Shown: one piece after another, positions 1 through 64,000 of the stretch
Layout: each line of letters starts with the position of its first letter
How positions within the stretch are numbered: position 1 is the first letter of the stretch
DNA from: a virus
Lineage: Duplodnaviria > Caudoviricetes
DNA length: 64,000 bases
Reading direction: 5' to 3' (one strand)
IMG/VR virus record: IMGVR_UViG_3300012979_000030
Span: 42,511 to 106,510 of that record
Translations under genes and position numbers: made by a program
The notes under the pieces: model-generated
Told to the model about the DNA's origin: nothing
The model's input: the letters and a program-made list of their open reading frames with translations, nothing else
The model's database searches: none

Positions 1-270
1 TTATTCACATCATCACCACATTTAACAAATGCAAAAGGTAATGAAGAAGGTATTGGTAGTGCAAGTTCATTGACACCATTAAAAGAATATGTTGATGCAC
101 AAATTGCTGTATGTAAACATTATAGTATTCCTGTGTTGGATCAATATTATCAATCAAATCATAACTCATTTACAAAATCATTGGTATGTAAAAGTGGTGA
201 TTTCCATTTAACTCCATATGGTTATGAAGTTATGGCAGGAAGACAATTGCAAATGTTAGCAAGTTTATAA
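1..270 (+). CDS. C-terminal part of an SGNH/GDSL-hydrolase-domain protein (5' truncated by window edge)
   Basis: Frame is open from base 1. It ends ...CKHYSIPVLD...GDFHLTPYGYEVMA, resembling the SGNH block V D-x-x-H motif region. Confidence 0.6.
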   Translation, partial: LFTSSPHLTNAKGNEEGIGSASSLTPLKEYVDAQIAVCKHYSIPVLDQYYQSNHNSFTKSLVCKSGDFHLTPYGYEVMAGRQLQMLASL

Positions 271-286
271 AATTTCTAATATTATT

Positions 287-314
287 AAGAGGGAGTTTAT
301 ACTCCCTCTTTTTG
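287..314. terminator. Intrinsic terminator between convergent genes
   Basis: AAGAGGGAGT-TTAT-ACTCCCTCTT followed by a T run. Confidence 0.85.
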
Positions 315-365
315 ATAGGGACATTTATGTCCTTAACAAAAAATAATTAAAAATGGGAAAGTTAT

Positions 366-1010
366 TTACTTTCCCATTTTTTCTAATACTTCTTTTTCTA
401 AATCCTCAATTGTTCCATCATTTTTAAAAATATGTTTAGGTCTATCATAACCAACCCATCTCCATTCAGATTCATGGATTTTATCTAAATCATCAACAAC
501 ATATAAAGGATTAAAGTTAAGCGCTACATATAAATAATGACTTAATTTATTGAGTTCAAGATACCATTTTGGTAGTTCACCTCTTTCAACACGATAAATT
601 GTTCCACCAAGTTCTTTAATCATGTCAATTTCATTTGGAAATCTAACATCTGTAATAACAACATTTTTATCAGAGTTCATAATTTTCTTTTTTAATGAAT
701 CAACCCAAATACTTTGTAAGAAATGATTTCTCAAAACTTCTGTCCCAAGTTGTTGTAAAATAATTCTTGGTGTAATCATTTTACCAAAAGCAACTGACCA
801 ATAATCATCTGCTTTTTCTCTCCACTCTCTTGATTCAATAGTATCACCTTGTAATAGTTTTCTATCCCAACCCATTAAAATAGCAGTAATATCTTTTAAT
901 GTGTCAGCAAAAGACATTTTTACAAACGATTCATCATTCTTACAAATAATATCACCAATGGTATCTTTTCCACTATTTTTAAGTCCACAAATTCCAATAA
1001 CTTTTGTCAT
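366..1010 (-). CDS. Deoxynucleoside monophosphate kinase (T4 gp1-like)
   Basis: GICGLKNSGKDT P-loop, SFADTLK, TPRIILQQLGTE, VVITDVRFPNE, NDGTIEDL. Confidence 0.9.
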   Translation of the reverse strand: MTKVIGICGLKNSGKDTIGDIICKNDESFVKMSFADTLKDITAILMGWDRKLLQGDTIESREWREKADDYWSVAFGKMITPRIILQQLGTEVLRNHFLQSIWVDSLKKKIMNSDKNVVITDVRFPNEIDMIKELGGTIYRVERGELPKWYLELNKLSHYLYVALNFNPLYVVDDLDKIHESEWRWVGYDRPKHIFKNDGTIEDLEKEVLEKMGK

Positions 1011-1226
1011 TTATTCCTCTGTTGCATAAATTAATTTATACCAATTTTTACCTTTATAAGTTAAATTTGATACTTTTGTTGTTGTTTTAGAAATTCTTTC
1101 TGTAATTTCAACAACTAATTTACCATTACCAAGTTCAGAACATGAATATTTTGTATTATCAGTGGAAATGAGTTCTTGAAAATCTGCTTCCTCATTTCGT
1201 TTAATATAATATGCAATCTTAATCAT
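1011..1226 (-). CDS. Hypothetical protein
   Basis: 71-aa ORF abutting both neighbours on the same strand. Confidence 0.7.
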   Translation of the reverse strand: MIKIAYYIKRNEEADFQELISTDNTKYSCSELGNGKLVVEITERISKTTTKVSNLTYKGKNWYKLIYATEE

Positions 1227-1670
1227 TTATAACATCTCCTTAATTTTTTTAGAAACATAACCAAAATCCATCTGACCTGAATATTTGGATTTTAATACAC
1301 CCATTAATTTACCCATATCTTTCATAGATGTAATGGAATTGGTTTCAATTTCTTGTTTAAGTATATCATCAATTTCATCAGTTGTCAATTGTTTTGGTAA
1401 GAATTGTGATAAAATACTGACTTCTTTTTCATTCTTTTCAACCAAATCTTCTCTGCCACCTGTTTTAAACATTTCAATAGCATCTTTTGTTTGTTTGATA
1501 AGTTTTTGAACTAATGACAAAATAACATCATCATTCATTTCTTTGTTAGATGTTCTTAATTCAATTTCTTTGTTTTTGATTTCTGCTCTTAAAGTGCTAA
1601 TAACTCTTTTAGCATCTTCATCTTTATTTAACATTGCTTGTTTAAAAGCATTTGTAATTTTTGTTTGCAT
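1227..1670 (-). CDS. GatB/YqeY domain protein
   Basis: AFKQAM...LRAEIKNKEI...GGREDL...E..IL..FLPKQL...MKDMGKLM pattern typical of YqeY. Confidence 0.9.
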   Translation of the reverse strand: MQTKITNAFKQAMLNKDEDAKRVISTLRAEIKNKEIELRTSNKEMNDDVILSLVQKLIKQTKDAIEMFKTGGREDLVEKNEKEVSILSQFLPKQLTTDEIDDILKQEIETNSITSMKDMGKLMGVLKSKYSGQMDFGYVSKKIKEML

Positions 1671-1671
1671 C

Positions 1672-2942
1672 TTAATTCTCCATATGTTCTTTTAATTCTT
1701 CTCTTTTTTTCCAACCACAAACAAATTTATGTGTTGGTGTATCATATTCATGGTATTCACCATATGTCAAACAATGTTTTCCAATATTAACTTTCATTCT
1801 GTGTATAGCAACATCTCTTTGATATACACATAAACAAAAAATAAATACACCAATAATTATATAAAATAATAAATTTTTCATTTATTTTTCTATTTTAATC
1901 CTTAAATTCTATTTCTTTGTATTCAATTTTAATTGTATATTGTGATAATTGACAAATCAAATCTTTTGCTTCACCAAAATTATATAATTTTTCAGTTTTT
2001 CTAATTTCATTTAACTGATTAGTTTGATATTCTTTATGCATATGTGAAAATAATTTGAAAATATCTTCATCAGACAAATATTGAGACTCTAAACAAATTG
2101 TACAACCTGTATATACATCACTAATTGGTGATACATCAACAACTTTACCGTTTAATCTTGTAACCAAAAACATACCATCAAATTTTACCATTATATTTCT
2201 CCTTAATGTTCACACATATCTAATTTTCTTCTATTACAAAATTTTACCTTAATTTATTGGAAGTGTAATAATATCAAAATATTCCCAATCATCAGTATCG
2301 TATATTTCTTGTTCATCTTCTAATTCTAATACAACCTTATCAAGTTCTGAACCTGTATCACACATAGTAACAAACTCATGCATTTCCTCAATATCTCTAT
2401 TTGGATAATATTTAATGACAATAAATTTTGCAGACATACTACTTTCTCCTAATGATTGTAAATTATTTTAAATATTTTTGTTTAATATAATTAAATTACC
2501 ATATCTGTTTTGATAATGGGTTTTATCATGACCACTTTCAATAATAATTTTTGTTCTAAATCCATATACAGTATTCCCATTTTCATCTCTGAACCAATTG
2601 GCCTTTAATGCTCTCCAGTCCCAAATGTACCCTTTATGTTGGAATATAATATTATCATTTGTTGAAAAAATTACATCAGCTTTGTCCAATAATTGTCTTT
2701 GGATTGTTTTTAATAATTCAGAATGCAGTTTATCTTCAAAAATATAAGTTTTAGTCATGTGCAATATCCATTTGTTGTAATTTTTTCAAAGACATTTGAT
2801 ATGCTTTCTCTTTTGTGGGTGCTACAAAATCTCCATACACTTCCTCTTTTTTGTTATTATAAGATAAAAAGCATACCCAACCACCCATCAATGTTTTATG
2901 ATATTTTATTTTAAGTTTTTTACCACAAGATGTATTGTTCAT
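1672..2942 (-). CDS. Run of five small hypothetical early genes (1672-1881, 1895-2191, 2249-2437, 2468-2764, 2751-2942)
   Basis: Tightly packed co-oriented ORFs, several with GGAG/AAGG RBS, downstream of a sigma70-type promoter. Confidence 0.65.
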
Positions 2943-2970
2943 TTTAATTATCCTTTCTGTTGATATATGC

Positions 2971-2999
2971 AATATATCATATGAATTACAAATTGTCAA
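2971..2999 (-). promoter_or_regulatory. sigma70-type early promoter
   Basis: TTGACA-17 bp-TATATT on the minus strand. Confidence 0.75.
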
Positions 3000-3068
3000 T
3001 AGCAAAAGAATATCATAACTTAAAAATATCTTTTCTTATATTTTGTATCATTATTTTTCGGTCAATAT

Positions 3069-3221
3069 TTAACGAGGCCACCAAATCCATAACATAATAT
3101 AAAAAACAATAGGTCCAATAATAATAAACCAAGGTGATACAAAAATACTCAATAATATTATAACATTAATAGGTACAGTAATATTAAATACAGCATAATT
3201 GCTATCTAAATCAAAAAACAT
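3069..3221 (-). CDS. 50-aa hydrophobic membrane peptide (absent from ORF track)
   Basis: Manual translation MFFDLDSNYAVFNITVPINVIILLSIFVSPWFIIIGPIVFYIMLWIWWPR, with AAGGAG RBS upstream. Confidence 0.7.
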   Translation of the reverse strand: MFFDLDSNYAVFNITVPINVIILLSIFVSPWFIIIGPIVFYIMLWIWWPR

Positions 3222-3241
3222 ATTAACTCTCCTTCCATTCA

Positions 3242-3457
3242 CTATATTATAATTATATACTGCTCATAATAATTTGTCAATACATAAACTGGTATTAAAT
3301 TAATCCTTGTCATATATTCATATACTCCATCATTCAAATATTTTTTACGTATAAGTGGTGATGAATCCAAATTTTTCAAGATATCATTGTTATATTGATA
3401 ATCATCTTTTTTTCTAACCAATTCTGACTGTTCAAGTTCTTTTAACATCATAACCAT
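3242..3457 (-). CDS. Hypothetical protein
   Basis: 71-aa ORF in operon context. Confidence 0.6.
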   Translation of the reverse strand: MVMMLKELEQSELVRKKDDYQYNNDILKNLDSSPLIRKKYLNDGVYEYMTRINLIPVYVLTNYYEQYIIII

Positions 3458-3465
3458 CCTTTAAT

Positions 3466-4668
3466 TTAAAATGTTTTTGTTCTAATTTCTTTGTCATAAA
3501 CATTGTTTTTAATATATAATGGATTAAATCCATCTTTTGTCAATTCAACAATTCTTAAATATCTACCAAATTCTACTTTTCCTTCTAAATTAAATGTTCT
3601 ACCATTTTGGATTGGAACATAATTAATATTTCTATGACCATGAATTGAATAAGCAATATCAATAGTATTTCTATTGAAGTATTCATCTACCAACTCACCA
3701 TCACCATAACTACCAACACCCTTAATATTTTGAATTGTTTTATTAACAAACAATGGAATACAAGGTGTCCCACCATGAGTAACTATAACATTCTTATTAT
3801 CAAATGTCAAGTAGAATTTATCTACTAATTTCTTTGATATTTTTGTTAAATTTTCTTTTAAATCACCCATATCTTCCAATGATTTAACAAAGGCAGGAGT
3901 TAAATATGCATCAAAACCAGATTTAACATAATTATCTACCCAAATTTCATGATTACCCTTTAATAAAACCACATTTGGTTGGTCAACCATATCTAATAAG
4001 AATTGTAATACTTCTTTTGCTTGAATACCTCTGTCAAAATAGTCACCACAGAAGATATATAGATTATCTTTTGTAAATGGTTCTTTATCAAAGTATTCTT
4101 TCAATGGTTCATAACAACTATGTATATCACCAAATACTACAACTTTTTTATAGTCATTTACATCAATTGGATTATCTGTTGAATATAGGTATTCCATTAC
4201 ATCATTATATGGAATGACATTATAACCATCTAAGTTTGTCTGTTTCATGCTTTCATACATTTTAACAATAACATCTTTTGGAACTTGTTTATATTGTTCT
4301 CTACTGGCATTTCTTTTCAATACTGTTTCTAAATCAATTTCAGAAAAATCTGCAACAACAAGTTCATATCCAAACTTTTCACAAAGTTTTTTATAATCTT
4401 TGTAGTAAAATAATTTGGTATGTGTTGCATCTACAACAGTAAAATCACCAGATGCCATTCTATATTCCAAGATAGTTTGAAATAAATCCCAAACTCTTTT
4501 ATCATTATCTGATGGAATTGATAATGTTCCATCAATATTTGTTTTTGGTGCAGAAAACATTAATCTAATAGTATCAGGTGATAATGTATATTTTTCCAAC
4601 CCATTATCTTTAATCCATGTTGATTTGCCTGAACCAGGAACACCTCTTGTTACTAATAATATTTTCAT
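3466..4668 (-). CDS. Polynucleotide kinase-metallophosphatase (Pnkp-like kinase + calcineurin-like phosphoesterase, no ligase domain)
   Basis: GVPGSGKST, VVDATH; GDIH, GDYFDRG, GNHE, HGG, HGH. Likely start is ATG 4668 after a GAGG RBS. Confidence 0.88.
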   Translation of the reverse strand: MKILLVTRGVPGSGKSTWIKDNGLEKYTLSPDTIRLMFSAPKTNIDGTLSIPSDNDKRVWDLFQTILEYRMASGDFTVVDATHTKLFYYKDYKKLCEKFGYELVVADFSEIDLETVLKRNASREQYKQVPKDVIVKMYESMKQTNLDGYNVIPYNDVMEYLYSTDNPIDVNDYKKVVVFGDIHSCYEPLKEYFDKEPFTKDNLYIFCGDYFDRGIQAKEVLQFLLDMVDQPNVVLLKGNHEIWVDNYVKSGFDAYLTPAFVKSLEDMGDLKENLTKISKKLVDKFYLTFDNKNVIVTHGGTPCIPLFVNKTIQNIKGVGSYGDGELVDEYFNRNTIDIAYSIHGHRNINYVPIQNGRTFNLEGKVEFGRYLRIVELTKDGFNPLYIKNNVYDKEIRTKTF

Positions 4669-4719
4669 AATACACCTCTTTTTAAAAATTAATAAACCCA
4701 CTCTTCATTAAGTGGGTTT

Positions 4720-4748
4720 ATTATATCAAATAAAATAAAAGATGTCAA
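4720..4748 (-). promoter_or_regulatory. Consensus sigma70 promoter, overlapping a hairpin at about 4691-4722
   Basis: TTGACA-17 bp-TATAAT; AATAAACCCACT...AGTGGGTTTATT inverted repeat. Confidence 0.85.
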
Positions 4749-4756
4749 GCAAAATA

Positions 4757-6442
4757 TTAATAAACTAATTCATCCATATCATATTCTGGTTCTTGATTTT
4801 TCAAAATTTTATCTTTTCTTGAAATATTTATAGTCATAACTTCTCTATCAATTTTATCAAAATCATTTTCTGATATCTTTCCACTTGTTATCATTAGTGG
4901 TTTAAATTTATCATAAAATTCATGTGTGTCAAGTGTTTTTTTTGCTTTTGAAATTATCATCCATAAACCTTTTTCTGTAAAGTCAAGAATAGGTATAAAT
5001 TGTTCTGGGTATTCCAATGCATTAATATGCATATATCTATTAACCACGTTTGCTACACCCTTTACATCACCATATGTTTTTAATATATCTTTGCAGATTG
5101 CAACTTTATTTTGTGAATTTTCCATATATGCATATATAATTTTATTAAATTCAATATTTTCTTTTATATCACTATTTTCACTTATTGTTTTTAACATTTT
5201 CATTCCACCATCAATACGGGACAATTCTTCATATGATGATGAAGATGTAATAAAATCCATAAATACAAAACTTTTATATAATGATGGATTTATATATGGA
5301 TATAATTTATATAATACATTAACTATATCTGAGTTACTAACTGTTCCACCATCCAATCTTCTTGTATAGACTAATCTTTTTAATGTTAATTCAGATGTAT
5401 TATATTTTGTATCTTCTGTTATTGTATCACCAAATTGAACCATAATTCTATATGGAATATACTTATAACAAATGTTGTTCAACATACTTATTTGTTTTTT
5501 TGGTTCTGTTTGATTTAATTCATATATTCGTTTACCTAATCTATCATTATTATACATTTTTTGTATAATTTGTTCTAATGGTTTTGGAGATTTTAAGAAT
5601 TTCATCAGAACCTTAGGATTTGATATAACATCTGAATATATTTTATTTAATTTCTCAGTGCTTAATAATTTATTTCTTTCTTGGGCATTAAACTTAAAAG
5701 ATGAAAGTTTACTATCATATGAATGCATTTTAACTTGTTCAATAAAATTATCCCTATCCAAACCATTGATTTCTTTTTCATCCAATGTATCAATTATCCA
5801 TTTTACAAATTCCCAAACACGGATATAGAATGATTTGATGACATTTTTATCACCATCATTCAAAAAGCCTCTTGGACCACGCCACTCTAATGTTTTATTT
5901 CTGTGAACATTTATCAATGAATATTTGTCTGTATTACACATATCAAATATTTTTTTAAAATCATTCATTTCAACTGCATATTTTAAAGTATCAAGATAAC
6001 TTGTATCACTCCAATATGATTCAAAATTATAATCACCAAAAAACTTCAAATTTCTTTTCATTTTATCATCTAATGATAATTTAGACATTAACCAAATAAC
6101 ATCATCAGCAGTTATTCCTGGATATGAAATATGATGATGAAATCCACAACTATCATTTACATAATATTCAGAGTCCAATGTTTCATCAAAAAAGTTAACT
6201 ATTTTATTAAATGTTGTTATATTCACAGGAAAAACAGGACTTGCATACTCAAATGTTGTATCATCATAATCATCACTATTAATTGATGAATCATCATGTA
6301 AGTCTCCACCATCACCAAAATATGATTTAAAAAATTCATTAATGGTTGAAATATCTTCTTCACCTTTCCATATGGCTTCTAATTCAAATCCCATTGTGAA
6401 TTCTGATACCAATTTTCTTTCTATTAACATTTCACTAAACAT
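4757..6442 (-). CDS. Putative amidoligase (COOH-NH2 ligase type 2 / Amidoligase_2) with variable C-terminal domain, paralog 1
   Basis: GFELE, HDDSSI, FEYASP, SCGFHHH, KY, TLEWRGPRGF. Confidence 0.8.
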   Translation of the reverse strand: MFSEMLIERKLVSEFTMGFELEAIWKGEEDISTINEFFKSYFGDGGDLHDDSSINSDDYDDTTFEYASPVFPVNITTFNKIVNFFDETLDSEYYVNDSCGFHHHISYPGITADDVIWLMSKLSLDDKMKRNLKFFGDYNFESYWSDTSYLDTLKYAVEMNDFKKIFDMCNTDKYSLINVHRNKTLEWRGPRGFLNDGDKNVIKSFYIRVWEFVKWIIDTLDEKEINGLDRDNFIEQVKMHSYDSKLSSFKFNAQERNKLLSTEKLNKIYSDVISNPKVLMKFLKSPKPLEQIIQKMYNNDRLGKRIYELNQTEPKKQISMLNNICYKYIPYRIMVQFGDTITEDTKYNTSELTLKRLVYTRRLDGGTVSNSDIVNVLYKLYPYINPSLYKSFVFMDFITSSSSYEELSRIDGGMKMLKTISENSDIKENIEFNKIIYAYMENSQNKVAICKDILKTYGDVKGVANVVNRYMHINALEYPEQFIPILDFTEKGLWMIISKAKKTLDTHEFYDKFKPLMITSGKISENDFDKIDREVMTINISRKDKILKNQEPEYDMDELVY

Positions 6443-6445
6443 TTT

Positions 6446-8200
6446 TTATTTCCTTATATATACACCATATTTTTCTAATTCTGTTATTTGCTCATCACTC
6501 AAAAATTCAACAACTGATGGTTCCCTCTTAATTATATTAAATAAATCTTTTACTGATGGTTTTCCTACATAAAATAAATATAAATCTTCACCAACTTTAT
6601 TAATATTATTCACAATCATAGAATTCCAGGTATTTTTTAAATTTGATTTACCAACGATTGATGTAATATCATTACATTTAACATCATACATACCCTTAAT
6701 TTGTAAATTATGTAAGATTGCCTGTTTTAATAACCAATAATATAATTTTGATTTTAATTCATCAGACATAATATCACCAAGTGTATTTGAATTATAGATA
6801 TAATAATTTATTTGGGTTAAATTTATATCACCAATTTTTAAACACAAATTAAATATTGATTTTTCTATCACTTGCAAATTTAATGGAAATTTACATTCAA
6901 CAAGTGTATTGAGCATTGACATTATCAATTTGTTCATATCTTTGATTTTATAAATTGAATTATATACTATTTCCTTATCAACAACATCTAAAACATTAGA
7001 CCTATAGCATTTTTTTAATATATATGGTATATTTTCTGAACAACTCATTGATACAAGTTTATTAATGAATGTTTTAACATCATAATTTTCTGCATCACCA
7101 ATAATTTCATAAAATGAATCTTCAACACTTAAAACAAAATTATATTTTTCATTTCCAATAATATTTTTTACCATGTTGTTTTCTTTAATAACACATTTAT
7201 ACAATATATCCTTATTTTTATTGCATTTTGATAAAAAGTTTTTTATTGAATTACTAGATAAACCACTCTTTTTATTTGTTTTAAATTTAATATCCTTAGA
7301 ACTATCATATGATTCATCATGTGTCAAAAATTCTAATGTTGGTTTTGATGGTGCTTTTTCAACTGCTTTTTCTAATTCTGCAAAAAACTCATCTTTTGGT
7401 GTTCCAATACCAACTAATTTATCAGAATCCATATATGTTTTTATTTTTCCAATCAATTTTATGAACAATTTATAAAAATTCTTAATTGAATCAGAAACAC
7501 CATCATTCATAAAATCCCTTGGACCTCTCCATTCCAATGTTCCTTGTGGGTGAATTCTAAATACTCTCCATTTTCTTGTCCCTAAATATGATAGTACCTC
7601 TACATAATCTCGTTCTCTTAATGCATCACCCAAACCTATAATGGACTCATATGATGCCCATTCATCACTATATAATGAATATCCATCCATTTTTCCAAAA
7701 TCATTCTTTAGTGTTGGTTCAGAGGCCATATTACAGTATATCCATACCATATCACGTTCTGTTAAACCTTTAAAATGTAAATGATGATGAAACCCACATG
7801 TTTTATTTGTATATACACCACTCTCTAATAATTCATATAATGTTTTTATAATAGCATTGAACCATATTGGTTTACATGGAATTATAGGACTCGAGTATTC
7901 AAATGAAATATCATTATAACTATAATCATCGGTGCTGACAGAAGAATCTTCATGACATCCATCACTACCAATCAAATCACCATCACCATAGTGTTTTAAT
8001 CTATTTGTAATATAGTCTTTTATATTATTTAAACGTGCCTCATCTACATCATCTTCATCATATACACCATATTCAATTTCATTATATATTTCACTGTCTT
8101 CTTTGATACATCCTTCTAATTCAAACCCCATTGTGAAATCAGATGTTAATAGTGTTTCATCTAATCTTTCTAATTGCTCTAATAGTTGATTTTTAGACAT
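6446..8200 (-). CDS. Putative amidoligase, paralog 2
   Basis: GFELE, HEDSSV, FEYSSP, TCGFHHH, RIHPQGTLEWRGPR. Confidence 0.8.
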   Translation of the reverse strand: MSKNQLLEQLERLDETLLTSDFTMGFELEGCIKEDSEIYNEIEYGVYDEDDVDEARLNNIKDYITNRLKHYGDGDLIGSDGCHEDSSVSTDDYSYNDISFEYSSPIIPCKPIWFNAIIKTLYELLESGVYTNKTCGFHHHLHFKGLTERDMVWIYCNMASEPTLKNDFGKMDGYSLYSDEWASYESIIGLGDALRERDYVEVLSYLGTRKWRVFRIHPQGTLEWRGPRDFMNDGVSDSIKNFYKLFIKLIGKIKTYMDSDKLVGIGTPKDEFFAELEKAVEKAPSKPTLEFLTHDESYDSSKDIKFKTNKKSGLSSNSIKNFLSKCNKNKDILYKCVIKENNMVKNIIGNEKYNFVLSVEDSFYEIIGDAENYDVKTFINKLVSMSCSENIPYILKKCYRSNVLDVVDKEIVYNSIYKIKDMNKLIMSMLNTLVECKFPLNLQVIEKSIFNLCLKIGDINLTQINYYIYNSNTLGDIMSDELKSKLYYWLLKQAILHNLQIKGMYDVKCNDITSIVGKSNLKNTWNSMIVNNINKVGEDLYLFYVGKPSVKDLFNIIKREPSVVEFLSDEQITELEKYGVYIRK

Positions 8201-8206
8201 ATAATT

Positions 8207-8243
8207 ATCCCCATAAATATTGTATAATAGTATTTATGGGGAT
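8207..8243 (-). promoter_or_regulatory. RBS-sequestering hairpin with a late-promoter-like motif in its 5' arm
   Basis: Minus strand reads ATCCCCATAAATA-11 nt-TATTTATGGGGAT-AATTAT-ATG, a perfect 13-bp stem. Confidence 0.7.
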
Positions 8244-8254
8244 TTATTCTTATA

Positions 8255-9205
8255 TTATTTGTTTAGAATGTTTTTAATTTCCACTAAACACGCCATCAAA
8301 TTCAAATCTTTAAATGCAACTGTTGGATGTTTATAAAGATATTCAGCAACCTTAACAATTATTTGTTCCCATTTATTTCTATCAACAGTAAATACATCTA
8401 ATTTGTTATATATTATTTTATATATGTTCTCAATCTCATCCTCATTGAAACTTGTAGCAATAAGTTTTTGAACATCATTACAATGCTTTCTATTATGAAC
8501 AAAATCTAAAATAGGTAGTAGTTTATCTAAGTTAGAAACTTCATATTCTTTTTTAAATTTACTTAATTCACCATTAATAACATTCTTATTAATATCATTA
8601 ATACATTTTCGCAAATCAGGATATGATAACTTAATATATTCAACAACATCTTCCATAGAATATTTAATATTCTCTTTTGTAAGAATATTCACAATTCTTG
8701 TTACAAATTGTTGTTGGTCAAGTTTTTGGAAACTATATGATTCACATCTTGAAAGAATTGCAGGTGTAACCTTATTAACATTATTAGTTGTGAAAATGAA
8801 TCTACACCATAATGAATACTTTTCCAATACATACTTTAATGAATCTTGTGCTTGTGCTGATAATCTTTCAAATTCTTCAATAATAACAACCTTAATTTTA
8901 TCATCTAATGATGGAACAGAAGCATATTCAATGATTCTTCTAGTATCATCAATACCTGTTTTATCAGAACCATTGATAGTAATGTAGTCGCTGATGTTTA
9001 ATTCATTTAGAATAACATTAATTGAAGATGATTTACCTGTTCCCGGAATCCCATATAATAAAATATGAGAATCAAATGAACCTTTTTCCTTCCATTGTTT
9101 TAACTTATCACCAAACTCTTTATTGGTAATAACTAAATCTTCAATTGTTTTTGGTCTATATTTTTCTGTCAATAATTCCATAATATTTTCCTTATAAAAC
9201 TTCAT
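8255..9205 (-). CDS. Sliding-clamp loader AAA+ subunit (T4 gp44 / RFC-small-like)
   Basis: EKYRP, GIPGTGKS, NGSD..GID, AQDSLK, ILSRC, YPDLRKCIN. Confidence 0.92.
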   Translation of the reverse strand: MKFYKENIMELLTEKYRPKTIEDLVITNKEFGDKLKQWKEKGSFDSHILLYGIPGTGKSSSINVILNELNISDYITINGSDKTGIDDTRRIIEYASVPSLDDKIKVVIIEEFERLSAQAQDSLKYVLEKYSLWCRFIFTTNNVNKVTPAILSRCESYSFQKLDQQQFVTRIVNILTKENIKYSMEDVVEYIKLSYPDLRKCINDINKNVINGELSKFKKEYEVSNLDKLLPILDFVHNRKHCNDVQKLIATSFNEDEIENIYKIIYNKLDVFTVDRNKWEQIIVKVAEYLYKHPTVAFKDLNLMACLVEIKNILNK

Positions 9206-9407
9206 CTAATGATTGGCATTTAATACCCTTTGGGCAATTTTTAGCAATATAATCACAACCTTTTTCATTTGTAATAATAAAAACCGAACCATTTTTATAT
9301 GGATATACATTGCTAATTGTTTTAGCATAATTAACTGCTTTTTTAGAAAAAAATGCTTTGATTGAACCAAAATTTGTTTTTTCAAATGTGATGTTGTATG
9401 TTGCCAT
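9192..9407 (-). CDS. Hypothetical protein
   Basis: AAGGA RBS; sigma70 promoter TTGACA-17-TATAAA at about 9435-9463. Confidence 0.7.
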   Translation of the reverse strand: MATYNITFEKTNFGSIKAFFSKKAVNYAKTISNVYPYKNGSVFIITNEKGCDYIAKNCPKGIKCQSLDEVL

Positions 9408-9466
9408 ATATTGTTCCTTTCTCTTGATATATTCTTTATATCATTTTTTGAAACCAATGTCAAGCA

Positions 9467-10390
9467 CTATTTTAACCCTTTAAACAAATATTTAATAACA
9501 TTGGCATTCCATCCATTACCACAAGCATTATATCGGTTTCCATCACTAATGTCAATGGTTTTTCCATCTTTCAACCCATATTTGGTGTAATTATCGGGTA
9601 ATGACTGACACCGTTCATATTCTATTGGTAACATTTTTCTGTTTCTATCACCTTGTCTAACTTTTTTATGAGTATAACCCCCATTAACACAAGTTAATGT
9701 ATAACATTTACTATTTAAATTACTGACTCTTTTACCCATTTTAAAACAATTAATTTTTAATGTACAGATTGGGTTGGCATCTTCACCATGATATTCATAA
9801 TCATACTTATACCAATATTTGTTTGGAACATTTTCTTCTGGTTCAACAATATCCTTTAACAATTCTGTTGATTTTTCAATTGGTTGTCCATCATTGGGAA
9901 TATTTGTCCAAAACAATCTCTTTCTTCTTTGTGCCGAAAAATCAGCAGCATCTAACATTATTGGTTCAACACCCATGAGTTCAGTAATAATGGTTTTATC
10001 AGATTCGGGCATACCATAATTGTTTTCTAATAAGAACTTAATATTAGGATTAACAGATTTTAAATGATTTAAGATTTCAACATATCTATAAAACAATCCA
10101 GATTTAGAACCCTTTAAACCTTCTCTTTCATTTTGTTGACCAACTCTAATAATAGAAAGGTCTGTACAAGGACTTCCACCAATTAATAAATCAATTGATT
10201 TCCAATCAATATCCCAATCTCTCCAATTATTAACATCACCTAATTGAATTGTATTTGGATAATTATATTGTGTAATAACAATAGCTGATTCTTCAATCTC
10301 ACTTGCATAATATGTTTCAACAGTTATGCCTAACTGATTTAAGCATAATTGTCCTGTTGAAATCCCATCAAATAAACTTAATACTTTCAT
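9467..10390 (-). CDS. C5-cytosine DNA methyltransferase
   Basis: SLFDGI (motif I), GGSPC (IV), LLEN (VI), QRRKRLFW (VIII), GNGW (X). Confidence 0.92.
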   Translation of the reverse strand: MKVLSLFDGISTGQLCLNQLGITVETYYASEIEESAIVITQYNYPNTIQLGDVNNWRDWDIDWKSIDLLIGGSPCTDLSIIRVGQQNEREGLKGSKSGLFYRYVEILNHLKSVNPNIKFLLENNYGMPESDKTIITELMGVEPIMLDAADFSAQRRKRLFWTNIPNDGQPIEKSTELLKDIVEPEENVPNKYWYKYDYEYHGEDANPICTLKINCFKMGKRVSNLNSKCYTLTCVNGGYTHKKVRQGDRNRKMLPIEYERCQSLPDNYTKYGLKDGKTIDISDGNRYNACGNGWNANVIKYLFKGLK

Positions 10391-12354
10391 TTTAATCCCT
10401 CAAAAATAAACTTAATAACCTCTGCTGTCCAACCATTACCAACACATTTAACTCTCTGTGTGTAACTAATTTCTTGTTTCTCACCATTTAAGATTCCATA
10501 TTTAGTATAATTATCAGGTAATGTTTGTAATCTTTCTGATTCCAATGCTGTTGGTTTATAGAATTGTCCATCAGGATATTTAATATTAGTTGCACCAGAG
10601 TTAGCAATAGATTGAGAACATGTTAATGTTTTAGATTTTTGTTCCAATGTTTTAACAGAACCCCATGCTTTCTTAAATGATAATGTTCCCTCTTTTTTAG
10701 CATACATTTTATCTGTAATGTTAAACTCTACCTTATCTTCAATTGGTTCAACAATATCTTTTAATGTCAGATTCTTATCTTCTAACTCACCACTAATTTC
10801 AATATTTGTCCAATACAATCTTTTTCTTCTTTGTGCTGAAACAATTGCTGAATCAATGAGAATTGGTTTTACACCTAATAAATCATTAAATGTTTGTTCC
10901 CATTCTTTTTTCATAACAACATTTTCTAATAAGAACTTAACATTTGGATTAACAGATTTAATATGGTTTAAAATTTCCAAATATCTATAAAACAATCCTG
11001 ATTCAGAACCTTCTAAACCTGTTCCATTCCCAGCATTACTTAAGTTTTGACAATTATGCACAACAACTCCATTGGCAGTATATGAATTATCTTCTTCTAC
11101 TTCCATATTATAAACAATTGTTTGTTTTTCTTCTGTTGTTATTGAAGTAATCTGTGACCATGAATAACTCATATCTTTGTCAAAAAACGACCTATCTTGT
11201 GGATGGGTATGTGTTTTAAATCTAATTTGATATGTATTATGTTGATTTACTTCTCTACCTTCAATAATATATTTGGATGGTCTAATAGTATATGTCATCC
11301 CAACAGGCACATTATACACTTCAGTAATTAATAACTTTAACTCATAGGCTAATTGCTTACTTATTGTTGTTATACTACAAAGACCATTTCTATTTTTTGG
11401 GTATGAACCATCAGCACTAATATATCCATCTAATAATGCTTTCTTTTTGTTTAATGGTAACCCCCATACATCTGGGTGAATACATTTATTAATAGCACCA
11501 ATCCCACATTTAGAAAGATAATCAAGTAATTCCATGGAACAAATTCTAAATTTATATGTTGTTCTTTCTTCTAAATAATTATAATTATATCCAAGGTTAT
11601 CCATTATCTGTTTAATTTCATTAAATTCAGATTTACCACAACATAATATCACTTTATACATATGACTATTTTTTCTATTTTTTCTTTTTGTTTTTTGAAT
11701 CCAACCATCTCCAATAAATCTTCCAACAAAATACCAAAAATCTTCACTATGGGTATCAGTATCAATGCCCAGATTTGTATTATAAGTAACTCCTAAATAG
11801 TGTTTCGTTTTATCCAAATCTTTTGCTTCCACCCATTGTGGTTCTTTATAATAACGAACTTTGGATTTTTTCTTCCATCCTTCTTTTGTTTTCATACCTT
11901 TGTCTTCATATTGGTAATATTTTTCTCTAGCATAGAATGGATGATTTGATGTTGTCGTAATATTATCAAAACCCATCCCTTTGATATTATACACATTATC
12001 AACCAATTTACCACCAACATTCAATACTTTTCTGTATCTACTATTATGTGTTAATACCATATCACCAACTTTTATTTCTTCAATTGGTTTCATACCCTTA
12101 TCCGTCATTACTAATGTACCAGCAACAAAACATGGACTCCCCCCAATAATCAAATCAATTGATGACCAATCAATATCCCAATCTTTCCAATTATTAACAT
12201 CACCCAACTGAATTGTATTTGGATAGTTATATTGAGTAATTGCAATAGCATACTTATCAATTTCTGATGCATAATATGTTTCTACATCAATTTCCAATTC
12301 TTTAAGACAATACTGTCCTGTTGAAATACCATCAAATAAACTAATTACTTTCAT
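10387..12354 (-). CDS. C5-cytosine DNA methyltransferase interrupted by an intein
   Basis: SLFDGI, GGSP|intein|CQNLS, LLENV, QRRKRLYW, GNGW. Confidence 0.92.
   Translation of the reverse strand: MKVISLFDGISTGQYCLKELEIDVETYYASEIDKYAIAITQYNYPNTIQLGDVNNWKDWDIDWSSIDLIIGGSPCFVAGTLVMTDKGMKPIEEIKVGDMVLTHNSRYRKVLNVGGKLVDNVYNIKGMGFDNITTTSNHPFYAREKYYQYEDKGMKTKEGWKKKSKVRYYKEPQWVEAKDLDKTKHYLGVTYNTNLGIDTDTHSEDFWYFVGRFIGDGWIQKTKRKNRKNSHMYKVILCCGKSEFNEIKQIMDNLGYNYNYLEERTTYKFRICSMELLDYLSKCGIGAINKCIHPDVWGLPLNKKKALLDGYISADGSYPKNRNGLCSITTISKQLAYELKLLITEVYNVPVGMTYTIRPSKYIIEGREVNQHNTYQIRFKTHTHPQDRSFFDKDMSYSWSQITSITTEEKQTIVYNMEVEEDNSYTANGVVVHNCQNLSNAGNGTGLEGSESGLFYRYLEILNHIKSVNPNVKFLLENVVMKKEWEQTFNDLLGVKPILIDSAIVSAQRRKRLYWTNIEISGELEDKNLTLKDIVEPIEDKVEFNITDKMYAKKEGTLSFKKAWGSVKTLEQKSKTLTCSQSIANSGATNIKYPDGQFYKPTALESERLQTLPDNYTKYGILNGEKQEISYTQRVKCVGNGWTAEVIKFIFEGLK
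11053..12132 (-). mobile_element. Intein (360 aa) with LAGLIDADG homing endonuclease
   Basis: Begins CFVAGTLV, block B TSNHPF, LAGLIDADG-like FVGRFIGDG and LLDGYISADG, ends YNMEVEEDNSYTANGVVVHN; +1 residue is Cys. Confidence 0.93.
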
Positions 12355-12384
12355 TTATACTCCTAACCAACTTTTGTTATATTT

Positions 12385-13491
12385 TTAACCAAATAAGTTT
12401 TTAAAAATTGCTTCTAACACATTTACAACTATTGAATTACCTGCTTGTTTATATTTTTGACAATTGGACATATTTTTAACTTTATCTATTTGTTCATCTT
12501 TCCAACCCATCAATCTCCAACACTCTTTTGGTGTTAATTTTCTAATTCTCAATGGGTTATTAGATACAACAGTTTTTAATAAATGTGGTGTTGATGCATG
12601 AGTTCCAGCAGCTATTGTTCTGCATATACCATCTTGATGTTGAATTAAATCTTGTTGATGTTTAGCATTAGATGATACTTCAATTATTTTATTTGTTTGT
12701 GGTTCAGCAATAGCACACACAGCACCATGATTTTCCTTAATAGTTGGTGCAATACCATTTATATCCATAACTCTACCGCATTCGTGTCCAGATGGTTTAT
12801 AATTACCCAATACTTTTATTCTTGGTTCTAATATTTTTTCTTTAATATTTTTTTCAACATCTTTCATAATTGGTTTCATTTTTTCATTATTTAAATAATA
12901 TCTTTCATCAACTGATTCTTCTAAAATGTCTTTCAATCTTAATGTTAGTTCTTGTGGTTCAGGAAATACATATGGTTTATGATCTCCTAAAATAGATACA
13001 CAAAATACTCTTTCTCTATTTTGTGGAATACCAAAATCTTTTGAATTAAGAACTTTCCAATAATTTGTATATCCCATTTCTTCTAACACTTTTAACCATT
13101 CTTCAAAAGATGGTAAGAATTTTTTACCAACAAGATTTTTTACATTCTCCATTAAAAGATACTTTGGTTTAACTTTTCTAAAAATCTTTTCACATTCCCA
13201 TAATAAAGAACTTCTTGAACCAGAATCTTTTTCTAATCCTTTTTGAAGACCAGACAAAGAAATATCTTGGCAGGGGAATGAATAAGTAATTAAATCCCAT
13301 TGATTTTCATATAAATCATCTTCATTAATTTGACTTATATCACCAAGATTTTCTGTATCTCCATGCAATTGGTTATAAACATTTATTGCATACTTATCAA
13401 TATCACATTGTGTAGATGTATGCTCTATACCAATATTTTTTAATGCTTGTGTTTGAGAACCAATCCCACTAAATAGTTCTAATACTTTCAT
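12385..13491 (-). CDS. C5-cytosine DNA methyltransferase
   Basis: ELFSGIG, SFPCQD, MENVKNL, PQNRERVF, LTPKECWRLMG, YKQAGNSI. Confidence 0.93.
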   Translation of the reverse strand: MKVLELFSGIGSQTQALKNIGIEHTSTQCDIDKYAINVYNQLHGDTENLGDISQINEDDLYENQWDLITYSFPCQDISLSGLQKGLEKDSGSRSSLLWECEKIFRKVKPKYLLMENVKNLVGKKFLPSFEEWLKVLEEMGYTNYWKVLNSKDFGIPQNRERVFCVSILGDHKPYVFPEPQELTLRLKDILEESVDERYYLNNEKMKPIMKDVEKNIKEKILEPRIKVLGNYKPSGHECGRVMDINGIAPTIKENHGAVCAIAEPQTNKIIEVSSNAKHQQDLIQHQDGICRTIAAGTHASTPHLLKTVVSNNPLRIRKLTPKECWRLMGWKDEQIDKVKNMSNCQKYKQAGNSIVVNVLEAIFKNLFG

Positions 13492-13556
13492 TTATACATA
13501 CTCCATATCTTATACCACAATATTACTATATAATCCTCATAATATCAAGTATAATT

Positions 13557-14360
13557 TTAATAATTACAAATAAAAACTTCTACTGATTCTTCCACATTAC
13601 TTTGTTTTTTTGCTTTATTATTAAAGGTTTCAATTCTATGCCAATTGAAATTCATAAGTTTTTTCAAATACTCATTAGCAACACCCTTATGAATTGCCAT
13701 ATTAGATAATCCAAATTTTACACCATTTTTATCTAAATCCAAAATAAAGTTATAAAGTTTTTCTTCTAATTCTTTACTCCAATAACAATTATATCCTGCT
13801 TCTGTAATAAGATATGGTGGATCAAGATATACAAAAGCATTATTTGGTATATACACAGTATTAAAACTTTGATTAGTGAACAATAATGAATCAAATGTTT
13901 TCATTCTTTCTTGGTATAATCTAAGTTTTTCAACAGTATTATCATTGATACATCTTTTACCAAAAGTTTGATTAAACTTAAATTGTTTATTAAATCTCAT
14001 CATATTATTAGTACAAGATGAACACAATACAAAGAATTTATAAGGGTCAGGATTTTCATTATATTCTGCTCTTAACTTATTATAACCATCTTGGTCATCC
14101 TTTGATACAGAATATTCTTTACACTTTTCAAGGATTTCATCTAATGATTTAGTGTTCAATTCTTTATAAAATCCCATTAAATCTGTAATAATATCATTAG
14201 CAATTATATGTTTAAATGATGAGTTCATAAAAACACTTCCACCACCACAAAATAAATCAACCAATGTATCACAATCTTTTGGGAAATGTGAATACAATTC
14301 TTCTAATTCAGGATACTTTGTTCCAGTATAATTAAATGGTGATTTAATATAATTATTCAT
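13557..14360 (-). CDS. Dam-family (D12, alpha class) N6-adenine DNA methyltransferase
   Basis: SPFNYTGTK, DLFCGGGSV, RFNKQFKFN, YLDPPY, EVFICNY (T4 Dam-like). Confidence 0.9.
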   Translation of the reverse strand: MNNYIKSPFNYTGTKYPELEELYSHFPKDCDTLVDLFCGGGSVFMNSSFKHIIANDIITDLMGFYKELNTKSLDEILEKCKEYSVSKDDQDGYNKLRAEYNENPDPYKFFVLCSSCTNNMMRFNKQFKFNQTFGKRCINDNTVEKLRLYQERMKTFDSLLFTNQSFNTVYIPNNAFVYLDPPYLITEAGYNCYWSKELEEKLYNFILDLDKNGVKFGLSNMAIHKGVANEYLKKLMNFNWHRIETFNNKAKKQSNVEESVEVFICNY

Positions 14361-15162
14361 TTATTCTATCCTCTGCTATGTTAAAATAATTTGTATCTAA
14401 TTCAATACCTATGAAATTTCTATTTAATTTTTTGCATGCTACACCTGTTGTTCCTGAACCCATTGTGAAATCCAATACAGTATCTCCCTCGTTAGTATAA
14501 GTTTTAATGAGATATTCCATAAGAGCTATAGGTTTTTGTGTTGGGTGTAGATTTGTATTGATTTCTTTGTTAATTTTTAAAACAGATTTAGGATAACGAT
14601 AACCATCATCTGCATTTCTAATTCGCTTTAAATCTATTCCAATCAATTCTTTGTTTGTGGTAGGATTGTTAATAGTTTTTCTTCTATCAACCTTACCATA
14701 TCTATCATAATCTTTAGTTTCAAATACTTCTTTTAATTGTTTTTTATCCATATTTTCTATTTCAGAAAATTCCAAAACTTTATATTTTTGTGGATTATAT
14801 TTATGAGTACCATTTGAAAAGACTGATATTAACTCGTGATATTTAAGAGGAGCATTTTTTGCACCCATAAAATTAGCTGCCTTTTGTTTTTCCCAAACCC
14901 AATCATACTTGAAATTCTTAATATTAGAACATCTTAATATACTACTAAATGGTTCACTACCAAACAAACAAATAACACCATTGTCTTTAATTAGTTTATT
15001 ACAACAATCCCACATCTCATCAAAAGGAATAACACTATCCCACTTACAAGCAGTTGTTCCATATGGTGGGTCAGTAATTATGGCATCAACTTTTGTCCCA
15101 CATTTAATTAGTTGTTCCATAATTTCTAAACAATCTCCGTTATATAAACTAATTTGACTCAT
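14353..15162 (-). CDS. N6/N4 DNA methyltransferase (beta class)
   Basis: GDCLE, TDPPY, HPTQKP, LDFTMGSGTT, FIGIE. Confidence 0.92.
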   Translation of the reverse strand: MSQISLYNGDCLEIMEQLIKCGTKVDAIITDPPYGTTACKWDSVIPFDEMWDCCNKLIKDNGVICLFGSEPFSSILRCSNIKNFKYDWVWEKQKAANFMGAKNAPLKYHELISVFSNGTHKYNPQKYKVLEFSEIENMDKKQLKEVFETKDYDRYGKVDRRKTINNPTTNKELIGIDLKRIRNADDGYRYPKSVLKINKEINTNLHPTQKPIALMEYLIKTYTNEGDTVLDFTMGSGTTGVACKKLNRNFIGIELDTNYFNIAEDRINE

Positions 15163-15889
15163 TTATTCTCTCCTCTGCTATTTTAAAATAATTTGTATCT
15201 AATTCAATACCAATAAATTTTCTATTACATCTCTTTGAAGCAATACCACAACTTCCTGCCCCCATACAATTATCTAAAACAACTTCTCCTTCATTAGTGT
15301 ATGTTTTAATTAACCATTCTAAACATTCAACACTTTTTTCTGTTCTATGTTTAGCAATACTTGGATGTGGTTTTGGAAAAGTTAAAATACTTGTTGGATA
15401 TTTTTCTGTTGACCCTTTTCTCAAATCATCTGTTGCATCAAAATGTCCATAGTTCTGATTCTTTAATTCTTTTGTTTTATAAGCATTACCCTTTCCATGT
15501 AGTGGTTTCCCTTGTGTAAATTGTGGATTATATGTAGGCAACTTTTTATAAAATATTGCTATCTGTTCATGTTGCCTCAATGGCATTCTTTTAGCATTTA
15601 AAAAACCACTTGTCAATATTTTATTCCATACCAAATCATATCTAAATAATTTTCTGTTAGAATTTACTAAATCAACATAAAATAATCCTTGTCCAAATAA
15701 AGCAATACAACCATTGTCCTTAATAATTCTTTCATATTCTTTCCACAATGGTTCAAATGGAATTTTAACATCTGCCTTGTTTTGTGTCAATTCATATGGC
15801 AAATCACAACAAATCATGTCAATTGATTTGTTTGGAATTGTTTTCATAATCTCTAAACAATCACCATTGTATAAATCAATTTGACTCAT
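15149..15889 (-). CDS. N6/N4 DNA methyltransferase (beta class)
   Basis: GDCLE, CDLPY, HRTEKS, LDNCMGAGS, FIGIE. Confidence 0.9.
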   Translation of the reverse strand: MSQIDLYNGDCLEIMKTIPNKSIDMICCDLPYELTQNKADVKIPFEPLWKEYERIIKDNGCIALFGQGLFYVDLVNSNRKLFRYDLVWNKILTSGFLNAKRMPLRQHEQIAIFYKKLPTYNPQFTQGKPLHGKGNAYKTKELKNQNYGHFDATDDLRKGSTEKYPTSILTFPKPHPSIAKHRTEKSVECLEWLIKTYTNEGEVVLDNCMGAGSCGIASKRCNRKFIGIELDTNYFKIAEERINESN

Positions 15890-15890
15890 T

Positions 15891-16730
15891 CTATTTAACC
15901 TTTATATATAAACTTTCTTTAACATTTACATCATTATTATTTCCAATAACTCTCCTAAATGATGAATTACCACTATTTAATAATATGTGTTTATTATATA
16001 ATTCTTTTGGAACATTGTAAATATTATTTTCTTCACCAGCAATTCCATCAAAACTTAAAAAATAATCACTTTTACAATTTTTTAAATAATCCCATAACTT
16101 ATCATATTCAATTGTTCCATAATACATACCTTTTGTATTGGCATAAGGTGGGTCTAAATATAAAAAATCATTTTCAGATGGATTTATTGTATCATATGAT
16201 TGATTAATAAATTGAACATCATATTTGTTCAATAATTCTGACCATTTATCCAATATTGGTTTTAATCTTATGGGTTCTATTCCATTTCTTGTAACATGAA
16301 ATGAATTATTAAATTCACCATTTTTATTATATCTTGGCATACCATTTGTTGTGGTTCTCATAATAAAGAAAAATAACAATGGGTCTTTTGTTTGATTGAA
16401 TAATGTTCTTATATGATTAAAAAATTGTTTCTTTCTTTCTAAATCATTATCTTTATTCAATTCATTCCATAATTCTGTATATGATTCTAAAATAAGATTG
16501 GGATTACTTTTTATAAAATTAAAAGTATCTATTAATCCTTTATTTAAATCATTACAAACATAATGTTTAAATTTATTTGGACAATGATTTAAGATATAAA
16601 ATAATACAGAACAACCACCACAAAATGATTCATAATATGTATCATAATTTTTATCAATCAATGATACAATCTGTTCTGCTTGACTTCTTTTTGAACCACT
16701 CCATTTAATTATTGGTTGTAATTTAGACAT
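15891..16730 (-). CDS. Dam-family N6-adenine DNA methyltransferase
   Basis: IKWSGSK, ESFCGGCSV, RYNKNGEFN, YLDPPY. Confidence 0.9.
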   Translation of the reverse strand: MSKLQPIIKWSGSKRSQAEQIVSLIDKNYDTYYESFCGGCSVLFYILNHCPNKFKHYVCNDLNKGLIDTFNFIKSNPNLILESYTELWNELNKDNDLERKKQFFNHIRTLFNQTKDPLLFFFIMRTTTNGMPRYNKNGEFNNSFHVTRNGIEPIRLKPILDKWSELLNKYDVQFINQSYDTINPSENDFLYLDPPYANTKGMYYGTIEYDKLWDYLKNCKSDYFLSFDGIAGEENNIYNVPKELYNKHILLNSGNSSFRRVIGNNNDVNVKESLYIKVK

Positions 16731-17457
16731 TTATCCTCTCTCTTGCTATTTGAAACATTTCTTCATCAGATTCTATACCAATAAAATCATATCCCAATTC
16801 TTGACAAACCAATCCACAAGTACAACTTCCCATAAATGGGTCTAATACTGTTGAACCTTTTGGTACAAAATCATTCAAAATTCTTTTAATCAATTCTGTT
16901 GGAAATCCTGCTTTAATGAATTTATTTCTTTCTCTTTTTATATCCCATATATTTGTTTCTGTTCCACGAGCAAAACCAAAATAATCAAATGAACGATTAT
17001 AAGGTTTAGAATTTTGGAATACAATTATGAATTCATATTGTGAATTAAGAACACCTTTTTGCATTGCTGGTTGACCATAACATTTATTCCAAATGATTAT
17101 TTCCTTAATTTTTTCAGCATATTTACCCATTAATTGTAGCAAAGCAACTTTATTACCAGTAATCATTTGAATGTTATAAAACATTAAATCAGTTACTTGT
17201 AATGCTTTACTAATAAACTCATCTTGGAACTTAAAATATTCTTCCATTGGTAAATCATCTCTATACTTATCATATTTTGTAGAAAAAGCACCAACATTAC
17301 CTTTCCAACCCCATCTGGACATATATTTACCAGTATGGATTCTTAAATTCATATTATATGGTGGAGATGTGATAATGACATCAACTTTTTTATTTTGGTC
17401 TATCATTTGTTGGAGAATTTCCAAACAATCTCCATTATATAAATCAATTTGACTCAT
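16723..17457 (-). CDS. DNA methyltransferase, beta class, SPPY type (probably N4-cytosine)
   Basis: Start reassigned to MSQIDLYNGDCLE (17457); TSPPY, LDPFMGS, FIGIE. Confidence 0.88.
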   Translation of the reverse strand: MSQIDLYNGDCLEILQQMIDQNKKVDVIITSPPYNMNLRIHTGKYMSRWGWKGNVGAFSTKYDKYRDDLPMEEYFKFQDEFISKALQVTDLMFYNIQMITGNKVALLQLMGKYAEKIKEIIIWNKCYGQPAMQKGVLNSQYEFIIVFQNSKPYNRSFDYFGFARGTETNIWDIKRERNKFIKAGFPTELIKRILNDFVPKGSTVLDPFMGSCTCGLVCQELGYDFIGIESDEEMFQIARERINV

Positions 17458-18157
17458 TCTCATATTCCTTTGTAATTCTTTCAACTGCCATATTAAAAAA
17501 TTCTTCATTCTTCTCAATACCTATAAATTGTCTATTTGTTTTAATGCAAGCAACTCCTGTTGTTCCAGAACCCATATATGGGTCTAAAACTATATCACCT
17601 TCATCACTTCCTATTGGAATCATATTTAAGCAAGGTTCTAACGGTTTTAATGCAGGATGATTCCATTCTTTAACACCACCAATAGAATAATGATAATCAG
17701 TTCTTTTTTGATGATATGTTCCAGTTAATGTTCTACCTTTCCACAAATGAACACAATAATCTTTGTCTTGATACTTACCTCTTACATTTGGTAAAGCATT
17801 ATTTCTATAAAGACAGACATCTTGCCAATTCCATTTATTATCTTTTGCCATAATTAAATAATCAATGAATTGTTTTTTAGAACACCATATTTGATAATTA
17901 ATTGCTTTACATACTCTTTTAAATTCTGGGAACATTACATCAACATCAAAACCATCTGATATATCAGCATTTACAATACCATCATAAAATTTTCTTCCAC
18001 CTTTACTTTCCATAAATGAACCAATATTACCCGAACTATGAATAATATATGGTGGGTCAGTATGAATTAATGTAATAGAATTATCTTCTAATTCTTTTAT
18101 CACTTCTTGACAATCACCATTTATTAGTAAGCAATTTCCAATCTTAATTGTTTTCAT
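17444..18157 (-). CDS. N6/N4 DNA methyltransferase (beta class)
   Basis: GDC, TDPPY, HPALKP, LDPYMGSGTT, FIGIE. Confidence 0.9.
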   Translation of the reverse strand: MKTIKIGNCLLINGDCQEVIKELEDNSITLIHTDPPYIIHSSGNIGSFMESKGGRKFYDGIVNADISDGFDVDVMFPEFKRVCKAINYQIWCSKKQFIDYLIMAKDNKWNWQDVCLYRNNALPNVRGKYQDKDYCVHLWKGRTLTGTYHQKRTDYHYSIGGVKEWNHPALKPLEPCLNMIPIGSDEGDIVLDPYMGSGTTGVACIKTNRQFIGIEKNEEFFNMAVERITKEYENESN

Positions 18158-18878
18158 TGATTCGTTCCTCTGCTAATTTAAAATAATTTTCATCTAATTC
18201 GATTCCAATAAAATTTCTATTAGTTCTTTTACAAGCATCACCAGTAGTTCCTGAACCCATACAAAAATCTAAAACTGTATCTCCTTCATTGGTAATCATT
18301 TCAATACATCTTTCCATAAGTTTAATTGGTTTTTGTGTTGGATGATTTACTTTTTCTTTACTATTATGTGGTAATGCAGGAATATCAGACCATACATCAG
18401 ATAAAGAAATTCCATCTTTTAAATAACCAGTTGTATATTCAGGTCTTTTACTATCAACTTTTATTTTAATATTATTAAATGTAAAATTCTTTTCATCTTT
18501 TGTATAATAACAAATTGGTTCATAACCAGAAGCAAGTGCTTTACCTCTTGTGTTATTAAAAGCTCTTTTCCTTGACCATATTATAATTCTTTTTTCATAA
18601 AATGTTTTATCTAACTCATTACAAATTTTTCTATTATTTTGTCTGCCAGTAAAAATTAAGACAGAACCAGTTTCTTTTAGCATTTGAAAGCATTTATTAA
18701 AACAACTATTACACCAACCAATATAATCACTTATATCACACCATTGGTTATCCCATTTATTATCAACTATTTGAAAATATGGAATATCTGTGATAATAGC
18801 ATCAACTTTAACACCTTTATCAATAAGTTGTTGCATTACTTCTAAACAATCACCATTGTATAAATTAATTTGACTCAT
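18144..18878 (-). CDS. N6/N4 DNA methyltransferase (beta class)
   Basis: GDCLE, TDIPY, HPTQKP, LDFCMGSGTT, FIGIE. Confidence 0.9.
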   Translation of the reverse strand: MSQINLYNGDCLEVMQQLIDKGVKVDAIITDIPYFQIVDNKWDNQWCDISDYIGWCNSCFNKCFQMLKETGSVLIFTGRQNNRKICNELDKTFYEKRIIIWSRKRAFNNTRGKALASGYEPICYYTKDEKNFTFNNIKIKVDSKRPEYTTGYLKDGISLSDVWSDIPALPHNSKEKVNHPTQKPIKLMERCIEMITNEGDTVLDFCMGSGTTGDACKRTNRNFIGIELDENYFKLAEERINENN

Positions 18879-19536
18879 TTATTCTGTCCTCTGCTAATTT
18901 AAAATAATTAATATCTTTTTCAATACCTATGAAATCATAACCAAGTTCTTTACAAGCAACTCCTGTTGTTCCACTACCCATAAATGGGTCAACAATAGTA
19001 TAATCTTTTGGAAGTATTCCTACAATATTTTTCATAACCTCTAATGGCATGACACATGGATGATTAATACCATTCTTCCCTTTACTAACATTTTTTACTT
19101 GATTGATATTCCACCAATCATACAATTTTGAACCAATAATACCTCTTGCAATTCTTTCTTTAATCCTTTTATCATTAGGATTTTTATATGGTTGCCTTAC
19201 CTGATTAAAGTTTGGTTTTACACCAAAGAAGGCAATGTCCCTATGCTGTTTAGCAGTATTGCTATTATATACCCAACTAACAACTCTTTCTGGAAATATT
19301 CCCATTTGAAATGACAATTTATATAATGATTCAGGGTAATGAACAATAACGGATGGACATTTAGAAAAAATATCTCCAATCCACTCATAATATTCATCTT
19401 CTTTCATATTATCACTATATGATGAATAATGATAACCAATATTAAATGGTGGATCAGAAACCATAATACATTTTGTTAAATCCAAATTTGATAAAACATT
19501 ATTACAATCATTATTATATAAAGTTATTTTACTCAT
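18865..19536 (-). CDS. N6/N4 DNA methyltransferase (beta class)
   Basis: SDPPF, HPCVMP, VDPFMGSGTT, FIGIE. Confidence 0.9.
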   Translation of the reverse strand: MSKITLYNNDCNNVLSNLDLTKCIMVSDPPFNIGYHYSSYSDNMKEDEYYEWIGDIFSKCPSVIVHYPESLYKLSFQMGIFPERVVSWVYNSNTAKQHRDIAFFGVKPNFNQVRQPYKNPNDKRIKERIARGIIGSKLYDWWNINQVKNVSKGKNGINHPCVMPLEVMKNIVGILPKDYTIVDPFMGSGTTGVACKELGYDFIGIEKDINYFKLAEDRINESN

Positions 19537-19559
19537 ATATTTCTCATTAATATTAGAAG

Positions 19560-19901
19560 TTAGATATTTGATATTACACGTTTACCACTATCAATTAATC
19601 TATTCATTATAAATTGTGTAGTAGAATCATTATTATTGATAATACCATAATCACAATCATTAATCAAATATTTAATAACCTCTAATTCATTTGAGCATAA
19701 AATGTTTTTATAAAAGATGTTTTTATAATTTGAATTTCTCTCAAATCCATAATGATATACAATACATTCAATATTATTATTAATACAATATTTTATATTA
19801 TCATCTATGTATCTAAAATCATCAATGATAATTATAACATCATTTGGTGATATATTCTTTGATTTTGATATATCACCATAAATAAAAATTTTCTTGCACA
19901 T
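19560..19901 (-). CDS. Hypothetical protein, possibly a degenerate SLOG/YspA-like fold
   Basis: Alternating beta/alpha pattern; CDYGII...STT.F.M...GKRV weakly recalls the YspA C-terminus. Confidence 0.35.
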   Translation of the reverse strand: MCKKIFIYGDISKSKNISPNDVIIIIDDFRYIDDNIKYCINNNIECIVYHYGFERNSNYKNIFYKNILCSNELEVIKYLINDCDYGIINNNDSTTQFIMNRLIDSGKRVISNI

Positions 19902-19904
19902 ATA

Positions 19905-20507
19905 TTAATACTCCAATAAACCCATTTCAAGAACTTTTTGAATTGCTTGAATTCTATTTACTACACCCAATTTTCTAAAAATTATTGTCATATGTGCTTT
20001 AACTGTTGCCTCTGTAATATTCATATCATATGCAATTTGTTTGTTTGAAGATCCTAATCTCAAATGTTTAACAATTTTCAATTGCTGTTTAGAAAGTAAT
20101 GTCTTTGTTGTATATGGGAGTAATTCACTTGGATAATAATTATCACCCATTAACAGTAATGACAAAATTGACTTAATTTTTGCTATCGAATATTTTTTAC
20201 ACAATAATCCATTTGCATTAAACTCCATAAATTTCTTAACATCATCTGCACAAAATGATGATGCCATAAAAACAATCATACATTCAGGATTATGTTGTTT
20301 AATTATTGGGCAAACATATGATATATCCAAACTTCTGTGTTTTGATATAAAAACAATGTCAAAGTCATAATTAGTTAAACTTTTTTCTACATCATCATAT
20401 AAAATGCATTTATTAATATTAATATTTGGGTTTATTTCTTTCATCAATCCACTTAAACCCTCTGCAAACAATTCTTCTTCATAAACAATTAATACATTTT
20501 CTATCAT
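19905..20507 (-). CDS. Atypical NarL/LuxR-family response regulator (degenerate receiver + LuxR HTH)
   Basis: LSKQQLKIV..L..G.SNKQIA..MNITEATVKAHM..IFRKLGV.NR.QA; the receiver reads VYEE and DIVFIS, with no phosphoacceptor Asp. Confidence 0.88.
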   Translation of the reverse strand: MIENVLIVYEEELFAEGLSGLMKEINPNININKCILYDDVEKSLTNYDFDIVFISKHRSLDISYVCPIIKQHNPECMIVFMASSFCADDVKKFMEFNANGLLCKKYSIAKIKSILSLLLMGDNYYPSELLPYTTKTLLSKQQLKIVKHLRLGSSNKQIAYDMNITEATVKAHMTIIFRKLGVVNRIQAIQKVLEMGLLEY

Positions 20508-20804
20508 TTAAACTCCATTTTAACATTGTTATTTACATTTATTATTCAAAAAAATTTTACTAATTAAAACACCTTTTGTCAAAATAATACTTTAATACTA
20601 TATATATTACAACCAAAGTAGTATAGTATTAAATATAATATTGTTATTTATACTAATAAATCAAAATTATTTAGATTTAGATAAGATGATTTATTCTACT
20701 TATAAAATTAGTAGAAAAAATATTTTTTCTTTATTTTTCAATAACTTAATTATAAAACATCTTTCAATCATCATTATAAATAATTATGTTGAAGGAGAAA
20801 AACT

Positions 20805-21263
20805 ATGAATACATCTTATGAAAAATTTTCATTTTACAATAACTACTTTGGTGGAACAATTGAGGGTGATAATATATATTCAACTGATTTTTATGGTAAT
20901 AAACATTTAGTTGGAGTTACATCAAAGAAACACCAAGAGACAATGGACTTATTAAACACATATTATAACAAATTAATAGAATTGGGTGTTATTGAAAAAG
21001 AAAAAACAGCAGAAGACATAGCGAAAGAACAACAACAAATGATGCAACTTATGATGCAACAAATGGAAAGCATGCAAAGGGCATTAAACGATTTGCAACA
21101 TGAAAGCAAACCAAATCACAATGAAGGAGAGGCAAATGAATATGAATCAAATAACAAATCTATTAACACAGAAATTAAATCTGAACAAGGACCAACAAAC
21201 AAATTTGAGTCAATCAATAGAAAAAGCAAGGGAGATTCTAAATTCAGTAAACAATCCAACTGA
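20805..21263 (+). CDS. Hypothetical protein with Gln/Met-rich coiled coil (cassette gene 1)
   Basis: AAGGAG RBS; TATAAATA at 20775-20782. Confidence 0.8.
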   Translation: MNTSYEKFSFYNNYFGGTIEGDNIYSTDFYGNKHLVGVTSKKHQETMDLLNTYYNKLIELGVIEKEKTAEDIAKEQQQMMQLMMQQMESMQRALNDLQHESKPNHNEGEANEYESNNKSINTEIKSEQGPTNKFESINRKSKGDSKFSKQSN

Positions 21264-21519
21264 AGCTTTATCAAAAGCAAATGTTGATCCAAGTTTTTTG
21301 AATAATATTAGAGGATATTTGAATAACCCAATGGCTTCTATGATATTACCAATGATTGGTTTGAATAAATCTGTTGTATTACAAAAAATAGACACATTAG
21401 AAAGGATGATGAACAAAGATAGAGTGGCAATTCCATCTAATGATTCTAACAAATCATCACCCTATGTGGGTGGGGGTGATGATTTAGAAAGATTTAGACG
21501 AGGTATAAAATCTTTCTAA
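21136..21519 (+). CDS. Hypothetical helical protein (cassette gene 2)
   Basis: GGAGAGG RBS before ATG 21136; overlaps the previous gene in another frame. Confidence 0.75.
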   Translation: MNMNQITNLLTQKLNLNKDQQTNLSQSIEKAREILNSVNNPTEALSKANVDPSFLNNIRGYLNNPMASMILPMIGLNKSVVLQKIDTLERMMNKDRVAIPSNDSNKSSPYVGGGDDLERFRRGIKSF

Positions 21520-21567
21520 AAAACACTCACAACATATGTAATCATTTTATATTAATAGGAGGGCAAA

Positions 21568-22152
21568 ATGAATGAAATGATAACAAATAATGATGGAACT
21601 TTTAGTTGGGGTTGGATTATTTTCTTAATCTTAATTTTATGGTTCTTTGTAGGTGGCGGATTCGGTGGTTTTGGCGGATTCGGTGGTTATGGAAACAGAG
21701 CTGGTGCATTCTTGGCAGGTGATTTATATGGTCAATCAGTTGCTCACGGTGCAGGAAATCATGAAGTAGAAAGACGTGGTTTAGTAACAGCTGCTGATAC
21801 AAATTACAGAATCATTGAACAAGCACAACAAACAAGAGATGTTGTTTCAGCAACAGCACAAGCAACACAAGCAAAAATTGATTTCTATGCATACCAAGAT
21901 TTAAGAGATAAATTATCTGAATCACAAAGAGAAAATATGATGTTGCAAAACAAATTGTATTCAGATGCTAAATTTGGTGCAATTGAAACACAATTGGCTT
22001 CTATCGCTTGTAAAATGGCAAAACAACCAGAAATTTATGCTACAAGTGCTGTATGTCCTAATGCTGCAGTAATTAATGGATTAGGATTTAATGGTTATGC
22101 AACACCTTATCCATATAGTGGTTGTGGTTGTAATGGAAATGTATTATCATAA
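21568..22152 (+). CDS. Gly-rich membrane-anchored coiled-coil protein with Cys-rich tail (cassette gene 3)
   Basis: WGWIIFLILILWFF TM segment, GGF repeats, QDLRDKL coiled coil, C-terminal YPYSGCGCNG; strong AGGAGG RBS. Confidence 0.85.
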   Translation: MNEMITNNDGTFSWGWIIFLILILWFFVGGGFGGFGGFGGYGNRAGAFLAGDLYGQSVAHGAGNHEVERRGLVTAADTNYRIIEQAQQTRDVVSATAQATQAKIDFYAYQDLRDKLSESQRENMMLQNKLYSDAKFGAIETQLASIACKMAKQPEIYATSAVCPNAAVINGLGFNGYATPYPYSGCGCNGNVLS

Positions 22153-22168
22153 AATTAACTAACACATC

Positions 22169-22198
22169 AAGAGGTGGTGATAATCCACCACCTCTTTT
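22169..22198 (+). terminator. Hairpin/attenuating terminator within the cassette
   Basis: AAGAGGTGGTG-6 nt-CACCACCTCTT-TT. Confidence 0.75.
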
Positions 22199-22220
22199 GA
22201 TTTAACATAAGGAGTAAAAA

Positions 22221-22556
22221 ATGAATTGTGATATATTACATATAAAAAGCACTGCAATTTCATATACAGCAGCAACAGACACAGTTCCATCAAATTTAAC
22301 GATTACAATACCAACTGTTACATTAACAAATGGTCAAGTATTTACATTAAATTTATGTCAATCAATACCGACTATTACACCAGGTGATAATCCACAAGTA
22401 TTGATTACAGATGGGGCATCAACATATAACTTATATTTACAAATGGGTAATTATGTAAGGGGTGCAGGATTAAAATGCCGTAAAAGATTAACTTTGGTAT
22501 ATGGTACTGATCCATCACATATTACAGTATTATCACCTTGTTTAAAGAGTTATTAG
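22221..22556 (+). CDS. Thr-rich beta-strand protein (cassette gene 4)
   Basis: AAGGAG RBS; predicted beta-rich, with scattered Cys. Confidence 0.8.
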   Translation: MNCDILHIKSTAISYTAATDTVPSNLTITIPTVTLTNGQVFTLNLCQSIPTITPGDNPQVLITDGASTYNLYLQMGNYVRGAGLKCRKRLTLVYGTDPSHITVLSPCLKSY

Positions 22557-22570
22557 TTTGAGGTGAGAGT

Positions 22571-23588
22571 ATGAGTTGTAATTTTAATGTTAAAAAATGT
22601 ATAAATTGTCAAAAATATAATGGTTGTTTGTTACAAACAATATATTCAAACATGAATAAAATGTCCAATGTTGTTGACACTATTATTCAAAATCAAAAAA
22701 TACTAGAGCAGAGTATAGATGAGATTAATAATTCAACACAAACAGATGATTTAAATATATTAAATCAAAAAGTGGATAGTTTAAACAATACAGTAAAAAC
22801 AATAACACAAAAAAATCAAACATATGATATTGAGACAATTACAACATCTTTAACAACATTAGAATTAAAAGTCGATACATTATTAAAATCAACAAACTTG
22901 TTGATTAATGGGGGGCTATAATGTTTGGTTTTTTAAGAGACATGCTAATAGGTTGGATAATATTTACACCAGAAGGGAAAGATGTTGCAAATAAAGTATT
23001 CACCAAAACATATAATCAACTTAAAAAAAATATTGTTAAATCTGAACAATTTAAGGAGATTATTAATATAAAAAATGTCATATTAGATGGGGGCAAAAAT
23101 GAATCTAAATCTAACGACAGAACAAAAAATTGATGTTATTTATAATGAAACAATCAATGGTGGAAAATTCTTAGACCTTCTAAATGTCATCTCTGTTGCA
23201 TTGGGATTTTACAACTCATACTTAAACCAACAACAAATTGGTAACAATACAATTATGGAAGAATTGGATAAACAAGATAAGTTGTACTTTGATAAAATTA
23301 TTAAACTACTTGAACAAATATTAGGAGAAAAGAATGATGATGCAAAATAATCAATTAAGAAATGTCATTCACCAAGAAAGAAAGGAAGATATCAAAGTTG
23401 ATGATGTTGTTACTGAAAAAGAAATTGAGACAACACATATATCATCAGAATCTATGGTGGAACTTGCTAAAATGGTTTCATCTATGATAGAATCTTCACC
23501 AACTTATAGTGAAAAACATTTGCATGAAAAATATCATGAATTGGATAAACGTATTGCAATTTGTGAGGCATTAATTCATGCTAAGTAA
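22571..23588 (+). CDS. Four small overlapping helical/coiled-coil genes (22571-22921, 22921-23133, about 23099-23350, 23334-23588)
   Basis: Overlapping stop/start junctions with G-rich RBS; the first has an N-terminal C-x6-C-x2-C-x5-C pattern. Confidence 0.7.
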
Positions 23589-23616
23589 AAATAGGGGGAA
23601 TATTCCCCCTATTTTT
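23587..23616. terminator. Bidirectional intrinsic terminator
   Basis: AAAAATAGGGGG-AATATT-CCCCCTATTTTT. Confidence 0.88.
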
Positions 23617-25103
23617 TATTTTGTTGTTGTTCTAACCTCTATCATTTGCCTACCATTATCAATCTTTGTTTTATTTGTCATAAACCCGGTTAATACAGTT
23701 GTATTCCAACGATTTTGCTCTCGTGGAACAGCCAACCAATCAACTGCCGCTTTTGTGGCATTATAGGGTCCGTAAGGGTTAGATGAAATTGGAGCTTTTA
23801 AAACACCACCAGTTGTTGTGCTTGGTGTAGCACCCTCAGGTCTTTGATACCAATAAAGTTTGTTTGCAGTGAAAGTTCTGTGATAAACGTTTGAATCGCC
23901 ATCAACAATAAATGGTTCAATAACTTCTTGAATTTCAGGTTCTCCTGACTCACTAGAAAATCCACACATTAAAGTTGTTCCATCACTTAAGTCAAAAGAG
24001 AATGTGTTATCATAAAAACACTGCATTTTGTAAATGCTTCTATTACCTATTTCATTAATAATATTTTGAGGGTAACTGTTTATTTCAACTGTTGAACCAA
24101 CACCGTTTGGTGTTATGTAAAATTTTACATATCTGTTAGCACATATCAAATATTTGTTAAAACCACCTTCAACATCAACCTTACCCTTACATTCAAAAAC
24201 CAAGTATCCGCTTTTTCCTGTTATTGAAGTGTAACCACTTAGGGTGTTGGTGAATAAGGATGATGTTGTAACCGTTCCATCTTCTCTGTTAAGAACACAT
24301 TTTGTTAACTCCCAATTTTGATAACTTGAATCTTTTGGATAGTAAATATAGTAAGTTGCATCTCCATCAGATATTCCAAAAATATTGGTATCAAGAACAC
24401 TTCCTGTTAAATAGTCACTAAGATTAAATGATTCATATTCATTGACATTGATGTTATCATTCTTATAAAGAACAAGTGAAATCTTGCTTGTGGAATTTGA
24501 GATATAACCATCGTCAGTTAATACTGTGCAATTTGTTGAAGGAAGGAGATAATTACCACCATAAATAACATCATATGTGTAAAACACAAATCCACTACTT
24601 CCAAACCCCATAGGCTTACCATCAGTGTTTTTTGAACCCTCAACAACAACATTACCATTTTTATAGAACCAAGTTATCAGCTGTCCTCTTTTTTCAACTG
24701 TTCCGTTAGTGCTGCGATACCCAGAGTTAGCGTCTACAACACCATTTACAATGTCATATCTTAATTTATGGGTTCCAGAAGTTTGTATAGCATAATTCGA
24801 GTTGTTTGTTGCATATACTGCATAACCATTTTCTGTGAGTAATGAAACTCTAACTTCTGGAGATAATGTATCACTTCCTGTAGCTTGATAACCCACATTT
24901 GTCAACAACACCCTTTTACCATCTTCAACATCTGAACCATTATAATATGCCCATATAGTTTCAACTGATGGTTTTGACTCAATAGTTGTTTGCAAATTGT
25001 CTAAATTTTTTTCAGTTGGAATGCTAGCACCACTCTCTTCCAATAACTTATAAACATTATCAATTTTAACCTTAACTTCTTGCAATGCATCACTAATGCT
25101 CAT
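23616..25103 (-). CDS. Putative tail-fibre/receptor-binding-associated protein
   Basis: N-terminal coil 'MSISDALQEVK...KNLDNL..TI' followed by a S/T/G/Y-rich beta body; tail-gene context. Confidence 0.5.
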   Translation of the reverse strand: MSISDALQEVKVKIDNVYKLLEESGASIPTEKNLDNLQTTIESKPSVETIWAYYNGSDVEDGKRVLLTNVGYQATGSDTLSPEVRVSLLTENGYAVYATNNSNYAIQTSGTHKLRYDIVNGVVDANSGYRSTNGTVEKRGQLITWFYKNGNVVVEGSKNTDGKPMGFGSSGFVFYTYDVIYGGNYLLPSTNCTVLTDDGYISNSTSKISLVLYKNDNINVNEYESFNLSDYLTGSVLDTNIFGISDGDATYYIYYPKDSSYQNWELTKCVLNREDGTVTTSSLFTNTLSGYTSITGKSGYLVFECKGKVDVEGGFNKYLICANRYVKFYITPNGVGSTVEINSYPQNIINEIGNRSIYKMQCFYDNTFSFDLSDGTTLMCGFSSESGEPEIQEVIEPFIVDGDSNVYHRTFTANKLYWYQRPEGATPSTTTGGVLKAPISSNPYGPYNATKAAVDWLAVPREQNRWNTTVLTGFMTNKTKIDNGRQMIEVRTTTK

Positions 25104-25104
25104 A

Positions 25105-25401
25105 TTATAACTCCCTAATTGCGGTTTCTATATCACCAATCATCTCATCTATTTCTGATTTTGTATAGACATCTGTTTTGTCCATCTTTGTTTCAAGTGT
25201 TTTTAAAATAGTATCTACCTGTGAATTTATATCAGAAACATCTGTTTCAAAATATTTAAGTTTATTATATTCATCAGTTCCATTACCAATTTTAATTTTA
25301 TTTGTATCAGATTCAATCCCCAATTCACCATTTGATAATATTGGATTATATGTTTTCCAATTTGTCTTTGTATCCCTTCTTAATAAAATCCTAACTGCCA
25401 T
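25105..25401 (-). CDS. Mtd N-terminal-like (hyaluronidase_1-like) tail-fibre domain protein
   Basis: LRRDTKTNW...NPIL..GELGIESDT.KIKIGNG, then YTKSEID. Confidence 0.8.
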   Translation of the reverse strand: MAVRILLRRDTKTNWKTYNPILSNGELGIESDTNKIKIGNGTDEYNKLKYFETDVSDINSQVDTILKTLETKMDKTDVYTKSEIDEMIGDIETAIREL

Positions 25402-25484
25402 ATTTATTCTCCATATAATAAATCATTTATATCTTCATTTCTTGTTTTATACAACAAGTTTTTTATTCTGAATCATTTTCCACC

Positions 25485-26012
25485 TCAGAATCTTTTTGTC
25501 TCTGTTGATTGTTCCGGATAAGGGTGTTCCTCTTTAATCCTTGCAACTTCCACAGAGTTTGGATATTTAGCTTTAATCCATTCATCATAAGTCAATGGAT
25601 TTTGCAACCACCAATTTTTTGATTTAGTGTAATCTAATAGATACACACGATATTCACCAATGACAGTTTTTTCTTCTTCTGAAACTTCTGCCCATTGAAA
25701 TGGGGATTTTGCACGATTGTCAACATACTGGACAAGAAATGCATCACGCACTTGACAAACGTGATATTTTAATTCTTCATCAGATGACAATGAGGTTTCA
25801 CCCTCAACAAAATAGGCAATAATTTTATTGTTTTCAATTTTATACCTTTTTTGAGGATTTTTTAACTCACCAGAATTGTCAGAATCAATAAATGTCAAAT
25901 AGCTATCTCTTAAAAGCTGTTCTGAATTTGTGTCAGAATTATAGTTTATTACTCCATCCTTTTCATAAGGTGGGAAAAGAATAGCTGTTTCGTTTACATA
26001 TTTTGCATACAT
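25485..26012 (-). CDS. Tail fibre assembly chaperone-like protein
   Basis: MYAKY..., VRDAFL...W...SEEEK....EYRVYLLD pattern. Confidence 0.6.
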   Translation of the reverse strand: MYAKYVNETAILFPPYEKDGVINYNSDTNSEQLLRDSYLTFIDSDNSGELKNPQKRYKIENNKIIAYFVEGETSLSSDEELKYHVCQVRDAFLVQYVDNRAKSPFQWAEVSEEEKTVIGEYRVYLLDYTKSKNWWLQNPLTYDEWIKAKYPNSVEVARIKEEHPYPEQSTETKRF

Positions 26013-26015
26013 ACA

Positions 26016-27215
26016 TTACCTCCTTTTTGTAAATATTGAAACATTATTTGTGTCACCACTACCTTGCTGACCATGTTCGCCTCTACCAGCACCGTATAAT
26101 TCAAACTTGTTTGTTAAATACCATGTTACACAACTTTCAGCTATCACAGACTTTACATTGCTACCACAAAAACCAAATGAATTCATATCGCCCGTTCTAC
26201 CCTGTTGTCCGTATAAACTATAACCACACCCGTATAAATCATCGTTTGAATCTATATAAAATGTTGTATTAGAAGAAGCAGAAATATATTTAACGTTGCT
26301 TAATTTTTTTGTAAATGTTTTAACATGGGTTGAAGCTCCTGAAGTACCTATTCCTTGCTGACCTTGGTCGTTACTCCCACAACCGTATAGATCATCTGAA
26401 TTAGTTATGTACCAACTTGTATGAGTAGAACAATAAAAATCCTTGACGTTGCTAGCACGTTTCGTAAATGTGTAAACATGCGATGTTGAACCATTGCCTT
26501 GCTGACCGTTAGATCCATTTCCTGTTCCATATAAATCACCTGAATTAGTTAAATACCATGTTGTCGAACCGCTGGCTACAAATTTTTTGACGTTACTTGC
26601 TCTCTTGGTGAAATTTAGAACATTATTGCTGTTACCGCTCCCTTGAGCACCTGCAAAACCCTGACCGCAACCATATAAATCGCCTGAATTAGTTAAATAC
26701 CATGTTCCTGGGAAAAAATCCTTGACGTTACTTGCACGTTTCGTAAAGGTTAAAACATTATTTGTATTACCACTCCCTTGCTGACCAGCTGAATTAGCAC
26801 CGCACCCGTATAGATCACCATCGTTTGTCAAATACCACGTTTGGTTCACCGTACAAGCAACCTTTTTGACGTTGCTAGCTCTTTTTGTGAAAATTAAAAC
26901 ATTATTTGTATCACCACTACCTTGCTGACCAGCTGAATTATCACCGCAACCATATAAATCGCCATCATTTGTAACATAAAATGTAGTGTTATATGAGCAA
27001 GAGAATTGTTTTACATTAATGGCACGTTTCGTGAATGTGAGTACTTTATTAGTATTTCCAGATTCGCCATTGCCTTGTTGACCATAATTGCCATAACCAC
27101 ACCCATATAACTCACCTTTTTTTGTCAAATACCATGCGGTGAACTGAGTACCGTAATAATCTGTGATTAAAAAAGAACCACCGCCCAATAATAATTTTTT
27201 GCTAAATATTTCCAT
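26016..27215 (-). CDS. RCC1/BLIP-II-like beta-propeller repeat protein
   Basis: Eight ~50-aa repeats of consensus WYLTNxGDLYGCGxNxxGQQGSG..NNVLxFTKRASNVK; start 27215 overlaps the upstream stop (TAATG). Confidence 0.85.
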   Translation of the reverse strand: MEIFSKKLLLGGGSFLITDYYGTQFTAWYLTKKGELYGCGYGNYGQQGNGESGNTNKVLTFTKRAINVKQFSCSYNTTFYVTNDGDLYGCGDNSAGQQGSGDTNNVLIFTKRASNVKKVACTVNQTWYLTNDGDLYGCGANSAGQQGSGNTNNVLTFTKRASNVKDFFPGTWYLTNSGDLYGCGQGFAGAQGSGNSNNVLNFTKRASNVKKFVASGSTTWYLTNSGDLYGTGNGSNGQQGNGSTSHVYTFTKRASNVKDFYCSTHTSWYITNSDDLYGCGSNDQGQQGIGTSGASTHVKTFTKKLSNVKYISASSNTTFYIDSNDDLYGCGYSLYGQQGRTGDMNSFGFCGSNVKSVIAESCVTWYLTNKFELYGAGRGEHGQQGSGDTNNVSIFTKRR

Positions 27216-27583
27216 TATGCACCTGCTTTCTTCAAAGAACCAACAACCCATACAGAGTGAACATTGTCATATTCATAAATAATTGTGTAATATCCAACCT
27301 CACTAATATCAGGAACTTCCCCACCAAAATAGATTGTTGTTCCTAAATTTATTGTATAAACACTTGGCATATAAAGTTGAACTTCTATTTGATTTAAAAC
27401 ACCAGGTGTAGGCTGAGGTAATGAAAAAGTAACATTACCAGAAAGTGTTAATGTGTAAATCTTATTAATTGTTAGGTTAACAGTTGAAGAATATATCAAA
27501 GATGTTGTTGGTTGGTTTAAAACATCTTCTCTTATTTCATCAATATTTAATCTTGAAGTATTAACTTTACTTAAATCATTCAT
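27215..27583 (-). CDS. Tail-fibre-related small domain protein
   Basis: YTLTLSGNVTFSLP...NQIEVQL...G.YTIIYEYD...WVVG. Confidence 0.55.
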   Translation of the reverse strand: MNDLSKVNTSRLNIDEIREDVLNQPTTSLIYSSTVNLTINKIYTLTLSGNVTFSLPQPTPGVLNQIEVQLYMPSVYTINLGTTIYFGGEVPDISEVGYYTIIYEYDNVHSVWVVGSLKKAGA

Positions 27584-27593
27584 TTTTATATCC

Positions 27594-28286
27594 TTATAAA
27601 AACATTAAGAATAAACCAGATGTAAATCCAACAATCCATTCTGCTAATGATGTTGCACCATGTATTTGCATTTTTGTTGGGAATTTATTAAATAATTCTG
27701 GTTTTCTATCATATATCGACCAACAAATACTGTATATAACTGGAACCATTAATCCCATAAACAATATTCCCCATCCATATATTGGTGTTAATAGTAATGT
27801 ACAAGCGGTATATCTAATTGTCATCCATAATTTATCATAACCATATCCATACCACTCACTCTTTGGAACAATAAATTCACATATTTTATTCCACCATTCC
27901 TTTTTATATCTTTCTTTTAATTTTTCATCAGGTTGACCACCTCTTGACATATCAAATGCAGGTCCATGACCTCTTGCCCAAAATAATCCTTGAAAAACAA
28001 TTGTAACATACAATGAAATTATATAACTTGAATATTCAACACATGAATTTGGGATTAACCAATTCATAAATTCTAATTTTGTAAATCCTTGTAAAAATAA
28101 TATGGATAAAAATGTTATTAAACCACCAACTAAATGCTGAAATGCTCTAATATTATACCATTTATTTTCTTTTTCTTTACCACCAATATATCCACCACCA
28201 AACCATCTTCTCCAACCAGATTCACACAATGAATATAAAACTTTTAACATAAAAAACATCACATCAATCATATTTAAAAACCTCAA
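27594..28286 (-). CDS. Multi-pass membrane protein of unknown function
   Basis: Several hydrophobic segments; Trp/Gly-rich WRRWFGGG and FWARGHG motifs. Confidence 0.7.
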   Translation of the reverse strand: MRFLNMIDVMFFMLKVLYSLCESGWRRWFGGGYIGGKEKENKWYNIRAFQHLVGGLITFLSILFLQGFTKLEFMNWLIPNSCVEYSSYIISLYVTIVFQGLFWARGHGPAFDMSRGGQPDEKLKERYKKEWWNKICEFIVPKSEWYGYGYDKLWMTIRYTACTLLLTPIYGWGILFMGLMVPVIYSICWSIYDRKPELFNKFPTKMQIHGATSLAEWIVGFTSGLFLMFL

Positions 28287-28312
28287 ATATATAAGTTATT
28301 TAATCATTAAAA

Positions 28313-28762
28313 TTATAATGGACCATAGAAAAAATATAAGTATAATGATTGGTTTTGTGTTAAATTTGTAAGTGTTAACTCATAATAATATGGTCCATCA
28401 CCACTTACATCACAACCAGTTGCACTATACTCCATAACACCATTACCACTACTTTCTGGGTTAGAAGATAAATCTGTTAAATATAATGCTTTAACATTAT
28501 TTCTATCAAATGTTATTGTAGTGGGGGTATCATCATAGTATTCATGTTGGTGTAAAACATTACCATTATCATCTGTTATCTTAAAATCAACCACACCACT
28601 TCCATCATATGTTATTGTTAATGTTGCGGGTTGCTCTTCCAACACAACATCAATAACTTTATCACTATCAACAAAAACATTACCTTCAACCGTTGAATAA
28701 CCTTCTTTACTAACAATGTATGACATATATGCATTTGTTGGAACTATGATTGTTTTACTCAT
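28313..28762 (-). CDS. Virion protein beginning with a half PEGA-like module
   Basis: Start reassigned to MSKTIIV (28762, GGAG RBS); YIVSKEGY...VVLE. Confidence 0.65.
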   Translation of the reverse strand: MSKTIIVPTNAYMSYIVSKEGYSTVEGNVFVDSDKVIDVVLEEQPATLTITYDGSGVVDFKITDDNGNVLHQHEYYDDTPTTITFDRNNVKALYLTDLSSNPESSGNGVMEYSATGCDVSGDGPYYYELTLTNLTQNQSLYLYFFYGPL

Positions 28763-28772
28763 ATTATCTCCA

Positions 28773-31391
28773 TTACCTATAATATACAGGGTGTTTAAGT
28801 GATACAAATTGAACACCAAATACATCTGCATCTGATTCATAGACTGGTTCACAAATTACTTCATAAAATAAGAAATCTTTATTATACCAATTATCACCAT
28901 ACTTGGTTTCTCTTTCATTCATCTTATTCAAATAGTATCTATTTGTTCCTGATTCATAATATCCCAAATCTAATGTTGGAAAATATTCCTTTGATAATTC
29001 TGTATTCAATTCATCAATATTTAAAACTTTTAAAATGTTTGCATCAAATTCAAAAACATCTCCTGTTTTAAATTCTTGTAAACATGAATAATAAACAGAA
29101 TTGTAAATTATAACATCACCAACATAATAATGTGTTTCTGATTCCCAATTCTTTGCTTTTTTTCTTTTCCATTCAGGCAATGATTCAACTTCATAATTTA
29201 AAAATCTTACATATAATGAACCATCTGTATCTGTTTTAACATCATCTTCTGTTATCAATGGTAGAACAATATCATATTCACTTGGAACATTTGTAATTTC
29301 TATCTTTGTATTATTTCTATCCAAACATAATGGGTTTATTATCTTTTTTAAATAATATGGTTCACATGATTCATCCATTAATAAAAAACTATTACCATTT
29401 TCATACAATTTTGAACCATCTACACCACAAGGATGAAACAAGATTTTTTTCATAAACACATTATTACTATCATATATACAATTGTGTTCATATTTAACAA
29501 TTTGATCATAATCATGTATATTCATATCATCTGATATTTTATATTCATTGGTTTTAATGTCTTTATACAAATAAACAATTCTGTTTATAGTTTTTATATC
29601 AAATAATTGTTGATTTCCTTGTGAATAATAATACTCACCACCAATTCTTTTAAGATATATCTTTTGTGATAAAATATCTCTCACATTTTTAAAGTTAAAT
29701 ACATTATATGTAACTCTTGGATTTGTCTTAATATCTCCATATATCTCTGCATTTGAATCATAAATTACATTATTGAAATTTAATTCTGAATCTTTGTGTA
29801 TCAATTCATCATCTTTCATTTGTTGTAATTTTAATTCAAAATCATAATTTCCATTTTTTATTTCTTTCCAATCATATGTTAATTCATCAATCTCTTTGTA
29901 AAATACTTCATAATTTTCAATTGACTCACCATAATTATTAACCTGGGAATGTGTTAAACCAACGGTTTTTCCAAATCTAACTACTTGTGCATTGCCAAAA
30001 TCTAACATATGTGATAAAATTTCTCTATCATAACAACACAATGTTGCAACATGAATTTTTGGAAATGAATCAACAATAAAATTACTATTATCACTTTTAT
30101 ACATAGTATTTGGATTAAATTGTGTCTTTATATCATTATATTCATCTCTGTATTCATTGTTTATTCTTAAATACAACTTTATTGAATTTTTTCCCAAACC
30201 TTGAGACAATTTCATAATAACATTTTTAATTGATGTTATGTATCTTGTTTCTGCTCTAATTGTAAATTTATATTCACCACTTTGTTGACTCTCTAAAACA
30301 CCACCAAATACACCATTATCATTCAATATTAAACCTTTGGGTATATTTCCATCACAAAGATAATATTTTATTATTTCACCATCTTCGGTTGTTGGTGAGG
30401 GAAGATATCCAATAACTTCATTACCAATATAATAATTACCCAAATCAATTGTATCTTCTGTTGGCCAAACTATTTGATGTTCTTTTGATACATCATTTGT
30501 TTTAATACTAAATTGTCTTGGTTCAGATTTTATTATTTCACCATCTGATAATTTTGTTGCAACAACATAGAAAAAATATTCATATAATTGAGTTGAAGTT
30601 ATTGAACCCTCAATTCTACCTGTCATTGCATTTATATATAATCCAGGTGGCAATCTATATTCATCACCAAATGATTTATCCAACTCATATGAAACTGTAC
30701 TTACACCAGCAACATCATATGCAACAACTCTAAATGTTGAAATCTCACCAAATGATAAATTACCCAAATTTCCTGGTTCAGTTATCCAAAGTGGTTTAGT
30801 TGATGATGTTGGTTTAATGATATGTAATTTAATTGATTTTTTTAGTGATGGTGTATATTCTATACCATCAACATATACATTAACATCAAAAGTATAATCT
30901 GTTTTGTTTTCATCCAATACATTCACAGAACCATATAATACACCATCTGTATTAAATCTTAAACCTTGTGGTAACTCACCACCAATTTTTTTAAAAATTT
31001 CATTTCCATTTTTATTCAACAATTTTAATTGGACATTTACCTCAGTATACATTGTTATATCCAATGTTTCATCAACAGAAGCATCCCATTCCAATTGTTT
31101 GTTAATTGATTGTATTTCAAAATATCTATCACTAAAATCTATTTTTTGACCATATTCATCATATTCTGTTAATCTTATCGTTACATAATAATTTTCATTT
31201 TTAACAATAGATGGTAAATTACCATAAATTCTAACATATCCATCACCCAATGTAATAGATACATTTTCAGGTAATGTAGATGATAAAATCTTCATATCTA
31301 CTGTCAAGGCATTAAAATATGATTTATAATCAACCAATGAATTTTCATTAGCAACTATATTATGTTCCTCATCGTTCCATATAATAGACAT
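28773..31391 (-). CDS. Baseplate wedge-like structural protein with putative Ig repeats
   Basis: GELPQGL, LPPGL...TG.I.G, GNIPKGL repeats; PLWITEPGNLG; C-terminal WESETHYYVGDVIIYN module. Confidence 0.7.
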   Translation of the reverse strand: MSIIWNDEEHNIVANENSLVDYKSYFNALTVDMKILSSTLPENVSITLGDGYVRIYGNLPSIVKNENYYVTIRLTEYDEYGQKIDFSDRYFEIQSINKQLEWDASVDETLDITMYTEVNVQLKLLNKNGNEIFKKIGGELPQGLRFNTDGVLYGSVNVLDENKTDYTFDVNVYVDGIEYTPSLKKSIKLHIIKPTSSTKPLWITEPGNLGNLSFGEISTFRVVAYDVAGVSTVSYELDKSFGDEYRLPPGLYINAMTGRIEGSITSTQLYEYFFYVVATKLSDGEIIKSEPRQFSIKTNDVSKEHQIVWPTEDTIDLGNYYIGNEVIGYLPSPTTEDGEIIKYYLCDGNIPKGLILNDNGVFGGVLESQQSGEYKFTIRAETRYITSIKNVIMKLSQGLGKNSIKLYLRINNEYRDEYNDIKTQFNPNTMYKSDNSNFIVDSFPKIHVATLCCYDREILSHMLDFGNAQVVRFGKTVGLTHSQVNNYGESIENYEVFYKEIDELTYDWKEIKNGNYDFELKLQQMKDDELIHKDSELNFNNVIYDSNAEIYGDIKTNPRVTYNVFNFKNVRDILSQKIYLKRIGGEYYYSQGNQQLFDIKTINRIVYLYKDIKTNEYKISDDMNIHDYDQIVKYEHNCIYDSNNVFMKKILFHPCGVDGSKLYENGNSFLLMDESCEPYYLKKIINPLCLDRNNTKIEITNVPSEYDIVLPLITEDDVKTDTDGSLYVRFLNYEVESLPEWKRKKAKNWESETHYYVGDVIIYNSVYYSCLQEFKTGDVFEFDANILKVLNIDELNTELSKEYFPTLDLGYYESGTNRYYLNKMNERETKYGDNWYNKDFLFYEVICEPVYESDADVFGVQFVSLKHPVYYR

Positions 31392-31394
31392 TTA

Positions 31395-32015
31395 TTAATA
31401 TCCTTTTGATAATGATATTATCTTATCAATTTCTCCAATCATTTCATCACTTAAACAACAATCATTAGTTGCTGGTTCATCTGAATAACAATCATCTGTG
31501 GCACAAATAGTAAATGTTGTTGGTTTACAATCATAGCGAGACATATCAACATCATAATTTGAAAAACAACTTGGTCTTAATGTTTCTATCTCACCACAAT
31601 CATATCCTTTCCAAAATTGTTCTAATTCAGAGTTAGAAGCACCATAACCATTGTCTTTTTCATCTGTTATAATTTCACCAGCAACTAATGAATAATCCCT
31701 ACCATCAGATGATAATTCTATATCATTTTCAGCATATTCTTGACCTAAATCATATGCATTTTGCAAATCTTCATCTGAATTCATATCTTCATTTTTTGTT
31801 TGAACATCAGCAATTAAACAATCATATACTTCCATTGTTAATGGATTTGTTCCATCAGAAAATGCAACCAATTTCTCCATAACTTTGTGCATTGCAACAT
31901 CATCTTTAGCATCTTCATGCATAAATTCAAACAATCTCATCAACAATGACATTGATAAAATAATATTTTTATTATTTGTTTTATTATTAATACTTCCTAA
32001 AACAGAATCTGACAT
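31395..32015 (-). CDS. Hypothetical acidic protein
   Basis: LLMRLFEFMHEDAKDD N-terminal domain; AGGAG RBS; upstream TATAAATA. Confidence 0.7.
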   Translation of the reverse strand: MSDSVLGSINNKTNNKNIILSMSLLMRLFEFMHEDAKDDVAMHKVMEKLVAFSDGTNPLTMEVYDCLIADVQTKNEDMNSDEDLQNAYDLGQEYAENDIELSSDGRDYSLVAGEIITDEKDNGYGASNSELEQFWKGYDCGEIETLRPSCFSNYDVDMSRYDCKPTTFTICATDDCYSDEPATNDCCLSDEMIGEIDKIISLSKGY

Positions 32016-32061
32016 AATTACATCTCCTATTACATTCTTATATGTAATTATTTATAAAAAG

Positions 32062-32088
32062 AAACCCCATAGTAATGCTATGGGGTTT
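32062..32088 (-). terminator. Intrinsic terminator after groEL
   Basis: AAACCCCATAG-TAATG-CTATGGGGTTT. Confidence 0.85.
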
Positions 32089-32109
32089 TATACAAACACT
32101 TATTAATTT

Positions 32110-33732
32110 TTACATCTGAGGATGTTTCATTAATTGATTCATTTTAATAATTTCATCAATATCATCAATGATTAAACCCTCTACTGTTAATAGTGAACCT
32201 GCAACAGATGAACCATTTTCAAGAGCACATCTAACAACCTTGGTTGCATCAATAATACCTCTTTCCATTAAATCACAATATTCATCTTTACTAGCATCAT
32301 ATCCAAAATTAAAGTCTTCATTCTCTTTAACTTTTTCAATTACAACTTCACCAGATTTACCTGCATTTTCTGCAATTACTTTTAATTGAGATTCAATTGC
32401 TTTAATGACAATGGAATAACCAATTGATTCATCTTTTGATAAGTGTTCATGTGTACCAATCTCTTTGATGGATTTGATTAATGAAATACCACCGCCAGGT
32501 AAGATACCTTCTTCTAATGCTGCTCTTGTTGCACAAACTGCATCATCAACACGGTCTTTGATTTCATTTAATTCAACCTCGGTTGCTGCACCAACTCTAA
32601 TAATTGCAACACCTGATACTAATCTTGCCAATCGTTCTCTTATTTTTTCTTTATCATATGCTGATTGAGAGTTTTCAATTTCTCCCTTGATTTGTGTAAC
32701 TCTTTCTTCAATAGTGTCATTATCACCCATACCATTGATAATAACTGTTTCATTTGGTGAAATTTTAATTTTACCACAACTTCCTAAAACAGATACTCCA
32801 ATCTTTTCTAAGTCATTACCTAAAATTGCAGATACAAATTGCCCACCAGTTAAAATTGCAATATCTTCCATTGTGGATTTTCTAATGTCACCAAATGATG
32901 GTGCTTTTACAACACATGATTTTAATGTACCCTTTAAATGGTTTTGGATTAATGCACCCAATGCTGAATCATCCATTTCATCAACAATCATTACTAATGG
33001 TCTTCCTGTATGTGAAACTTCTTCCAATAAAGGTAAAATTGATTTTAAGTTATTAATCTTGCCATCATATAAAAATATCAATGGATTATCAAATTCAACT
33101 GTTTGTTTTTCTAAGTTTGTCATAAAATATGGAGACAAATAACCTTGGTCAATTTGGAGACCTTCAACAAATTCTAACTCCGTTTTTAGACCTTTTGCCT
33201 CTTCAACAGTTACAACACCCCATTTACCAACTCTATCAATTGCACTTGCAATCAATCCACCAATTTCTTCATCACCATTTGCTGAAATTGTTGCTAATTG
33301 TTTAATTTCTTCATTTGTTGTAATTTCTTTAGAATGTGATTTTATGGTATCAACTAAATCTCTAACTGCTAAATCAATGCCTTTTTTAAGTTGAACAGAT
33401 TTGCAACCTCTGTCAATATATTTTAAACCTTCTTCTGCAATTGCTTCTGCAATAATACAAGTGTTTGTTGTTCCATCACCAGCATCTTTACCAGTTTTTT
33501 CAGATGCTTGAATAATTAATTTGGCACCCTCACCCTCTTCTTTTGATAACTCAAAAGATTTAGCAACAGTAATACCATCTTTTGTGATTTTTGTTGCACC
33601 CCAAGGTTGTTGGATAGCAATTGTTCTACCACTAGGACCAGCAGTTGCTGAAACAGCTTCAGAAACTAATTTCATACCTTTAAACAATTTGGTTCTTGCT
33701 TCATCACCACTAATATATTTTTTAATTGTCAT
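32110..33732 (-). CDS. groEL: Chaperonin GroEL
   Basis: TKDGITVAK, AGDGTT, TISANGD, GYLSPYF, KAPSFGD, ERLARL, EEGILPGGG, IIDATKV. Confidence 0.97.
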   Translation of the reverse strand: MTIKKYISGDEARTKLFKGMKLVSEAVSATAGPSGRTIAIQQPWGATKITKDGITVAKSFELSKEEGEGAKLIIQASEKTGKDAGDGTTNTCIIAEAIAEEGLKYIDRGCKSVQLKKGIDLAVRDLVDTIKSHSKEITTNEEIKQLATISANGDEEIGGLIASAIDRVGKWGVVTVEEAKGLKTELEFVEGLQIDQGYLSPYFMTNLEKQTVEFDNPLIFLYDGKINNLKSILPLLEEVSHTGRPLVMIVDEMDDSALGALIQNHLKGTLKSCVVKAPSFGDIRKSTMEDIAILTGGQFVSAILGNDLEKIGVSVLGSCGKIKISPNETVIINGMGDNDTIEERVTQIKGEIENSQSAYDKEKIRERLARLVSGVAIIRVGAATEVELNEIKDRVDDAVCATRAALEEGILPGGGISLIKSIKEIGTHEHLSKDESIGYSIVIKAIESQLKVIAENAGKSGEVVIEKVKENEDFNFGYDASKDEYCDLMERGIIDATKVVRCALENGSSVAGSLLTVEGLIIDDIDEIIKMNQLMKHPQM

Positions 33733-33741
33733 CCATTTCTC

Positions 33742-34029
33742 CTATCTAATAATACCTAAAATTTCTTCTTCTTTAAGAATAGTATATTCTACACCATCTT
33801 CTTCAAATTTTTGTCCACCAAGTCTCAAAAAGAAAACTCTATCATTTGGTTTAACAGTTGTTGGTGTTAAAACACCTGTTTGTTCATGGACTTTACCTGG
33901 ACCAACAGTAATAACTGTTCCTGTTGATGGTTTTTCTTTTGAATTATCAGGAATATAAATTCCACCAGATGAAACTTCTTTTTCTTCATCTTTTTTAACT
34001 ACAACATAATTAAATAAAGGTTCTAACAT
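33742..34029 (-). CDS. groES: Co-chaperonin GroES
   Basis: PLFNYVVV, SGGIYIPD..KEKP, VITVGPG, EEEILGI. Confidence 0.95.
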   Translation of the reverse strand: MLEPLFNYVVVKKDEEKEVSSGGIYIPDNSKEKPSTGTVITVGPGKVHEQTGVLTPTTVKPNDRVFFLRLGGQKFEEDGVEYTILKEEEILGIIR

Positions 34030-34109
34030 ATGTATTTCTCCTCAATTATTATATAACTGAGTTATAATAACATATTATTTAAAGAATTACAAAAATATTT
34101 TTTATTCAA

Positions 34110-34982
34110 TTAAAGCGGTGCATTAACCTTATGGGTTTCTATTGTTAGTGTTTGTGGTCCTTCAACAACTGTGTACCAATCCTGTTCAACATAAGGATAT
34201 TCTGGATGGTCACCCCACTCATCATTTATTGTTATTCCAACACAACATGATAATCCCTCTGATTGCGTAGCAACCAATAAGTTGTCACCTGTATTACAGT
34301 TAATTGTTTTTCCATTTAATTCAGATGCTATTGATACTGGATTTGATACTTCACCACGTGTTCCACATGAATAATCACCAACAGAGCAATATACAAGTGG
34401 GATTCCACTTGTTTCTATTATGTTGAATGTAATAGATGCAGTATATGATGATAATTCTAATACAATGTTCTCTGTTGTATCTTCATTTATAATCACAGAG
34501 GCAGATTGTGTAGTATATCCATCCTTACTTACACTATAATTAACAGAAGTTCCATTAGCTACCGTAATACTATTACCATCTTGTGTATATCCATCTGCTG
34601 TTAAAGTAACTATTGCATCACTTGGTGTTGGATTAATTGTGAATGTGTAGTTTTCACCATTGGTTTTTTTAATAGTGTATTCAACTGTTGCATCTGATGG
34701 TGTTGTATTAATGACAACTGTTTTTGTATCCATAAAACCTACAACAATATAATCAAAACTTTTATATATATCGGTTTCTTTTGTTACATTATTTGAAAAT
34801 TTTGGTATAATAAAACCAGTCGTTGAAACAATTGGGTCAATAATACTTTGTTTTATATCTCCATTAATATCTTTCCAATATATATTAACAGATGGTTCAG
34901 AATCAAATTCAAAGTCAAATTCTTTTTCTATTTGATTATATGTATATGTTCCTGTTATAAATGATTCTGTCATATTACACAT
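34110..34982 (-). CDS. Virion protein with PEGA-like module
   Basis: FTINPTPSDAIVTL...YSVSKDGY; Thr/Ser-rich. Confidence 0.65.
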   Translation of the reverse strand: MCNMTESFITGTYTYNQIEKEFDFEFDSEPSVNIYWKDINGDIKQSIIDPIVSTTGFIIPKFSNNVTKETDIYKSFDYIVVGFMDTKTVVINTTPSDATVEYTIKKTNGENYTFTINPTPSDAIVTLTADGYTQDGNSITVANGTSVNYSVSKDGYTTQSASVIINEDTTENIVLELSSYTASITFNIIETSGIPLVYCSVGDYSCGTRGEVSNPVSIASELNGKTINCNTGDNLLVATQSEGLSCCVGITINDEWGDHPEYPYVEQDWYTVVEGPQTLTIETHKVNAPL

Positions 34983-34988
34983 CCCTTA

Positions 34989-35261
34989 TTATGAAATTTC
35001 ATATGTTGTTTCAATACTATCTGTATATGAATATATACCATCAGAGTTTATTACTTCAAATTCAACAATTGCATTTTCTGGTAATGTTTTTATAGTAAAT
35101 GTATAATCTGTTGACACTTCCAAAATAACGGGTATTGTTTTTGTTTCATCAGCAATAATTTGGTTTCTCTTTGTTTTATAACCATCTGCTTCAACAGCAT
35201 ATCTAATTGTTGAACCTTTTGGTACTGTTATTTTATTTCCATCTTGTATATATATACTCAT
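34989..35261 (-). CDS. Small PEGA-like protein with module halves in permuted order
   Basis: QDGNKITVPKGSTIRYAVEADGY precedes YTFTIKTLPENAIVEF. Confidence 0.6.
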   Translation of the reverse strand: MSIYIQDGNKITVPKGSTIRYAVEADGYKTKRNQIIADETKTIPVILEVSTDYTFTIKTLPENAIVEFEVINSDGIYSYTDSIETTYEIS

Positions 35262-35278
35262 GATTTAACCTTGTATTT

Positions 35279-36097
35279 TCATCCCTTAATTGCTTTCAAC
35301 AAATCATATACTGTTAATACTTCTTCTTTAAAATCTTCTGGGATACCATCAAATATTTTATCACCACCACTTGCTCTAACAAATTCTTTTGAATTACTTA
35401 TTATTGTTTCATTGTTTATATTATCAACTGTTCCATAAACATCTAATTCAGTTGATGTATATGTTTTAAACCCAATTTCTGGATTTGGAATTGTGTATAT
35501 TTGTGTTTCTACTTGTTCAGTTATATTTGACCAACACCACGCTTTATTCAACCTATTTACAATGTTTGATAATGACATATCATTTGATATTGCCCCATCA
35601 TCTGTAATATAACATACCCATTCGGGGTGAAGATTGGCAATATCTTGTTCTTGATATTCTGCTAATGTCCCAACCCATGTATATGTTGTTGATTCACCAT
35701 CAGCATTTTTATTTACAATACCAATAACTTGTAGTTCATCATTATCATTTTTTGTTATTGTTGTTTCATCAACTCCCATATATCCACTAGAACTAATCAT
35801 TTTTGTTCCATCATAAACATATGAATATCCTGTGGATTTTGAAATATATATAATATCACTTTCTGGTATTATACCATTATCCCAACCATTATTATATGTG
35901 AATATTTTATTATCGGTTGATGAATAATATCTATCACCATTTGTTGGGTTCAATGGTTCTTCACCAACAGATGACAACATTATAACATTTTCATCTTCAA
36001 CAAAATATAATTCACCAACAGATGGTTCTATATCATTATATTGTTTTTTTGATAAAATGTTTATTTGTAAATTAGTTGTTGATATATCAGTTGACAT
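35279..36097 (-). CDS. Putative tail-fibre-related protein
   Basis: INILSKKQY, GELYF, GDRYY, VDETTI, WVGTLAEY...YITDD motifs common in fibre proteins. Confidence 0.6.
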   Translation of the reverse strand: MSTDISTTNLQINILSKKQYNDIEPSVGELYFVEDENVIMLSSVGEEPLNPTNGDRYYSSTDNKIFTYNNGWDNGIIPESDIIYISKSTGYSYVYDGTKMISSSGYMGVDETTITKNDNDELQVIGIVNKNADGESTTYTWVGTLAEYQEQDIANLHPEWVCYITDDGAISNDMSLSNIVNRLNKAWCWSNITEQVETQIYTIPNPEIGFKTYTSTELDVYGTVDNINNETIISNSKEFVRASGGDKIFDGIPEDFKEEVLTVYDLLKAIKG

Positions 36098-36181
36098 ATT
36101 GTTTCCTTAAATATTTGTATAAAATTATTTATTCTATGTTTTATATCATAAATATCTTTAACCAATGAATTAAGGAATATT

Positions 36182-36733
36182 ATGATTTTAAATCAAAATA
36201 TGAAAGTATATGATGATGGGTATATAAAATTTAAATACTCCCAATATTGTAATTTAGTCAAGGAGAAACTAAGGACTCATCAAAAACCACATGATAGAAG
36301 GTATAAACAGGGGTTTTTTGTTCCTTTACACCCATCTAAATGTATGAATGTTATGGAAACAAGTGAACCACAAGTTATAGTTTATAGAAGTGATTGGGAA
36401 AGAAAATTTGCAGAAAAATGTGATGAAACACAATCTGTAATAAGATGGGGGTCAGAACTTGTAAAAATACTATATAAGAATCCAGTAAAAAACAAGATGT
36501 CTTTCTATGTCCCAGACTTTTACATAGAATATCTGGATACAAATAAGCAATTAAAAAAAATGTTAATAGAAATAAAACCAATGGGGCAATCAAAATTAAG
36601 AGAGGCGAACAATGGTTATGATAAATTACAATTTGCCATTAACACTATGAAATGGGCAAGTGCAATTGATTTTTGCAAAAAAAGAAATATAGAATTTAAA
36701 GTTATGACAGAAAGAGAACTAGGCATATATTAA
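36182..36733 (+). CDS. Head completion nuclease (T4 gp4-like, TnsA-N fold)
   Basis: YKQG.F.P.HP.K, VYRSDWE, WGSE, YVPDF, LIEIKP, N..KW..A..FC, F.VMTE. Confidence 0.9.
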   Translation: MILNQNMKVYDDGYIKFKYSQYCNLVKEKLRTHQKPHDRRYKQGFFVPLHPSKCMNVMETSEPQVIVYRSDWERKFAEKCDETQSVIRWGSELVKILYKNPVKNKMSFYVPDFYIEYLDTNKQLKKMLIEIKPMGQSKLREANNGYDKLQFAINTMKWASAIDFCKKRNIEFKVMTERELGIY

Positions 36734-37287
36734 TCAATCATTGACCATAAATCAATTTCACATTTACTCATGTCTATGTCATCACTAGCAAATATACACT
36801 CAGGATATATGACTTCTTCACCAAATTCTTTTGAATATACTTTTGTTCTTGAATTTGACTTATTACCAATAGGCATAACTAATAAATTTTTCTTTGGTAA
36901 TTTACCAACAAAATGTTCAATTGGATTTGGATTAATAGATTGTATTTCAACATCCATTATCTTTGGAACACCAGGACAAAAAGGATTAAATACCGGTATT
37001 TGATTATCATAGTGTAATAATTCTTCAATTGGTGTCAAATGACATTGATAATCATGATCATTTGTTGCCAATACTCTCCAATTTAATGGTAACTCGATAT
37101 TATATGTTCCACCAATCAGTAGTCTTACTGATGGATAACGGTAAGATATATATGTTGTGATTTTTTTAAAATAAAAATCTTGATATTCTTTATCTGCATA
37201 ATCATAAACACATATTTTATTATCTATCAATTTACTGGATGGTTGATTTAAATCAAATCGTTCAAGTGGTGAAACCAAAACTTCCAT
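36730..37287 (-). CDS. Hypothetical protein
   Basis: 185-aa ORF translationally coupled to the upstream gene. Confidence 0.75.
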   Translation of the reverse strand: MEVLVSPLERFDLNQPSSKLIDNKICVYDYADKEYQDFYFKKITTYISYRYPSVRLLIGGTYNIELPLNWRVLATNDHDYQCHLTPIEELLHYDNQIPVFNPFCPGVPKIMDVEIQSINPNPIEHFVGKLPKKNLLVMPIGNKSNSRTKVYSKEFGEEVIYPECIFASDDIDMSKCEIDLWSMID

Positions 37288-37508
37288 TATAAACCTCTCT
37301 TATTTTTTGTTATTTGTAATACCCATTCAAGTGCTTCAATTTGATTCTTAATAATATTATAGGTAACATCTTGTGTTAAAAGTATCGGTAATCCATTTAT
37401 AGAACTAATTGGAGTTCTATTATTCCAATGTTCTACATATTTTTCCAATCCAGCTTTCATTATTCTTATTTTATCTTTTATTTCTTCTTCTGTTTTCATA
37501 TTATACAC
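37287..37508 (-). CDS. Hypothetical protein
   Basis: Ends QIEALEWVL; own TTGACA-type promoter near 37522-37550. Confidence 0.65.
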   Translation of the reverse strand: MYNMKTEEEIKDKIRIMKAGLEKYVEHWNNRTPISSINGLPILLTQDVTYNIIKNQIEALEWVLQITKNKRGL

Positions 37509-37555
37509 CTATTATGTAATGAAGTTACATCACCTTTTTACATTTGTCAATAATA

Positions 37556-39073
37556 TTATTTCCATTTTTCAACTTCTAATACTTTGAAGTTAAACTCTTT
37601 ACTATTATAGTAATGTATTCTATCATTAAAATGTTTTTTACTAAATTTTGTTGTAGAAAATATATCAAATATATTACAATGATCCTTATCTCTACCAAGT
37701 CTCAATCCTCTGCCAATACTCTGTATTGATTTCACAAATGACTTCCCATAATCCAACAAAACAACATTAAACAACCTATCAATGCTTAAACCCGTTGCGG
37801 CAATTTGACTTGTTGCAATAATGCATTTATTATTCTCTGTTTTAATGGATTCATATTCTCTAAATCTATCTTTTGATTTAACAGAACCATCTAAGAATAT
37901 ACAATCACTTCCTAATTGTTTTATAACACTTTCCAAGTATTCTCCACATTTAATTCTATTAACCAACACTAATGTGTTTCCTTGTGATTGAACAATGTTG
38001 TGTATAAGAGTTCCAATAAAATTCAATCTATCAACATTTGTGGACAAATATTCCAATTCATCAGCAAAGAATCTAAATTCACTATCATCTATCAATTTAA
38101 TACAACTTATATCACATTTTGCTAGAATACCCTTATCCTGTAATTCTTTTGAACCAAGAGTGTGTGCTACATGACCTATTCCACAAACAATACAATACTT
38201 ATCAACTTTTTGTTTTGGAATAGTTCCTGTTAAACCCCACCTTAATGGGACATCTTTAAATGTGCTTTCACATATCTTTTTACAATTATATGATTTCATT
38301 TGGTGTGCTTCATCAAAAACAACACCAACTGTCCCAGATACCAATTGTTGTAATTCTTCTTGTGATAATTCTGATTGTTCTTTTGTGATTATTTGTTTAC
38401 CATCTTTCTTACCACCGGATTTTCTTCTTTCCAATGAGTCAATAGTTTGCCATGTACAAATTGTAATTTTTTTATCTAATTCTCTAAAACCACAACCACA
38501 AACACCACATTCTACACACAAATCTCTAAAAACTTGTGCTGTTTGTAGTGTTAAATCTTTACTTGGTTCAATTAGAATAAATCTACCATACTTAGAAACT
38601 TCTAATGCAAGCATCATAGCAACAACCGACTTTCCGGAACCTGTGGCAGCATCAACAATACATCTTGGATTACTTAGGCATGCATTAACAATATCAACTT
38701 GGTGTTCATATATTTGAACAGGTTGACCCTCTAATCTATGTCCTTTTGGCCAACATCTATCTTCTAAATATGTTTCATCAATCATATCAAATACAGGTTC
38801 TTGTATAAGATTATTAGGGTAAATTCTTTCAACTTGATACTTTGACATATCAATAATTTCAAATAATTCTGGTAAAAGATTTACATAAAATAACCCTGTT
38901 AGTGTAAAATAATGGTCATAACCATCCCATACCCCAAGTTTGTATTTTGGTGTAAATCTTGCATTTGGAACAAACAAGGAAAAATGGTCATATGCCTTAT
39001 TCCTATCCTCTGTTGTTAAACCAAATACCTGACATCTAACATAATCTTTATAAACTATTTGTAATTTATTCAT
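37556..39073 (-). CDS. uvsW: UvsW-like SF2 DNA helicase
   Basis: YKLGVWDG, ATGSGKS, DEAH, GLTGT, TGLSI, QSIGRGLR. Confidence 0.9.
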   Translation of the reverse strand: MNKLQIVYKDYVRCQVFGLTTEDRNKAYDHFSLFVPNARFTPKYKLGVWDGYDHYFTLTGLFYVNLLPELFEIIDMSKYQVERIYPNNLIQEPVFDMIDETYLEDRCWPKGHRLEGQPVQIYEHQVDIVNACLSNPRCIVDAATGSGKSVVAMMLALEVSKYGRFILIEPSKDLTLQTAQVFRDLCVECGVCGCGFRELDKKITICTWQTIDSLERRKSGGKKDGKQIITKEQSELSQEELQQLVSGTVGVVFDEAHQMKSYNCKKICESTFKDVPLRWGLTGTIPKQKVDKYCIVCGIGHVAHTLGSKELQDKGILAKCDISCIKLIDDSEFRFFADELEYLSTNVDRLNFIGTLIHNIVQSQGNTLVLVNRIKCGEYLESVIKQLGSDCIFLDGSVKSKDRFREYESIKTENNKCIIATSQIAATGLSIDRLFNVVLLDYGKSFVKSIQSIGRGLRLGRDKDHCNIFDIFSTTKFSKKHFNDRIHYYNSKEFNFKVLEVEKWK

Positions 39074-39101
39074 TTTTTATCCATATATCATAAAACATTT
39101 T

Positions 39102-39130
39102 ATTATACCATTCAGACAAAAGATTGTCAA
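39102..39130 (-). promoter_or_regulatory. Consensus sigma70 promoter of uvsW
   Basis: TTGACA-17 bp-TATAAT. Confidence 0.85.
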
Positions 39131-39169
39131 ATAAATAATATTATATAAAAATAATATAAGGACACAATA

Positions 39170-39577
39170 ATGGCAGAATCATTTTCAAATTATTTAACAA
39201 AAAAGAGTATGTCATCTGGAAATACTCAAATCATAATACCACCTGCAAATGGTGCATCAGTTAATGGTGTAGTTGGAATAAGACCACTTGGTGCTACATC
39301 ACAAATCCATTCAATATATGTAACAAAGGAACAACCAGGTTCTACAATTATAACAGATGTAGAAGGAAATGGAGTTTATGTCAATCTATATATTGATGAT
39401 AATGGTTCAAAATATTATTTGGGACATAATATTTGTGTATTACCATATTCATCATTTTATATTGAGAAAACAATTACATTATTATCTCATCAATCATTGA
39501 ATATTGAATATACATCTCTAAATAAAACATCAAATACATTAAACGTTATATGTTCATGTGTTGATATTACAGATTAA
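39170..39577 (+). CDS. Small beta-rich putative structural protein
   Basis: ATAAATA upstream, AAGGA RBS, downstream terminator. Confidence 0.65.
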   Translation: MAESFSNYLTKKSMSSGNTQIIIPPANGASVNGVVGIRPLGATSQIHSIYVTKEQPGSTIITDVEGNGVYVNLYIDDNGSKYYLGHNICVLPYSSFYIEKTITLLSHQSLNIEYTSLNKTSNTLNVICSCVDITD

Positions 39578-39582
39578 TAAAG

Positions 39583-39608
39583 AAAACCACCCAAATGGGT
39601 GGTTTTTT
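39583..39608. terminator. Bidirectional intrinsic terminator
   Basis: AAAACCACCCA-AA-TGGGTGGTTTT. Confidence 0.85.
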
Positions 39609-39624
39609 ATTGATAATAGTATTT

Positions 39625-40209
39625 TTATTTTTTCCCTTTATTAGATTTTTTAAATGTATCAATTAATTCACCAATTGATGATGTTAATGTATTGATTTGT
39701 TCTTTCAATTCTCTAATATCTTCAGCATTTTTATTTTCCAATGCTGCTGTTTCTTCATGTTTTTTATCAATTTCTGAAATCTTTTCATCAAGATTTGGAT
39801 TAAATTGAGGTGATTTATGTGATTTATACTCTCTAATACCATTCATAATCTCTTTTGGTGTTTGAACATTATCGTTTGGTAATTGAACTAGAACATTATC
39901 ACTATCAATAACTTTAATCTTTCTCATTGCCCTCAAAACTCCCAATACAGTTTGTTTTGGGTATGACATGAAAAACTTTTTATCCAATACTCTCCATGTA
40001 TCAATTACTCGTTGACATTCATCACTATCAATCATTGCTGTTAATTCTGCTCTCATATCACTATCAAGTGTATCAATATCAACAACAGAACATGTATTTG
40101 CATCTGTTTCATTTTCCAATGCTAACATAACATATCTAGCATTTGTATTTCTATCTGTTGCATAATGTTTCAATGGTTTTCCCATAATATTATTGATTGT
40201 CATACTCAT
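39625..40209 (-). CDS. Hypothetical protein with C-terminal coiled coil
   Basis: AAGGAG RBS; TATAAATA upstream. Confidence 0.75.
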   Translation of the reverse strand: MSMTINNIMGKPLKHYATDRNTNARYVMLALENETDANTCSVVDIDTLDSDMRAELTAMIDSDECQRVIDTWRVLDKKFFMSYPKQTVLGVLRAMRKIKVIDSDNVLVQLPNDNVQTPKEIMNGIREYKSHKSPQFNPNLDEKISEIDKKHEETAALENKNAEDIRELKEQINTLTSSIGELIDTFKKSNKGKK

Positions 40210-40293
40210 ATCTCCTTATAAGGTCTATTACTGGAAATATTTATATTGTGATTTTTTGATTTTTTGATTCTAACAATTTTTGATTATATATTT

Positions 40294-40977
40294 TTATTTT
40301 ATTTTTGAAACTTTACCATTGTTTAAAACTTTGAGTGGGAAGAATAACACTTTTTTAACACGTGGGAATTTTTTTTGAACTGTTTTTAAAATCCCATATT
40401 TACCATTATTAATTTCATCACCAAGTTCTTTAAATGTTTGTAAATTTTTATCGTCGTCATCATACATACGAACAGCAGAATAATCCCCAGATTGTAAATA
40501 TTTTAATATTACATATTTTTTTCTATCAGCAACAACTGGAATATGTCTTAAATTACCACTTCTCTCAACATAAACATTTGGTATATCAACATCTATTCCA
40601 TTTTCTCTGAAAGTTTTTAAGAACAACTCTTTGTTATCAAAATCACTTCTAGCAGTTAAGAATATTACTTTTTCTGGTTTACCGTGTAATTTAATACAAT
40701 CAATTAATTTTTTTATTTTCTTGACCATTTCATCAATTGGTTTTGATGTTTTATTAAAAACTTCTGAACTCTTAAATTCATCAAAATTAAATGATTCACC
40801 TGGTTGCAATTCATATGTATTGAACTGTTGGTTATCTAAATCTCTAACCCTTTTACCATTCTTATAAACACCAACTTTTGCATATGTATGAAAAGTTGTC
40901 TCATCAATATCAATGAATGATATTGAATTACCAGTAATTGAATTATCAGATTCTGTAAGATGTAATAAAGTTTTCAT
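40294..40977 (-). CDS. HAD-superfamily phosphatase
   Basis: FIDIDET (DxDxT), FLTARS, K, MYDDD; start probably MKTLLHLTE. Confidence 0.8.
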   Translation of the reverse strand: MKTLLHLTESDNSITGNSISFIDIDETTFHTYAKVGVYKNGKRVRDLDNQQFNTYELQPGESFNFDEFKSSEVFNKTSKPIDEMVKKIKKLIDCIKLHGKPEKVIFLTARSDFDNKELFLKTFRENGIDVDIPNVYVERSGNLRHIPVVADRKKYVILKYLQSGDYSAVRMYDDDDKNLQTFKELGDEINNGKYGILKTVQKKFPRVKKVLFFPLKVLNNGKVSKIK

Positions 40978-41011
40978 AATTTTATTTATCACATCTTACA
41001 TGAATATAAAA

Positions 41012-41515
41012 TTATTCAAATGATTTGACCATGTTTAAACATTTGTTTTTAATACTATCATCAGTAACAATGTTTTTATTAGAATCATAGATATTATTAT
41101 CACTACCATAAAAATATCTATTATCACCATCAATCATTATTAAAGAATACACCTTCATAGATTTAGGTTGTTCTTTTATATTACATACTCTTGATAGTCC
41201 ACGTTCACTTAAAATATCAACTGATGATGTTTGTAATGAAAATACACTATTTCCAATGGCGATTCTACCATCAATTGATTTATATGCCAAAACACCCATT
41301 GATGGTATGTATTCTAAAAGATACCCTTTTGTTTTAACTCCATCAACAACAATATCATAATATCCAAAAGAATCACAATCATCATTTAAACTATTAAAAC
41401 CAAATTTTTTACCAATAGATACAAACATATCTGATATATTAGTTGGTTTGTTTAAGATTATATTCTTATAACTACTAATAATATAATTTTCCATTATATA
41501 ATCACTTAGTTTCAT
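41012..41515 (-). CDS. Hypothetical protein
   Basis: 167-aa ORF. Confidence 0.7.
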   Translation of the reverse strand: MKLSDYIMENYIISSYKNIILNKPTNISDMFVSIGKKFGFNSLNDDCDSFGYYDIVVDGVKTKGYLLEYIPSMGVLAYKSIDGRIAIGNSVFSLQTSSVDILSERGLSRVCNIKEQPKSMKVYSLIMIDGDNRYFYGSDNNIYDSNKNIVTDDSIKNKCLNMVKSFE

Positions 41516-41569
41516 TTTATTTTGCCTTTCATTTAATTTAGTGTTGAGTAGGTGAAGGAGGGCAAATAC

Positions 41570-41860
41570 CTACTCAACAACTTCAATTGATTTGATGCTA
41601 TCAATTTTGAAACTTCTCCATGAATTAACATCTAAATCAATAACTGATAATAAATTTGGATTTTCTGCTCTTACAGTTGGTGTTTTTCCTTCTAAAATCA
41701 ATTTTGAATTGCGTTTCTCAATTTCCTCAATAAATGGTCTAATAATATCATCAAGTAATGTACACCTCATTACTCGTTCAGAACCATCCGCCTTTGTAAA
41801 TACAACTCTACAAATTGACTCTTTTAATTGACTTCTAATTTCTTCTTTTGAAAATCCCAT
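41570..41860 (-). CDS. WYL-like/SH3-fold small protein
   Basis: VVFTKADGSERVMRCTL ... V.DLD.N.WRSFKIDSI. Confidence 0.8.
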   Translation of the reverse strand: MGFSKEEIRSQLKESICRVVFTKADGSERVMRCTLLDDIIRPFIEEIEKRNSKLILEGKTPTVRAENPNLLSVIDLDVNSWRSFKIDSIKSIEVVE

Positions 41861-41904
41861 TTATATCTCCTTTCTTTGTTTGTTAATCTATATTAGCATA
41901 TAAA

Positions 41905-42159
41905 TTAATACTTGTCAATGTATTTTTTAACTATTTGTTCAATTTCTTTTGTTGAATTACTATATGTTGGTAATTTGTTTGCTAATGTATTTAGTTCAAT
42001 TAACTCTCCATTTGTTTTTTCTGCAATTACTTTCCAAACATTTTTTAAGCAATCACCATAGTCATCTCTATCAACCAAATAACTTCTAATTTCTTTATAA
42101 CCAAATTGGTTTTTTTCTAAAATGGTTTTATGTTCACAAATGTAATAAGTTGGTGTCAT
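41905..42159 (-). CDS. Hypothetical early protein
   Basis: AAGGAG RBS; TTGACA-17-TATATT promoter at about 42187-42215. Confidence 0.7.
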   Translation of the reverse strand: MTPTYYICEHKTILEKNQFGYKEIRSYLVDRDDYGDCLKNVWKVIAEKTNGELIELNTLANKLPTYSNSTKEIEQIVKKYIDKY

Positions 42160-42253
42160 ATCAATGTCTCCTTTCTTGATGAATGTAATATATCACAAAT
42201 TAATTATATTGTCAACAAAAAAAGTGATTGAGGTATGAAATACCGAAAATCAC

Positions 42254-42280
42254 AGGGAGAAATGCAATTTCTCCCTTTTT
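42254..42280. terminator. Intrinsic terminator-like hairpin
   Basis: AGGGAGAAAT-GCA-ATTTCTCCCT-TTTT. Confidence 0.75.
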
Positions 42281-42473
42281 CTTGTCTAAAAAAATAATTT
42301 GAGATTGAAAAATTACTGCAGTAACATTATTAGTTTTTCTTTAGGAAATTGAATAATTATATTAAATAGTTATATTAATAGTATGTGTATGACAAGTTAT
42401 ACAAAATTTGATATAAATTATTGATTTAGTTAAATAATTTGAAATATAATAATTTACTAAAAATGTAAAAAAA

Positions 42474-42733
42474 GTAGTTAAGTTGTCCTAAAAATATGAC
42501 ATTAAGTGATTCAAAAATGACAAATTGACTCTTTTGTAGTTAAGTTGTCCTAAAAAATAGTTAAGTAGTGAAAAAATGAGCATTTTTGTAGTTAAGTTGT
42601 CATTAAGGTATTTTTGTAATATTTACAATGACTTATAACAACAAATATTTTTTGTCAAATTTTTATAGTTTTTAAATATGATTAATGTAATAAATGACAT
42701 TATAACTAAAATGTATGACAACTTAACTACAAA
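42474..42733. repeat. Iteron-like 14-bp repeats GTAGTTAAGTTGTC (3 direct, 1 inverted, 1 partial)
   Basis: Direct copies at 42474-42487, 42536-42549 and 42588-42601; partial copy from 42558; inverted copy at 42717-42730. Confidence 0.9.
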
Positions 42734-42826
42734 TTATAAAAAATAAAAAAATATTTGTTGACATTAAAAATAAAATGTGATATGTATGTATTCATAAATT
42801 AATTAACACATAAATGGAGATATATT

Positions 42827-43291
42827 ATGAAAAGAGCACCTGAATTGAGTATTAATGAGAGATTTATTTTACAATATATTATTGACATTACTTCAAAAGG
42901 TAAATTGTTTTACAGATCAGATGAAACAATTTCAAATCTATTAGATGTTGATAAACGAACAGTTGCTCGTATGTTTTCAAAAATGATTACAAATGGATAT
43001 TTAATGGTTGGTGAAGGAAACAAAAAACTTATTATGTATACTGGTAAGGAATTTGTTAGATTACCAATTTATTCTAACTATAAATCATTAAAAGCAAATA
43101 CAGTAATTAGAGAGTCAAAAATGTTGAAGAATACAATAACTAGTTTACAGACACAAAATTCAATTTTAATCAAACGTATTGATGATTTGACTAATAAGGT
43201 TGATTACTTAAATGAAGTTAATAAGGCATTACAACAAGAGAGAGATAACTTAATTATCACTATTGAAGACTTACATAGAGAAATTGGTTAG
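42827..43291 (+). CDS. Winged-HTH DNA-binding protein with C-terminal coiled coil (initiator-like)
   Basis: FYRSDETISNLLDVDKRTVARMFSKM..NGYL; heptad C-terminus; TTGACA at 42758. Confidence 0.7.
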   Translation: MKRAPELSINERFILQYIIDITSKGKLFYRSDETISNLLDVDKRTVARMFSKMITNGYLMVGEGNKKLIMYTGKEFVRLPIYSNYKSLKANTVIRESKMLKNTITSLQTQNSILIKRIDDLTNKVDYLNEVNKALQQERDNLIITIEDLHREIG

Positions 43292-44025
43292 AGTTGAGCA
43301 CAAATATCAACAGTGTCTAATACCAATTTCTTATCAAATGATGGGAATGCATAAGGGATAACATCTCTTAAAGCTGGATTATCATTAATTCTCCAAGCCA
43401 ATTCATCATCATAAATTTCTCTTGATGAATAATTTTCAATCTCGTCTGGTATTTTCATTATTAGGGAATCTGTTTCATCATACATACAATCACCAACACA
43501 AGCATATTTAATATCTTTGTTGTTTTTATCTATGATGAAATAGATTTCTCCATCTGACATTTCTTTATAATGATTAAAAGAATCATCTGATGCTCTGTTA
43601 GTTAAACACCAAGTTGTGTTAGCACCATATCTTCTACAAGCATCAACATTAAGTATATGATATATAACAAAGTTTTCATCATTATAAACTTTTTTAGCAC
43701 CTTTTCTAGCTCTAGCTATTAATTCAGATTGTGTTAAATAACCATTATTTCTAACTCTTGCTATATCATCTTCAAGTTCAAATCTATCTTTATAATCCAT
43801 TATTGGTTTAAGTTTATCTTTGAATTTGTCATAAGAATACAACAAATCATTTAATTCATAGTCTTCTTCACCATCATCTAAAGAACGAATCTTTTTATCA
43901 GTAACTTGTTGACAAACCCATTTGGTTTTAGCATTGGCAACACCATTGTTTGATGTTATGTTTAAAATAACCTTGTAAACATTATCGGGTATATTGGGGT
44001 ATATTCTTTCTTGAAGTAAAGTCAT
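43288..44025 (-). CDS. Hypothetical jumbo-phage protein
   Basis: ACRRYGANTTWCL...F.HY...IYFIIDK motif; N-terminus MTLLQE. Confidence 0.7.
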   Translation of the reverse strand: MTLLQERIYPNIPDNVYKVILNITSNNGVANAKTKWVCQQVTDKKIRSLDDGEEDYELNDLLYSYDKFKDKLKPIMDYKDRFELEDDIARVRNNGYLTQSELIARARKGAKKVYNDENFVIYHILNVDACRRYGANTTWCLTNRASDDSFNHYKEMSDGEIYFIIDKNNKDIKYACVGDCMYDETDSLIMKIPDEIENYSSREIYDDELAWRINDNPALRDVIPYAFPSFDKKLVLDTVDICAQL

Positions 44026-44060
44026 ATTAATCCTTATAAATTATGATGTATATTATATGA

Positions 44061-44837
44061 TTATCCGTGGAATATAGATGGGATATAACCACCTGGTGTG
44101 AAGTGCATAAGTTCTTTTTCAAGAAGTTCTTTTTCTGCTTTTGCCTCTTGCTTTAATTGAGCACCATTTTGATTTGTTGACCCAGCCATTGGACTTGGTA
44201 AACCACTACTAAATCTTTCTCTTAATTGACCTAATATTTCTTTTGCCTCTGCAAGTGCCCAGTTTTCAACCCACAAACCAGAATATCTATCTTGTAATAC
44301 CATATAATCTGGTCTATCAACCCATGAATGGAGTAAAATAATTTCATTATTACATCTTGGATTTTCAGCTAATACTAATTTATGTGTATTTGGATTAAAT
44401 GAAAAGTTCATATACATACCAAACATTTTTCCTGCTGTTTTTAAATAACTAGTATTTAAATCAAATGTTACTAAACCACCAACTTTTGAAGCACCCATTA
44501 AACCACACATATACATATTTGTCCATGCATATGCAAATGGGTCCATATTTTGACCTGATAATGAACTATTAGCTCTCCCATAACCTTTTCTGTATATTTG
44601 TTGAACTTCAATAATTTCATTGGGTAAAATGTATTCTTTTTGGTTTTGGACTAATGATAATAATACTAATGATTCTTCTTCACTTGCATCACTACGTTGT
44701 TTTAATTTTGCCAATGCCAAATCAATACATTTATCTAATGTTGATGGATCTAATTCAATGTCCATTTCATTTCCACCCAAACGGGTTAATATGGAATTTG
44801 CCACATTCTTTCTAACTTCAATAATATTAGTATTCAT
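44061..44837 (-). CDS. Neck protein (T4 gp13-like)
   Basis: RLGG..MDIEL, EYILP, LAEAKEILG..R..F, NG..LK.EA..E...LE. Confidence 0.85.
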   Translation of the reverse strand: MNTNIIEVRKNVANSILTRLGGNEMDIELDPSTLDKCIDLALAKLKQRSDASEEESLVLLSLVQNQKEYILPNEIIEVQQIYRKGYGRANSSLSGQNMDPFAYAWTNMYMCGLMGASKVGGLVTFDLNTSYLKTAGKMFGMYMNFSFNPNTHKLVLAENPRCNNEIILLHSWVDRPDYMVLQDRYSGLWVENWALAEAKEILGQLRERFSSGLPSPMAGSTNQNGAQLKQEAKAEKELLEKELMHFTPGGYIPSIFHG

Positions 44838-44932
44838 AATGATTCCTCAAATGCTATATAAAATTATTTATTATTAAAATAATACTTGACATTTGAAGTT
44901 AAATAGTATATATTTAATAAAAAAATAAGGTT

Positions 44933-45355
44933 ATGAATATGAGTAAATTGATTTCTGCTGGTGGTTTATTTAAATGTACTTCAACAAATAGATATTTGTT
45001 TGTTATGAGAAGTAGTAAGTCATCATATCCAAATAGATTTAGTCTTGTTGGTGGTAAAATTCATGTTGGAGAAAAGATTATGGAAGGACTACAACGAGAG
45101 ATAATTGAAGAGATTGGTTTTATGCCTGAAGTGTCTAAGTGGTCAATATTTAATAAGTTTACATCATTAGACAAAAAATTTGAATATCATTCAATTTTGA
45201 TATTGACCCCAAGAGAATTTATACCAACATTGAATAATGAAAATAGTGGATATGCTTGGGTTGATATAGAAAATCCACCAAAACCACTTCACCCAAGGTT
45301 GCGTGAAGTTTTATCTTCATCTGTATTAATAGATTGTATAAGTAAATATTCCTAG
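44933..45355 (+). CDS. NUDIX hydrolase
   Basis: Nudix box GGKIHVGEKIMEGLQREIIEEIG; LNNENSGYAW, PLHP; TTGACA-17-TATATT at 44886. Confidence 0.9.
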   Translation: MNMSKLISAGGLFKCTSTNRYLFVMRSSKSSYPNRFSLVGGKIHVGEKIMEGLQREIIEEIGFMPEVSKWSIFNKFTSLDKKFEYHSILILTPREFIPTLNNENSGYAWVDIENPPKPLHPRLREVLSSSVLIDCISKYS

Positions 45356-45467
45356 AAAAATCAAATACTTAAAAAATACATCAATAAAATCAAATACTTA
45401 TTAAATTTTAAGATATTTTTTGTTACAAATAAATACAAATACAAACACTTTAATTTAGGAGAATAAT

Positions 45468-47582
45468 ATGGTAGATATAATCAAAAAAGATGGAACAAAA
45501 GAACCATTTAATGAAGAAAAAATTATCAAAGCATGTAAAAAAGCTGCTGTTAGGACATTACATACATTAACTGATGAGGAACTCACAAAGATTATATCTG
45601 CTGTTAGAGAGTATTGTGCTGAATTAAATGAAGTTCCAATCGAGCAAGTTCATAATATTGTTGAGGTTGTTTTACAAAAAGTTAATAAAAAAGTTGCTAA
45701 TTGTTATAGAGCATATCGTAATTATAAGATTGATTTTGTTAAGATGCTTGATGATGTTTATCAAGAATCACAAAGAATTATGTATATTGGTGATAAAGAA
45801 AATGCAAACTCTGATTCAGCTTTGGTTTCAACCAAGAGAAGTTTAGTATTTAATCAATTAAACAAGGAGTTGTATAAAAAATTCTTTTTAACAAAGCCCG
45901 AATTACAAGCAATTAAAGATGGTTATATTTACATTCATGATATGAGTGCAAGACGTGACACAATGAATTGTTGTTTGGCAGATATTTCAAATATTTTAAG
46001 TGGTGGATTTGAAATGGGTAATATTTGGTATAATGAACCAAAGACATTGGATGTTGCATTTGATGTTATTGGAGACATTACATTAGCAATGGCATCACAA
46101 CAATATGGTGGTTTTACATTACCAGAAGTGGATAAAATATTAAAACCATATGCTGAAAAATCATATAAAAAATACTTTGACAAATATACTGAATTAGGAT
46201 TACCCTTTGTAAAAGCAAATGAGATTGCTAAAAAAGATTTGGAAACAGATTTCAGACAAGGTTTTCAAGGTTGGGAATATAAATTCAATACAGTTGCATC
46301 ATCAAGAGGTGATTATCCATTTATTACAATGACATTTGGATTGGGTAAAACCGAATTTGAACAAATGGCAAATAAAACTGCATTAGAAGTTCGTATGAAA
46401 GGTCAAGGTAAAGAAGGTCATAAAAAACCTGTATTGTTCCCTAAACTTGTTTTCTTATATGATAAAAATCTGCATGATGATGGTAAAGAATTAAATGATG
46501 TATTTAAAAAAGCACTAGAATGTTCATCAACTTGTATGTATCCTGATTTCTTATCCATGACTGGTGAAGGTTATATTTCAGAAATGTATAAAAAATATGG
46601 TAGAGTTATTTCACCTATGGGTTGTCGTGCATTTTTATCTCCTTGGTTTGAAAAAGGTGGTATGACACCTGCTGATGAAGATGATAAACCAGTATATGTA
46701 GGTAGATTTAACATTGGTGCTATATCATTACACTTACCAATGATTTTAGCAAAAGCAAGAGAAGAAAACAAAGATTTTTATGATGTATTGGACTATTATT
46801 TGGAAATGATTAGACAATTACATATCAGAACATATGAATATCTTGGTGATATGAGAGCATCAATCAACCCATTGGGTTTCTGCTTTGGTGGTTTTTATGG
46901 TGGTAATTTAGATTTTGGTGATAAAATCAAACCATTATTAAAGACTGCAACTGCATCATTTGGTATCACAGCTTTAAATGAACTACAAGAATTATACAAT
47001 GGTAAATCATTGGTTGAAGATGGTCAATTTGCATTAGAAGTTATGGAATATATTAACAAAAAGGTTGTTGAATTTAAAGAAGAAGATGGTAATTTATATG
47101 CTTTATATGGAACACCAGCAGAAAGTTTATGTGGATTACAAATTAAACAATTTGTTAAAAAATATGGTGTGATTAAAAATGTTTCCGATAGACCATATGT
47201 AAGCAACTCTTTCCATTGTCATGTTACAGAGGATATTAGTCCAATTGAAAAACAAAATTTAGAAGGAAGATTTTGGAATTTATTAAATGGTGGTAAGATT
47301 CAATATGTTAGATATCCAATTAACTATAATAGTGAAGCATTTGAAGTTCTTGTAAAGAGAGCAATGGATATGGGTTTTTATGAAGGTGTCAATCTTTCAT
47401 TGAGTTATTGTGATGATTGTGGACATGAAGAATTGGATATGGATGTCTGTCCAAAATGTGGTTCTAAGAATTTAACAAAAATTGATAGAATGAATGGTTA
47501 TCTTGCATATTCAAGAGTTCATGGTCATACAAGATTGAATGAAGCAAAAATGGCAGAAATTGCTGAAAGAAAATCAATGTAA
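45468..47582 (+). CDS. nrdD: Anaerobic ribonucleoside-triphosphate reductase (class III)
   Basis: ATP cone, YIHD, NCC, QYGG, FPKL, MGCR, TPAESL, NSFH, CxxC...CxxC, RMNGY glycyl-radical loop. Confidence 0.97.
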   Translation: MVDIIKKDGTKEPFNEEKIIKACKKAAVRTLHTLTDEELTKIISAVREYCAELNEVPIEQVHNIVEVVLQKVNKKVANCYRAYRNYKIDFVKMLDDVYQESQRIMYIGDKENANSDSALVSTKRSLVFNQLNKELYKKFFLTKPELQAIKDGYIYIHDMSARRDTMNCCLADISNILSGGFEMGNIWYNEPKTLDVAFDVIGDITLAMASQQYGGFTLPEVDKILKPYAEKSYKKYFDKYTELGLPFVKANEIAKKDLETDFRQGFQGWEYKFNTVASSRGDYPFITMTFGLGKTEFEQMANKTALEVRMKGQGKEGHKKPVLFPKLVFLYDKNLHDDGKELNDVFKKALECSSTCMYPDFLSMTGEGYISEMYKKYGRVISPMGCRAFLSPWFEKGGMTPADEDDKPVYVGRFNIGAISLHLPMILAKAREENKDFYDVLDYYLEMIRQLHIRTYEYLGDMRASINPLGFCFGGFYGGNLDFGDKIKPLLKTATASFGITALNELQELYNGKSLVEDGQFALEVMEYINKKVVEFKEEDGNLYALYGTPAESLCGLQIKQFVKKYGVIKNVSDRPYVSNSFHCHVTEDISPIEKQNLEGRFWNLLNGGKIQYVRYPINYNSEAFEVLVKRAMDMGFYEGVNLSLSYCDDCGHEELDMDVCPKCGSKNLTKIDRMNGYLAYSRVHGHTRLNEAKMAEIAERKSM

Positions 47583-47651
47583 TTAAATAAAATTATAGAC
47601 CAATATTGAAAAATAATAGATATTGGTCTATAATACTTATTAAATTAATAT

Positions 47652-48152
47652 ATGGAGTATACTATGAGATATCATGATATTACAAAAGATGATATGAAAA
47701 ATGGAATGGGTTTAAGAGTTGTTTTATGGGTATCCGGATGTTCACATTGTTGTAAAGGTTGTCAAAACCCAATAACATGGAATCATAATAGTGGTTTAGA
47801 ATTTGATGATTCTGCAAAACAAGAAATTTTTGAACAACTAGATAAAGATTATATTTCTGGTATCACATTATCCGGTGGTGATCCATTTTTTATGGGTAAT
47901 AGAGAAGAAATTTTAAATTTAATTAAAGAAATTAAAGAAAAATATCCAAATAAAACAATTTGGTCATATACTGGGTATGAATGGGAAGATGTTAAAGATT
48001 TAGAGCATATGAATTATATTGATGTTATGTTGGTTGGTAAGTTTATTCAAACAATGTTCAATGCTAATGCCAAGTGGGTTGGTTCTGATAATCAAAGAGT
48101 AATTGATGTAAAGAAATCATTAGAATCAAATGAAGTAGTATTATATGAATAA
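47652..48152 (+). CDS. nrdG: Anaerobic RNR activating radical-SAM protein
   Basis: NG.GLRVVLWVSGCSHCCKGCQN, GITLSGGDP, WSYTGY, GSDNQR. Confidence 0.96.
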   Translation: MEYTMRYHDITKDDMKNGMGLRVVLWVSGCSHCCKGCQNPITWNHNSGLEFDDSAKQEIFEQLDKDYISGITLSGGDPFFMGNREEILNLIKEIKEKYPNKTIWSYTGYEWEDVKDLEHMNYIDVMLVGKFIQTMFNANAKWVGSDNQRVIDVKKSLESNEVVLYE

Positions 48153-48188
48153 TAAATAATTACATATAAAAATAATAAGGAAATAATA

Positions 48189-48755
48189 ATGAGTTATAAT
48201 GATACATTAAGAACAAAAGTTCAAGGTCATTTGAGAATTTGGGAAAAAGAAACAGGTAAAGTTTTATTAGACCAACATAATGACATAAATCCAGAAAATT
48301 TTTCATATGCAATTGCAACATCATTAATTGGTCAATCAAGTGTTGGAAATATTAAATATATGGTATTTGGTGATGGTGGAGCACGTGCTACAAGTTCAAA
48401 CAAATATATATATTCTGTTCCACAAACAGTTGGTAGAGCAGCAACATTGTATAACAAAACATATGAACGTGATATGACAAAAACAGATGATGATAATTAT
48501 ATGGAAGTTACACATTCATCTGGTAATGATTATACTGATATTATTGTTCATACAACCATCAAAAAGGATGATGTTATTACAACATTAGGTAGTGATGGAA
48601 CAAATGGGTCAATTATAACAGAGGCAACTTTTTCTGAAATTGGGTTAGAAACAGCAAGAAATGATTTAATTACACATATTTGTTTCTTTCCAATTCAAAA
48701 AACATCTTCATCATCTCTTATTATTGATTATTTAATTAGAATTCAAATTATATAA
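48189..48755 (+). CDS. Putative baseplate/tail structural protein
   Basis: VQGHLRI, M.FGDGG, FSEIGL, LITH..F.PIQK, IDY.IRIQ; late-type motif upstream. Confidence 0.65.
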   Translation: MSYNDTLRTKVQGHLRIWEKETGKVLLDQHNDINPENFSYAIATSLIGQSSVGNIKYMVFGDGGARATSSNKYIYSVPQTVGRAATLYNKTYERDMTKTDDDNYMEVTHSSGNDYTDIIVHTTIKKDDVITTLGSDGTNGSIITEATFSEIGLETARNDLITHICFFPIQKTSSSSLIIDYLIRIQII

Positions 48756-48765
48756 GGATAAAAGT

Positions 48766-49026
48766 ATGTGGAATAGTATTAAAAATATGTTTAATACAAC
48801 ATATTTAAAGGGTAAAGAATTATTAAAGACTTCTTTTCAAATGTTGAAACAAACATTATTAACATTTGTGGAAGGAGTGTTTGTATATCTTATGGCATTA
48901 GTTACAGGGATATTACCTCTGTGTTGGGATTTTTTAACAAATGTTGTCAAATTATTGTATATTATGTTAAAAGATGGTATTATAAAATTGTTTGATAAAA
49001 TTAAAAACTTTATAAACAAATTATAA
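48766..49026 (+). CDS. Small hydrophobic/amphipathic protein
   Basis: 86 aa with a central hydrophobic helix. Confidence 0.6.
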   Translation: MWNSIKNMFNTTYLKGKELLKTSFQMLKQTLLTFVEGVFVYLMALVTGILPLCWDFLTNVVKLLYIMLKDGIIKLFDKIKNFINKL

Positions 49027-49097
49027 TAAGTGTTGTGGGTTGATTTATACTCTACTTGTTACCCACTTAAAATAAAGAACTAAAGGAGAAATATAAT

Positions 49098-49643
49098 ATG
49101 ACTTTTGTAGATAAATTATTAATTTATAATAAAAAATATATTGTTTCTAGTATATATCAAAATACAGTATATAACAATAAACCATTATATGAATATTTTG
49201 GTGAGAAAAAGAAAACAAACAAAAAAGGCAAGACATTTGAATCTCTCTTAAATAAGATGCTATCAAATGTAGTTCCAAATCTTGATATTAAATATACAAA
49301 AATGAGTTTGGGTGATTGTATTAAATATGAAAAATGTTTTTTAAAACATTTTAATAGATATATTAGCATTAATGAATTATATGAATATATTAGAATATCA
49401 AATGGTGATTTTATAGTTGTGTTGCCACCTAGTTTTTTTTGTAGAAAATATCAAGTTGTATGTTATGATATGAATGGTATTCAAAAATATATAGATTATG
49501 TGTCATTGGATGATTCTATAAAAGATAATAGAATAAAATTGTATAATAGATATTTCAAACATATAACAATGGATAATGTAAATGAAATATTCTGCAATTC
49601 AACAATAGAAGAACACATTGATTTAAAAAAAAGGTTCTTATAA
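49098..49643 (+). CDS. Hypothetical protein
   Basis: AAGGAG RBS; converges on a hairpin at about 49626-49654. Confidence 0.7.
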   Translation: MTFVDKLLIYNKKYIVSSIYQNTVYNNKPLYEYFGEKKKTNKKGKTFESLLNKMLSNVVPNLDIKYTKMSLGDCIKYEKCFLKHFNRYISINELYEYIRISNGDFIVVLPPSFFCRKYQVVCYDMNGIQKYIDYVSLDDSIKDNRIKLYNRYFKHITMDNVNEIFCNSTIEEHIDLKKRFL

Positions 49644-49653
49644 GAACCTTTTT

Positions 49654-50520
49654 TTATTTTATATCCTTAATTGAACCTCTCCCTTTATGTAGATTATCAT
49701 CAGGATTATATGCAAATTTTACAGATGAACCCTTGGGTCTTGAATAATATGTTTTATCTTTATTAATATTATATCTACCTTGACCTACAATAAACACCAT
49801 ACCGGTTTTATCACCAATTTTTATTTTTGATGAATCAGCATATGCTTTATTTGTTGCAATTTCTTCAACTTTATTAGAATTTTGTTCTTTAAAGAAAATG
49901 GAATCCTGGTTGAATATTTTCCCAAGTCTTACTGCTTGTTCTTTTGATATTTTTGGAATGAAGAAACTGTTTTCTTCTGAATCTCTATCCTCTGGATTAA
50001 CTCTTGGTTGTCCTAATTCATCAAATCCACCTCGTGTTTTAACATATCCCCTTAATCCCCATTTATTTAATAACAATTCAATTTGTTTTGTTCTTCTGTT
50101 ATTAAATGCTTTTTTATCTTGTTCATTTTTGAATGATGATGTATTTCGTTCTGCTGAAATATTTGCAAATGAATCTTTAGTATTATCTAAATGTTGGTTG
50201 AATCTTGATGCTTTTGTTTCATCTAATTCATTTGATGATTCTAATTCTTTCACTTTCTCTTTCCAATATTTAAGATTTCTTTCTGCTCTTGGGATTGATC
50301 CATTTGAGAAACCAAAATCATCATACTCTGCTAATAATAATTCATATTCCCAAGCACTAACTTGATCTTTTGCATATTGAAGTGTTATTTTTTCTTCTTG
50401 TTCATCTAATACCTCAACATCATCAATGTGTTCATTGAATTCTGTTAATATGTTGTAAAATTGTTCATTTGAACATTCTATTATTTTTGTAATATTATTT
50501 GTTGATATTCTTGCTTTCAT
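49654..50520 (-). CDS. Protein with C-terminal SAM-lyase-like (T3 SAMase/DUF3293-like) domain
   Basis: ISAER...N.RR...GGF.E...EENSF...LG..FNQDSIF; acidic N-terminal extension. Confidence 0.55.
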   Translation of the reverse strand: MKARISTNNITKIIECSNEQFYNILTEFNEHIDDVEVLDEQEEKITLQYAKDQVSAWEYELLLAEYDDFGFSNGSIPRAERNLKYWKEKVKELESSNELDETKASRFNQHLDNTKDSFANISAERNTSSFKNEQDKKAFNNRRTKQIELLLNKWGLRGYVKTRGGFDELGQPRVNPEDRDSEENSFFIPKISKEQAVRLGKIFNQDSIFFKEQNSNKVEEIATNKAYADSSKIKIGDKTGMVFIVGQGRYNINKDKTYYSRPKGSSVKFAYNPDDNLHKGRGSIKDIK

Positions 50521-52072
50521 TTGTTTCCTCATTTAATTTTTTAACAACATCTTTTGCAATACTTCTTAATATTTTTAATGATGTTGATTCTTTCTTTTCA
50601 TCATTGCTTTTTGGTTTATAGTCGTCTGGTTTGACCCATTTTTTATATGGATTTTCATCTTTTTCTAAAGAACGATTTATTCTTTGTTGTGTGTTTAAAA
50701 ATGCAAACCCATTTAAGTTTGTGATTCCAGGATGACCACCACTTGTTTTTAAAATAATCTCAGATATTGGTAGAGAGAATCTGTTTAAAAATTTAACAAT
50801 TTTTGATTTTAATTGTAATTGTTCTTGTGTGTCATCATCTTTTGGTGTAATTTCTGATGGTTTTAGATTCATACATTTCTCTATATTCATTTGTAATCTT
50901 TCATTTACATCATAAGTTTTGTTAAACAATGACATAAACTCATTATAGTCAAAACCTAATGCTAATTCTTCTCTTTCCTTGGATACATTTTCTTCCATTG
51001 TTTTTTTAATTGCCAATAATGATATATCATATTTGTCTTTGTTTAATAATGGAACATATTTGTTTTTAAAAATATCATCAATAACTAAATTTCCTAAATG
51101 TATACCATCATTTTTTGTTTCTTTATTCCAATTGTTTTTTGATACTTGCATCATACCAATTGAATCCCAAATCATGATAAAATATTTTGCATCTGGATAA
51201 TTTTTGAAAGCAGTATAACGGTCATATGAACCTGTTTTCATCATATTACCACCACCAATCTGAACAATTGTATTACCAATTAATGCATTTTTACCATATG
51301 ATAATTGCTCAATAGTATCAATGTCTGCATTTTGTATTTGTTTATCTTTTTGAGAATCTGCATAATAATCTGAATTTTTTTGTAATTGTAATATATCTAC
51401 CCAACCCTTATCACCATTTGAAATATGCTCTTTAATAATACTCAATGCATTTCTATACATTGAATATAATGATGGTGATGATGTCATAATAATGGTTTCT
51501 AAGAAATCTGGTTTATTTTTGTATGCTAATAGAACCTTATTAACTACCATACCAAATCTTAAATGGTTTTGTATTTTGTTTCTGTCTTTATTCCATTTAA
51601 ATATGTAATTTTTTAATTCATCAATACCAATTCCTTCATCTGAATAACCAGCAGAATCAACCATATCTATTACTTTTATATCTTCTTGTGAAAAAATTGA
51701 TGATGGTGAAATTATTGATGAAATTGTGCCAGCATTTGACTTTGAATGGGAAAAGTGACTGGATTGATTATTATATGAAATCTGTGAATCATGGTGATCT
51801 GTATGTATTTTCATAAATGGTTTACCATGTGCAAAATCAACTAAAACAGGTAATATATCATTGCTTGGTTTTAGAATTGCATATTCCATACCACCATATT
51901 GTATTCTTTCAACAGAAACAACCTTAATTCCATTTTTTTCAAGGTAATGTTTCATTGCAACAGCACTACATACACCATCCATATCAATATGAAAATATAT
52001 TTTTGCCTTATTATACTCTTTTGCTATTGAATTTATATTTCGAATACCTGATTCATACAAATCTAATTTCAT
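50495..52072 (-). CDS. DHH-family phosphoesterase
   Basis: FHIDMDG, LVDF, TDHHD, D.VDSA, SGGHPGI. Confidence 0.82.
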   Translation of the reverse strand: MKLDLYESGIRNINSIAKEYNKAKIYFHIDMDGVCSAVAMKHYLEKNGIKVVSVERIQYGGMEYAILKPSNDILPVLVDFAHGKPFMKIHTDHHDSQISYNNQSSHFSHSKSNAGTISSIISPSSIFSQEDIKVIDMVDSAGYSDEGIGIDELKNYIFKWNKDRNKIQNHLRFGMVVNKVLLAYKNKPDFLETIIMTSSPSLYSMYRNALSIIKEHISNGDKGWVDILQLQKNSDYYADSQKDKQIQNADIDTIEQLSYGKNALIGNTIVQIGGGNMMKTGSYDRYTAFKNYPDAKYFIMIWDSIGMMQVSKNNWNKETKNDGIHLGNLVIDDIFKNKYVPLLNKDKYDISLLAIKKTMEENVSKEREELALGFDYNEFMSLFNKTYDVNERLQMNIEKCMNLKPSEITPKDDDTQEQLQLKSKIVKFLNRFSLPISEIILKTSGGHPGITNLNGFAFLNTQQRINRSLEKDENPYKKWVKPDDYKPKSNDEKKESTSLKILRSIAKDVVKKLNEETNESKNINK

Positions 52073-52153
52073 ATTTTTGATAACCTCATTTTAATTACTA
52101 TTTTATAATATTTATTTGTATAAAACAAGATGAAATACATAACAGAATTAATG

Positions 52154-52161
52154 TATAAATA
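52154..52161 (+). promoter_or_regulatory. T4-type late promoter motif
   Basis: TATAAATA about 30 nt before ATG 52191. Confidence 0.6.
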
Positions 52162-52190
52162 ATAATATATTATTATTGTATTGGTGTGTT

Positions 52191-53633
52191 ATGGAAAAAC
52201 AAGTATTGAATGAAAAGTATTTGCATAGTGATGTAACATTTGGTTTTGAATTGGAAGCAAATGTTTATTATGATTATGTCCCACTTGATTACGATTCACA
52301 TGTATGGGATGATTATATAAATTACAATATTAATAACCCATCACAATTTGAAAATTTGGGGGAATTTGTTGATTTTTTTATAGATGATTCATATGATTTT
52401 CTTAATAATGATCCACAGTCAAGACATTTGATTGATGATACTAAAATGTATGATAATGTTAAGAAAAAAATTGAAAAATATTTTCCAAAATCAGCACCTT
52501 GGATAATAAATTATTCTGATAAAATTGAATATGATGGATCATTAGCAGCAAATGGTTTTGAATGGCCATCACACACCATGAAATTTACACCAGATGCAAT
52601 TGCTCATTGTATTCATTTTTTAAGTAATTTAGATGAGGAACATATTTATGTTGATGATACATGTGGGTTTCATACACATATATCATTTCCAAATTTTACA
52701 CTAGATGATGTGAAATGGATTGTTTTAAATATTGCATTAAATGATGAATATATAAATGAATTCACATCAATGGTATACAATGACTACAAATTTGATTTTA
52801 TTGATTATTATGCAAAAGAAACATTTTTTAGTGATATTAGAACTGCTTTTAATGAAAAAAACTTCAGCAAACTATCAGAGTTGTTAGATGATGAAAAGTA
52901 TAGGGTATTGAGAATTCACCCACAAGGTACATTGGAATGGAGGGGTCCAAGAGGATTTTTGAATGAAGAAGAGGATAAGAAATTAATCAAACAATTTTTT
53001 GTAAAGTTATTTAAGGTTGTAAATATTATATCTGATATATTAAAATCAAATTATATTGGTGATTATGATAAAAACACAATATTAGAACTTTTAAACACAA
53101 ATGATATGCCATTTGGTAAGACACCATCCAGATATAAAGATTTTATTTTTAAATTACAAGATAACCCCAAAAAATTATACTCCTTAAAAGATTCACCATT
53201 AAGTTTTATATTCAAAATAATTAAAAATAATGAACATAGTACAATGATATTGTCAAAATTATTGTATAGATTAATTGTTATGGAGAATAAACAAGTCCCA
53301 ACAAATATATTAGCAATGTTCATAATGTGTGATGATATATTTTCTGTAAAACAACTCAATGATATTATTAAACATTTAAAACAACCATTACCAATTAAGG
53401 AAATGATACAGTGTAATAGATGGTATAATTATACCGAGGAATTGCTAATTATACAACTAATCCGTTTTTTAGAATCATATTCTATTGATGACTGTTTGAA
53501 TGTTATTAATAATTATAATGGTAATGAAAAACTATTTGTTGATTGTTTTAATAAAATGTGGTATCTTCGTTGTAAATCAGAAATGCCAAAAATAATTAAA
53601 AATACATTAGAAAATAAACTGAATAAAAAATGA
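52191..53633 (+). CDS. Putative amidoligase, paralog 3
   Basis: MEKQVLNE..., GFELE, YDGSL, FEWPS, TCGFHTH, KYRVLRIHPQGTLEWRGPRGF. Confidence 0.8.
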   Translation: MEKQVLNEKYLHSDVTFGFELEANVYYDYVPLDYDSHVWDDYINYNINNPSQFENLGEFVDFFIDDSYDFLNNDPQSRHLIDDTKMYDNVKKKIEKYFPKSAPWIINYSDKIEYDGSLAANGFEWPSHTMKFTPDAIAHCIHFLSNLDEEHIYVDDTCGFHTHISFPNFTLDDVKWIVLNIALNDEYINEFTSMVYNDYKFDFIDYYAKETFFSDIRTAFNEKNFSKLSELLDDEKYRVLRIHPQGTLEWRGPRGFLNEEEDKKLIKQFFVKLFKVVNIISDILKSNYIGDYDKNTILELLNTNDMPFGKTPSRYKDFIFKLQDNPKKLYSLKDSPLSFIFKIIKNNEHSTMILSKLLYRLIVMENKQVPTNILAMFIMCDDIFSVKQLNDIIKHLKQPLPIKEMIQCNRWYNYTEELLIIQLIRFLESYSIDDCLNVINNYNGNEKLFVDCFNKMWYLRCKSEMPKIIKNTLENKLNKK

Positions 53634-53711
53634 TTAAATTTGTCTAATAATATCACTTGACATTTAGAATAAAATGTAGTATTTTCTTATCATGTGATAG
53701 GAGAATGCATA

Positions 53712-55295
53712 ATGGGAACAAATTTAAAAACAGATTTTTTTGTTGGATTTGAATTAGAAGCTTTTGCATATATATCTGATTTTATAGATTTAGATAATTA
53801 TGATTTTGAAGAAAATGTTTGTTGTAATTATTTAAATGATTACAACTATGAACCTGATGAGGGGGAATATAATCCATTGGAAGAATTTTATAATAATATA
53901 AGAAACTTCTTTAAAAGAGAATTTGGATTATCTGGGAATGTTCATTATGATGGTTCTGTTAAAGGTTTCAAAGATGGTTATAATGGATTTGAATGGTCAT
54001 CAAATCCAATGAGAGTTACACCTCATAATATGAATTGTATAAAGACAATGTTAAAAAAATTAAAATATGACAATATACACATTAATGACACATGTGGGTT
54101 TCATACACATTTTTCAAATAAAAACATAACAGAACAAGATGCAATGTGGATATTAATGGTTATATCAATGAATGATAATTTTGTTAAGGAAATTACAGAA
54201 TTTGAATATTTAGATAAAAATGATTATGAATTGTTTGGTAGTGTCAAACATGTTAAATTTAGTAATGATAGATATGCTGATAAAAATTTTTTAACATTAT
54301 TAAAAAATGCAATTAATGAAAAAAAATATTTAATGTTGGCACACTTGTTAAATGATGAAAAGTATAGAGTGTTAAGAATTCATCCACAGGGTACATTGGA
54401 ATGGCGTGGTCCAAGAGGTTTCATAGAATCCGATAATGGTGTTGATTCATATATTAAGAAAGTATACAATATTATTGATATATTTCAATATGCAATTGAA
54501 TGTAAAACACTAAATGGTATTTCTAAAAAAGAGTGGATGGATAATATATATGTGAATTATGTTTCTGATGGAAATAGATGTGATTTACCATTAATTCTAT
54601 CAGAACGTCAGATAAAAAATAATAAATTTGGTATTGTCTCATTTGGTAACAATAATTATGATACATTTTATAGTGGTTATAATTGTCACAGACATAGATA
54701 CAATGATCCATGTAATTTGGTTTCAAATAAAATCATTGATTGTCCAAGAATATTGGTTGAGGATTCATCATTGCATACAAAACTTAATAGAATTTGTAAT
54801 AATTTAAATATTAAAAATAAGTTGAGATATGTAATTGAAAGTATAAATGCTTGTGGAATAACAATACCTCTAAATGTTCAGTGGTTTATGATATTAAATA
54901 ATCCAACATTATTACCATATGTAACAAGAGATTTATGGAAACATTTGAGTGTTGAACGGTTGATTCAAATTATTAGAGATAATGGTTTTAGAATTGAAAC
55001 CGATAATAAAAAGAAAATGATTGATTATATAATTGAACAATTGCACAAGTATATTGATATATCTAGTGTTTTATATATTTTAACATCATTATGTGAAATT
55101 AATGGTAATTGGGTTTATGATTATATATACAGTAAAAAGGATATTATTTTCGAAAAATTGAATTTATATTATAATGAAGTTACAGAGATATATGGGAATA
55201 AAATTAAAATAGATTCATCAAAAGATTTTATATGCTTCTTGTTATATGTCCAACAGAATGAGGATTTGTTACAACCGGTATTTGTCCAAAAATAA
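53712..55295 (+). CDS. Putative amidoligase, paralog 4
   Basis: GFELE, HYDGSV, FEWSS, TCGFHTH, KYRVLRIHPQGTLEWRGPRGF; AGGAG RBS; TTGACA at 53657. Confidence 0.8.
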   Translation: MGTNLKTDFFVGFELEAFAYISDFIDLDNYDFEENVCCNYLNDYNYEPDEGEYNPLEEFYNNIRNFFKREFGLSGNVHYDGSVKGFKDGYNGFEWSSNPMRVTPHNMNCIKTMLKKLKYDNIHINDTCGFHTHFSNKNITEQDAMWILMVISMNDNFVKEITEFEYLDKNDYELFGSVKHVKFSNDRYADKNFLTLLKNAINEKKYLMLAHLLNDEKYRVLRIHPQGTLEWRGPRGFIESDNGVDSYIKKVYNIIDIFQYAIECKTLNGISKKEWMDNIYVNYVSDGNRCDLPLILSERQIKNNKFGIVSFGNNNYDTFYSGYNCHRHRYNDPCNLVSNKIIDCPRILVEDSSLHTKLNRICNNLNIKNKLRYVIESINACGITIPLNVQWFMILNNPTLLPYVTRDLWKHLSVERLIQIIRDNGFRIETDNKKKMIDYIIEQLHKYIDISSVLYILTSLCEINGNWVYDYIYSKKDIIFEKLNLYYNEVTEIYGNKIKIDSSKDFICFLLYVQQNEDLLQPVFVQK

Positions 55296-55298
55296 CGC

Positions 55299-55327
55299 TT
55301 GACAATCTTAAATTATTGATGTATAGT
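55299..55327 (+). promoter_or_regulatory. sigma70-type early promoter
   Basis: TTGACA-17 bp-TATAGT. Confidence 0.8.
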
Positions 55328-55355
55328 GATGTTGTAAAAACGAAAGGAACAAAAC

Positions 55356-56708
55356 ATGGTAAAACATTTAAAATCAATATTTAAAATTGGGTTTGAATTA
55401 GAAGGAAATGTGGATTCAAGAGTTAATGATAGAAATACATTAACTACCATATTAGATAATCTTTTGGGTGGAACCGGTGAAATGCATTATGATGGTTCTA
55501 TCAGAAGAACTAATGGAACAGATGTTACATTTGAGTATGCTAGTCCCGTTATTGATTATACACCATCAAATATTAATATGGTTATAAAATGTTTAGATAA
55601 ATTACCAGAATTGGGTGTAACAACAAATAGATCCTGTGGTTTTCATACCCATATTTCTTTTCCATCTATTAGTGTTGAAGACACAATTTGGTTTATTTTC
55701 TGGATGTGTGCCAACAATGAATATAAAAAGTTTAAAAAATTGGGAAGAACTAATTTATATGGTATGACATATGCAAAATTTTCAATTTTTGAATCTATAT
55801 CAAATAGAATCTATGCGGGTGATTCTATGCATAATATCTTGCGTGATATTGTCACAAATGAAAAATATCGTGCGATTAGAATTCACCCACAAGGAACAAT
55901 AGAGTGGAGAGGTCCAAGAACATTCTTAAATACACCAACACACAAAAAAACTGTTTCATTTTTCAAAAAATTGGATTTGTTTATTTCTTCATTCATTAGA
56001 AGTATTGAGGAAACTTCTGTGGTTGTTTTGGATAAAGAGTATAAAAAGAAAGATGTTTTGGATATTGCAAAAAATTATTTAGGATATGTGTCATTTAAGA
56101 GTAATAAAAAACAAACATTTTATGAAAAAATTATGTCAAATCCTACAATATTAGATAAAATGTCATACAAAGATTTGAAGAAAAAAACAGAGGAAATTAA
56201 AAGAGCATTTAATAGAGGGTTTAATGTTAGTGTGTCTGATTTAAAATCAAAATCATTGTTTAAATGGGTGGTTGATAATGAATTAATCAGTGATGCTATA
56301 CATGTGTTTGATATTAATGTGATTTTGGATGGTGCTAATGAATTATATGATAGAAAAAAATTATATAATGTATTGAAAACATATTGGAAAAAACACCTTA
56401 AATATACTGATATCATTCTTAAAAAGATTGAAATGTGGAATGAAAGTGGATTATATAAAAACACAATTAATCTATTCATAAATGACATCTTATCAACTTG
56501 CTCTGTTTTGAGTCATCAATTTAGATTTTTTGCAACACCAAAGTGGTTGAAACTTCTTACACTAGAACAAAATAAATCTTTGTGTGAACGCATAAATCAA
56601 AAAATAACTGATGTCAAAGATGATATTTGGAATTCGGATTCTTATTTTATGAATATTGAACTTAATAAAATAAAAGATGATGTTATGTTTTTTATTTGTA
56701 AAAAATAA
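55356..56708 (+). CDS. Putative amidoligase, paralog 5
   Basis: GFELE, HYDGSI, FEYASP, SCGFHTH, KYRAIRIHPQGTIEWRGPR. Confidence 0.8.
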   Translation: MVKHLKSIFKIGFELEGNVDSRVNDRNTLTTILDNLLGGTGEMHYDGSIRRTNGTDVTFEYASPVIDYTPSNINMVIKCLDKLPELGVTTNRSCGFHTHISFPSISVEDTIWFIFWMCANNEYKKFKKLGRTNLYGMTYAKFSIFESISNRIYAGDSMHNILRDIVTNEKYRAIRIHPQGTIEWRGPRTFLNTPTHKKTVSFFKKLDLFISSFIRSIEETSVVVLDKEYKKKDVLDIAKNYLGYVSFKSNKKQTFYEKIMSNPTILDKMSYKDLKKKTEEIKRAFNRGFNVSVSDLKSKSLFKWVVDNELISDAIHVFDINVILDGANELYDRKKLYNVLKTYWKKHLKYTDIILKKIEMWNESGLYKNTINLFINDILSTCSVLSHQFRFFATPKWLKLLTLEQNKSLCERINQKITDVKDDIWNSDSYFMNIELNKIKDDVMFFICKK

Positions 56709-56720
56709 CTATACTGAATT

Positions 56721-56749
56721 AAAAACCCACACATTTGTGTGGGTTTTTT
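56721..56749. terminator. Bidirectional intrinsic terminator
   Basis: AAAAACCCACACA-TT-TGTGTGGGTTTTT. Confidence 0.88.
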
Positions 56750-56750
56750 A

Positions 56751-58442
56751 TTATATTACATATTTTTTGAGGGCATAAATGTAATCTCTCTTGGTTTTAT
56801 CTATTTTTGGTGTATTTATGATATAAAATAAACTGTCCTTAATTATATCATTTATTTGTGGATCAATTGAGGACACATTTAAATACATTTCTTTTGCCAT
56901 ATTTTTTGTGTCTAATGATTCGGTTATGGTCTTTTTAGAAATTAAACCTGTGTTAATAATTGATTTTGATATGTTTATTGCCTTATTTGCATTTAATGTT
57001 AATTTGAGACCATTTGATAATATAATTGTATCATTTTTTTGTTCTGAAAGAATATTTTGTCTTTTCTTTTCATTTTCTAATGTTTCTTTGATTGCAATAT
57101 ATTTTAATGATGGATGTTTGAATCCAACCATAGATTCAATATTTTCTAATGCATGTGAATAATTTATATTCATATCAGATGATTCAGATAATACTGTTTT
57201 ATAATTATTAATGGATAAATTGTTTAAACATTCATTATATAGACTCTTAATGGTTTTGGATAATTTTTTGACACCAATATTATATGAGTGATTCTCAATT
57301 AAATCTGAAAGAGCATTTAGTTTTAGTGTCTCATTGACAATTGATTTTGTCAATGAATTATTTGTGAAACCATTTATATTAAAAGAATCTGCTAATATAT
57401 TAATACTTGAAATTATGTCCATATTAAAAGTTTTTGTATCACCATCAATATTTTCAAATACTAATAGTTTTGATGGAACAATTTTTGAATCAATTGATTT
57501 TGATAACCACATATCAAGCAAATCATTTTTTGATACTGAATATGTTTCACATATATTGTTTCTTTTTATTGCCAATAATATATCTGTACCTGTTTTTGCA
57601 TTATCAGAAACAGATATCAAATGATTATATGCTCTTGATAGATTATCTTTATCATTTTTTGTTTTAATTATGTATGCTTTAACATTTTCTAAAACCATAA
57701 TAGTATGTGGTGTATTTTTGGAAACAATGTTTTTTAGATATCTTTGTTTCATAAAATTTGAAACATTGTTTATATTTGAGATGTTTTCATATAATTTTTT
57801 ATATTCTTGATTACATTTTGATTCAAAATGTTTTACTATGTTTCTTATTTTATCAAATTTTTTTTCTAAAAGAGTTTTGGTTAACAGAGATTTGATTTTT
57901 TTATTATTCAAACCTTCTAAACATAAAATTGATGAAATCATATCATTCATGAATGATAATTTATTTTTGTTTCTCAATGATTCTGATATATATAAGTCAG
58001 ATGATCTATTTGTATTTGATAGTGTTGTTGATAATTCATATAATGTTTTTGTTACATCATAATTAATAGATTCATTCATATCATTTTCCTTTTTTGTTTC
58101 AATACCATTTTTGATTATGTTATAAATTCTTCTTCTGTTTAGATTATCAAATAAATGTATCTGAACAGATACACCATTTAAAACAGATAATTCTCTGATT
58201 CTTTGAATTATTTTTTCAAACTCATTTGATAAACTGGAATTATCTTTCCAAATGTTTATTAATGGATTATCATCATCTGCCAATTCAATCATAATTTTTT
58301 CATTTGTTATATATATCCATTTTGTTTCATCAGATTTAATGGTTGTATTACCATCCTCATCATATAATTTTAATATGAAATTATAATCAGAACTATGTAA
58401 GATGCTTAATAAATCATTCTTTAATGTTGTATATTTCATCAT
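56751..58442 (-). CDS. Putative prohead core/internal head protein
   Basis: Divergent from terL; many (L/I/V)-x-E-(S/N/T) sites; late-type motif upstream. Confidence 0.5.
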   Translation of the reverse strand: MMKYTTLKNDLLSILHSSDYNFILKLYDEDGNTTIKSDETKWIYITNEKIMIELADDDNPLINIWKDNSSLSNEFEKIIQRIRELSVLNGVSVQIHLFDNLNRRRIYNIIKNGIETKKENDMNESINYDVTKTLYELSTTLSNTNRSSDLYISESLRNKNKLSFMNDMISSILCLEGLNNKKIKSLLTKTLLEKKFDKIRNIVKHFESKCNQEYKKLYENISNINNVSNFMKQRYLKNIVSKNTPHTIMVLENVKAYIIKTKNDKDNLSRAYNHLISVSDNAKTGTDILLAIKRNNICETYSVSKNDLLDMWLSKSIDSKIVPSKLLVFENIDGDTKTFNMDIISSINILADSFNINGFTNNSLTKSIVNETLKLNALSDLIENHSYNIGVKKLSKTIKSLYNECLNNLSINNYKTVLSESSDMNINYSHALENIESMVGFKHPSLKYIAIKETLENEKKRQNILSEQKNDTIILSNGLKLTLNANKAINISKSIINTGLISKKTITESLDTKNMAKEMYLNVSSIDPQINDIIKDSLFYIINTPKIDKTKRDYIYALKKYVI

Positions 58443-58532
58443 TTATCCCTAATTGTATATATAAAATTATTTATTGATAAATCATAGTTTTAATATTCTT
58501 AAATAGTAAATAATATATATTAAGGAGTTAAA

Positions 58533-59642
58533 ATGGATGATTTTAAGTATAAATTACCAATTGGTAAAAAAATTCTTAAACATAGAATACCATATAAAAA
58601 ACTTTCATCAATACAACAAAAGATATATAATAGAATATATGACCCAATAAATGGACCACTTGAATTTGCTGAACATTGTTGTTATGCAAATAGAAATGGT
58701 GTTATTCAATATATTCCATATGATTATCAAAGAGAAATGATTTTTAATATGCATAATTACTCCTCAATAATTTCTATGTTTGGTCGTCAACAAGGTAAAA
58801 CACAAACATCTGTATGTTATATCTTATGGTTTGCAATGGCACATTCCTATAAAACAATTTTAATTACTTCATTTGGTGATGATTCAGCAAAGAAAAACTT
58901 GGCAGATGTAAAGTTTGTATATGAGTATTGTCCTGACTTTTTGAAAGCAGGTATTGTTCGAATGAATGAATCAACTATTGTATTTGATAATGGTTCAAAA
59001 ATTATTTCAAAACCAACAACTGGTAAATCTGTTCGTGGTAACTCCCCCTCTTTAATTTATTGTGATGAGTTTGCTTTTGTAGGAACTGTTGGAAATAAAA
59101 CAGGTAGTAATTTACAAGAAGAATTCTATGCCGCTGTATCACCTGCTCTTGCTGCATCAAAGGGTAAAATATGTATTACATCAACACCTATTAGTGAAAC
59201 AGATTTATTCCATCATTTATGGGTTGGTGCTATCAATAAACGGGATGATAATGGTTTGGAAATGCCAAATGATTATATAATTGAAATAAATGGAGAAACT
59301 TATAGGGATTTACATCTATTTAAGTCAGAAGATGAAGGAAAATTGTATTTAGAATCAATTGGAAATCCTGATGGTTGGAAAATTGTTTCAAAAGAACCTT
59401 GTGGTAATAATGGTTTTATGAGTCAATTAGCAACATGGGAAAAATGTCCAGGAAGAACTGAAGAATGGGCAAGACTTGAAAGAAAGAAAGTTGGAGATGA
59501 AAGATTTTCAAGAGAGTTTAATTGTTTATCTGGTAATACACTGGTCAATATAATTGATGATAAAGGAATTGAAATAACACTCCCAATTGAAACATTGTAT
59601 TCATATCATATGTCAGATAACTCATTGAAAAATAATATATAA
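58533..59642 (+). CDS. terL: Terminase large subunit, N-terminal ATPase half fused to a split N-intein
   Basis: YDYQ, GRQQGKT (Walker A), RG, IYCDEFAF (Walker B), ITSTP, F.REFN then intein; nuclease domain absent. Confidence 0.9.
   Translation: MDDFKYKLPIGKKILKHRIPYKKLSSIQQKIYNRIYDPINGPLEFAEHCCYANRNGVIQYIPYDYQREMIFNMHNYSSIISMFGRQQGKTQTSVCYILWFAMAHSYKTILITSFGDDSAKKNLADVKFVYEYCPDFLKAGIVRMNESTIVFDNGSKIISKPTTGKSVRGNSPSLIYCDEFAFVGTVGNKTGSNLQEEFYAAVSPALAASKGKICITSTPISETDLFHHLWVGAINKRDDNGLEMPNDYIIEINGETYRDLHLFKSEDEGKLYLESIGNPDGWKIVSKEPCGNNGFMSQLATWEKCPGRTEEWARLERKKVGDERFSREFNCLSGNTLVNIIDDKGIEITLPIETLYSYHMSDNSLKNNI
59523..59642 (+). mobile_element. Atypically split intein, N-fragment (39 aa)
   Basis: CLSGNTLVNIIDDKGIEITLPIETLY... 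followed by a stop; intein block A pattern. Confidence 0.82.
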
Positions 59643-59749
59643 ATAAAAAAATTATCAAATTACAGACCTTATATAAAGAATCAATTATAAATAATTACAA
59701 AGGTTTTTTAATAAAAATACTTTTTATATTATAAATTAAGGAGAATAAT

Positions 59750-62491
59750 ATGGCATTAGCAAAAACACATATATCAATTACAGATGATTCAGTGTATACA
59801 TCTGGTATTGATGCATTAATACCATTGTATGTCTTTGCAACAGAACAAGATAAAGTTGTTGATGAAACAACTGGTGAAGTTGCTTTAGGGACAACAAAAC
59901 AATTTGCAAATGAAGTTACAATTGTTACTTCAAAAAAAGATGTTATTGAAAAATTTGGTATTCCAACATTTGTTGAATTAAATGGAACAGTTCAACAAGA
60001 TAATGAAAGAAATGAACATGGATTATATGCTTTGTATGATGCAATGGGTTCAACATCTGTTGCTTATGCATTGAGAGCAGATATTGATTTAAAACAATTA
60101 GAACCAGCAGAATTAGAACCAACATCACCTGTTAAAAATGGAACATATTGGTTAGATACTTATAATTCATCACTTGGGTTGTTTACATGTATTGGTGGTA
60201 ATATTTCTTCAAATGCTTGGGTAAAAGTGGATTCTGTTGAATTATATGACTCAAAACCAACAGCTACAGATGGTAGTTTGGGAGATTATGCTATTTGGTT
60301 TAGTGAAGGTGTTCAACATATTGAAGAAAAGACATCAGAAAAAGGTTGGGTAGAAATTGGTTCTGATGATTGGAAAGCAGTTTATACAAATGCTAAAATT
60401 TATCATCAAGCAAGTATTAAATATCCAAAAGATTATACAGTTAATTCTGTTTGGGTTAAAACAACACCAATTAATAATGGTGCCAATTATGTGTTAAAAA
60501 AATATTCTGAATCATCACAAAGATGGAACGAAGTTGATTTACCAATGTGTGTATCATTGGTAGATGCAGAAGTATCTTATGGATCATCATTGACAAATGG
60601 GTCATTGGCATTGAAATGTGATTCTAAAACAGCAAATGCTACTTTTTATAAATATACTGGTTCAAAAAAAGACGGAGAAGTAATATTACAATCTTCAGAT
60701 GTTTCAGCAAATAGTAACAAACTAACAATTAAAGTATCAAATAATGGTGTATTGAAAACACAAGAAGTCTCAGGTGATACAATTGATGCATTGGTTAACT
60801 CTATTAATGAAAAATTAAATTCATATGGTGTATATGCTGAAAAAGTAGAATCAACAATCAAAATTAAATATACAACATCTACATTAAATATAACAATTGG
60901 TTCTACATCAACTGATTATATTAATGGTGCTTGGGAAGTATTTAAAGATGTTAAAGTATCTATGACAGAACCAAGAGATGTTGCATCAGAAGGAACCCTT
61001 TGGTTTAATGATGATTTAAAAGTTGATATTATGGTTAATACTGGAACAGTTTGGAAAGGATATAACTCAATGTATCCTAATGCAAGTGTTTATGTAACAT
61101 CTGCTGAACCAACAAATGAAACAAACGAAAATTCATTATGGATTAATACTGCAAGCAATGACTATCCAGAAATTAGAAGATATATTGGTGGTGAATGGGT
61201 ATTGATGTCAAATTATGATCAATCAACACCAAATGGTGTTTTATTTGCTGATGCAAGATATTATGCAAGTAATAATGCTGAACCAACATATAGTATTTCA
61301 GACTCAGATGGAAAATTAACAAGTAATTTGTTAACAAGTGATGATGTTGACCCAGATTGTCCAAATCCTCAAACATATCCAGAAGATATGATTTTATTCA
61401 ATACAAGATTTTCAACAAATAATGTTAAAGAATATAAATCAAATCCATTTGAATTATTAGTAGATAAAGATTCAAATTATTCTGTTGGTGGTTATGAAGG
61501 AACATTAACTAAAAAAGCACGTTGGGTTTCTGCTTCTGGTAATGCAGCAGATGGTTCTGGATTATTTGGTAAAAAAGCACAAAGAGCAATGGTTGTTAGA
61601 GCATTAGCAGGTGCAATTGTATCAAATGAACAAATTAGAACTATGGATTATGATTTCTTCTTTGCAACATGTCCAGGATATCCAGAAGTTGATGATGAAT
61701 TGATTAATTTAAATACTGATAAAAAAGAAATGTTTGAAATCATTTCTGATACACCAAAAACATTAGAACCACAAGGAAGAGCAATTCAAGATTGGGGAAC
61801 TAATGTAAACAATGCAATATCACATGGATTGGATGGACGTGTATTAAAGAATGAATATGTCACAAGACAATATCCACCAATGGGTTTAACAACAAATGTT
61901 GATGGTTCTGAAATTGCTGTCCCAACATCTGTTGCAAAAATGAAAAACTTATTGGTATTGCCAAGAGGACAAATTTGTGCTGGAACTCAAAACGGTCAAA
62001 TAACAAACTTAGCATCTGTTGGTTATATTACAGAAGAAGGTGAATATTCATCAGTTGTAATCAATGATGGTTTGGGTGAGATTTGTACAACACAATCTAT
62101 TAACCCAATTATGCCAAGAAGAAATACAGGTTTATTATTGTGGGGTGAAGCAACAGAAAACCCAATCACAAGTGCATTATCTGATGAACATGCAATTATT
62201 ACATTGTTAAGATTAAAGAGAGATTTAGAAGCAGTTTGCTTACCATTCTTCTTTAGAATCAATAATGAATCTTTGCGTTCTGAATTCTACAGAGCATTAC
62301 AATCTGTATTAAATATCTATATTGGAACAGGTGAGATTTATGACTATGCCTTAGAAGTTGAAGCAGAAAATACATCTGAAAGAATCAATAGAAAAGAACT
62401 TTGGGCAGCAATTGCAATTGAAATTGCAAAGGGTGTGGAACAAATCTATATTCCAATTAGGGTTGTTTCAACTGGTGCATTATCTGCATAG
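59750..62491 (+). CDS. Contractile tail sheath protein
   Basis: ISITDDSVY, FG.P.F, ERNEHGL, ALRADIDL, CPGYPE, INPI, NT.ERINRKELW..IAIE..K.VE.IYIPIRV; TATAAATA at 59686. Confidence 0.92.
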   Translation: MALAKTHISITDDSVYTSGIDALIPLYVFATEQDKVVDETTGEVALGTTKQFANEVTIVTSKKDVIEKFGIPTFVELNGTVQQDNERNEHGLYALYDAMGSTSVAYALRADIDLKQLEPAELEPTSPVKNGTYWLDTYNSSLGLFTCIGGNISSNAWVKVDSVELYDSKPTATDGSLGDYAIWFSEGVQHIEEKTSEKGWVEIGSDDWKAVYTNAKIYHQASIKYPKDYTVNSVWVKTTPINNGANYVLKKYSESSQRWNEVDLPMCVSLVDAEVSYGSSLTNGSLALKCDSKTANATFYKYTGSKKDGEVILQSSDVSANSNKLTIKVSNNGVLKTQEVSGDTIDALVNSINEKLNSYGVYAEKVESTIKIKYTTSTLNITIGSTSTDYINGAWEVFKDVKVSMTEPRDVASEGTLWFNDDLKVDIMVNTGTVWKGYNSMYPNASVYVTSAEPTNETNENSLWINTASNDYPEIRRYIGGEWVLMSNYDQSTPNGVLFADARYYASNNAEPTYSISDSDGKLTSNLLTSDDVDPDCPNPQTYPEDMILFNTRFSTNNVKEYKSNPFELLVDKDSNYSVGGYEGTLTKKARWVSASGNAADGSGLFGKKAQRAMVVRALAGAIVSNEQIRTMDYDFFFATCPGYPEVDDELINLNTDKKEMFEIISDTPKTLEPQGRAIQDWGTNVNNAISHGLDGRVLKNEYVTRQYPPMGLTTNVDGSEIAVPTSVAKMKNLLVLPRGQICAGTQNGQITNLASVGYITEEGEYSSVVINDGLGEICTTQSINPIMPRRNTGLLLWGEATENPITSALSDEHAIITLLRLKRDLEAVCLPFFFRINNESLRSEFYRALQSVLNIYIGTGEIYDYALEVEAENTSERINRKELWAAIAIEIAKGVEQIYIPIRVVSTGALSA

Positions 62492-62510
62492 TTGTGATTA
62501 TTATAAAATA

Positions 62511-62542
62511 AAAAAATAGAGTCCATTGGACTCTATTTTTTT
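62511..62542 (+). terminator. Intrinsic terminator after sheath
   Basis: AAAAAATAGAGTCCA-TTGGACTCTATTTTTTT. Confidence 0.88.
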
Positions 62543-62613
62543 ATTGAATATATAATAGTTGTATAGTATCTTTTGGATGTTATATAAATATATATACCAA
62601 TGAGGGGATAAAA

Positions 62614-64000
62614 ATGACAATTTATGAATATCTTGGGATATCTGAAAGTGACTATAAATTCAAACGAGATTATATCCAAAATCCATTAAAGAAAGTAATT
62701 TGTAGAGTAAATGGTGGGTTGGAATATGAACAACCAGATTTGGATGATGTTAAATATCTTTATTTGACATTAAATAAATCTGCTAAAGAAATGAATAAAA
62801 TAATGGGTTATAAGATTCAAGATAAACTTAAAGTATGGTGTAATAAAAGGGAATATATGAGAACACCAAAGTTATCTAAGGAAGAATTATATAATAAGTT
62901 ATATGTTGAAAACATTCCTATGATACAAATAGCTAAATTTTTTGGGTATCAGAGTACCGCCCCAATACAATATTGGTGTAACATATATAATATTGAAATT
63001 AAGTCTCCCCGTTATGTTAAAAATAAAATTACAAGGGATAAACTATATGAACTATATATTGTTCAAAATAAAAAACTAAAAGAAGTGGTTAGTATATTTA
63101 ATAGTACCAAAAAGACAATTTTAGGACTATTACAAAAATATGAAATTAAAAAGTCTAAAGAGTTAAAATCCAAACAAAGATTTGAAGTAAACTTCTCTCA
63201 ATATCAGCAGGATATTCTTAAAGATGGGGAATCATTAGAAAAATATATATCTGAAAATAAAATAACACATGTCTTTGATTTATCAATGAAGTTGGGTATA
63301 TCCCAAAGTACACTTAACAAGTATATTAATAAGTATCGGTTAAGACATTTGTTTACATATGTTAAGTCTTCATATGAAATTGAATTAAATGATATATATA
63401 CAAACTTATTTGAATCAAATAATAAAAAAATTTTATCACCATATGAAATTGATTTATACAATGATGATAAACATATAGGAATTGAATTTAATGGAAACTA
63501 TTGGCATGGTGAGAAAATTAAAAATAAAAGATATCACCAACAAAAGTCTTTACTAGCAGAAGATAAAGATATATTCATATATCACATCTTTGAATATGAA
63601 TGGAATACTAAAAAGAAACAAATTCTTAACCAATTGAATAACTTATTAGGAATTAATGAACATAAAATATATGCAAGGAAATGTATTATTAAAGAAGTTG
63701 ATAATACAGAGAAACGACAATTCCTTTGGATAAATCACTTACAAGGTGATGATTCTAGTTCTATTAGATTGGGTTTATATTATGAAAATGAACTTGTTTC
63801 ATTGATGACATTTGTTAAACCACGATTTAATAAGAAATATCAATGGGAATTAAGTAGATTCTGTTCTAAGGCAAATTGTAATGTAATTGGTGGTGCTAGT
63901 AAGTTATTTAAGTACTTTATTAATAATTATAAACCAGTTTCAATCATATCTTATAGTAATATTGCTCATACAAGAGGTAATTTATATAAGACATTGGGAA
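62614..64000 (+). CDS. Hef-like homing endonuclease (HTH repeats + Vsr/DUF559-like nuclease + GNAT-like domain), 3' truncated; absent from ORF track
   Basis: Manual translation MTIYEYLG...; KEELYNKLYVEN and RDKLYELYIVQN repeats; YEIDLY..., GIEFNGNYWH, HIFEYEW, IYARKC, NHLQG, WELSRFC, GGASKL. Confidence 0.85.
   Translation, partial: MTIYEYLGISESDYKFKRDYIQNPLKKVICRVNGGLEYEQPDLDDVKYLYLTLNKSAKEMNKIMGYKIQDKLKVWCNKREYMRTPKLSKEELYNKLYVENIPMIQIAKFFGYQSTAPIQYWCNIYNIEIKSPRYVKNKITRDKLYELYIVQNKKLKEVVSIFNSTKKTILGLLQKYEIKKSKELKSKQRFEVNFSQYQQDILKDGESLEKYISENKITHVFDLSMKLGISQSTLNKYINKYRLRHLFTYVKSSYEIELNDIYTNLFESNNKKILSPYEIDLYNDDKHIGIEFNGNYWHGEKIKNKRYHQQKSLLAEDKDIFIYHIFEYEWNTKKKQILNQLNNLLGINEHKIYARKCIIKEVDNTEKRQFLWINHLQGDDSSSIRLGLYYENELVSLMTFVKPRFNKKYQWELSRFCSKANCNVIGGASKLFKYFINNYKPVSIISYSNIAHTRGNLYKTLG

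Follow-up and report, generated by a model that had tools for sequence, protein, structure and literature searches.

Leader-bearing and leaderless amidoligase-like paralogs of a giant phage point to a candidate new kind of host-modifying enzyme

Why a phage should carry five versions of one enzyme-like gene, some with a short leader at the N-terminus and some without, is the question raised by a 64,000-nucleotide stretch of DNA (the window) from a viral contig of 106.5 kb that is 41% complete. The tail sheath protein (32% identity) places the lineage as a distant Rak2/CBB-like jumbo myovirus. Five genes with a common N-terminal core had been proposed here. All five are present as open reading frames whose cores are homologous by BLAST and HMM, and a search of the window with an HMM of these cores detects exactly five copies:

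4757..6442, minus strand: A1, amidoligase paralog, 561 aa, leader MFSEMLIE
6446..8200, minus strand: A2, amidoligase paralog, 584 aa, 15-residue leader ending LDE
52191..53633, plus strand: A3, amidoligase paralog, 480 aa, leader MEKQVLNE
53712..55295, plus strand: A4, leaderless amidoligase paralog, 527 aa, begins MGTNLK
55356..56708, plus strand: A5, leaderless amidoligase paralog, 450 aa, begins MVKHLK, PF12224 score above cut-off

Each protein consists of an N-terminal core of about 220-260 aa followed by an all-helical C-terminal domain of 200-330 aa. A1 starts 3 nt past the A2 stop, and the two genes are probably carried on one transcript.

The cores resemble one another in pairwise BLAST comparisons (E 1e-26 to 1e-46, ~28-37% identity), and the motifs GFELE, DxS, FE, CGFHxH and (L/I)EWRGPR are invariant across all five; ExE, DxS, FE, CGFHxH and EWRGPR are likewise invariant in sets of 44 and 35 homologues. 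Candidate catalytic residues, invariant in the 44 homologues, are E14, E16, D46, S48, E60, H97, H99, E183, R185 and R188 (A5 numbering). In a Pfam search A5 scores 25.0 bits against Amidoligase_2 (PF12224), above the gathering cut-off of 22 bits, while A3 and A4 (~18 bits) and A1 (15 bits) fall below it and A2 is unmatched; A1-A4 are nevertheless tied to A5 by BLAST at E 1e-30 or better. Many homologues carry a precomputed PF12224 match, and the five-core profile also reaches short canonical forms of Amidoligase_2. Structural models agree with this assignment. The A5 model (pLDDT 89.6) superimposes on glutamine synthetase 2ojw with Z 9.9 over 180 residues (rmsd 3.9), and the A2 model (pLDDT 87.5) superimposes on the glutamine synthetase catalytic domain with Z 9.5 over 190 residues (rmsd 4.2). 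Foldseek gives a probability of 1.0 for the models against both glutamine synthetase and YbdK, and its structural matches in BFVD are phage proteins named amidoligase. The predicted COOH-NH2 ligase fold is thus borne out by the PF12224 match and the two models, and an Amidoligase_2-like core with the glutamine-synthetase catalytic fold is supported at the level of modelled structure. A1-A5 would then be old paralogs within a phage-specific branch of the Amidoligase_2/glutamine-synthetase-fold carboxylate-amine ligases, with predicted ligase activity.

The C-terminal domains had been described as mutually dissimilar, which is only partly right. BLAST finds no similarity among the five C-terminal halves (best E 0.056), but profile-profile comparison with hhalign joins the C-domains of A1 and A2 (probability 96%, E 2e-9, 250 columns), and on this comparison the two are distant homologues. 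In the A2 model the core (residues 15-265) has the glutamine-synthetase fold and the C-domain (residues 313-584) is an alpha-solenoid. Because the helical C-domains return generic solenoid matches only, at Z 7-8, a role in selecting a macromolecular target is a guess.

The three leaders end in L-x-E, as had been noted (MFSEMLIE, ...ERLDE and MEKQVLNE), and in A1, A2 and A3 the glutamate lies exactly 10 residues ahead of the glycine of GFELE. That three of five paralogs carry the motif is uninformative by itself, since [LI]xE occurs within residues 2-20 in 31 of the 116 genes of the contig; the significance of the leader comes from conservation at a fixed position throughout the family. Among homologues whose leader has at least 13 residues (154 at this threshold), glutamate occupies position -10 from GFELE in 84% and leucine or isoleucine position -12 in 88%; in a set of 153 leader-bearing homologues the values are 84% and 87%. 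Another ~50 homologues begin at -11/-12 and the motif is absent from them. Positions -12 and -10 are conserved like core positions, residues farther upstream vary, and the putative propeptide is mostly 6-9 residues long (range 5-27). Leaderless forms have K, R or N at -12 and -10. Residues 1-14 of A2 are modelled as disordered (pLDDT < 50), and the alignment to the glutamine-synthetase fold begins at residue 15.

Leaderless forms make up two clades with support of 99, and only 3 changes of class occur among 201 rows of the tree. A4 belongs to a leaderless clade of 15 rows and A5 to one of 40 rows (support 99 each), and A1 lies in an L-x-E clade of 9 rows (support 99). On the basis of the alignment and tree, the split between leader-bearing and leaderless forms is not chance and the leaderless clades are old. 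Since L-x-E is missing from two whole clades in which the core motifs are intact, it appears to be dispensable for the fold.

The two classes also differ in the signals that precede them. Transcription signals around the five genes are as follows:

4690..4723, minus strand: terminator-like hairpin past A1, overlapping the promoter of the kinase-phosphatase gene
4748-4720, minus strand: perfect sigma70-type promoter of the downstream kinase-phosphatase gene, overlapped by the preceding hairpin
8207..8243, no strand assigned: hairpin with 17-bp stem in the gap that separates A2 from the clamp-loader gene; CATAAATA lies in the minus-strand arm
52154..52161, plus strand: TATAAATA, a T4-late-type motif 29 nt ahead of the A3 ATG
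53657..53685, plus strand: sigma70-type promoter before A4, TTGACA-17-TATTTT, 10/12 consensus, intergenic
55299..55327, plus strand: sigma70-type promoter before A5, TTGACA-17-TATAGT, 11/12 consensus, intergenic
56721..56748, plus strand: terminator with 12-bp stem closing the A3-A4-A5 array, converging with a gene for a 563-aa virion-protein-like product

The TTGACA promoters attributed to A4 and A5 are real, and A4 has in addition the ribosome-binding site AGGAGA 8 nt ahead of its ATG. The placement of all three leader genes behind (T/C)ATAAATA motifs stands for A3; for A2 the motif is the C-variant CATAAATA at 8231-8238, 30 nt ahead of the ATG and in one arm of the 17-bp hairpin; A1 lacks a promoter motif. 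A terminator was not found between A3, A4 and A5, so late transcripts from A3 may run on through the two leaderless genes.

In a survey of 73 non-redundant related genes, with 50 leader-bearing and 15 leaderless copies in the comparisons, the association of class with promoter type extends across the family, as the proposed two-class split requires. Leader copies have ATAAATA 12-60 nt upstream (about 30 nt) in 28 of 50 cases and a sigma70-like site in 0/50, whereas all 15 leaderless copies have a TTGACA box (12 with the strict pattern) and 0/15 have ATAAATA. Fisher p values are 1e-10 for the sigma70 association and 5e-5 for ATAAATA, values that rest on few independent events because the leaderless class comprises two clades. 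Within the contig, 8 of 19 TATAAATA sites are intergenic, though intergenic DNA makes up 7%. Seven of these eight are followed on the same strand by a called gene start at a distance of 21-137 nt, or of 21-56 nt for six of them, that of the tail sheath included, and the eighth (62583) is 24 nt ahead of an ORF at 62614 that is open-ended. Sigma70-like sites between genes are also present ahead of the helicase gene, the NrdD operon and the kinase-phosphatase gene.

These features recall phage T4, in which Alt loses 6 residues at ITE-6 and a capsid targeting sequence is used by all internal proteins (PMC5694885, PMC3012670), and in which Alt is injected and ModA and ModB are not (PMC5512222). The analogy with Alt versus ModA/ModB, drawn in the original prediction, has a basis in relatives of the contig; on the 41%-complete contig itself neither prohead protease, late factor nor capsid gene was found. 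All four relatives (G001-G004) encode a Peptidase_S77 (gp21-type) protease (E 1e-24 to 1e-26), a gp55-like protein (E 1e-5) and a gp23-type capsid protein (E 1e-69). Their capsid proteins start MTTNIEKSVLLLE or MANIILE, that is, with short ...(L/I)LE leaders followed by a conserved block, and TATAAATA stands ahead of the gene upstream of the protease, a head gene. These relatives have one amidoligase copy each, with ~34-36% core identity. The family was not found in CBB or GAP32, nor did tblastn against 50,697 phage records return a match to it, and no cultured relative was found.

The explanation that we favour, with confidence slightly above even, is that these genes encode a packaged leader-bearing class and an early leaderless class of glutamine-synthetase-fold amide ligases whose C-domains choose their targets. 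By analogy with the fold, the core would activate a carboxylate as an acyl-phosphate at the expense of ATP, and attack by an amine would yield an amide; the all-helical, solenoid-like C-domain, distinct in each protein, would pick the macromolecular target. A1, A2 and A3 would be transcribed from T4-late-type (N)ATAAATA promoters with a disordered N-terminal propeptide ending in (L/I)-x-E, which may direct them to the prohead core, where a gp21-type prohead protease would trim them after the glutamate. The trimmed forms would be packaged and ejected with the DNA into the next host, like T4 Alt and the internal proteins. A4 and A5 begin where the trimmed forms would begin, and would be expressed early in infection from host sigma70-type promoters, like ModA and ModB. 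A broader version of this proposal, which we put forward tentatively as a possibility, is that jumbo phages of a widespread gut and rumen lineage load ATP-dependent ligases into the capsid by means of a cleavable (L/I)-x-E leader and eject them with the DNA, so that amide-linked modification of host macromolecules with an amino acid, amine or peptide precedes phage expression, and that early leaderless paralogs add further targets. If true, the enzymes that phages inject for host takeover would include a new chemistry beside ADP-ribosylation by Alt.

It is also conceivable, though unlikely, that the split is temporal only, the five proteins being cytoplasmic enzymes and L-x-E an uncleaved structural or regulatory element of the late forms with no packaging role. 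The promoter classes alone would account for early and late forms, the leader is very short, the protease gene is absent from the contig, and [LI]xE occurs near the N-terminus in 27% of contig genes. Against this, the distance from motif to core is fixed in ~85% of the 153 leader homologues despite leaders of 5-27 residues, L-x-E is missing from two clades that retain every core motif, the leader is modelled as disordered, and leaders of the same kind stand on the capsid proteins of relatives. Action within the particle is a further reading: once inside the prohead, the leader forms would act during maturation on proteins of the head or core, or on condensing ligands, and would not be ejected. 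It is served equally well by the evidence for packaging (leader, promoters and capsid leaders). We nevertheless judge it very improbable, as a sealed head would offer scant substrate for an ATP-dependent ligase, the early paralogs that lack a leader but keep the same core intact point to targets in the cytoplasm, and T4-type internal proteins with such leaders are ejected (PMC3012670).

A biosynthetic role, in which the amidoligases make or decorate a small molecule, a cell-wall component or a hypermodified DNA base, has already been proposed for the Amidoligase_2 genes of LUZ24-like phages and of thymidine-hypermodification clusters, and in viromes thymidine-hypermodification genes are found together with genes for amidoligases and amidotransferases (PMC8989533). 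For A1-A5 it seems improbable. As had been reported for the window, a GATase partner is lacking: PF13230, PF13522 and PF06094 (GATase_4, GATase_6 and GGACT/AIG2) have no match in the 41%-complete contig or in the four relatives (110-287 kb), whereas the controls were matched; a search with PF14395 (COOH-NH2_lig) was also without a match, with an equally empty control. The DNA-modification genes of the window are ordinary methyltransferases, a late leader-bearing class fits a metabolic pathway poorly, and the large solenoid domains, which differ among the five paralogs, are easier to reconcile with macromolecular targets than with small-molecule biosynthesis.

Returning to the favoured pair of packaged and early ligases, its parts have separate counterparts among known systems. 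Amidoligase_2 proteins of other phages (LUZ24-like ORF23 and virome proteins annotated as 'amidoligase enzyme') have a homologous core with the same fold and motifs. A1-A5 differ from the LUZ24-like module in that GATase, ATP-grasp or AIG2 neighbours were not found beside them, and from these proteins generally in adding an alpha-solenoid C-domain of 200-330 aa and in forming a multi-copy family whose leader and leaderless classes have different promoters; as far as a search of papers shows, none of these traits has a published description. In T4 a late, head-packaged, gp21-trimmed member is likewise accompanied by early cytoplasmic paralogs (PMC5694885, PMC5512222), to which L-x-E leader with late motif versus leaderless with sigma70 promoter would be the counterpart here. 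The T4 enzymes are ADP-ribosyltransferases of T-even phages, whereas A1-A5 are predicted amide ligases of a Rak2/CBB-like jumbo myovirus for which cleavage and packaging are inferred. T4 IPI-III also share a short N-terminal leader, cut after glutamate by the prohead protease, on diverse cargo (PMC3012670); there the cargo is small inhibitor proteins and here it would be a large enzyme family, with leaders that vary in length and sequence except for (L/I)-x-E.

The catalytic-domain fold is common to A1-A5 and to the superfamily of glutamine synthetase, GCS2 (YbdK) and PafA-Dop. PafA illustrates that this fold is able to ligate onto proteins. It has no row in the fold lists of the models, which is compatible with distant kinship. 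Membership by sequence in the PafA/Dop Pup-ligase group was considered and rejected, as the five-core profile matches none of the solved structures at E up to 10, leaving a glutamine-synthetase-type superfold only. Unlike glutamine synthetase, A1-A5 are missing the N-terminal beta-grasp domain, and the cores are probably monomeric and single-domain, with an unrelated helical tail. The carrier of the five copies is a giant gut or rumen phage.

The contig from which the window derives spans 106.5 kb, with a CheckV completeness of 41%, and the window is its final 64 kb. The window has a G+C content of about 27%, no tRNA genes, and a tail sheath with 32% identity to the sheaths of Rak2/CBB/GAP32-type jumbo myoviruses. 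It also codes for a split large terminase, GroEL, anaerobic NrdD, a helicase and a clamp loader. DNA methyltransferase genes form a long head-to-tail array (9467-19536, minus strand; two confirmed by PHROGs), and one of them (10387-12354) contains an insertion whose profile matches are ribonucleotide-reductase-like or intein-like. The large terminase is represented by its N-terminal ATPase ORF only (58533-59642, plus strand; 369 aa), and at L004, a locus from a relative, a gene of its own with faint intein matches encodes the C-terminal nuclease portion. At the window end, the tail sheath gene is followed by an ORF resembling a homing or HNH endonuclease (62614-63999, plus strand).

Five ORFs with a common N-terminal core of about 220-260 aa were recovered at the coordinates first given, and an HMM built from the cores finds exactly these five copies in the window:

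4757-6442, minus strand: A1, amidoligase paralog (ORF call)
6446-8200, minus strand: A2, amidoligase paralog (ORF call)
52191-53633, plus strand: A3, amidoligase paralog (ORF call)
53712-55295, plus strand: A4, amidoligase paralog (ORF call)
55356-56708, plus strand: A5, amidoligase paralog (ORF call)

The cores match one another in pairwise BLAST at E = 1e-26 to 1e-46. The motifs GFELE, DxS, FE, CGFHxH and (L/I)EWRGPR are invariant in A1-A5 and across two sets of 44 and 35 homologues. Searches with the Amidoligase_2 HMM (PF12224) placed A5 above the cut-off and A3 and A4 just below it. AlphaFold models of A5 and A2 (pLDDT 89.6 and 87.5) superimpose on the catalytic domain of glutamine synthetase (GS), A5 with a Z score of 9.9 (180 residues) and A2 with 9.5 (190 residues). 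Foldseek gave a probability of 1.0 to GS and to YbdK/GCS2, and among viral models the closest are phage proteins labelled 'amidoligase enzyme'. The core profile had no match at E up to 10 among the sequences of solved structures, and PHROGs returned a single weak match (phrog_2443, A3 only). The predicted assignment of the core as a COOH-NH2 ligase is sound because homology, invariant motifs, the PF12224 match and the GS-fold models all bear on it, and the predicted catalytic motifs are intact in all five paralogs.

Searching 1.84 billion representatives with a profile yielded 255 proteins at E < 1e-30 and 878 at E < 0.001, nearly all 350-640 aa long with the core N-terminal. Its members reside on phage contigs assembled from metagenomes of the rumen, the human gut and other sources, the longest being 287 kb. 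Closer relatives retain A3-like, A4-like and A5-like genes side by side, with a DHH-family gene at one end and the terminase at the other. Neither megablast of the region nor tblastn of A5 found a match in 50,697 phage records; the family is absent from the cultured Rak2-like phages CBB and GAP32, and one Vibrio phage gave a weak match (E 7e-4). In a FastTree phylogeny of 201 cores, proteins that begin almost at the core (leaderless, as A4 and A5) form two clades, one with A4 and one with A5, each with support of 99, and the class changes about three times. Judging from this clade structure, A1-A5 are five old lineages and the split between leader and leaderless proteins is ancient.

The leader consists of the residues before the core, ending in (L/I)-x-E, and is present in A1, A2 and A3. 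Counting back from the G of GFELE, the glutamate lies exactly at -10 in all three, and A4 and A5 start at -11. A recognisable GFELE was found in 205 homologues, 154 of which have at least 13 residues before it; E occupies -10 in 129 of these and L or I occupies -12 in 135 (84% and 87%, respectively, among the 153 with at least 14 residues). Conservation at these two sites equals that of core positions -7 and -3, and upstream of -13 the sequence varies freely. Propeptides of this kind would be 5-27 residues in length, in most cases 6-9. In about 50 homologues, whose first residue is at -11 or -12, the motif positions hold K, R or N. In the A2 model, pLDDT falls below 50 only in residues 1-14, and the GS-fold alignments start at residue 15.

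The upstream DNA of 73 non-redundant family genes (IMG/VR and metagenome loci) was compared using a strict sigma70 pattern (TTGAC[AT]-N16-18-TAnnnT) and a late-type test (ATAAATA 12-60 nt before the ATG). Leader copies have the sigma70 pattern in 0/50 cases and ATAAATA in 28/50, and most of the others come directly after another gene, as A1 does after A2. Of the 15 leaderless copies, 12 fit the strict sigma70 pattern and three combine TTGACA with a -10 box that fits less closely; ATAAATA occurs in none of them. The association of promoter with class (Fisher p = 1e-10 and 5e-5) reflects few independent events, since the leaderless class comprises two clades. In the contig, the helicase gene, the NrdD operon, the kinase-phosphatase gene and A5 each have an intergenic sigma70-type site upstream, and a TTGACA-17-TATTTT site upstream of A4 was found separately. 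Taken over all sites, the scan for the sigma70 consensus did not rise above shuffles, and only top-scoring intergenic sites were used.

Overall enrichment was dropped as an argument for the late-type motif, as YATAAATA is below chance in the window (22 against 40 +/- 6.7 expected) and the signal lies only in position and orientation. The form TATAAATA is not frequent overall, and 8 of its 19 contig sites fall in intergenic DNA, which makes up 7% of the DNA. For seven of the eight, a gene called on the same strand begins 21-137 nt further on (21-56 nt in six cases), and one of these genes encodes the tail sheath. The remaining site (62583) is 24 nt upstream of an open-ended ORF at 62614 that is absent from the gene calls. 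Depletion of YATAAATA, yet an intergenic and gene-upstream location of these TATAAATA sites, suggests selection against the motif within genes.

The expectation that every leader gene in the window sits behind ATAAATA needs narrowing, as A1 has no promoter motif and the A2 motif, CATAAATA, lies within a hairpin:

8207-8243: 17-bp hairpin holding CATAAATA of A2
4723-4690: terminator-like hairpin bounding the A2-A1 pair

A2 and A1 appear to form a transcription unit of their own, bounded by these hairpins and lying among early or replication genes. No terminator was found between A3 and A4/A5, so late read-through from A3 into A4 and A5 is possible.

In bacteriophage T4, the internal head proteins all carry an N-terminal capsid targeting sequence, and the gp21 protease cuts N-terminal propeptides after Glu, which shortens Alt by six residues (ITE-6) (PMC5694885, PMC3012670). 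Of the paralogs Alt, ModA and ModB, only Alt is injected (PMC5512222). The contig, a fragment, lacks a gp21-type protease, a gp55-like factor and a gp23-type capsid gene, and these were sought in four family-carrying relatives of 110-287 kb, one of which has terminal repeats. Each of the four encodes a Peptidase_S77 (T4 gp21) protease (E 1e-24 to 1e-26), an adjoining gp23-type major capsid protein (E 1e-69) and a weak gp55-like match (E about 1e-5), and TATAAATA occurs upstream of the gene that precedes the protease. The protease gene of relative G002 is at 73807-74235. In their capsid proteins, the starting sequence MTTNIEKSVLLLE or MANIILE leads into a conserved block; like the amidoligase leaders, these leaders vary in length and end in (L/I)-L-E. 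The gp23-type proteins at L147, L148 and L150 (relatives G002, G003 and G004) are about 400 aa long, and their leaders are 7-13 aa, ending LLE or ILE, whereas the T4 propeptide is 65 aa. A ClpP gene beside the terminase at L004 was rejected as the prohead protease, as it is a full ClpP (E 1e-87) and an S77 protease is present separately.

A two-class system is the best-supported model; its chemistry and targets are inferred, as are the expression timing and the cleavage, packaging and ejection of the proteins. Leader amidoligases would form a late class, probably targeted to the capsid and trimmed by the protease, and might further be ejected into the host; leaderless amidoligases would form an early class made from host-type promoters. 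Phage Amidoligase_2 genes are common and named in annotations, but to our knowledge none has a known function. The (L/I)-x-E at -12/-10 provides a testable, family-wide marker, and the promoter code matches it, separating candidate virion-delivered enzymes from early cytoplasmic ones. If confirmed, amide ligation would join the short list of injected phage chemistries for host takeover or disarming, and packaged cargo in uncultured T4-superfamily jumbo phages could be recognised by a simple sequence rule.

The same leader rule appears to mark other window genes. Short leaders ending in (L/I/T)-x-E occur at 40294-40977, 41012-41515, 43288-44025, 44061-44837 and 50495-52072, all minus strand (MKTLLHLTE, MKLSDYIME, MTLLQE, MNTNIIE and MKLDLYE), and the last two genes also have ATAAATA upstream. 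These five, examined by Pfam/PHROG scans only, may belong to the same protease-trimmed head cargo.

The C-terminal halves are modelled as all-helical and solenoid-like, and Atlas and fold searches gave generic helical-repeat matches only (PPR-like, TM 0.46; solenoids, Z 7-8). Each C-domain has its own orthologue set, which tracks the core clade and does not overlap the others after iteration. They had been described as mutually dissimilar, and they are indeed diversified, yet not all appear unrelated: A1 and A2 are distant homologues (profile-profile 96%, E 2e-9, 250 columns). Profile-profile comparison of A1-A4 (85%) and A1-A3 (79%) hints at a linker common to each pair right behind the core. 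Paralog-specific solenoid domains should each bind a different target. The apparent lack of a GATase partner was borne out in the contig and the four relatives, where GATase_4, GATase_6 and GGACT/AIG2 were not found and controls matched. The LUZ24-type early module is different in that it brings together an amidoligase, a GATase and an ATP-grasp enzyme (PMC3890496).

The DHH-family ORF beside the amidoligase array (50495-52072, minus strand; 525 aa) overlaps a DUF3293 ORF (49654-50532, minus strand; 292 aa) by 38 nt. At L004, one 921-aa gene (770-3535) has DHH, DUF3293 and a weak S-AdoMet-lyase match, and the ORF pair may represent a polyvalent-type protein that has been split or frameshifted. 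RNA-repair genes repeatedly neighbour the family, since a polynucleotide kinase-phosphatase gene (3466-4701, minus strand), with a perfect TTGACA-17-TATAAT promoter at 4748-4720, lies just downstream of A1, and a CCA-adding enzyme and RNA ligase (L004, 7614-9931) lie just upstream of the A5 orthologue.

Follow-up and report, generated by a model that had tools for sequence, protein, structure and literature searches.

The DNA stretch analysed here, called the window, spans 64,000 nucleotides of an uncultured phage and carries on its minus strand, at 9467-19536, an array of 11 contiguous DNA methyltransferase (MTase) genes. The array consists of exchangeable cassettes, the order and combination of which differ among related phages. 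Such an assembly of cassettes is probably a dedicated anti-restriction methylation island directed against many restriction enzymes.

Composition and Organization of the Methyltransferase Array

All 11 frames were open in the ORF list, and every array ORF matched Pfam above the curated cut-offs (E 1e-18 to 1e-75) and has its motifs intact. The matches to PF00145, PF02086 and PF01555 separated them into three C5, two D12/Dam and six beta-class enzymes, so that the uninterrupted, co-oriented run of 11 MTases and the class split proposed in the initial annotation were both confirmed. Its list of beta-class motifs IV was likewise reproduced exactly by the translations (in array order DPPY, DLPY, SPPY, DPPY, DIPY and DPPF), and DPPY is present in both D12 enzymes, M4 and M7. 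Neighbouring array genes share 4-14 nt or are spaced by 1-65 nt, and no credible further gene was found between the array members in the ORF list of 9467-19536. The earlier statement that no nuclease or other gene intervenes holds for separate genes, but the array is not strictly nuclease-free, because the M2 intein carries a LAGLIDADG nuclease domain. The array genes, the intein and the flanking genes are as follows:

8255..9205, minus strand: clamp-loader AAA+ ATPase, first credible gene beyond the array on its downstream side (PF00004, PF13177, Gp44_lid; PHROG 168 clamp loader)
9467..10390, minus strand: M1, DNMT3-like C5 MTase, 307 aa, paralog of M2 without an intein, last array gene (PF00145, E 1e-27)
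10387..12354, minus strand: M2, DNMT3-like C5 MTase precursor, 655 aa, exteins totalling 295 aa (PF00145, Intein_splicing, Hint_2, LAGLIDADG_3)
11053..12132, minus strand: intein in M2, 360 aa (aa 75-434), beginning CFVAGT and ending VVVHN followed by C, with a TxxH block
12385..13491, minus strand: M3, canonical C5-cytosine MTase, 368 aa (PF00145, E 1e-74)
13557..14360, minus strand: M4, D12-class adenine MTase, T4 Dam-like, 267 aa (PF02086, E 9e-36)
14353..15162, minus strand: M5, beta-class MTase, 269 aa, DPPY (PF01555, E 4e-36)
15149..15889, minus strand: M6, beta-class MTase, 246 aa, DLPY (PF01555, E 1.5e-24)
15891..16730, minus strand: M7, D12-class adenine MTase, 279 aa, DPPY (PF02086, E 3e-31)
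16723..17457, minus strand: M8, beta-class MTase, 244 aa, SPPY (PF01555, E 6e-32)
17444..18157, minus strand: M9, beta-class MTase, 237 aa, DPPY, divergent N-terminus (PF01555, E 4e-24)
18144..18878, minus strand: M10, beta-class MTase, 244 aa, DIPY (PF01555, E 2e-53)
18865..19536, minus strand: M11, beta-class MTase, 223 aa, DPPF, first array gene (PF01555, E 3e-25)
19560..19901, minus strand: 113-aa ORF between M11 and the HTH regulator, without a Pfam or PHROG match
19905..20507, minus strand: LuxR/GerE-type HTH protein (PF00196, 2e-15) with a weak receiver-domain match (PF00072, 3.5e-4), first gene of the co-oriented block that precedes the array

From the spacing of its genes, the array is proposed to form one co-transcribed, translationally coupled operon. 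The HTH protein also showed PHROG sigma factor/regulator matches. A promoter-like site (11/12) was observed at 20582-20554 in the divergent intergenic region, where such sites are not enriched; the promoter scan of the region performed no better than shuffled sequence, and no minus-strand terminator-like sites were found within the array.

The number of MTases is about ten times that usual for phages. Cultured-phage records matching one beta gene (n = 1583) contained only 1744 matching places, and the ~20-kb loci around homologs, 160 of which were fetched from metagenomes, mostly held 1-2 MTases with a maximum of seven. The 11-MTase pattern is therefore not due to chance given these counts. 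The view that phages usually carry one to a few orphan MTases agrees with this maximum and with a survey in which 72% of the human gut phages having any MTase had exactly one (PMC10477858).

C5 Enzymes and the Intein of M2

The best solved relatives of M1 were DNMT3A/3B/3C (E 2e-29), followed by plant DRM, with M.HaeIII reaching just 4e-4; its TIGR00675 score of 86.7 is under the cut-off of 100.65, and PCT and ENN stand in place of PCQ and ENV as its motifs IV and VI. The extein halves of M2, which are together 54% identical to M1, found their best match in mammalian DNMT3A/3B. M1 and the M2 exteins match DNMT3A/3B/3C (6w89, 5yx2, 6kda) over motifs I-VIII far above any solved bacterial C5 enzyme, and FDGI.TG, GGSPC.DLS and SA..R.R.FW.N are the common blocks. 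However, they are without ADD or PWWP domains and their C-terminal target-recognition part is unrelated to that of DNMT3, so a CpG specificity does not follow from the likeness. Phage genes with the KEGG label 'DNMT3A' are already common in viromes (PMC11309003).

The M2 intein interrupts motif IV after Pro74, with the catalytic Cys following as its +1 Cys, and its LAGLIDADG homing-endonuclease domain exhibits two motifs, GRFIGDGW and GYISADGS. Nearly all of the best 120 metagenomic homologs harbor an intein at the same site, and an intein-free allele was detected in a bovine-gut contig without exactly those 1080 nt and with GGSPCTNLS across the site; the intein thus displays presence/absence polymorphism. 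Since it splits the catalytic Cys from the Pro before it, the M2 precursor would become active solely after intein splicing. An actinophage DNA methylase (Gogarten lab, PMC9957025) likewise contains an intein with a LAGLIDADG homing endonuclease, so that both are phage methylase genes invaded by such an intein with patchy alleles. The actinophage case, however, concerns another host gene family and another phage group, whereas the insertion point in M2 is precisely the motif IV Pro-Cys of a DNMT3-like C5 enzyme; the words 'cytosine' and 'catalytic' are absent from PMC9957025, and the literature search found no published description of an intein at this position of such an enzyme.

M3 scored 237 bits against TIGR00675, above the cut-off, and its best solved relatives were the CpG-specific M.MpeI of Mycoplasma penetrans (4dkj, 4e-44) and M.HhaI (2e-40), with nearly equal scores. 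Similarity to the solved relatives is strong in motifs IV-VIII, where M3 and M.MpeI have in common the core TYSFPCQD.S..GLQKG, PKYLLMENVKNL and QNRERVFC.SI, while the target-recognition domain (TRD) is only weakly similar and aligns poorly with that of M.MpeI; M3 also has ~55 extra residues.

D12 and Beta-Class Enzymes

M4 matched T4 Dam (1yfj) over its full length (E 1e-46) and scored 151 bits against TIGR00571, above the cut-off, so GATC is its likely target. M7 reached 119.9 bits with the same 'dam' model (cut-off 114.85), and its best solved relative was DpnM (2dpm, 7e-15).

Variants of the beta-class motifs were assessed among 111 homologs. DLPY, the motif IV of M6, was present in 22 of them and DIPY, that of M10, in 12, together 34 of 111; the best solved relatives of M10 were 9c3u/8urk, the H. 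pylori DpnA-type enzyme 5hek, M.RsrI and CcrM. The motifs I of M6 (GAGSC) and M8 (GSCTC, an unusual form) are each unique in this set and could weaken cofactor binding. M8, which most likely starts at ATG 17457 (MSQIDLYNGDC, like its paralogs) and not at TTG 17517, is with its SPPY a candidate N4-cytosine enzyme.

Orthologs were detected for M5 in contig L118 (87% identity, dN/dS 0.10), for M8 in L119 and L120 (dN/dS 0.19-0.26), for M9 in L116 (85%, dN/dS 0.36) and L119 (79%, dN/dS 0.13), for M10 in L119 (84%, dN/dS 0.17), and for M11 in six metagenome contigs (75-100%, dN/dS 0.10-0.19). These five genes, with dN/dS values of 0.10-0.36, are under purifying selection; no orthologs of M1-M4, M6 and M7 were found among the fetched loci, and dN/dS accordingly covers the five. 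Because DLPY and DIPY are conserved in homologs and dN/dS is low in these five genes, the genes look functional.

Cassette Ends and Exchange among Related Phages

Each beta cassette exhibits a variable middle flanked by two conserved ends, which recur through the array as repeat families D1-D4:

14348..14550, minus strand: conserved cassette end, for example the M5 3' end and the junction to M4
15150-15352, 16728-16785, 17470-17575, 18145-18347 and 18876-18981: equivalent cassette-end copies

The conserved 5' end encodes MSQI.LYNGDC up to motif IV and the conserved 3' end encodes motif I up to FIGIE..YF..AE.RIN, while the variable parts map to the target-recognition region. The ends of the beta genes are 82-93% identical within the array versus 31-81% to their own orthologs. 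The junctions read GCAGAGGA-AGAATAAATG, so that the last codons of one cassette contain a Shine-Dalgarno-like GAGGA and the ATG of the next gene.

Comparison of the array content among related contigs, proposed as a check in the initial annotation, revealed reshuffled cassettes. Contig L116 is 99% identical across M11 and the initial 30 codons of M10, then changes to another body, and matches again at 86% over the final 50 codons of M10 and in M9; it is a chimera with breakpoints inside the conserved ends. L118, L119 and L120 contain the same cassette types in different orders, together with eight additional types, and the non-MTase genes of L120 are just 36-43% identical versus 73-81% for its MTases. 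In one gut-run contig, M8 and M9 are missing and different DNA separates M7 from M6.

The common N- and C-terminal ends of array members, together with the non-canonical motifs of M1, M6, M8 and M10, might also indicate that most of the genes are redundant or decaying leftovers of duplication, with one or two active and no broad protection. This is unlikely, since no frame is broken, the dN/dS values of the testable genes include M8, DLPY and DIPY recur as conserved variants of the family, and the variable parts fall where targets are recognized. Moreover, pairwise identity among the six beta genes is 31-46%, and every one of them clusters with different external homologs, which argues for old lineages; they are not monophyletic among the 111 homologs, and an origin as recent duplicates was rejected because the nearer relatives of every gene occur in other phages. 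The six enzymes could nevertheless overlap in specificity.

Orphan Status and Restriction Pressure

The contig of 106.5 kb represents ~41% of a jumbo phage genome, the best explanation for its source being an uncultured jumbo myovirus-type phage from the guts of ruminants and other animals. Neither PADLOC restriction-enzyme models nor further MTase models matched any of the 83 other contig ORFs scanned, which bears out that the array genes are orphan within the contig; a separate scan covered the 27 ORFs of the radical-SAM stretch, and the restriction-enzyme result for them applies among the matches listed. Cognate nucleases might be encoded elsewhere, as ~59% of the genome lies outside the contig.

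Contig-wide observed/expected ratios were 0.18 for GATC, 0.34 for GTAC and 0.38 for CATG, and this avoidance points to restriction pressure on the phage genome. Strong avoidance of GATC despite the T4-Dam-like M4 is an odd combination: methylation may not be fully protective, methyl-dependent nucleases may act as well, or M4 may not target GATC. The phage genome is also strongly CpG-depleted, and the relatives L004 and L005 are likewise CpG-poor, with no C5 gene found in the ~20 kb fetched of each.

In bacteria, orphan MTases including Dam and CcrM have regulatory roles, and phage P1 requires its Dam for packaging. With an HTH regulator heading the block, the main role of the array might accordingly be regulatory or offensive, namely remodelling the host methylome, a possibility that the initial annotation also raised, so as to derail for instance host gene expression, replication or mismatch repair, timing packaging, or triggering or blinding methylation-reading defences. 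We consider this improbable, a little more so than decay, because one or two specificities suffice for regulation, not 11 swapped among phages, because fast turnover of specificity typifies an arms race with restriction systems, and because avoidance of the three palindromes shows restriction pressure. Least probable of all is that the MTases are halves of restriction-modification systems whose nucleases, encoded in the absent 59%, attack host or competing phage DNA while the phage protects itself: the contig is incomplete, a TnsA-like endonuclease-fold ORF occurs at window 36182-36733, and some of the many MTases of chloroviruses are reportedly paired with nucleases, but the 83 ORFs gave no restriction-enzyme match, Type II nucleases normally adjoin their own MTase whereas these 11 abut and leave no room, the cassettes of related contigs neighbour other MTases or unrelated small ORFs, and the TnsA-like ORF is 16 kb distant on the opposite strand.

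Comparison with Known Systems

The Bacillus phages SPR, phi3T, rho11s and SPbeta are said to encode multispecific C5 MTases with several recognition modules on one catalytic core. Those enzymes and the present array both appear to answer many restriction specificities with swappable target-recognition modules, whereas here a complete enzyme would serve each specificity and the unit of exchange is the whole gene or the gene middle. The orphan MTases of other phages (T4 Dam, P1 Dam and lactococcal 936-type; PMC4190342, PMC10477858) are likewise nuclease-free and taken as anti-restriction, but known phages usually have one to a few of them, in contrast to 11 enzymes of three classes in one putative operon of exchangeable cassettes.

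Proposed Function

An anti-restriction island is the best reading of the array because its genes are orphan within the contig ORFs scanned, diverse (three chemistries and differing target-recognition regions), under purifying selection in the five testable cases and far above the usual number. The methylation armour suggested in the initial annotation is retained in this qualified form. After infection, the array enzymes would methylate many distinct short motifs in the phage DNA as it replicates, with m5C placed by M1-M3, m6A by both D12 enzymes and most of the beta class, and m4C probably by M8. Homologous recombination in the conserved ends would swap, add, remove or reorder cassettes among related and unrelated phages, the conserved 3' end bringing a ribosome-binding site and start codon for whichever gene comes next. 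Through the methylation, progeny DNA would become resistant to a wide range of host restriction-modification systems, and through the recombination of cassettes each phage lineage would come to possess its own combination.

Organization of the methyltransferase array

Eleven contiguous DNA methyltransferase (MTase) genes had been claimed in the initial annotation, and the gene models bear this out: minus-strand ORFs fill positions 9467-19536, all with Pfam matches above the curated cut-offs, and the motif IV variants that it listed match the translations exactly. The genes were designated M1-M11, with M11 first and M1 last on the coding strand.

Genes of the array and associated features (window coordinates)
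9467-10390, minus strand, M1, C5-cytosine MTase (Pfam)
10387-12354, minus strand, M2, C5-cytosine MTase (Pfam), 655 aa including a 360-aa intein
11053-12132, minus strand, intein of 360 aa inside M2, between Pro74 and the motif IV catalytic Cys
12385-13491, minus strand, M3, C5-cytosine MTase (Pfam)
13557-14360, minus strand, M4, D12-class adenine MTase (Pfam)
14353-15162, minus strand, M5, beta-class N6/N4 MTase (Pfam)
15149-15889, minus strand, M6, beta-class N6/N4 MTase (Pfam), DLPY
15891-16730, minus strand, M7, D12-class adenine MTase (Pfam)
16723-17457, minus strand, M8, beta-class N6/N4 MTase (Pfam)
17444-18157, minus strand, M9, beta-class N6/N4 MTase (Pfam)
18144-18878, minus strand, M10, beta-class N6/N4 MTase (Pfam), DIPY
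18865-19536, minus strand, M11, beta-class N6/N4 MTase (Pfam)
19905-20507, minus strand, LuxR/GerE-type HTH protein with a weak receiver-domain match
36182-36733, plus strand, TnsA-like nuclease-fold ORF, 183 aa, PF08722 endonuclease N-terminal domain (E 4e-19)

Neighbouring genes of the array overlap by 4, 8 or 14 nt or are separated by gaps of 1, 30 or 65 nt, and terminator-like sites were absent from its coding (minus) strand; the spacing, the overlaps and the absent terminators fit a single operon with predicted translational coupling, while the promoter scan was uninformative (112 sites vs 115 expected in shuffles). The start of M8 is most likely the ATG at 17457 and not the upstream TTG, giving MSQIDLYNGDC as in the paralogs. 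The gene for the LuxR/GerE-type protein is the first of the co-oriented block immediately upstream of the array, and its product could control array expression.

The scale of the array, eleven complete enzymes of three classes in one putative operon, is unusual against the one MTase of most methylase-bearing phages. One beta gene searched against cultured phages gave 1744 matching places in 1583 records, about one per phage. MTases per locus numbered 1 (50 loci), 2 (23), 3 (3), 5 (2) and 6 (2) in 80 viral loci around beta homologs, and 1 (59), 2 (13), 3 (3), 4 (4) and 7 (1) in 80 metagenome loci around M11 homologs. The whole array gave just two megablast matches, of 70-83 nt, in cultured phages, and a viral contig search with M7 gave no match. 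A survey of 8848 human gut phages found a single MTase in 72% of the MTase-bearing genomes (PMC10477858), a jumbo-phage review goes no further than stating that several have more than one MTase type (PMC7824862), and a literature search for phages with six to eleven MTases matched only plant and animal papers.

Enzyme families and closest relatives

The C5 family (PF00145/TIGR00675) is defined by an FxGxG-type AdoMet loop (motif I), the Pro-Cys nucleophile (motif IV), ENV (motif VI), QxRxR (motif VIII) and a variable target-recognition domain (TRD) ahead of motifs IX/X. M3 has every motif in canonical form and exceeds both cut-offs (Pfam 252 bits, TIGR00675 237 bits); M2 shows PC (split by the intein), ENV, QRRKR and GNGW; and M1 shows PC, ENN, QRRKR and GNGW, passing Pfam at 97.6 bits and falling below TIGR00675 (86.7 bits, cut-off 100.65). 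In D12/Dam enzymes (PF02086, TIGR00571), an N-terminal FxGxG AdoMet motif is followed by the TRD and a C-terminal DPPY, and both M4 (Pfam 124 bits, TIGR00571 151 bits) and M7 (109 and 119.9 bits) carry FCGG and DPPY with scores above the curated cut-offs. Beta-class enzymes (PF01555) have the permuted order of motif IV, (D/S)PP(Y/F), near the N-terminus, the TRD in the middle and motif I (DPFxGSGTT) near the C-terminus, which is present in 6/6 of the beta proteins at 86-182 bits (cut-off 26.7). In NCBIfam, M3 lies above the dcm cut-off, and M4 and M7 above that of the Dam family.

The catalytic cores of M1 and M2 are far closer to DNMT3A/3B/3C (E 2e-29) than to any solved bacterial enzyme; the likeness to DNMT3A/B is confined to motifs I-VIII (residues 2-175), and the C-terminal part has no significant similarity to DNMT3. 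Members of the DNMT3 family have ADD and/or PWWP readers and a DNMT3 TRD loop for CpG, and since M1 and M2 lack both the readers and that recognition part, they are relatives of the DNMT3 catalytic core and not family members. Virome studies already list many phage genes labelled DNMT3A by KEGG (PMC11309003). The nearest relatives of M3 are M.MpeI, a CpG enzyme, and M.HhaI, the resemblance being in the catalytic core rather than the recognition domain. T4 Dam aligns with M4 over the full length (E 1e-46), M7 is DpnM-like and more distant, and M10 is similar to beta enzymes of small size, among them the H. pylori DpnA-type enzyme, M.RsrI, CcrM and M.MboIIA. Candidate targets are CpG or GCGC for M3 and GATC for M4, the sequence not being decisive. 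The SPP(Y/F) motif correlates with N4-cytosine enzymes, which makes M8 a candidate m4C enzyme.

Several of these genes appear to be under constraint, with dN/dS of 0.10-0.36 for M5, M8, M9, M10 and M11 against metagenome-contig orthologs. The motifs DLPY and DIPY occur in 22/111 and 12/111 homologs, respectively (34/111 together), which marks them as variants of the family and not as signs of decay. In motif I, M8 and M6 have variants that are unique among the 111 homologs, a caveat on the predicted function of these two proteins.

Source phage and putative orphan status

The window is the final 64 kb of the 106,510-bp IMG/VR record, which CheckV rates 41% complete and which is therefore a fragment of a phage of ~250 kb. 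The G+C content is ~26%, and other genes on the contig encode tail sheath, tail fibres, NrdD/NrdG, GroEL/GroES, a helicase and a clamp loader. Four studies of bovine-gut, sheep-gut and animal faeces metagenomes supplied contigs that match segments of the region at 95% likeness or more. The nearest genomic homologs of M3 (40-67% identity) are in MAGs of uncultured gut Clostridia, such as Candidatus Caccovivens, Borkfalkiaceae and Christensenella-like clades, a weak hint that the host belongs to the gut Clostridia. In the two nearest viral relatives by clamp-loader synteny (L004 and L005, 46-49% identity), the MTase array is absent beside the clamp loader, so the array is not a long-standing element of synteny in this group of phages.

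PADLOC models matched no restriction enzyme or further MTase in the 83 ORFs outside the array and outside the radical-SAM stretch, whose ORFs were scanned separately (at least 25 families among the matches listed). With no nuclease gene in or adjoining the array, the enzymes are, as the initial annotation had held, predicted orphans within the available 41% of the genome. The Pfam tally of the contig includes one ResIII helicase and one TnsA-like nuclease-fold ORF; the latter is solitary among minus-strand virion genes, 16 kb from the array and on the opposite strand, and is probably a free-standing selfish nuclease.

Cassette architecture and proposed exchange

The six beta proteins are 31-46% identical overall and have their first ~13 and last ~45 residues in common, and DNA repeats in the array coincide with these shared gene ends. 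The first 45 nt of the beta genes are 82-91% identical within the array vs 31-69% to external relatives, an ungapped comparison that understates the identity of the orthologs, and for the last 57 nt the corresponding values are up to 93% and 51-81%. The last codons (..AE.RIN) are conserved, read GCAGAGGA-AGAATAAATG, and hold a Shine-Dalgarno-like GAGGA together with the ATG of the next gene; we infer a double role for this 3' end, in translational coupling and in recombination. An origin of the beta genes by recent in-situ duplication was rejected, since in the tree of 111 homologs the six are not monophyletic and M5, M6 and M10 are each closer to other viral contigs; they are hence old lineages and not recent local copies.

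Comparison of array content among related phages, which the initial annotation had proposed, revealed different orders and combinations. Contig L116 is 99% identical to the window through M11 and the first 30 codons of M10, then carries another, M5-like body (54%) followed by an additional unknown beta gene, and matches the window again, at 86%, from the final ~50 codons of M10 through M9, with both breakpoints inside the conserved ends. Contig L119 has the order M9', M8', M11', an M5-like gene, a 275-aa ORF, a new D12 gene, a new beta gene and M10', and L118 and L120 have other gene orders again. The window and six short contigs together hold 19 MTase clusters at 65% identity, eight of which are absent from the window. 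The MTases of L120 are 73-81% identical to those of the window and its other genes only 36-43%, from which it follows that cassettes pass between phages that are otherwise distant. One gut contig of 4966 nt carries M11, M10, other DNA, M7, 1.4 kb of other DNA and M6, without M8 and M9. Many contig joints linking one conserved cassette end to another (e.g., 15226 to 18952) had a shorter side of 20-40 nt at a likeness threshold of 80% and were left uncounted; only the intein-free joint described below and the multi-piece 4966-nt contig were used.

Further ORFs occur inside the related arrays. The conserved 275-aa ORF (L119 3405-4229; L118 4664-5488) begins ..DKYYTP..LA, has no Pfam match and a weak match to the PHROG 'DNA methyltransferase' (3e-10), and may represent an additional MTase type of the pool that has gone unrecognised. 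ORFs of 139-150 aa between MTase cassettes (L119 635-1051; L118 2244-2693) weakly match a PHROG annotated as head maturation protease (E 3e-8 and 3e-7), an odd cargo for a methylase array.

Intein at the catalytic cysteine of M2

The array had been described as free of nucleases; this stands for separate genes within or adjoining it, but the intein of M2 carries a LAGLIDADG nuclease domain. Class 1 inteins of the LAGLIDADG kind begin with Cys or Ser, carry TxxH in block B, end in HN ahead of a Cys, Ser or Thr, contain a pair of LAGLIDADG motifs that include acidic residues, and occupy conserved positions in their host proteins; the insert in M2 displays Cys75, TSNH, VVVHN/C, GRFIGDGW and GYISADGS, both LAGLIDADG motifs keeping their acidic residues. 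Its Intein_splicing, Hint_2 and LAGLIDADG_3 domains exceed the Pfam cut-offs. Because the intein lies between Pro74 and the catalytic Cys of M2, this Cys is also the +1 splicing nucleophile, and M2 is predicted to be unable to work before splicing.

The intein allele is widespread. A length-restricted search (360-1147 aa) returned 4413 proteins at E<=1e-5, and among the best 120 of the 4413 all 120 carry PF00145 and nearly all have an intein at the same GG(S/F)P/C...HN/C site. One match (P0001) is 98% identical to M2 and lies on a 145-kb contig; another, P0061, is a 629-aa protein annotated 'hypothetical' in the jumbo coliphage vB_EcoM_JNE01 (Escherichia phage; longest contig with the protein, 355,583 bases) and is a C5 MTase whose motif IV is interrupted by the same intein, which makes this phage a cultured system in which the intein could be tested. 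A natural intein-free allele is represented by a bovine-gut contig that joins 11046 to 12140 via 13 other letters, reads DLIIGGSPCTNLSNA and is short of exactly 1080 nt (joint accepted with a side of 188 nt). The neighbouring paralog M1 shares 54% identity with the M2 exteins, and its empty site matches at only 16/24 central nt, a poor match that may explain why M1 has stayed uninvaded. Inteins in actinophage methylases have been described (PMC9957025), and our literature search found no paper on this motif IV site in C5 enzymes. On an unrelated 92-kb viral contig, a 650-aa ORF (L012 9638-11587) matches both beta-class MTase and intein profiles, so inteins invade beta-class MTases too.

Genome composition

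GATC is strongly avoided across the contig (53 observed vs 301 expected, O/E 0.18), as are GTAC (0.34), CATG (0.38) and AGCT (0.45), and GGATCC, GTGCAC and TCTAGA have zero occurrences in the whole contig. This palindrome avoidance in an MTase-bearing phage indicates site avoidance combined with predicted methylation. The avoidance of GATC coexists with the T4-Dam-like gene, and GATC is wholly absent from several unrelated MTase-bearing viral loci (L036, L096). CpG is also extremely depleted across the contig (rho 0.19, TpG/CpA 1.43), resembling vertebrate genomes, with GCGC found twice and CGCG once in 106 kb. The pattern looks like a footprint of 5-methylcytosine deamination; it is not attributable to M1-M3, since CpG is scarce in L004 and L005 too (0.24-0.26), and no C5 gene occurs in the stretches examined of these two contigs. 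The host, the C5 enzymes of the phage and selection are candidate causes.

Implications of the array

Phage-encoded orphan MTases are textbook counter-defence, and the function itself is not new. Anti-restriction methylation is the best supported reading of the predicted enzymes, and nothing here supports reprogramming of the host methylome. What the analysis adds is the cassette architecture, for which shuffling is documented, together with the intein placed at the catalytic Cys. In the mechanism that we propose, the conserved adaptor end of each beta gene would at once be a cofactor-binding module, the ribosome-binding site and start codon of the next gene, and a recombination handle, and this triple role could allow animal-gut phages to exchange, accumulate and rearrange complete restriction-evasion specificities drawn from a common pool of 19 or more types, M2 being additionally gated by protein splicing at its catalytic cysteine. 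We hold this plug-and-play system as a whole tentatively, at a little under even chances. Shufflon-like specificity switching in bacteria acts within one genome, whereas the phage counterpart would act between genomes.

Two features are unusual beyond the number of enzymes: the shared cassette ends contain the translation signals of the next gene, with reshuffled and chimeric versions held by related phages; and the catalytic Pro-Cys of a DNMT3-like enzyme is the exact insertion site of a homing-type intein that thousands of metagenomic proteins carry. The intein allele would be a natural case of DNA methylation that depends on protein splicing. If cassette exchange is true, the pool would be a source of small, diverse MTases with new specificities, and the exchange would be a mechanism by which large phages keep pace with the quickly changing restriction systems of gut bacteria.
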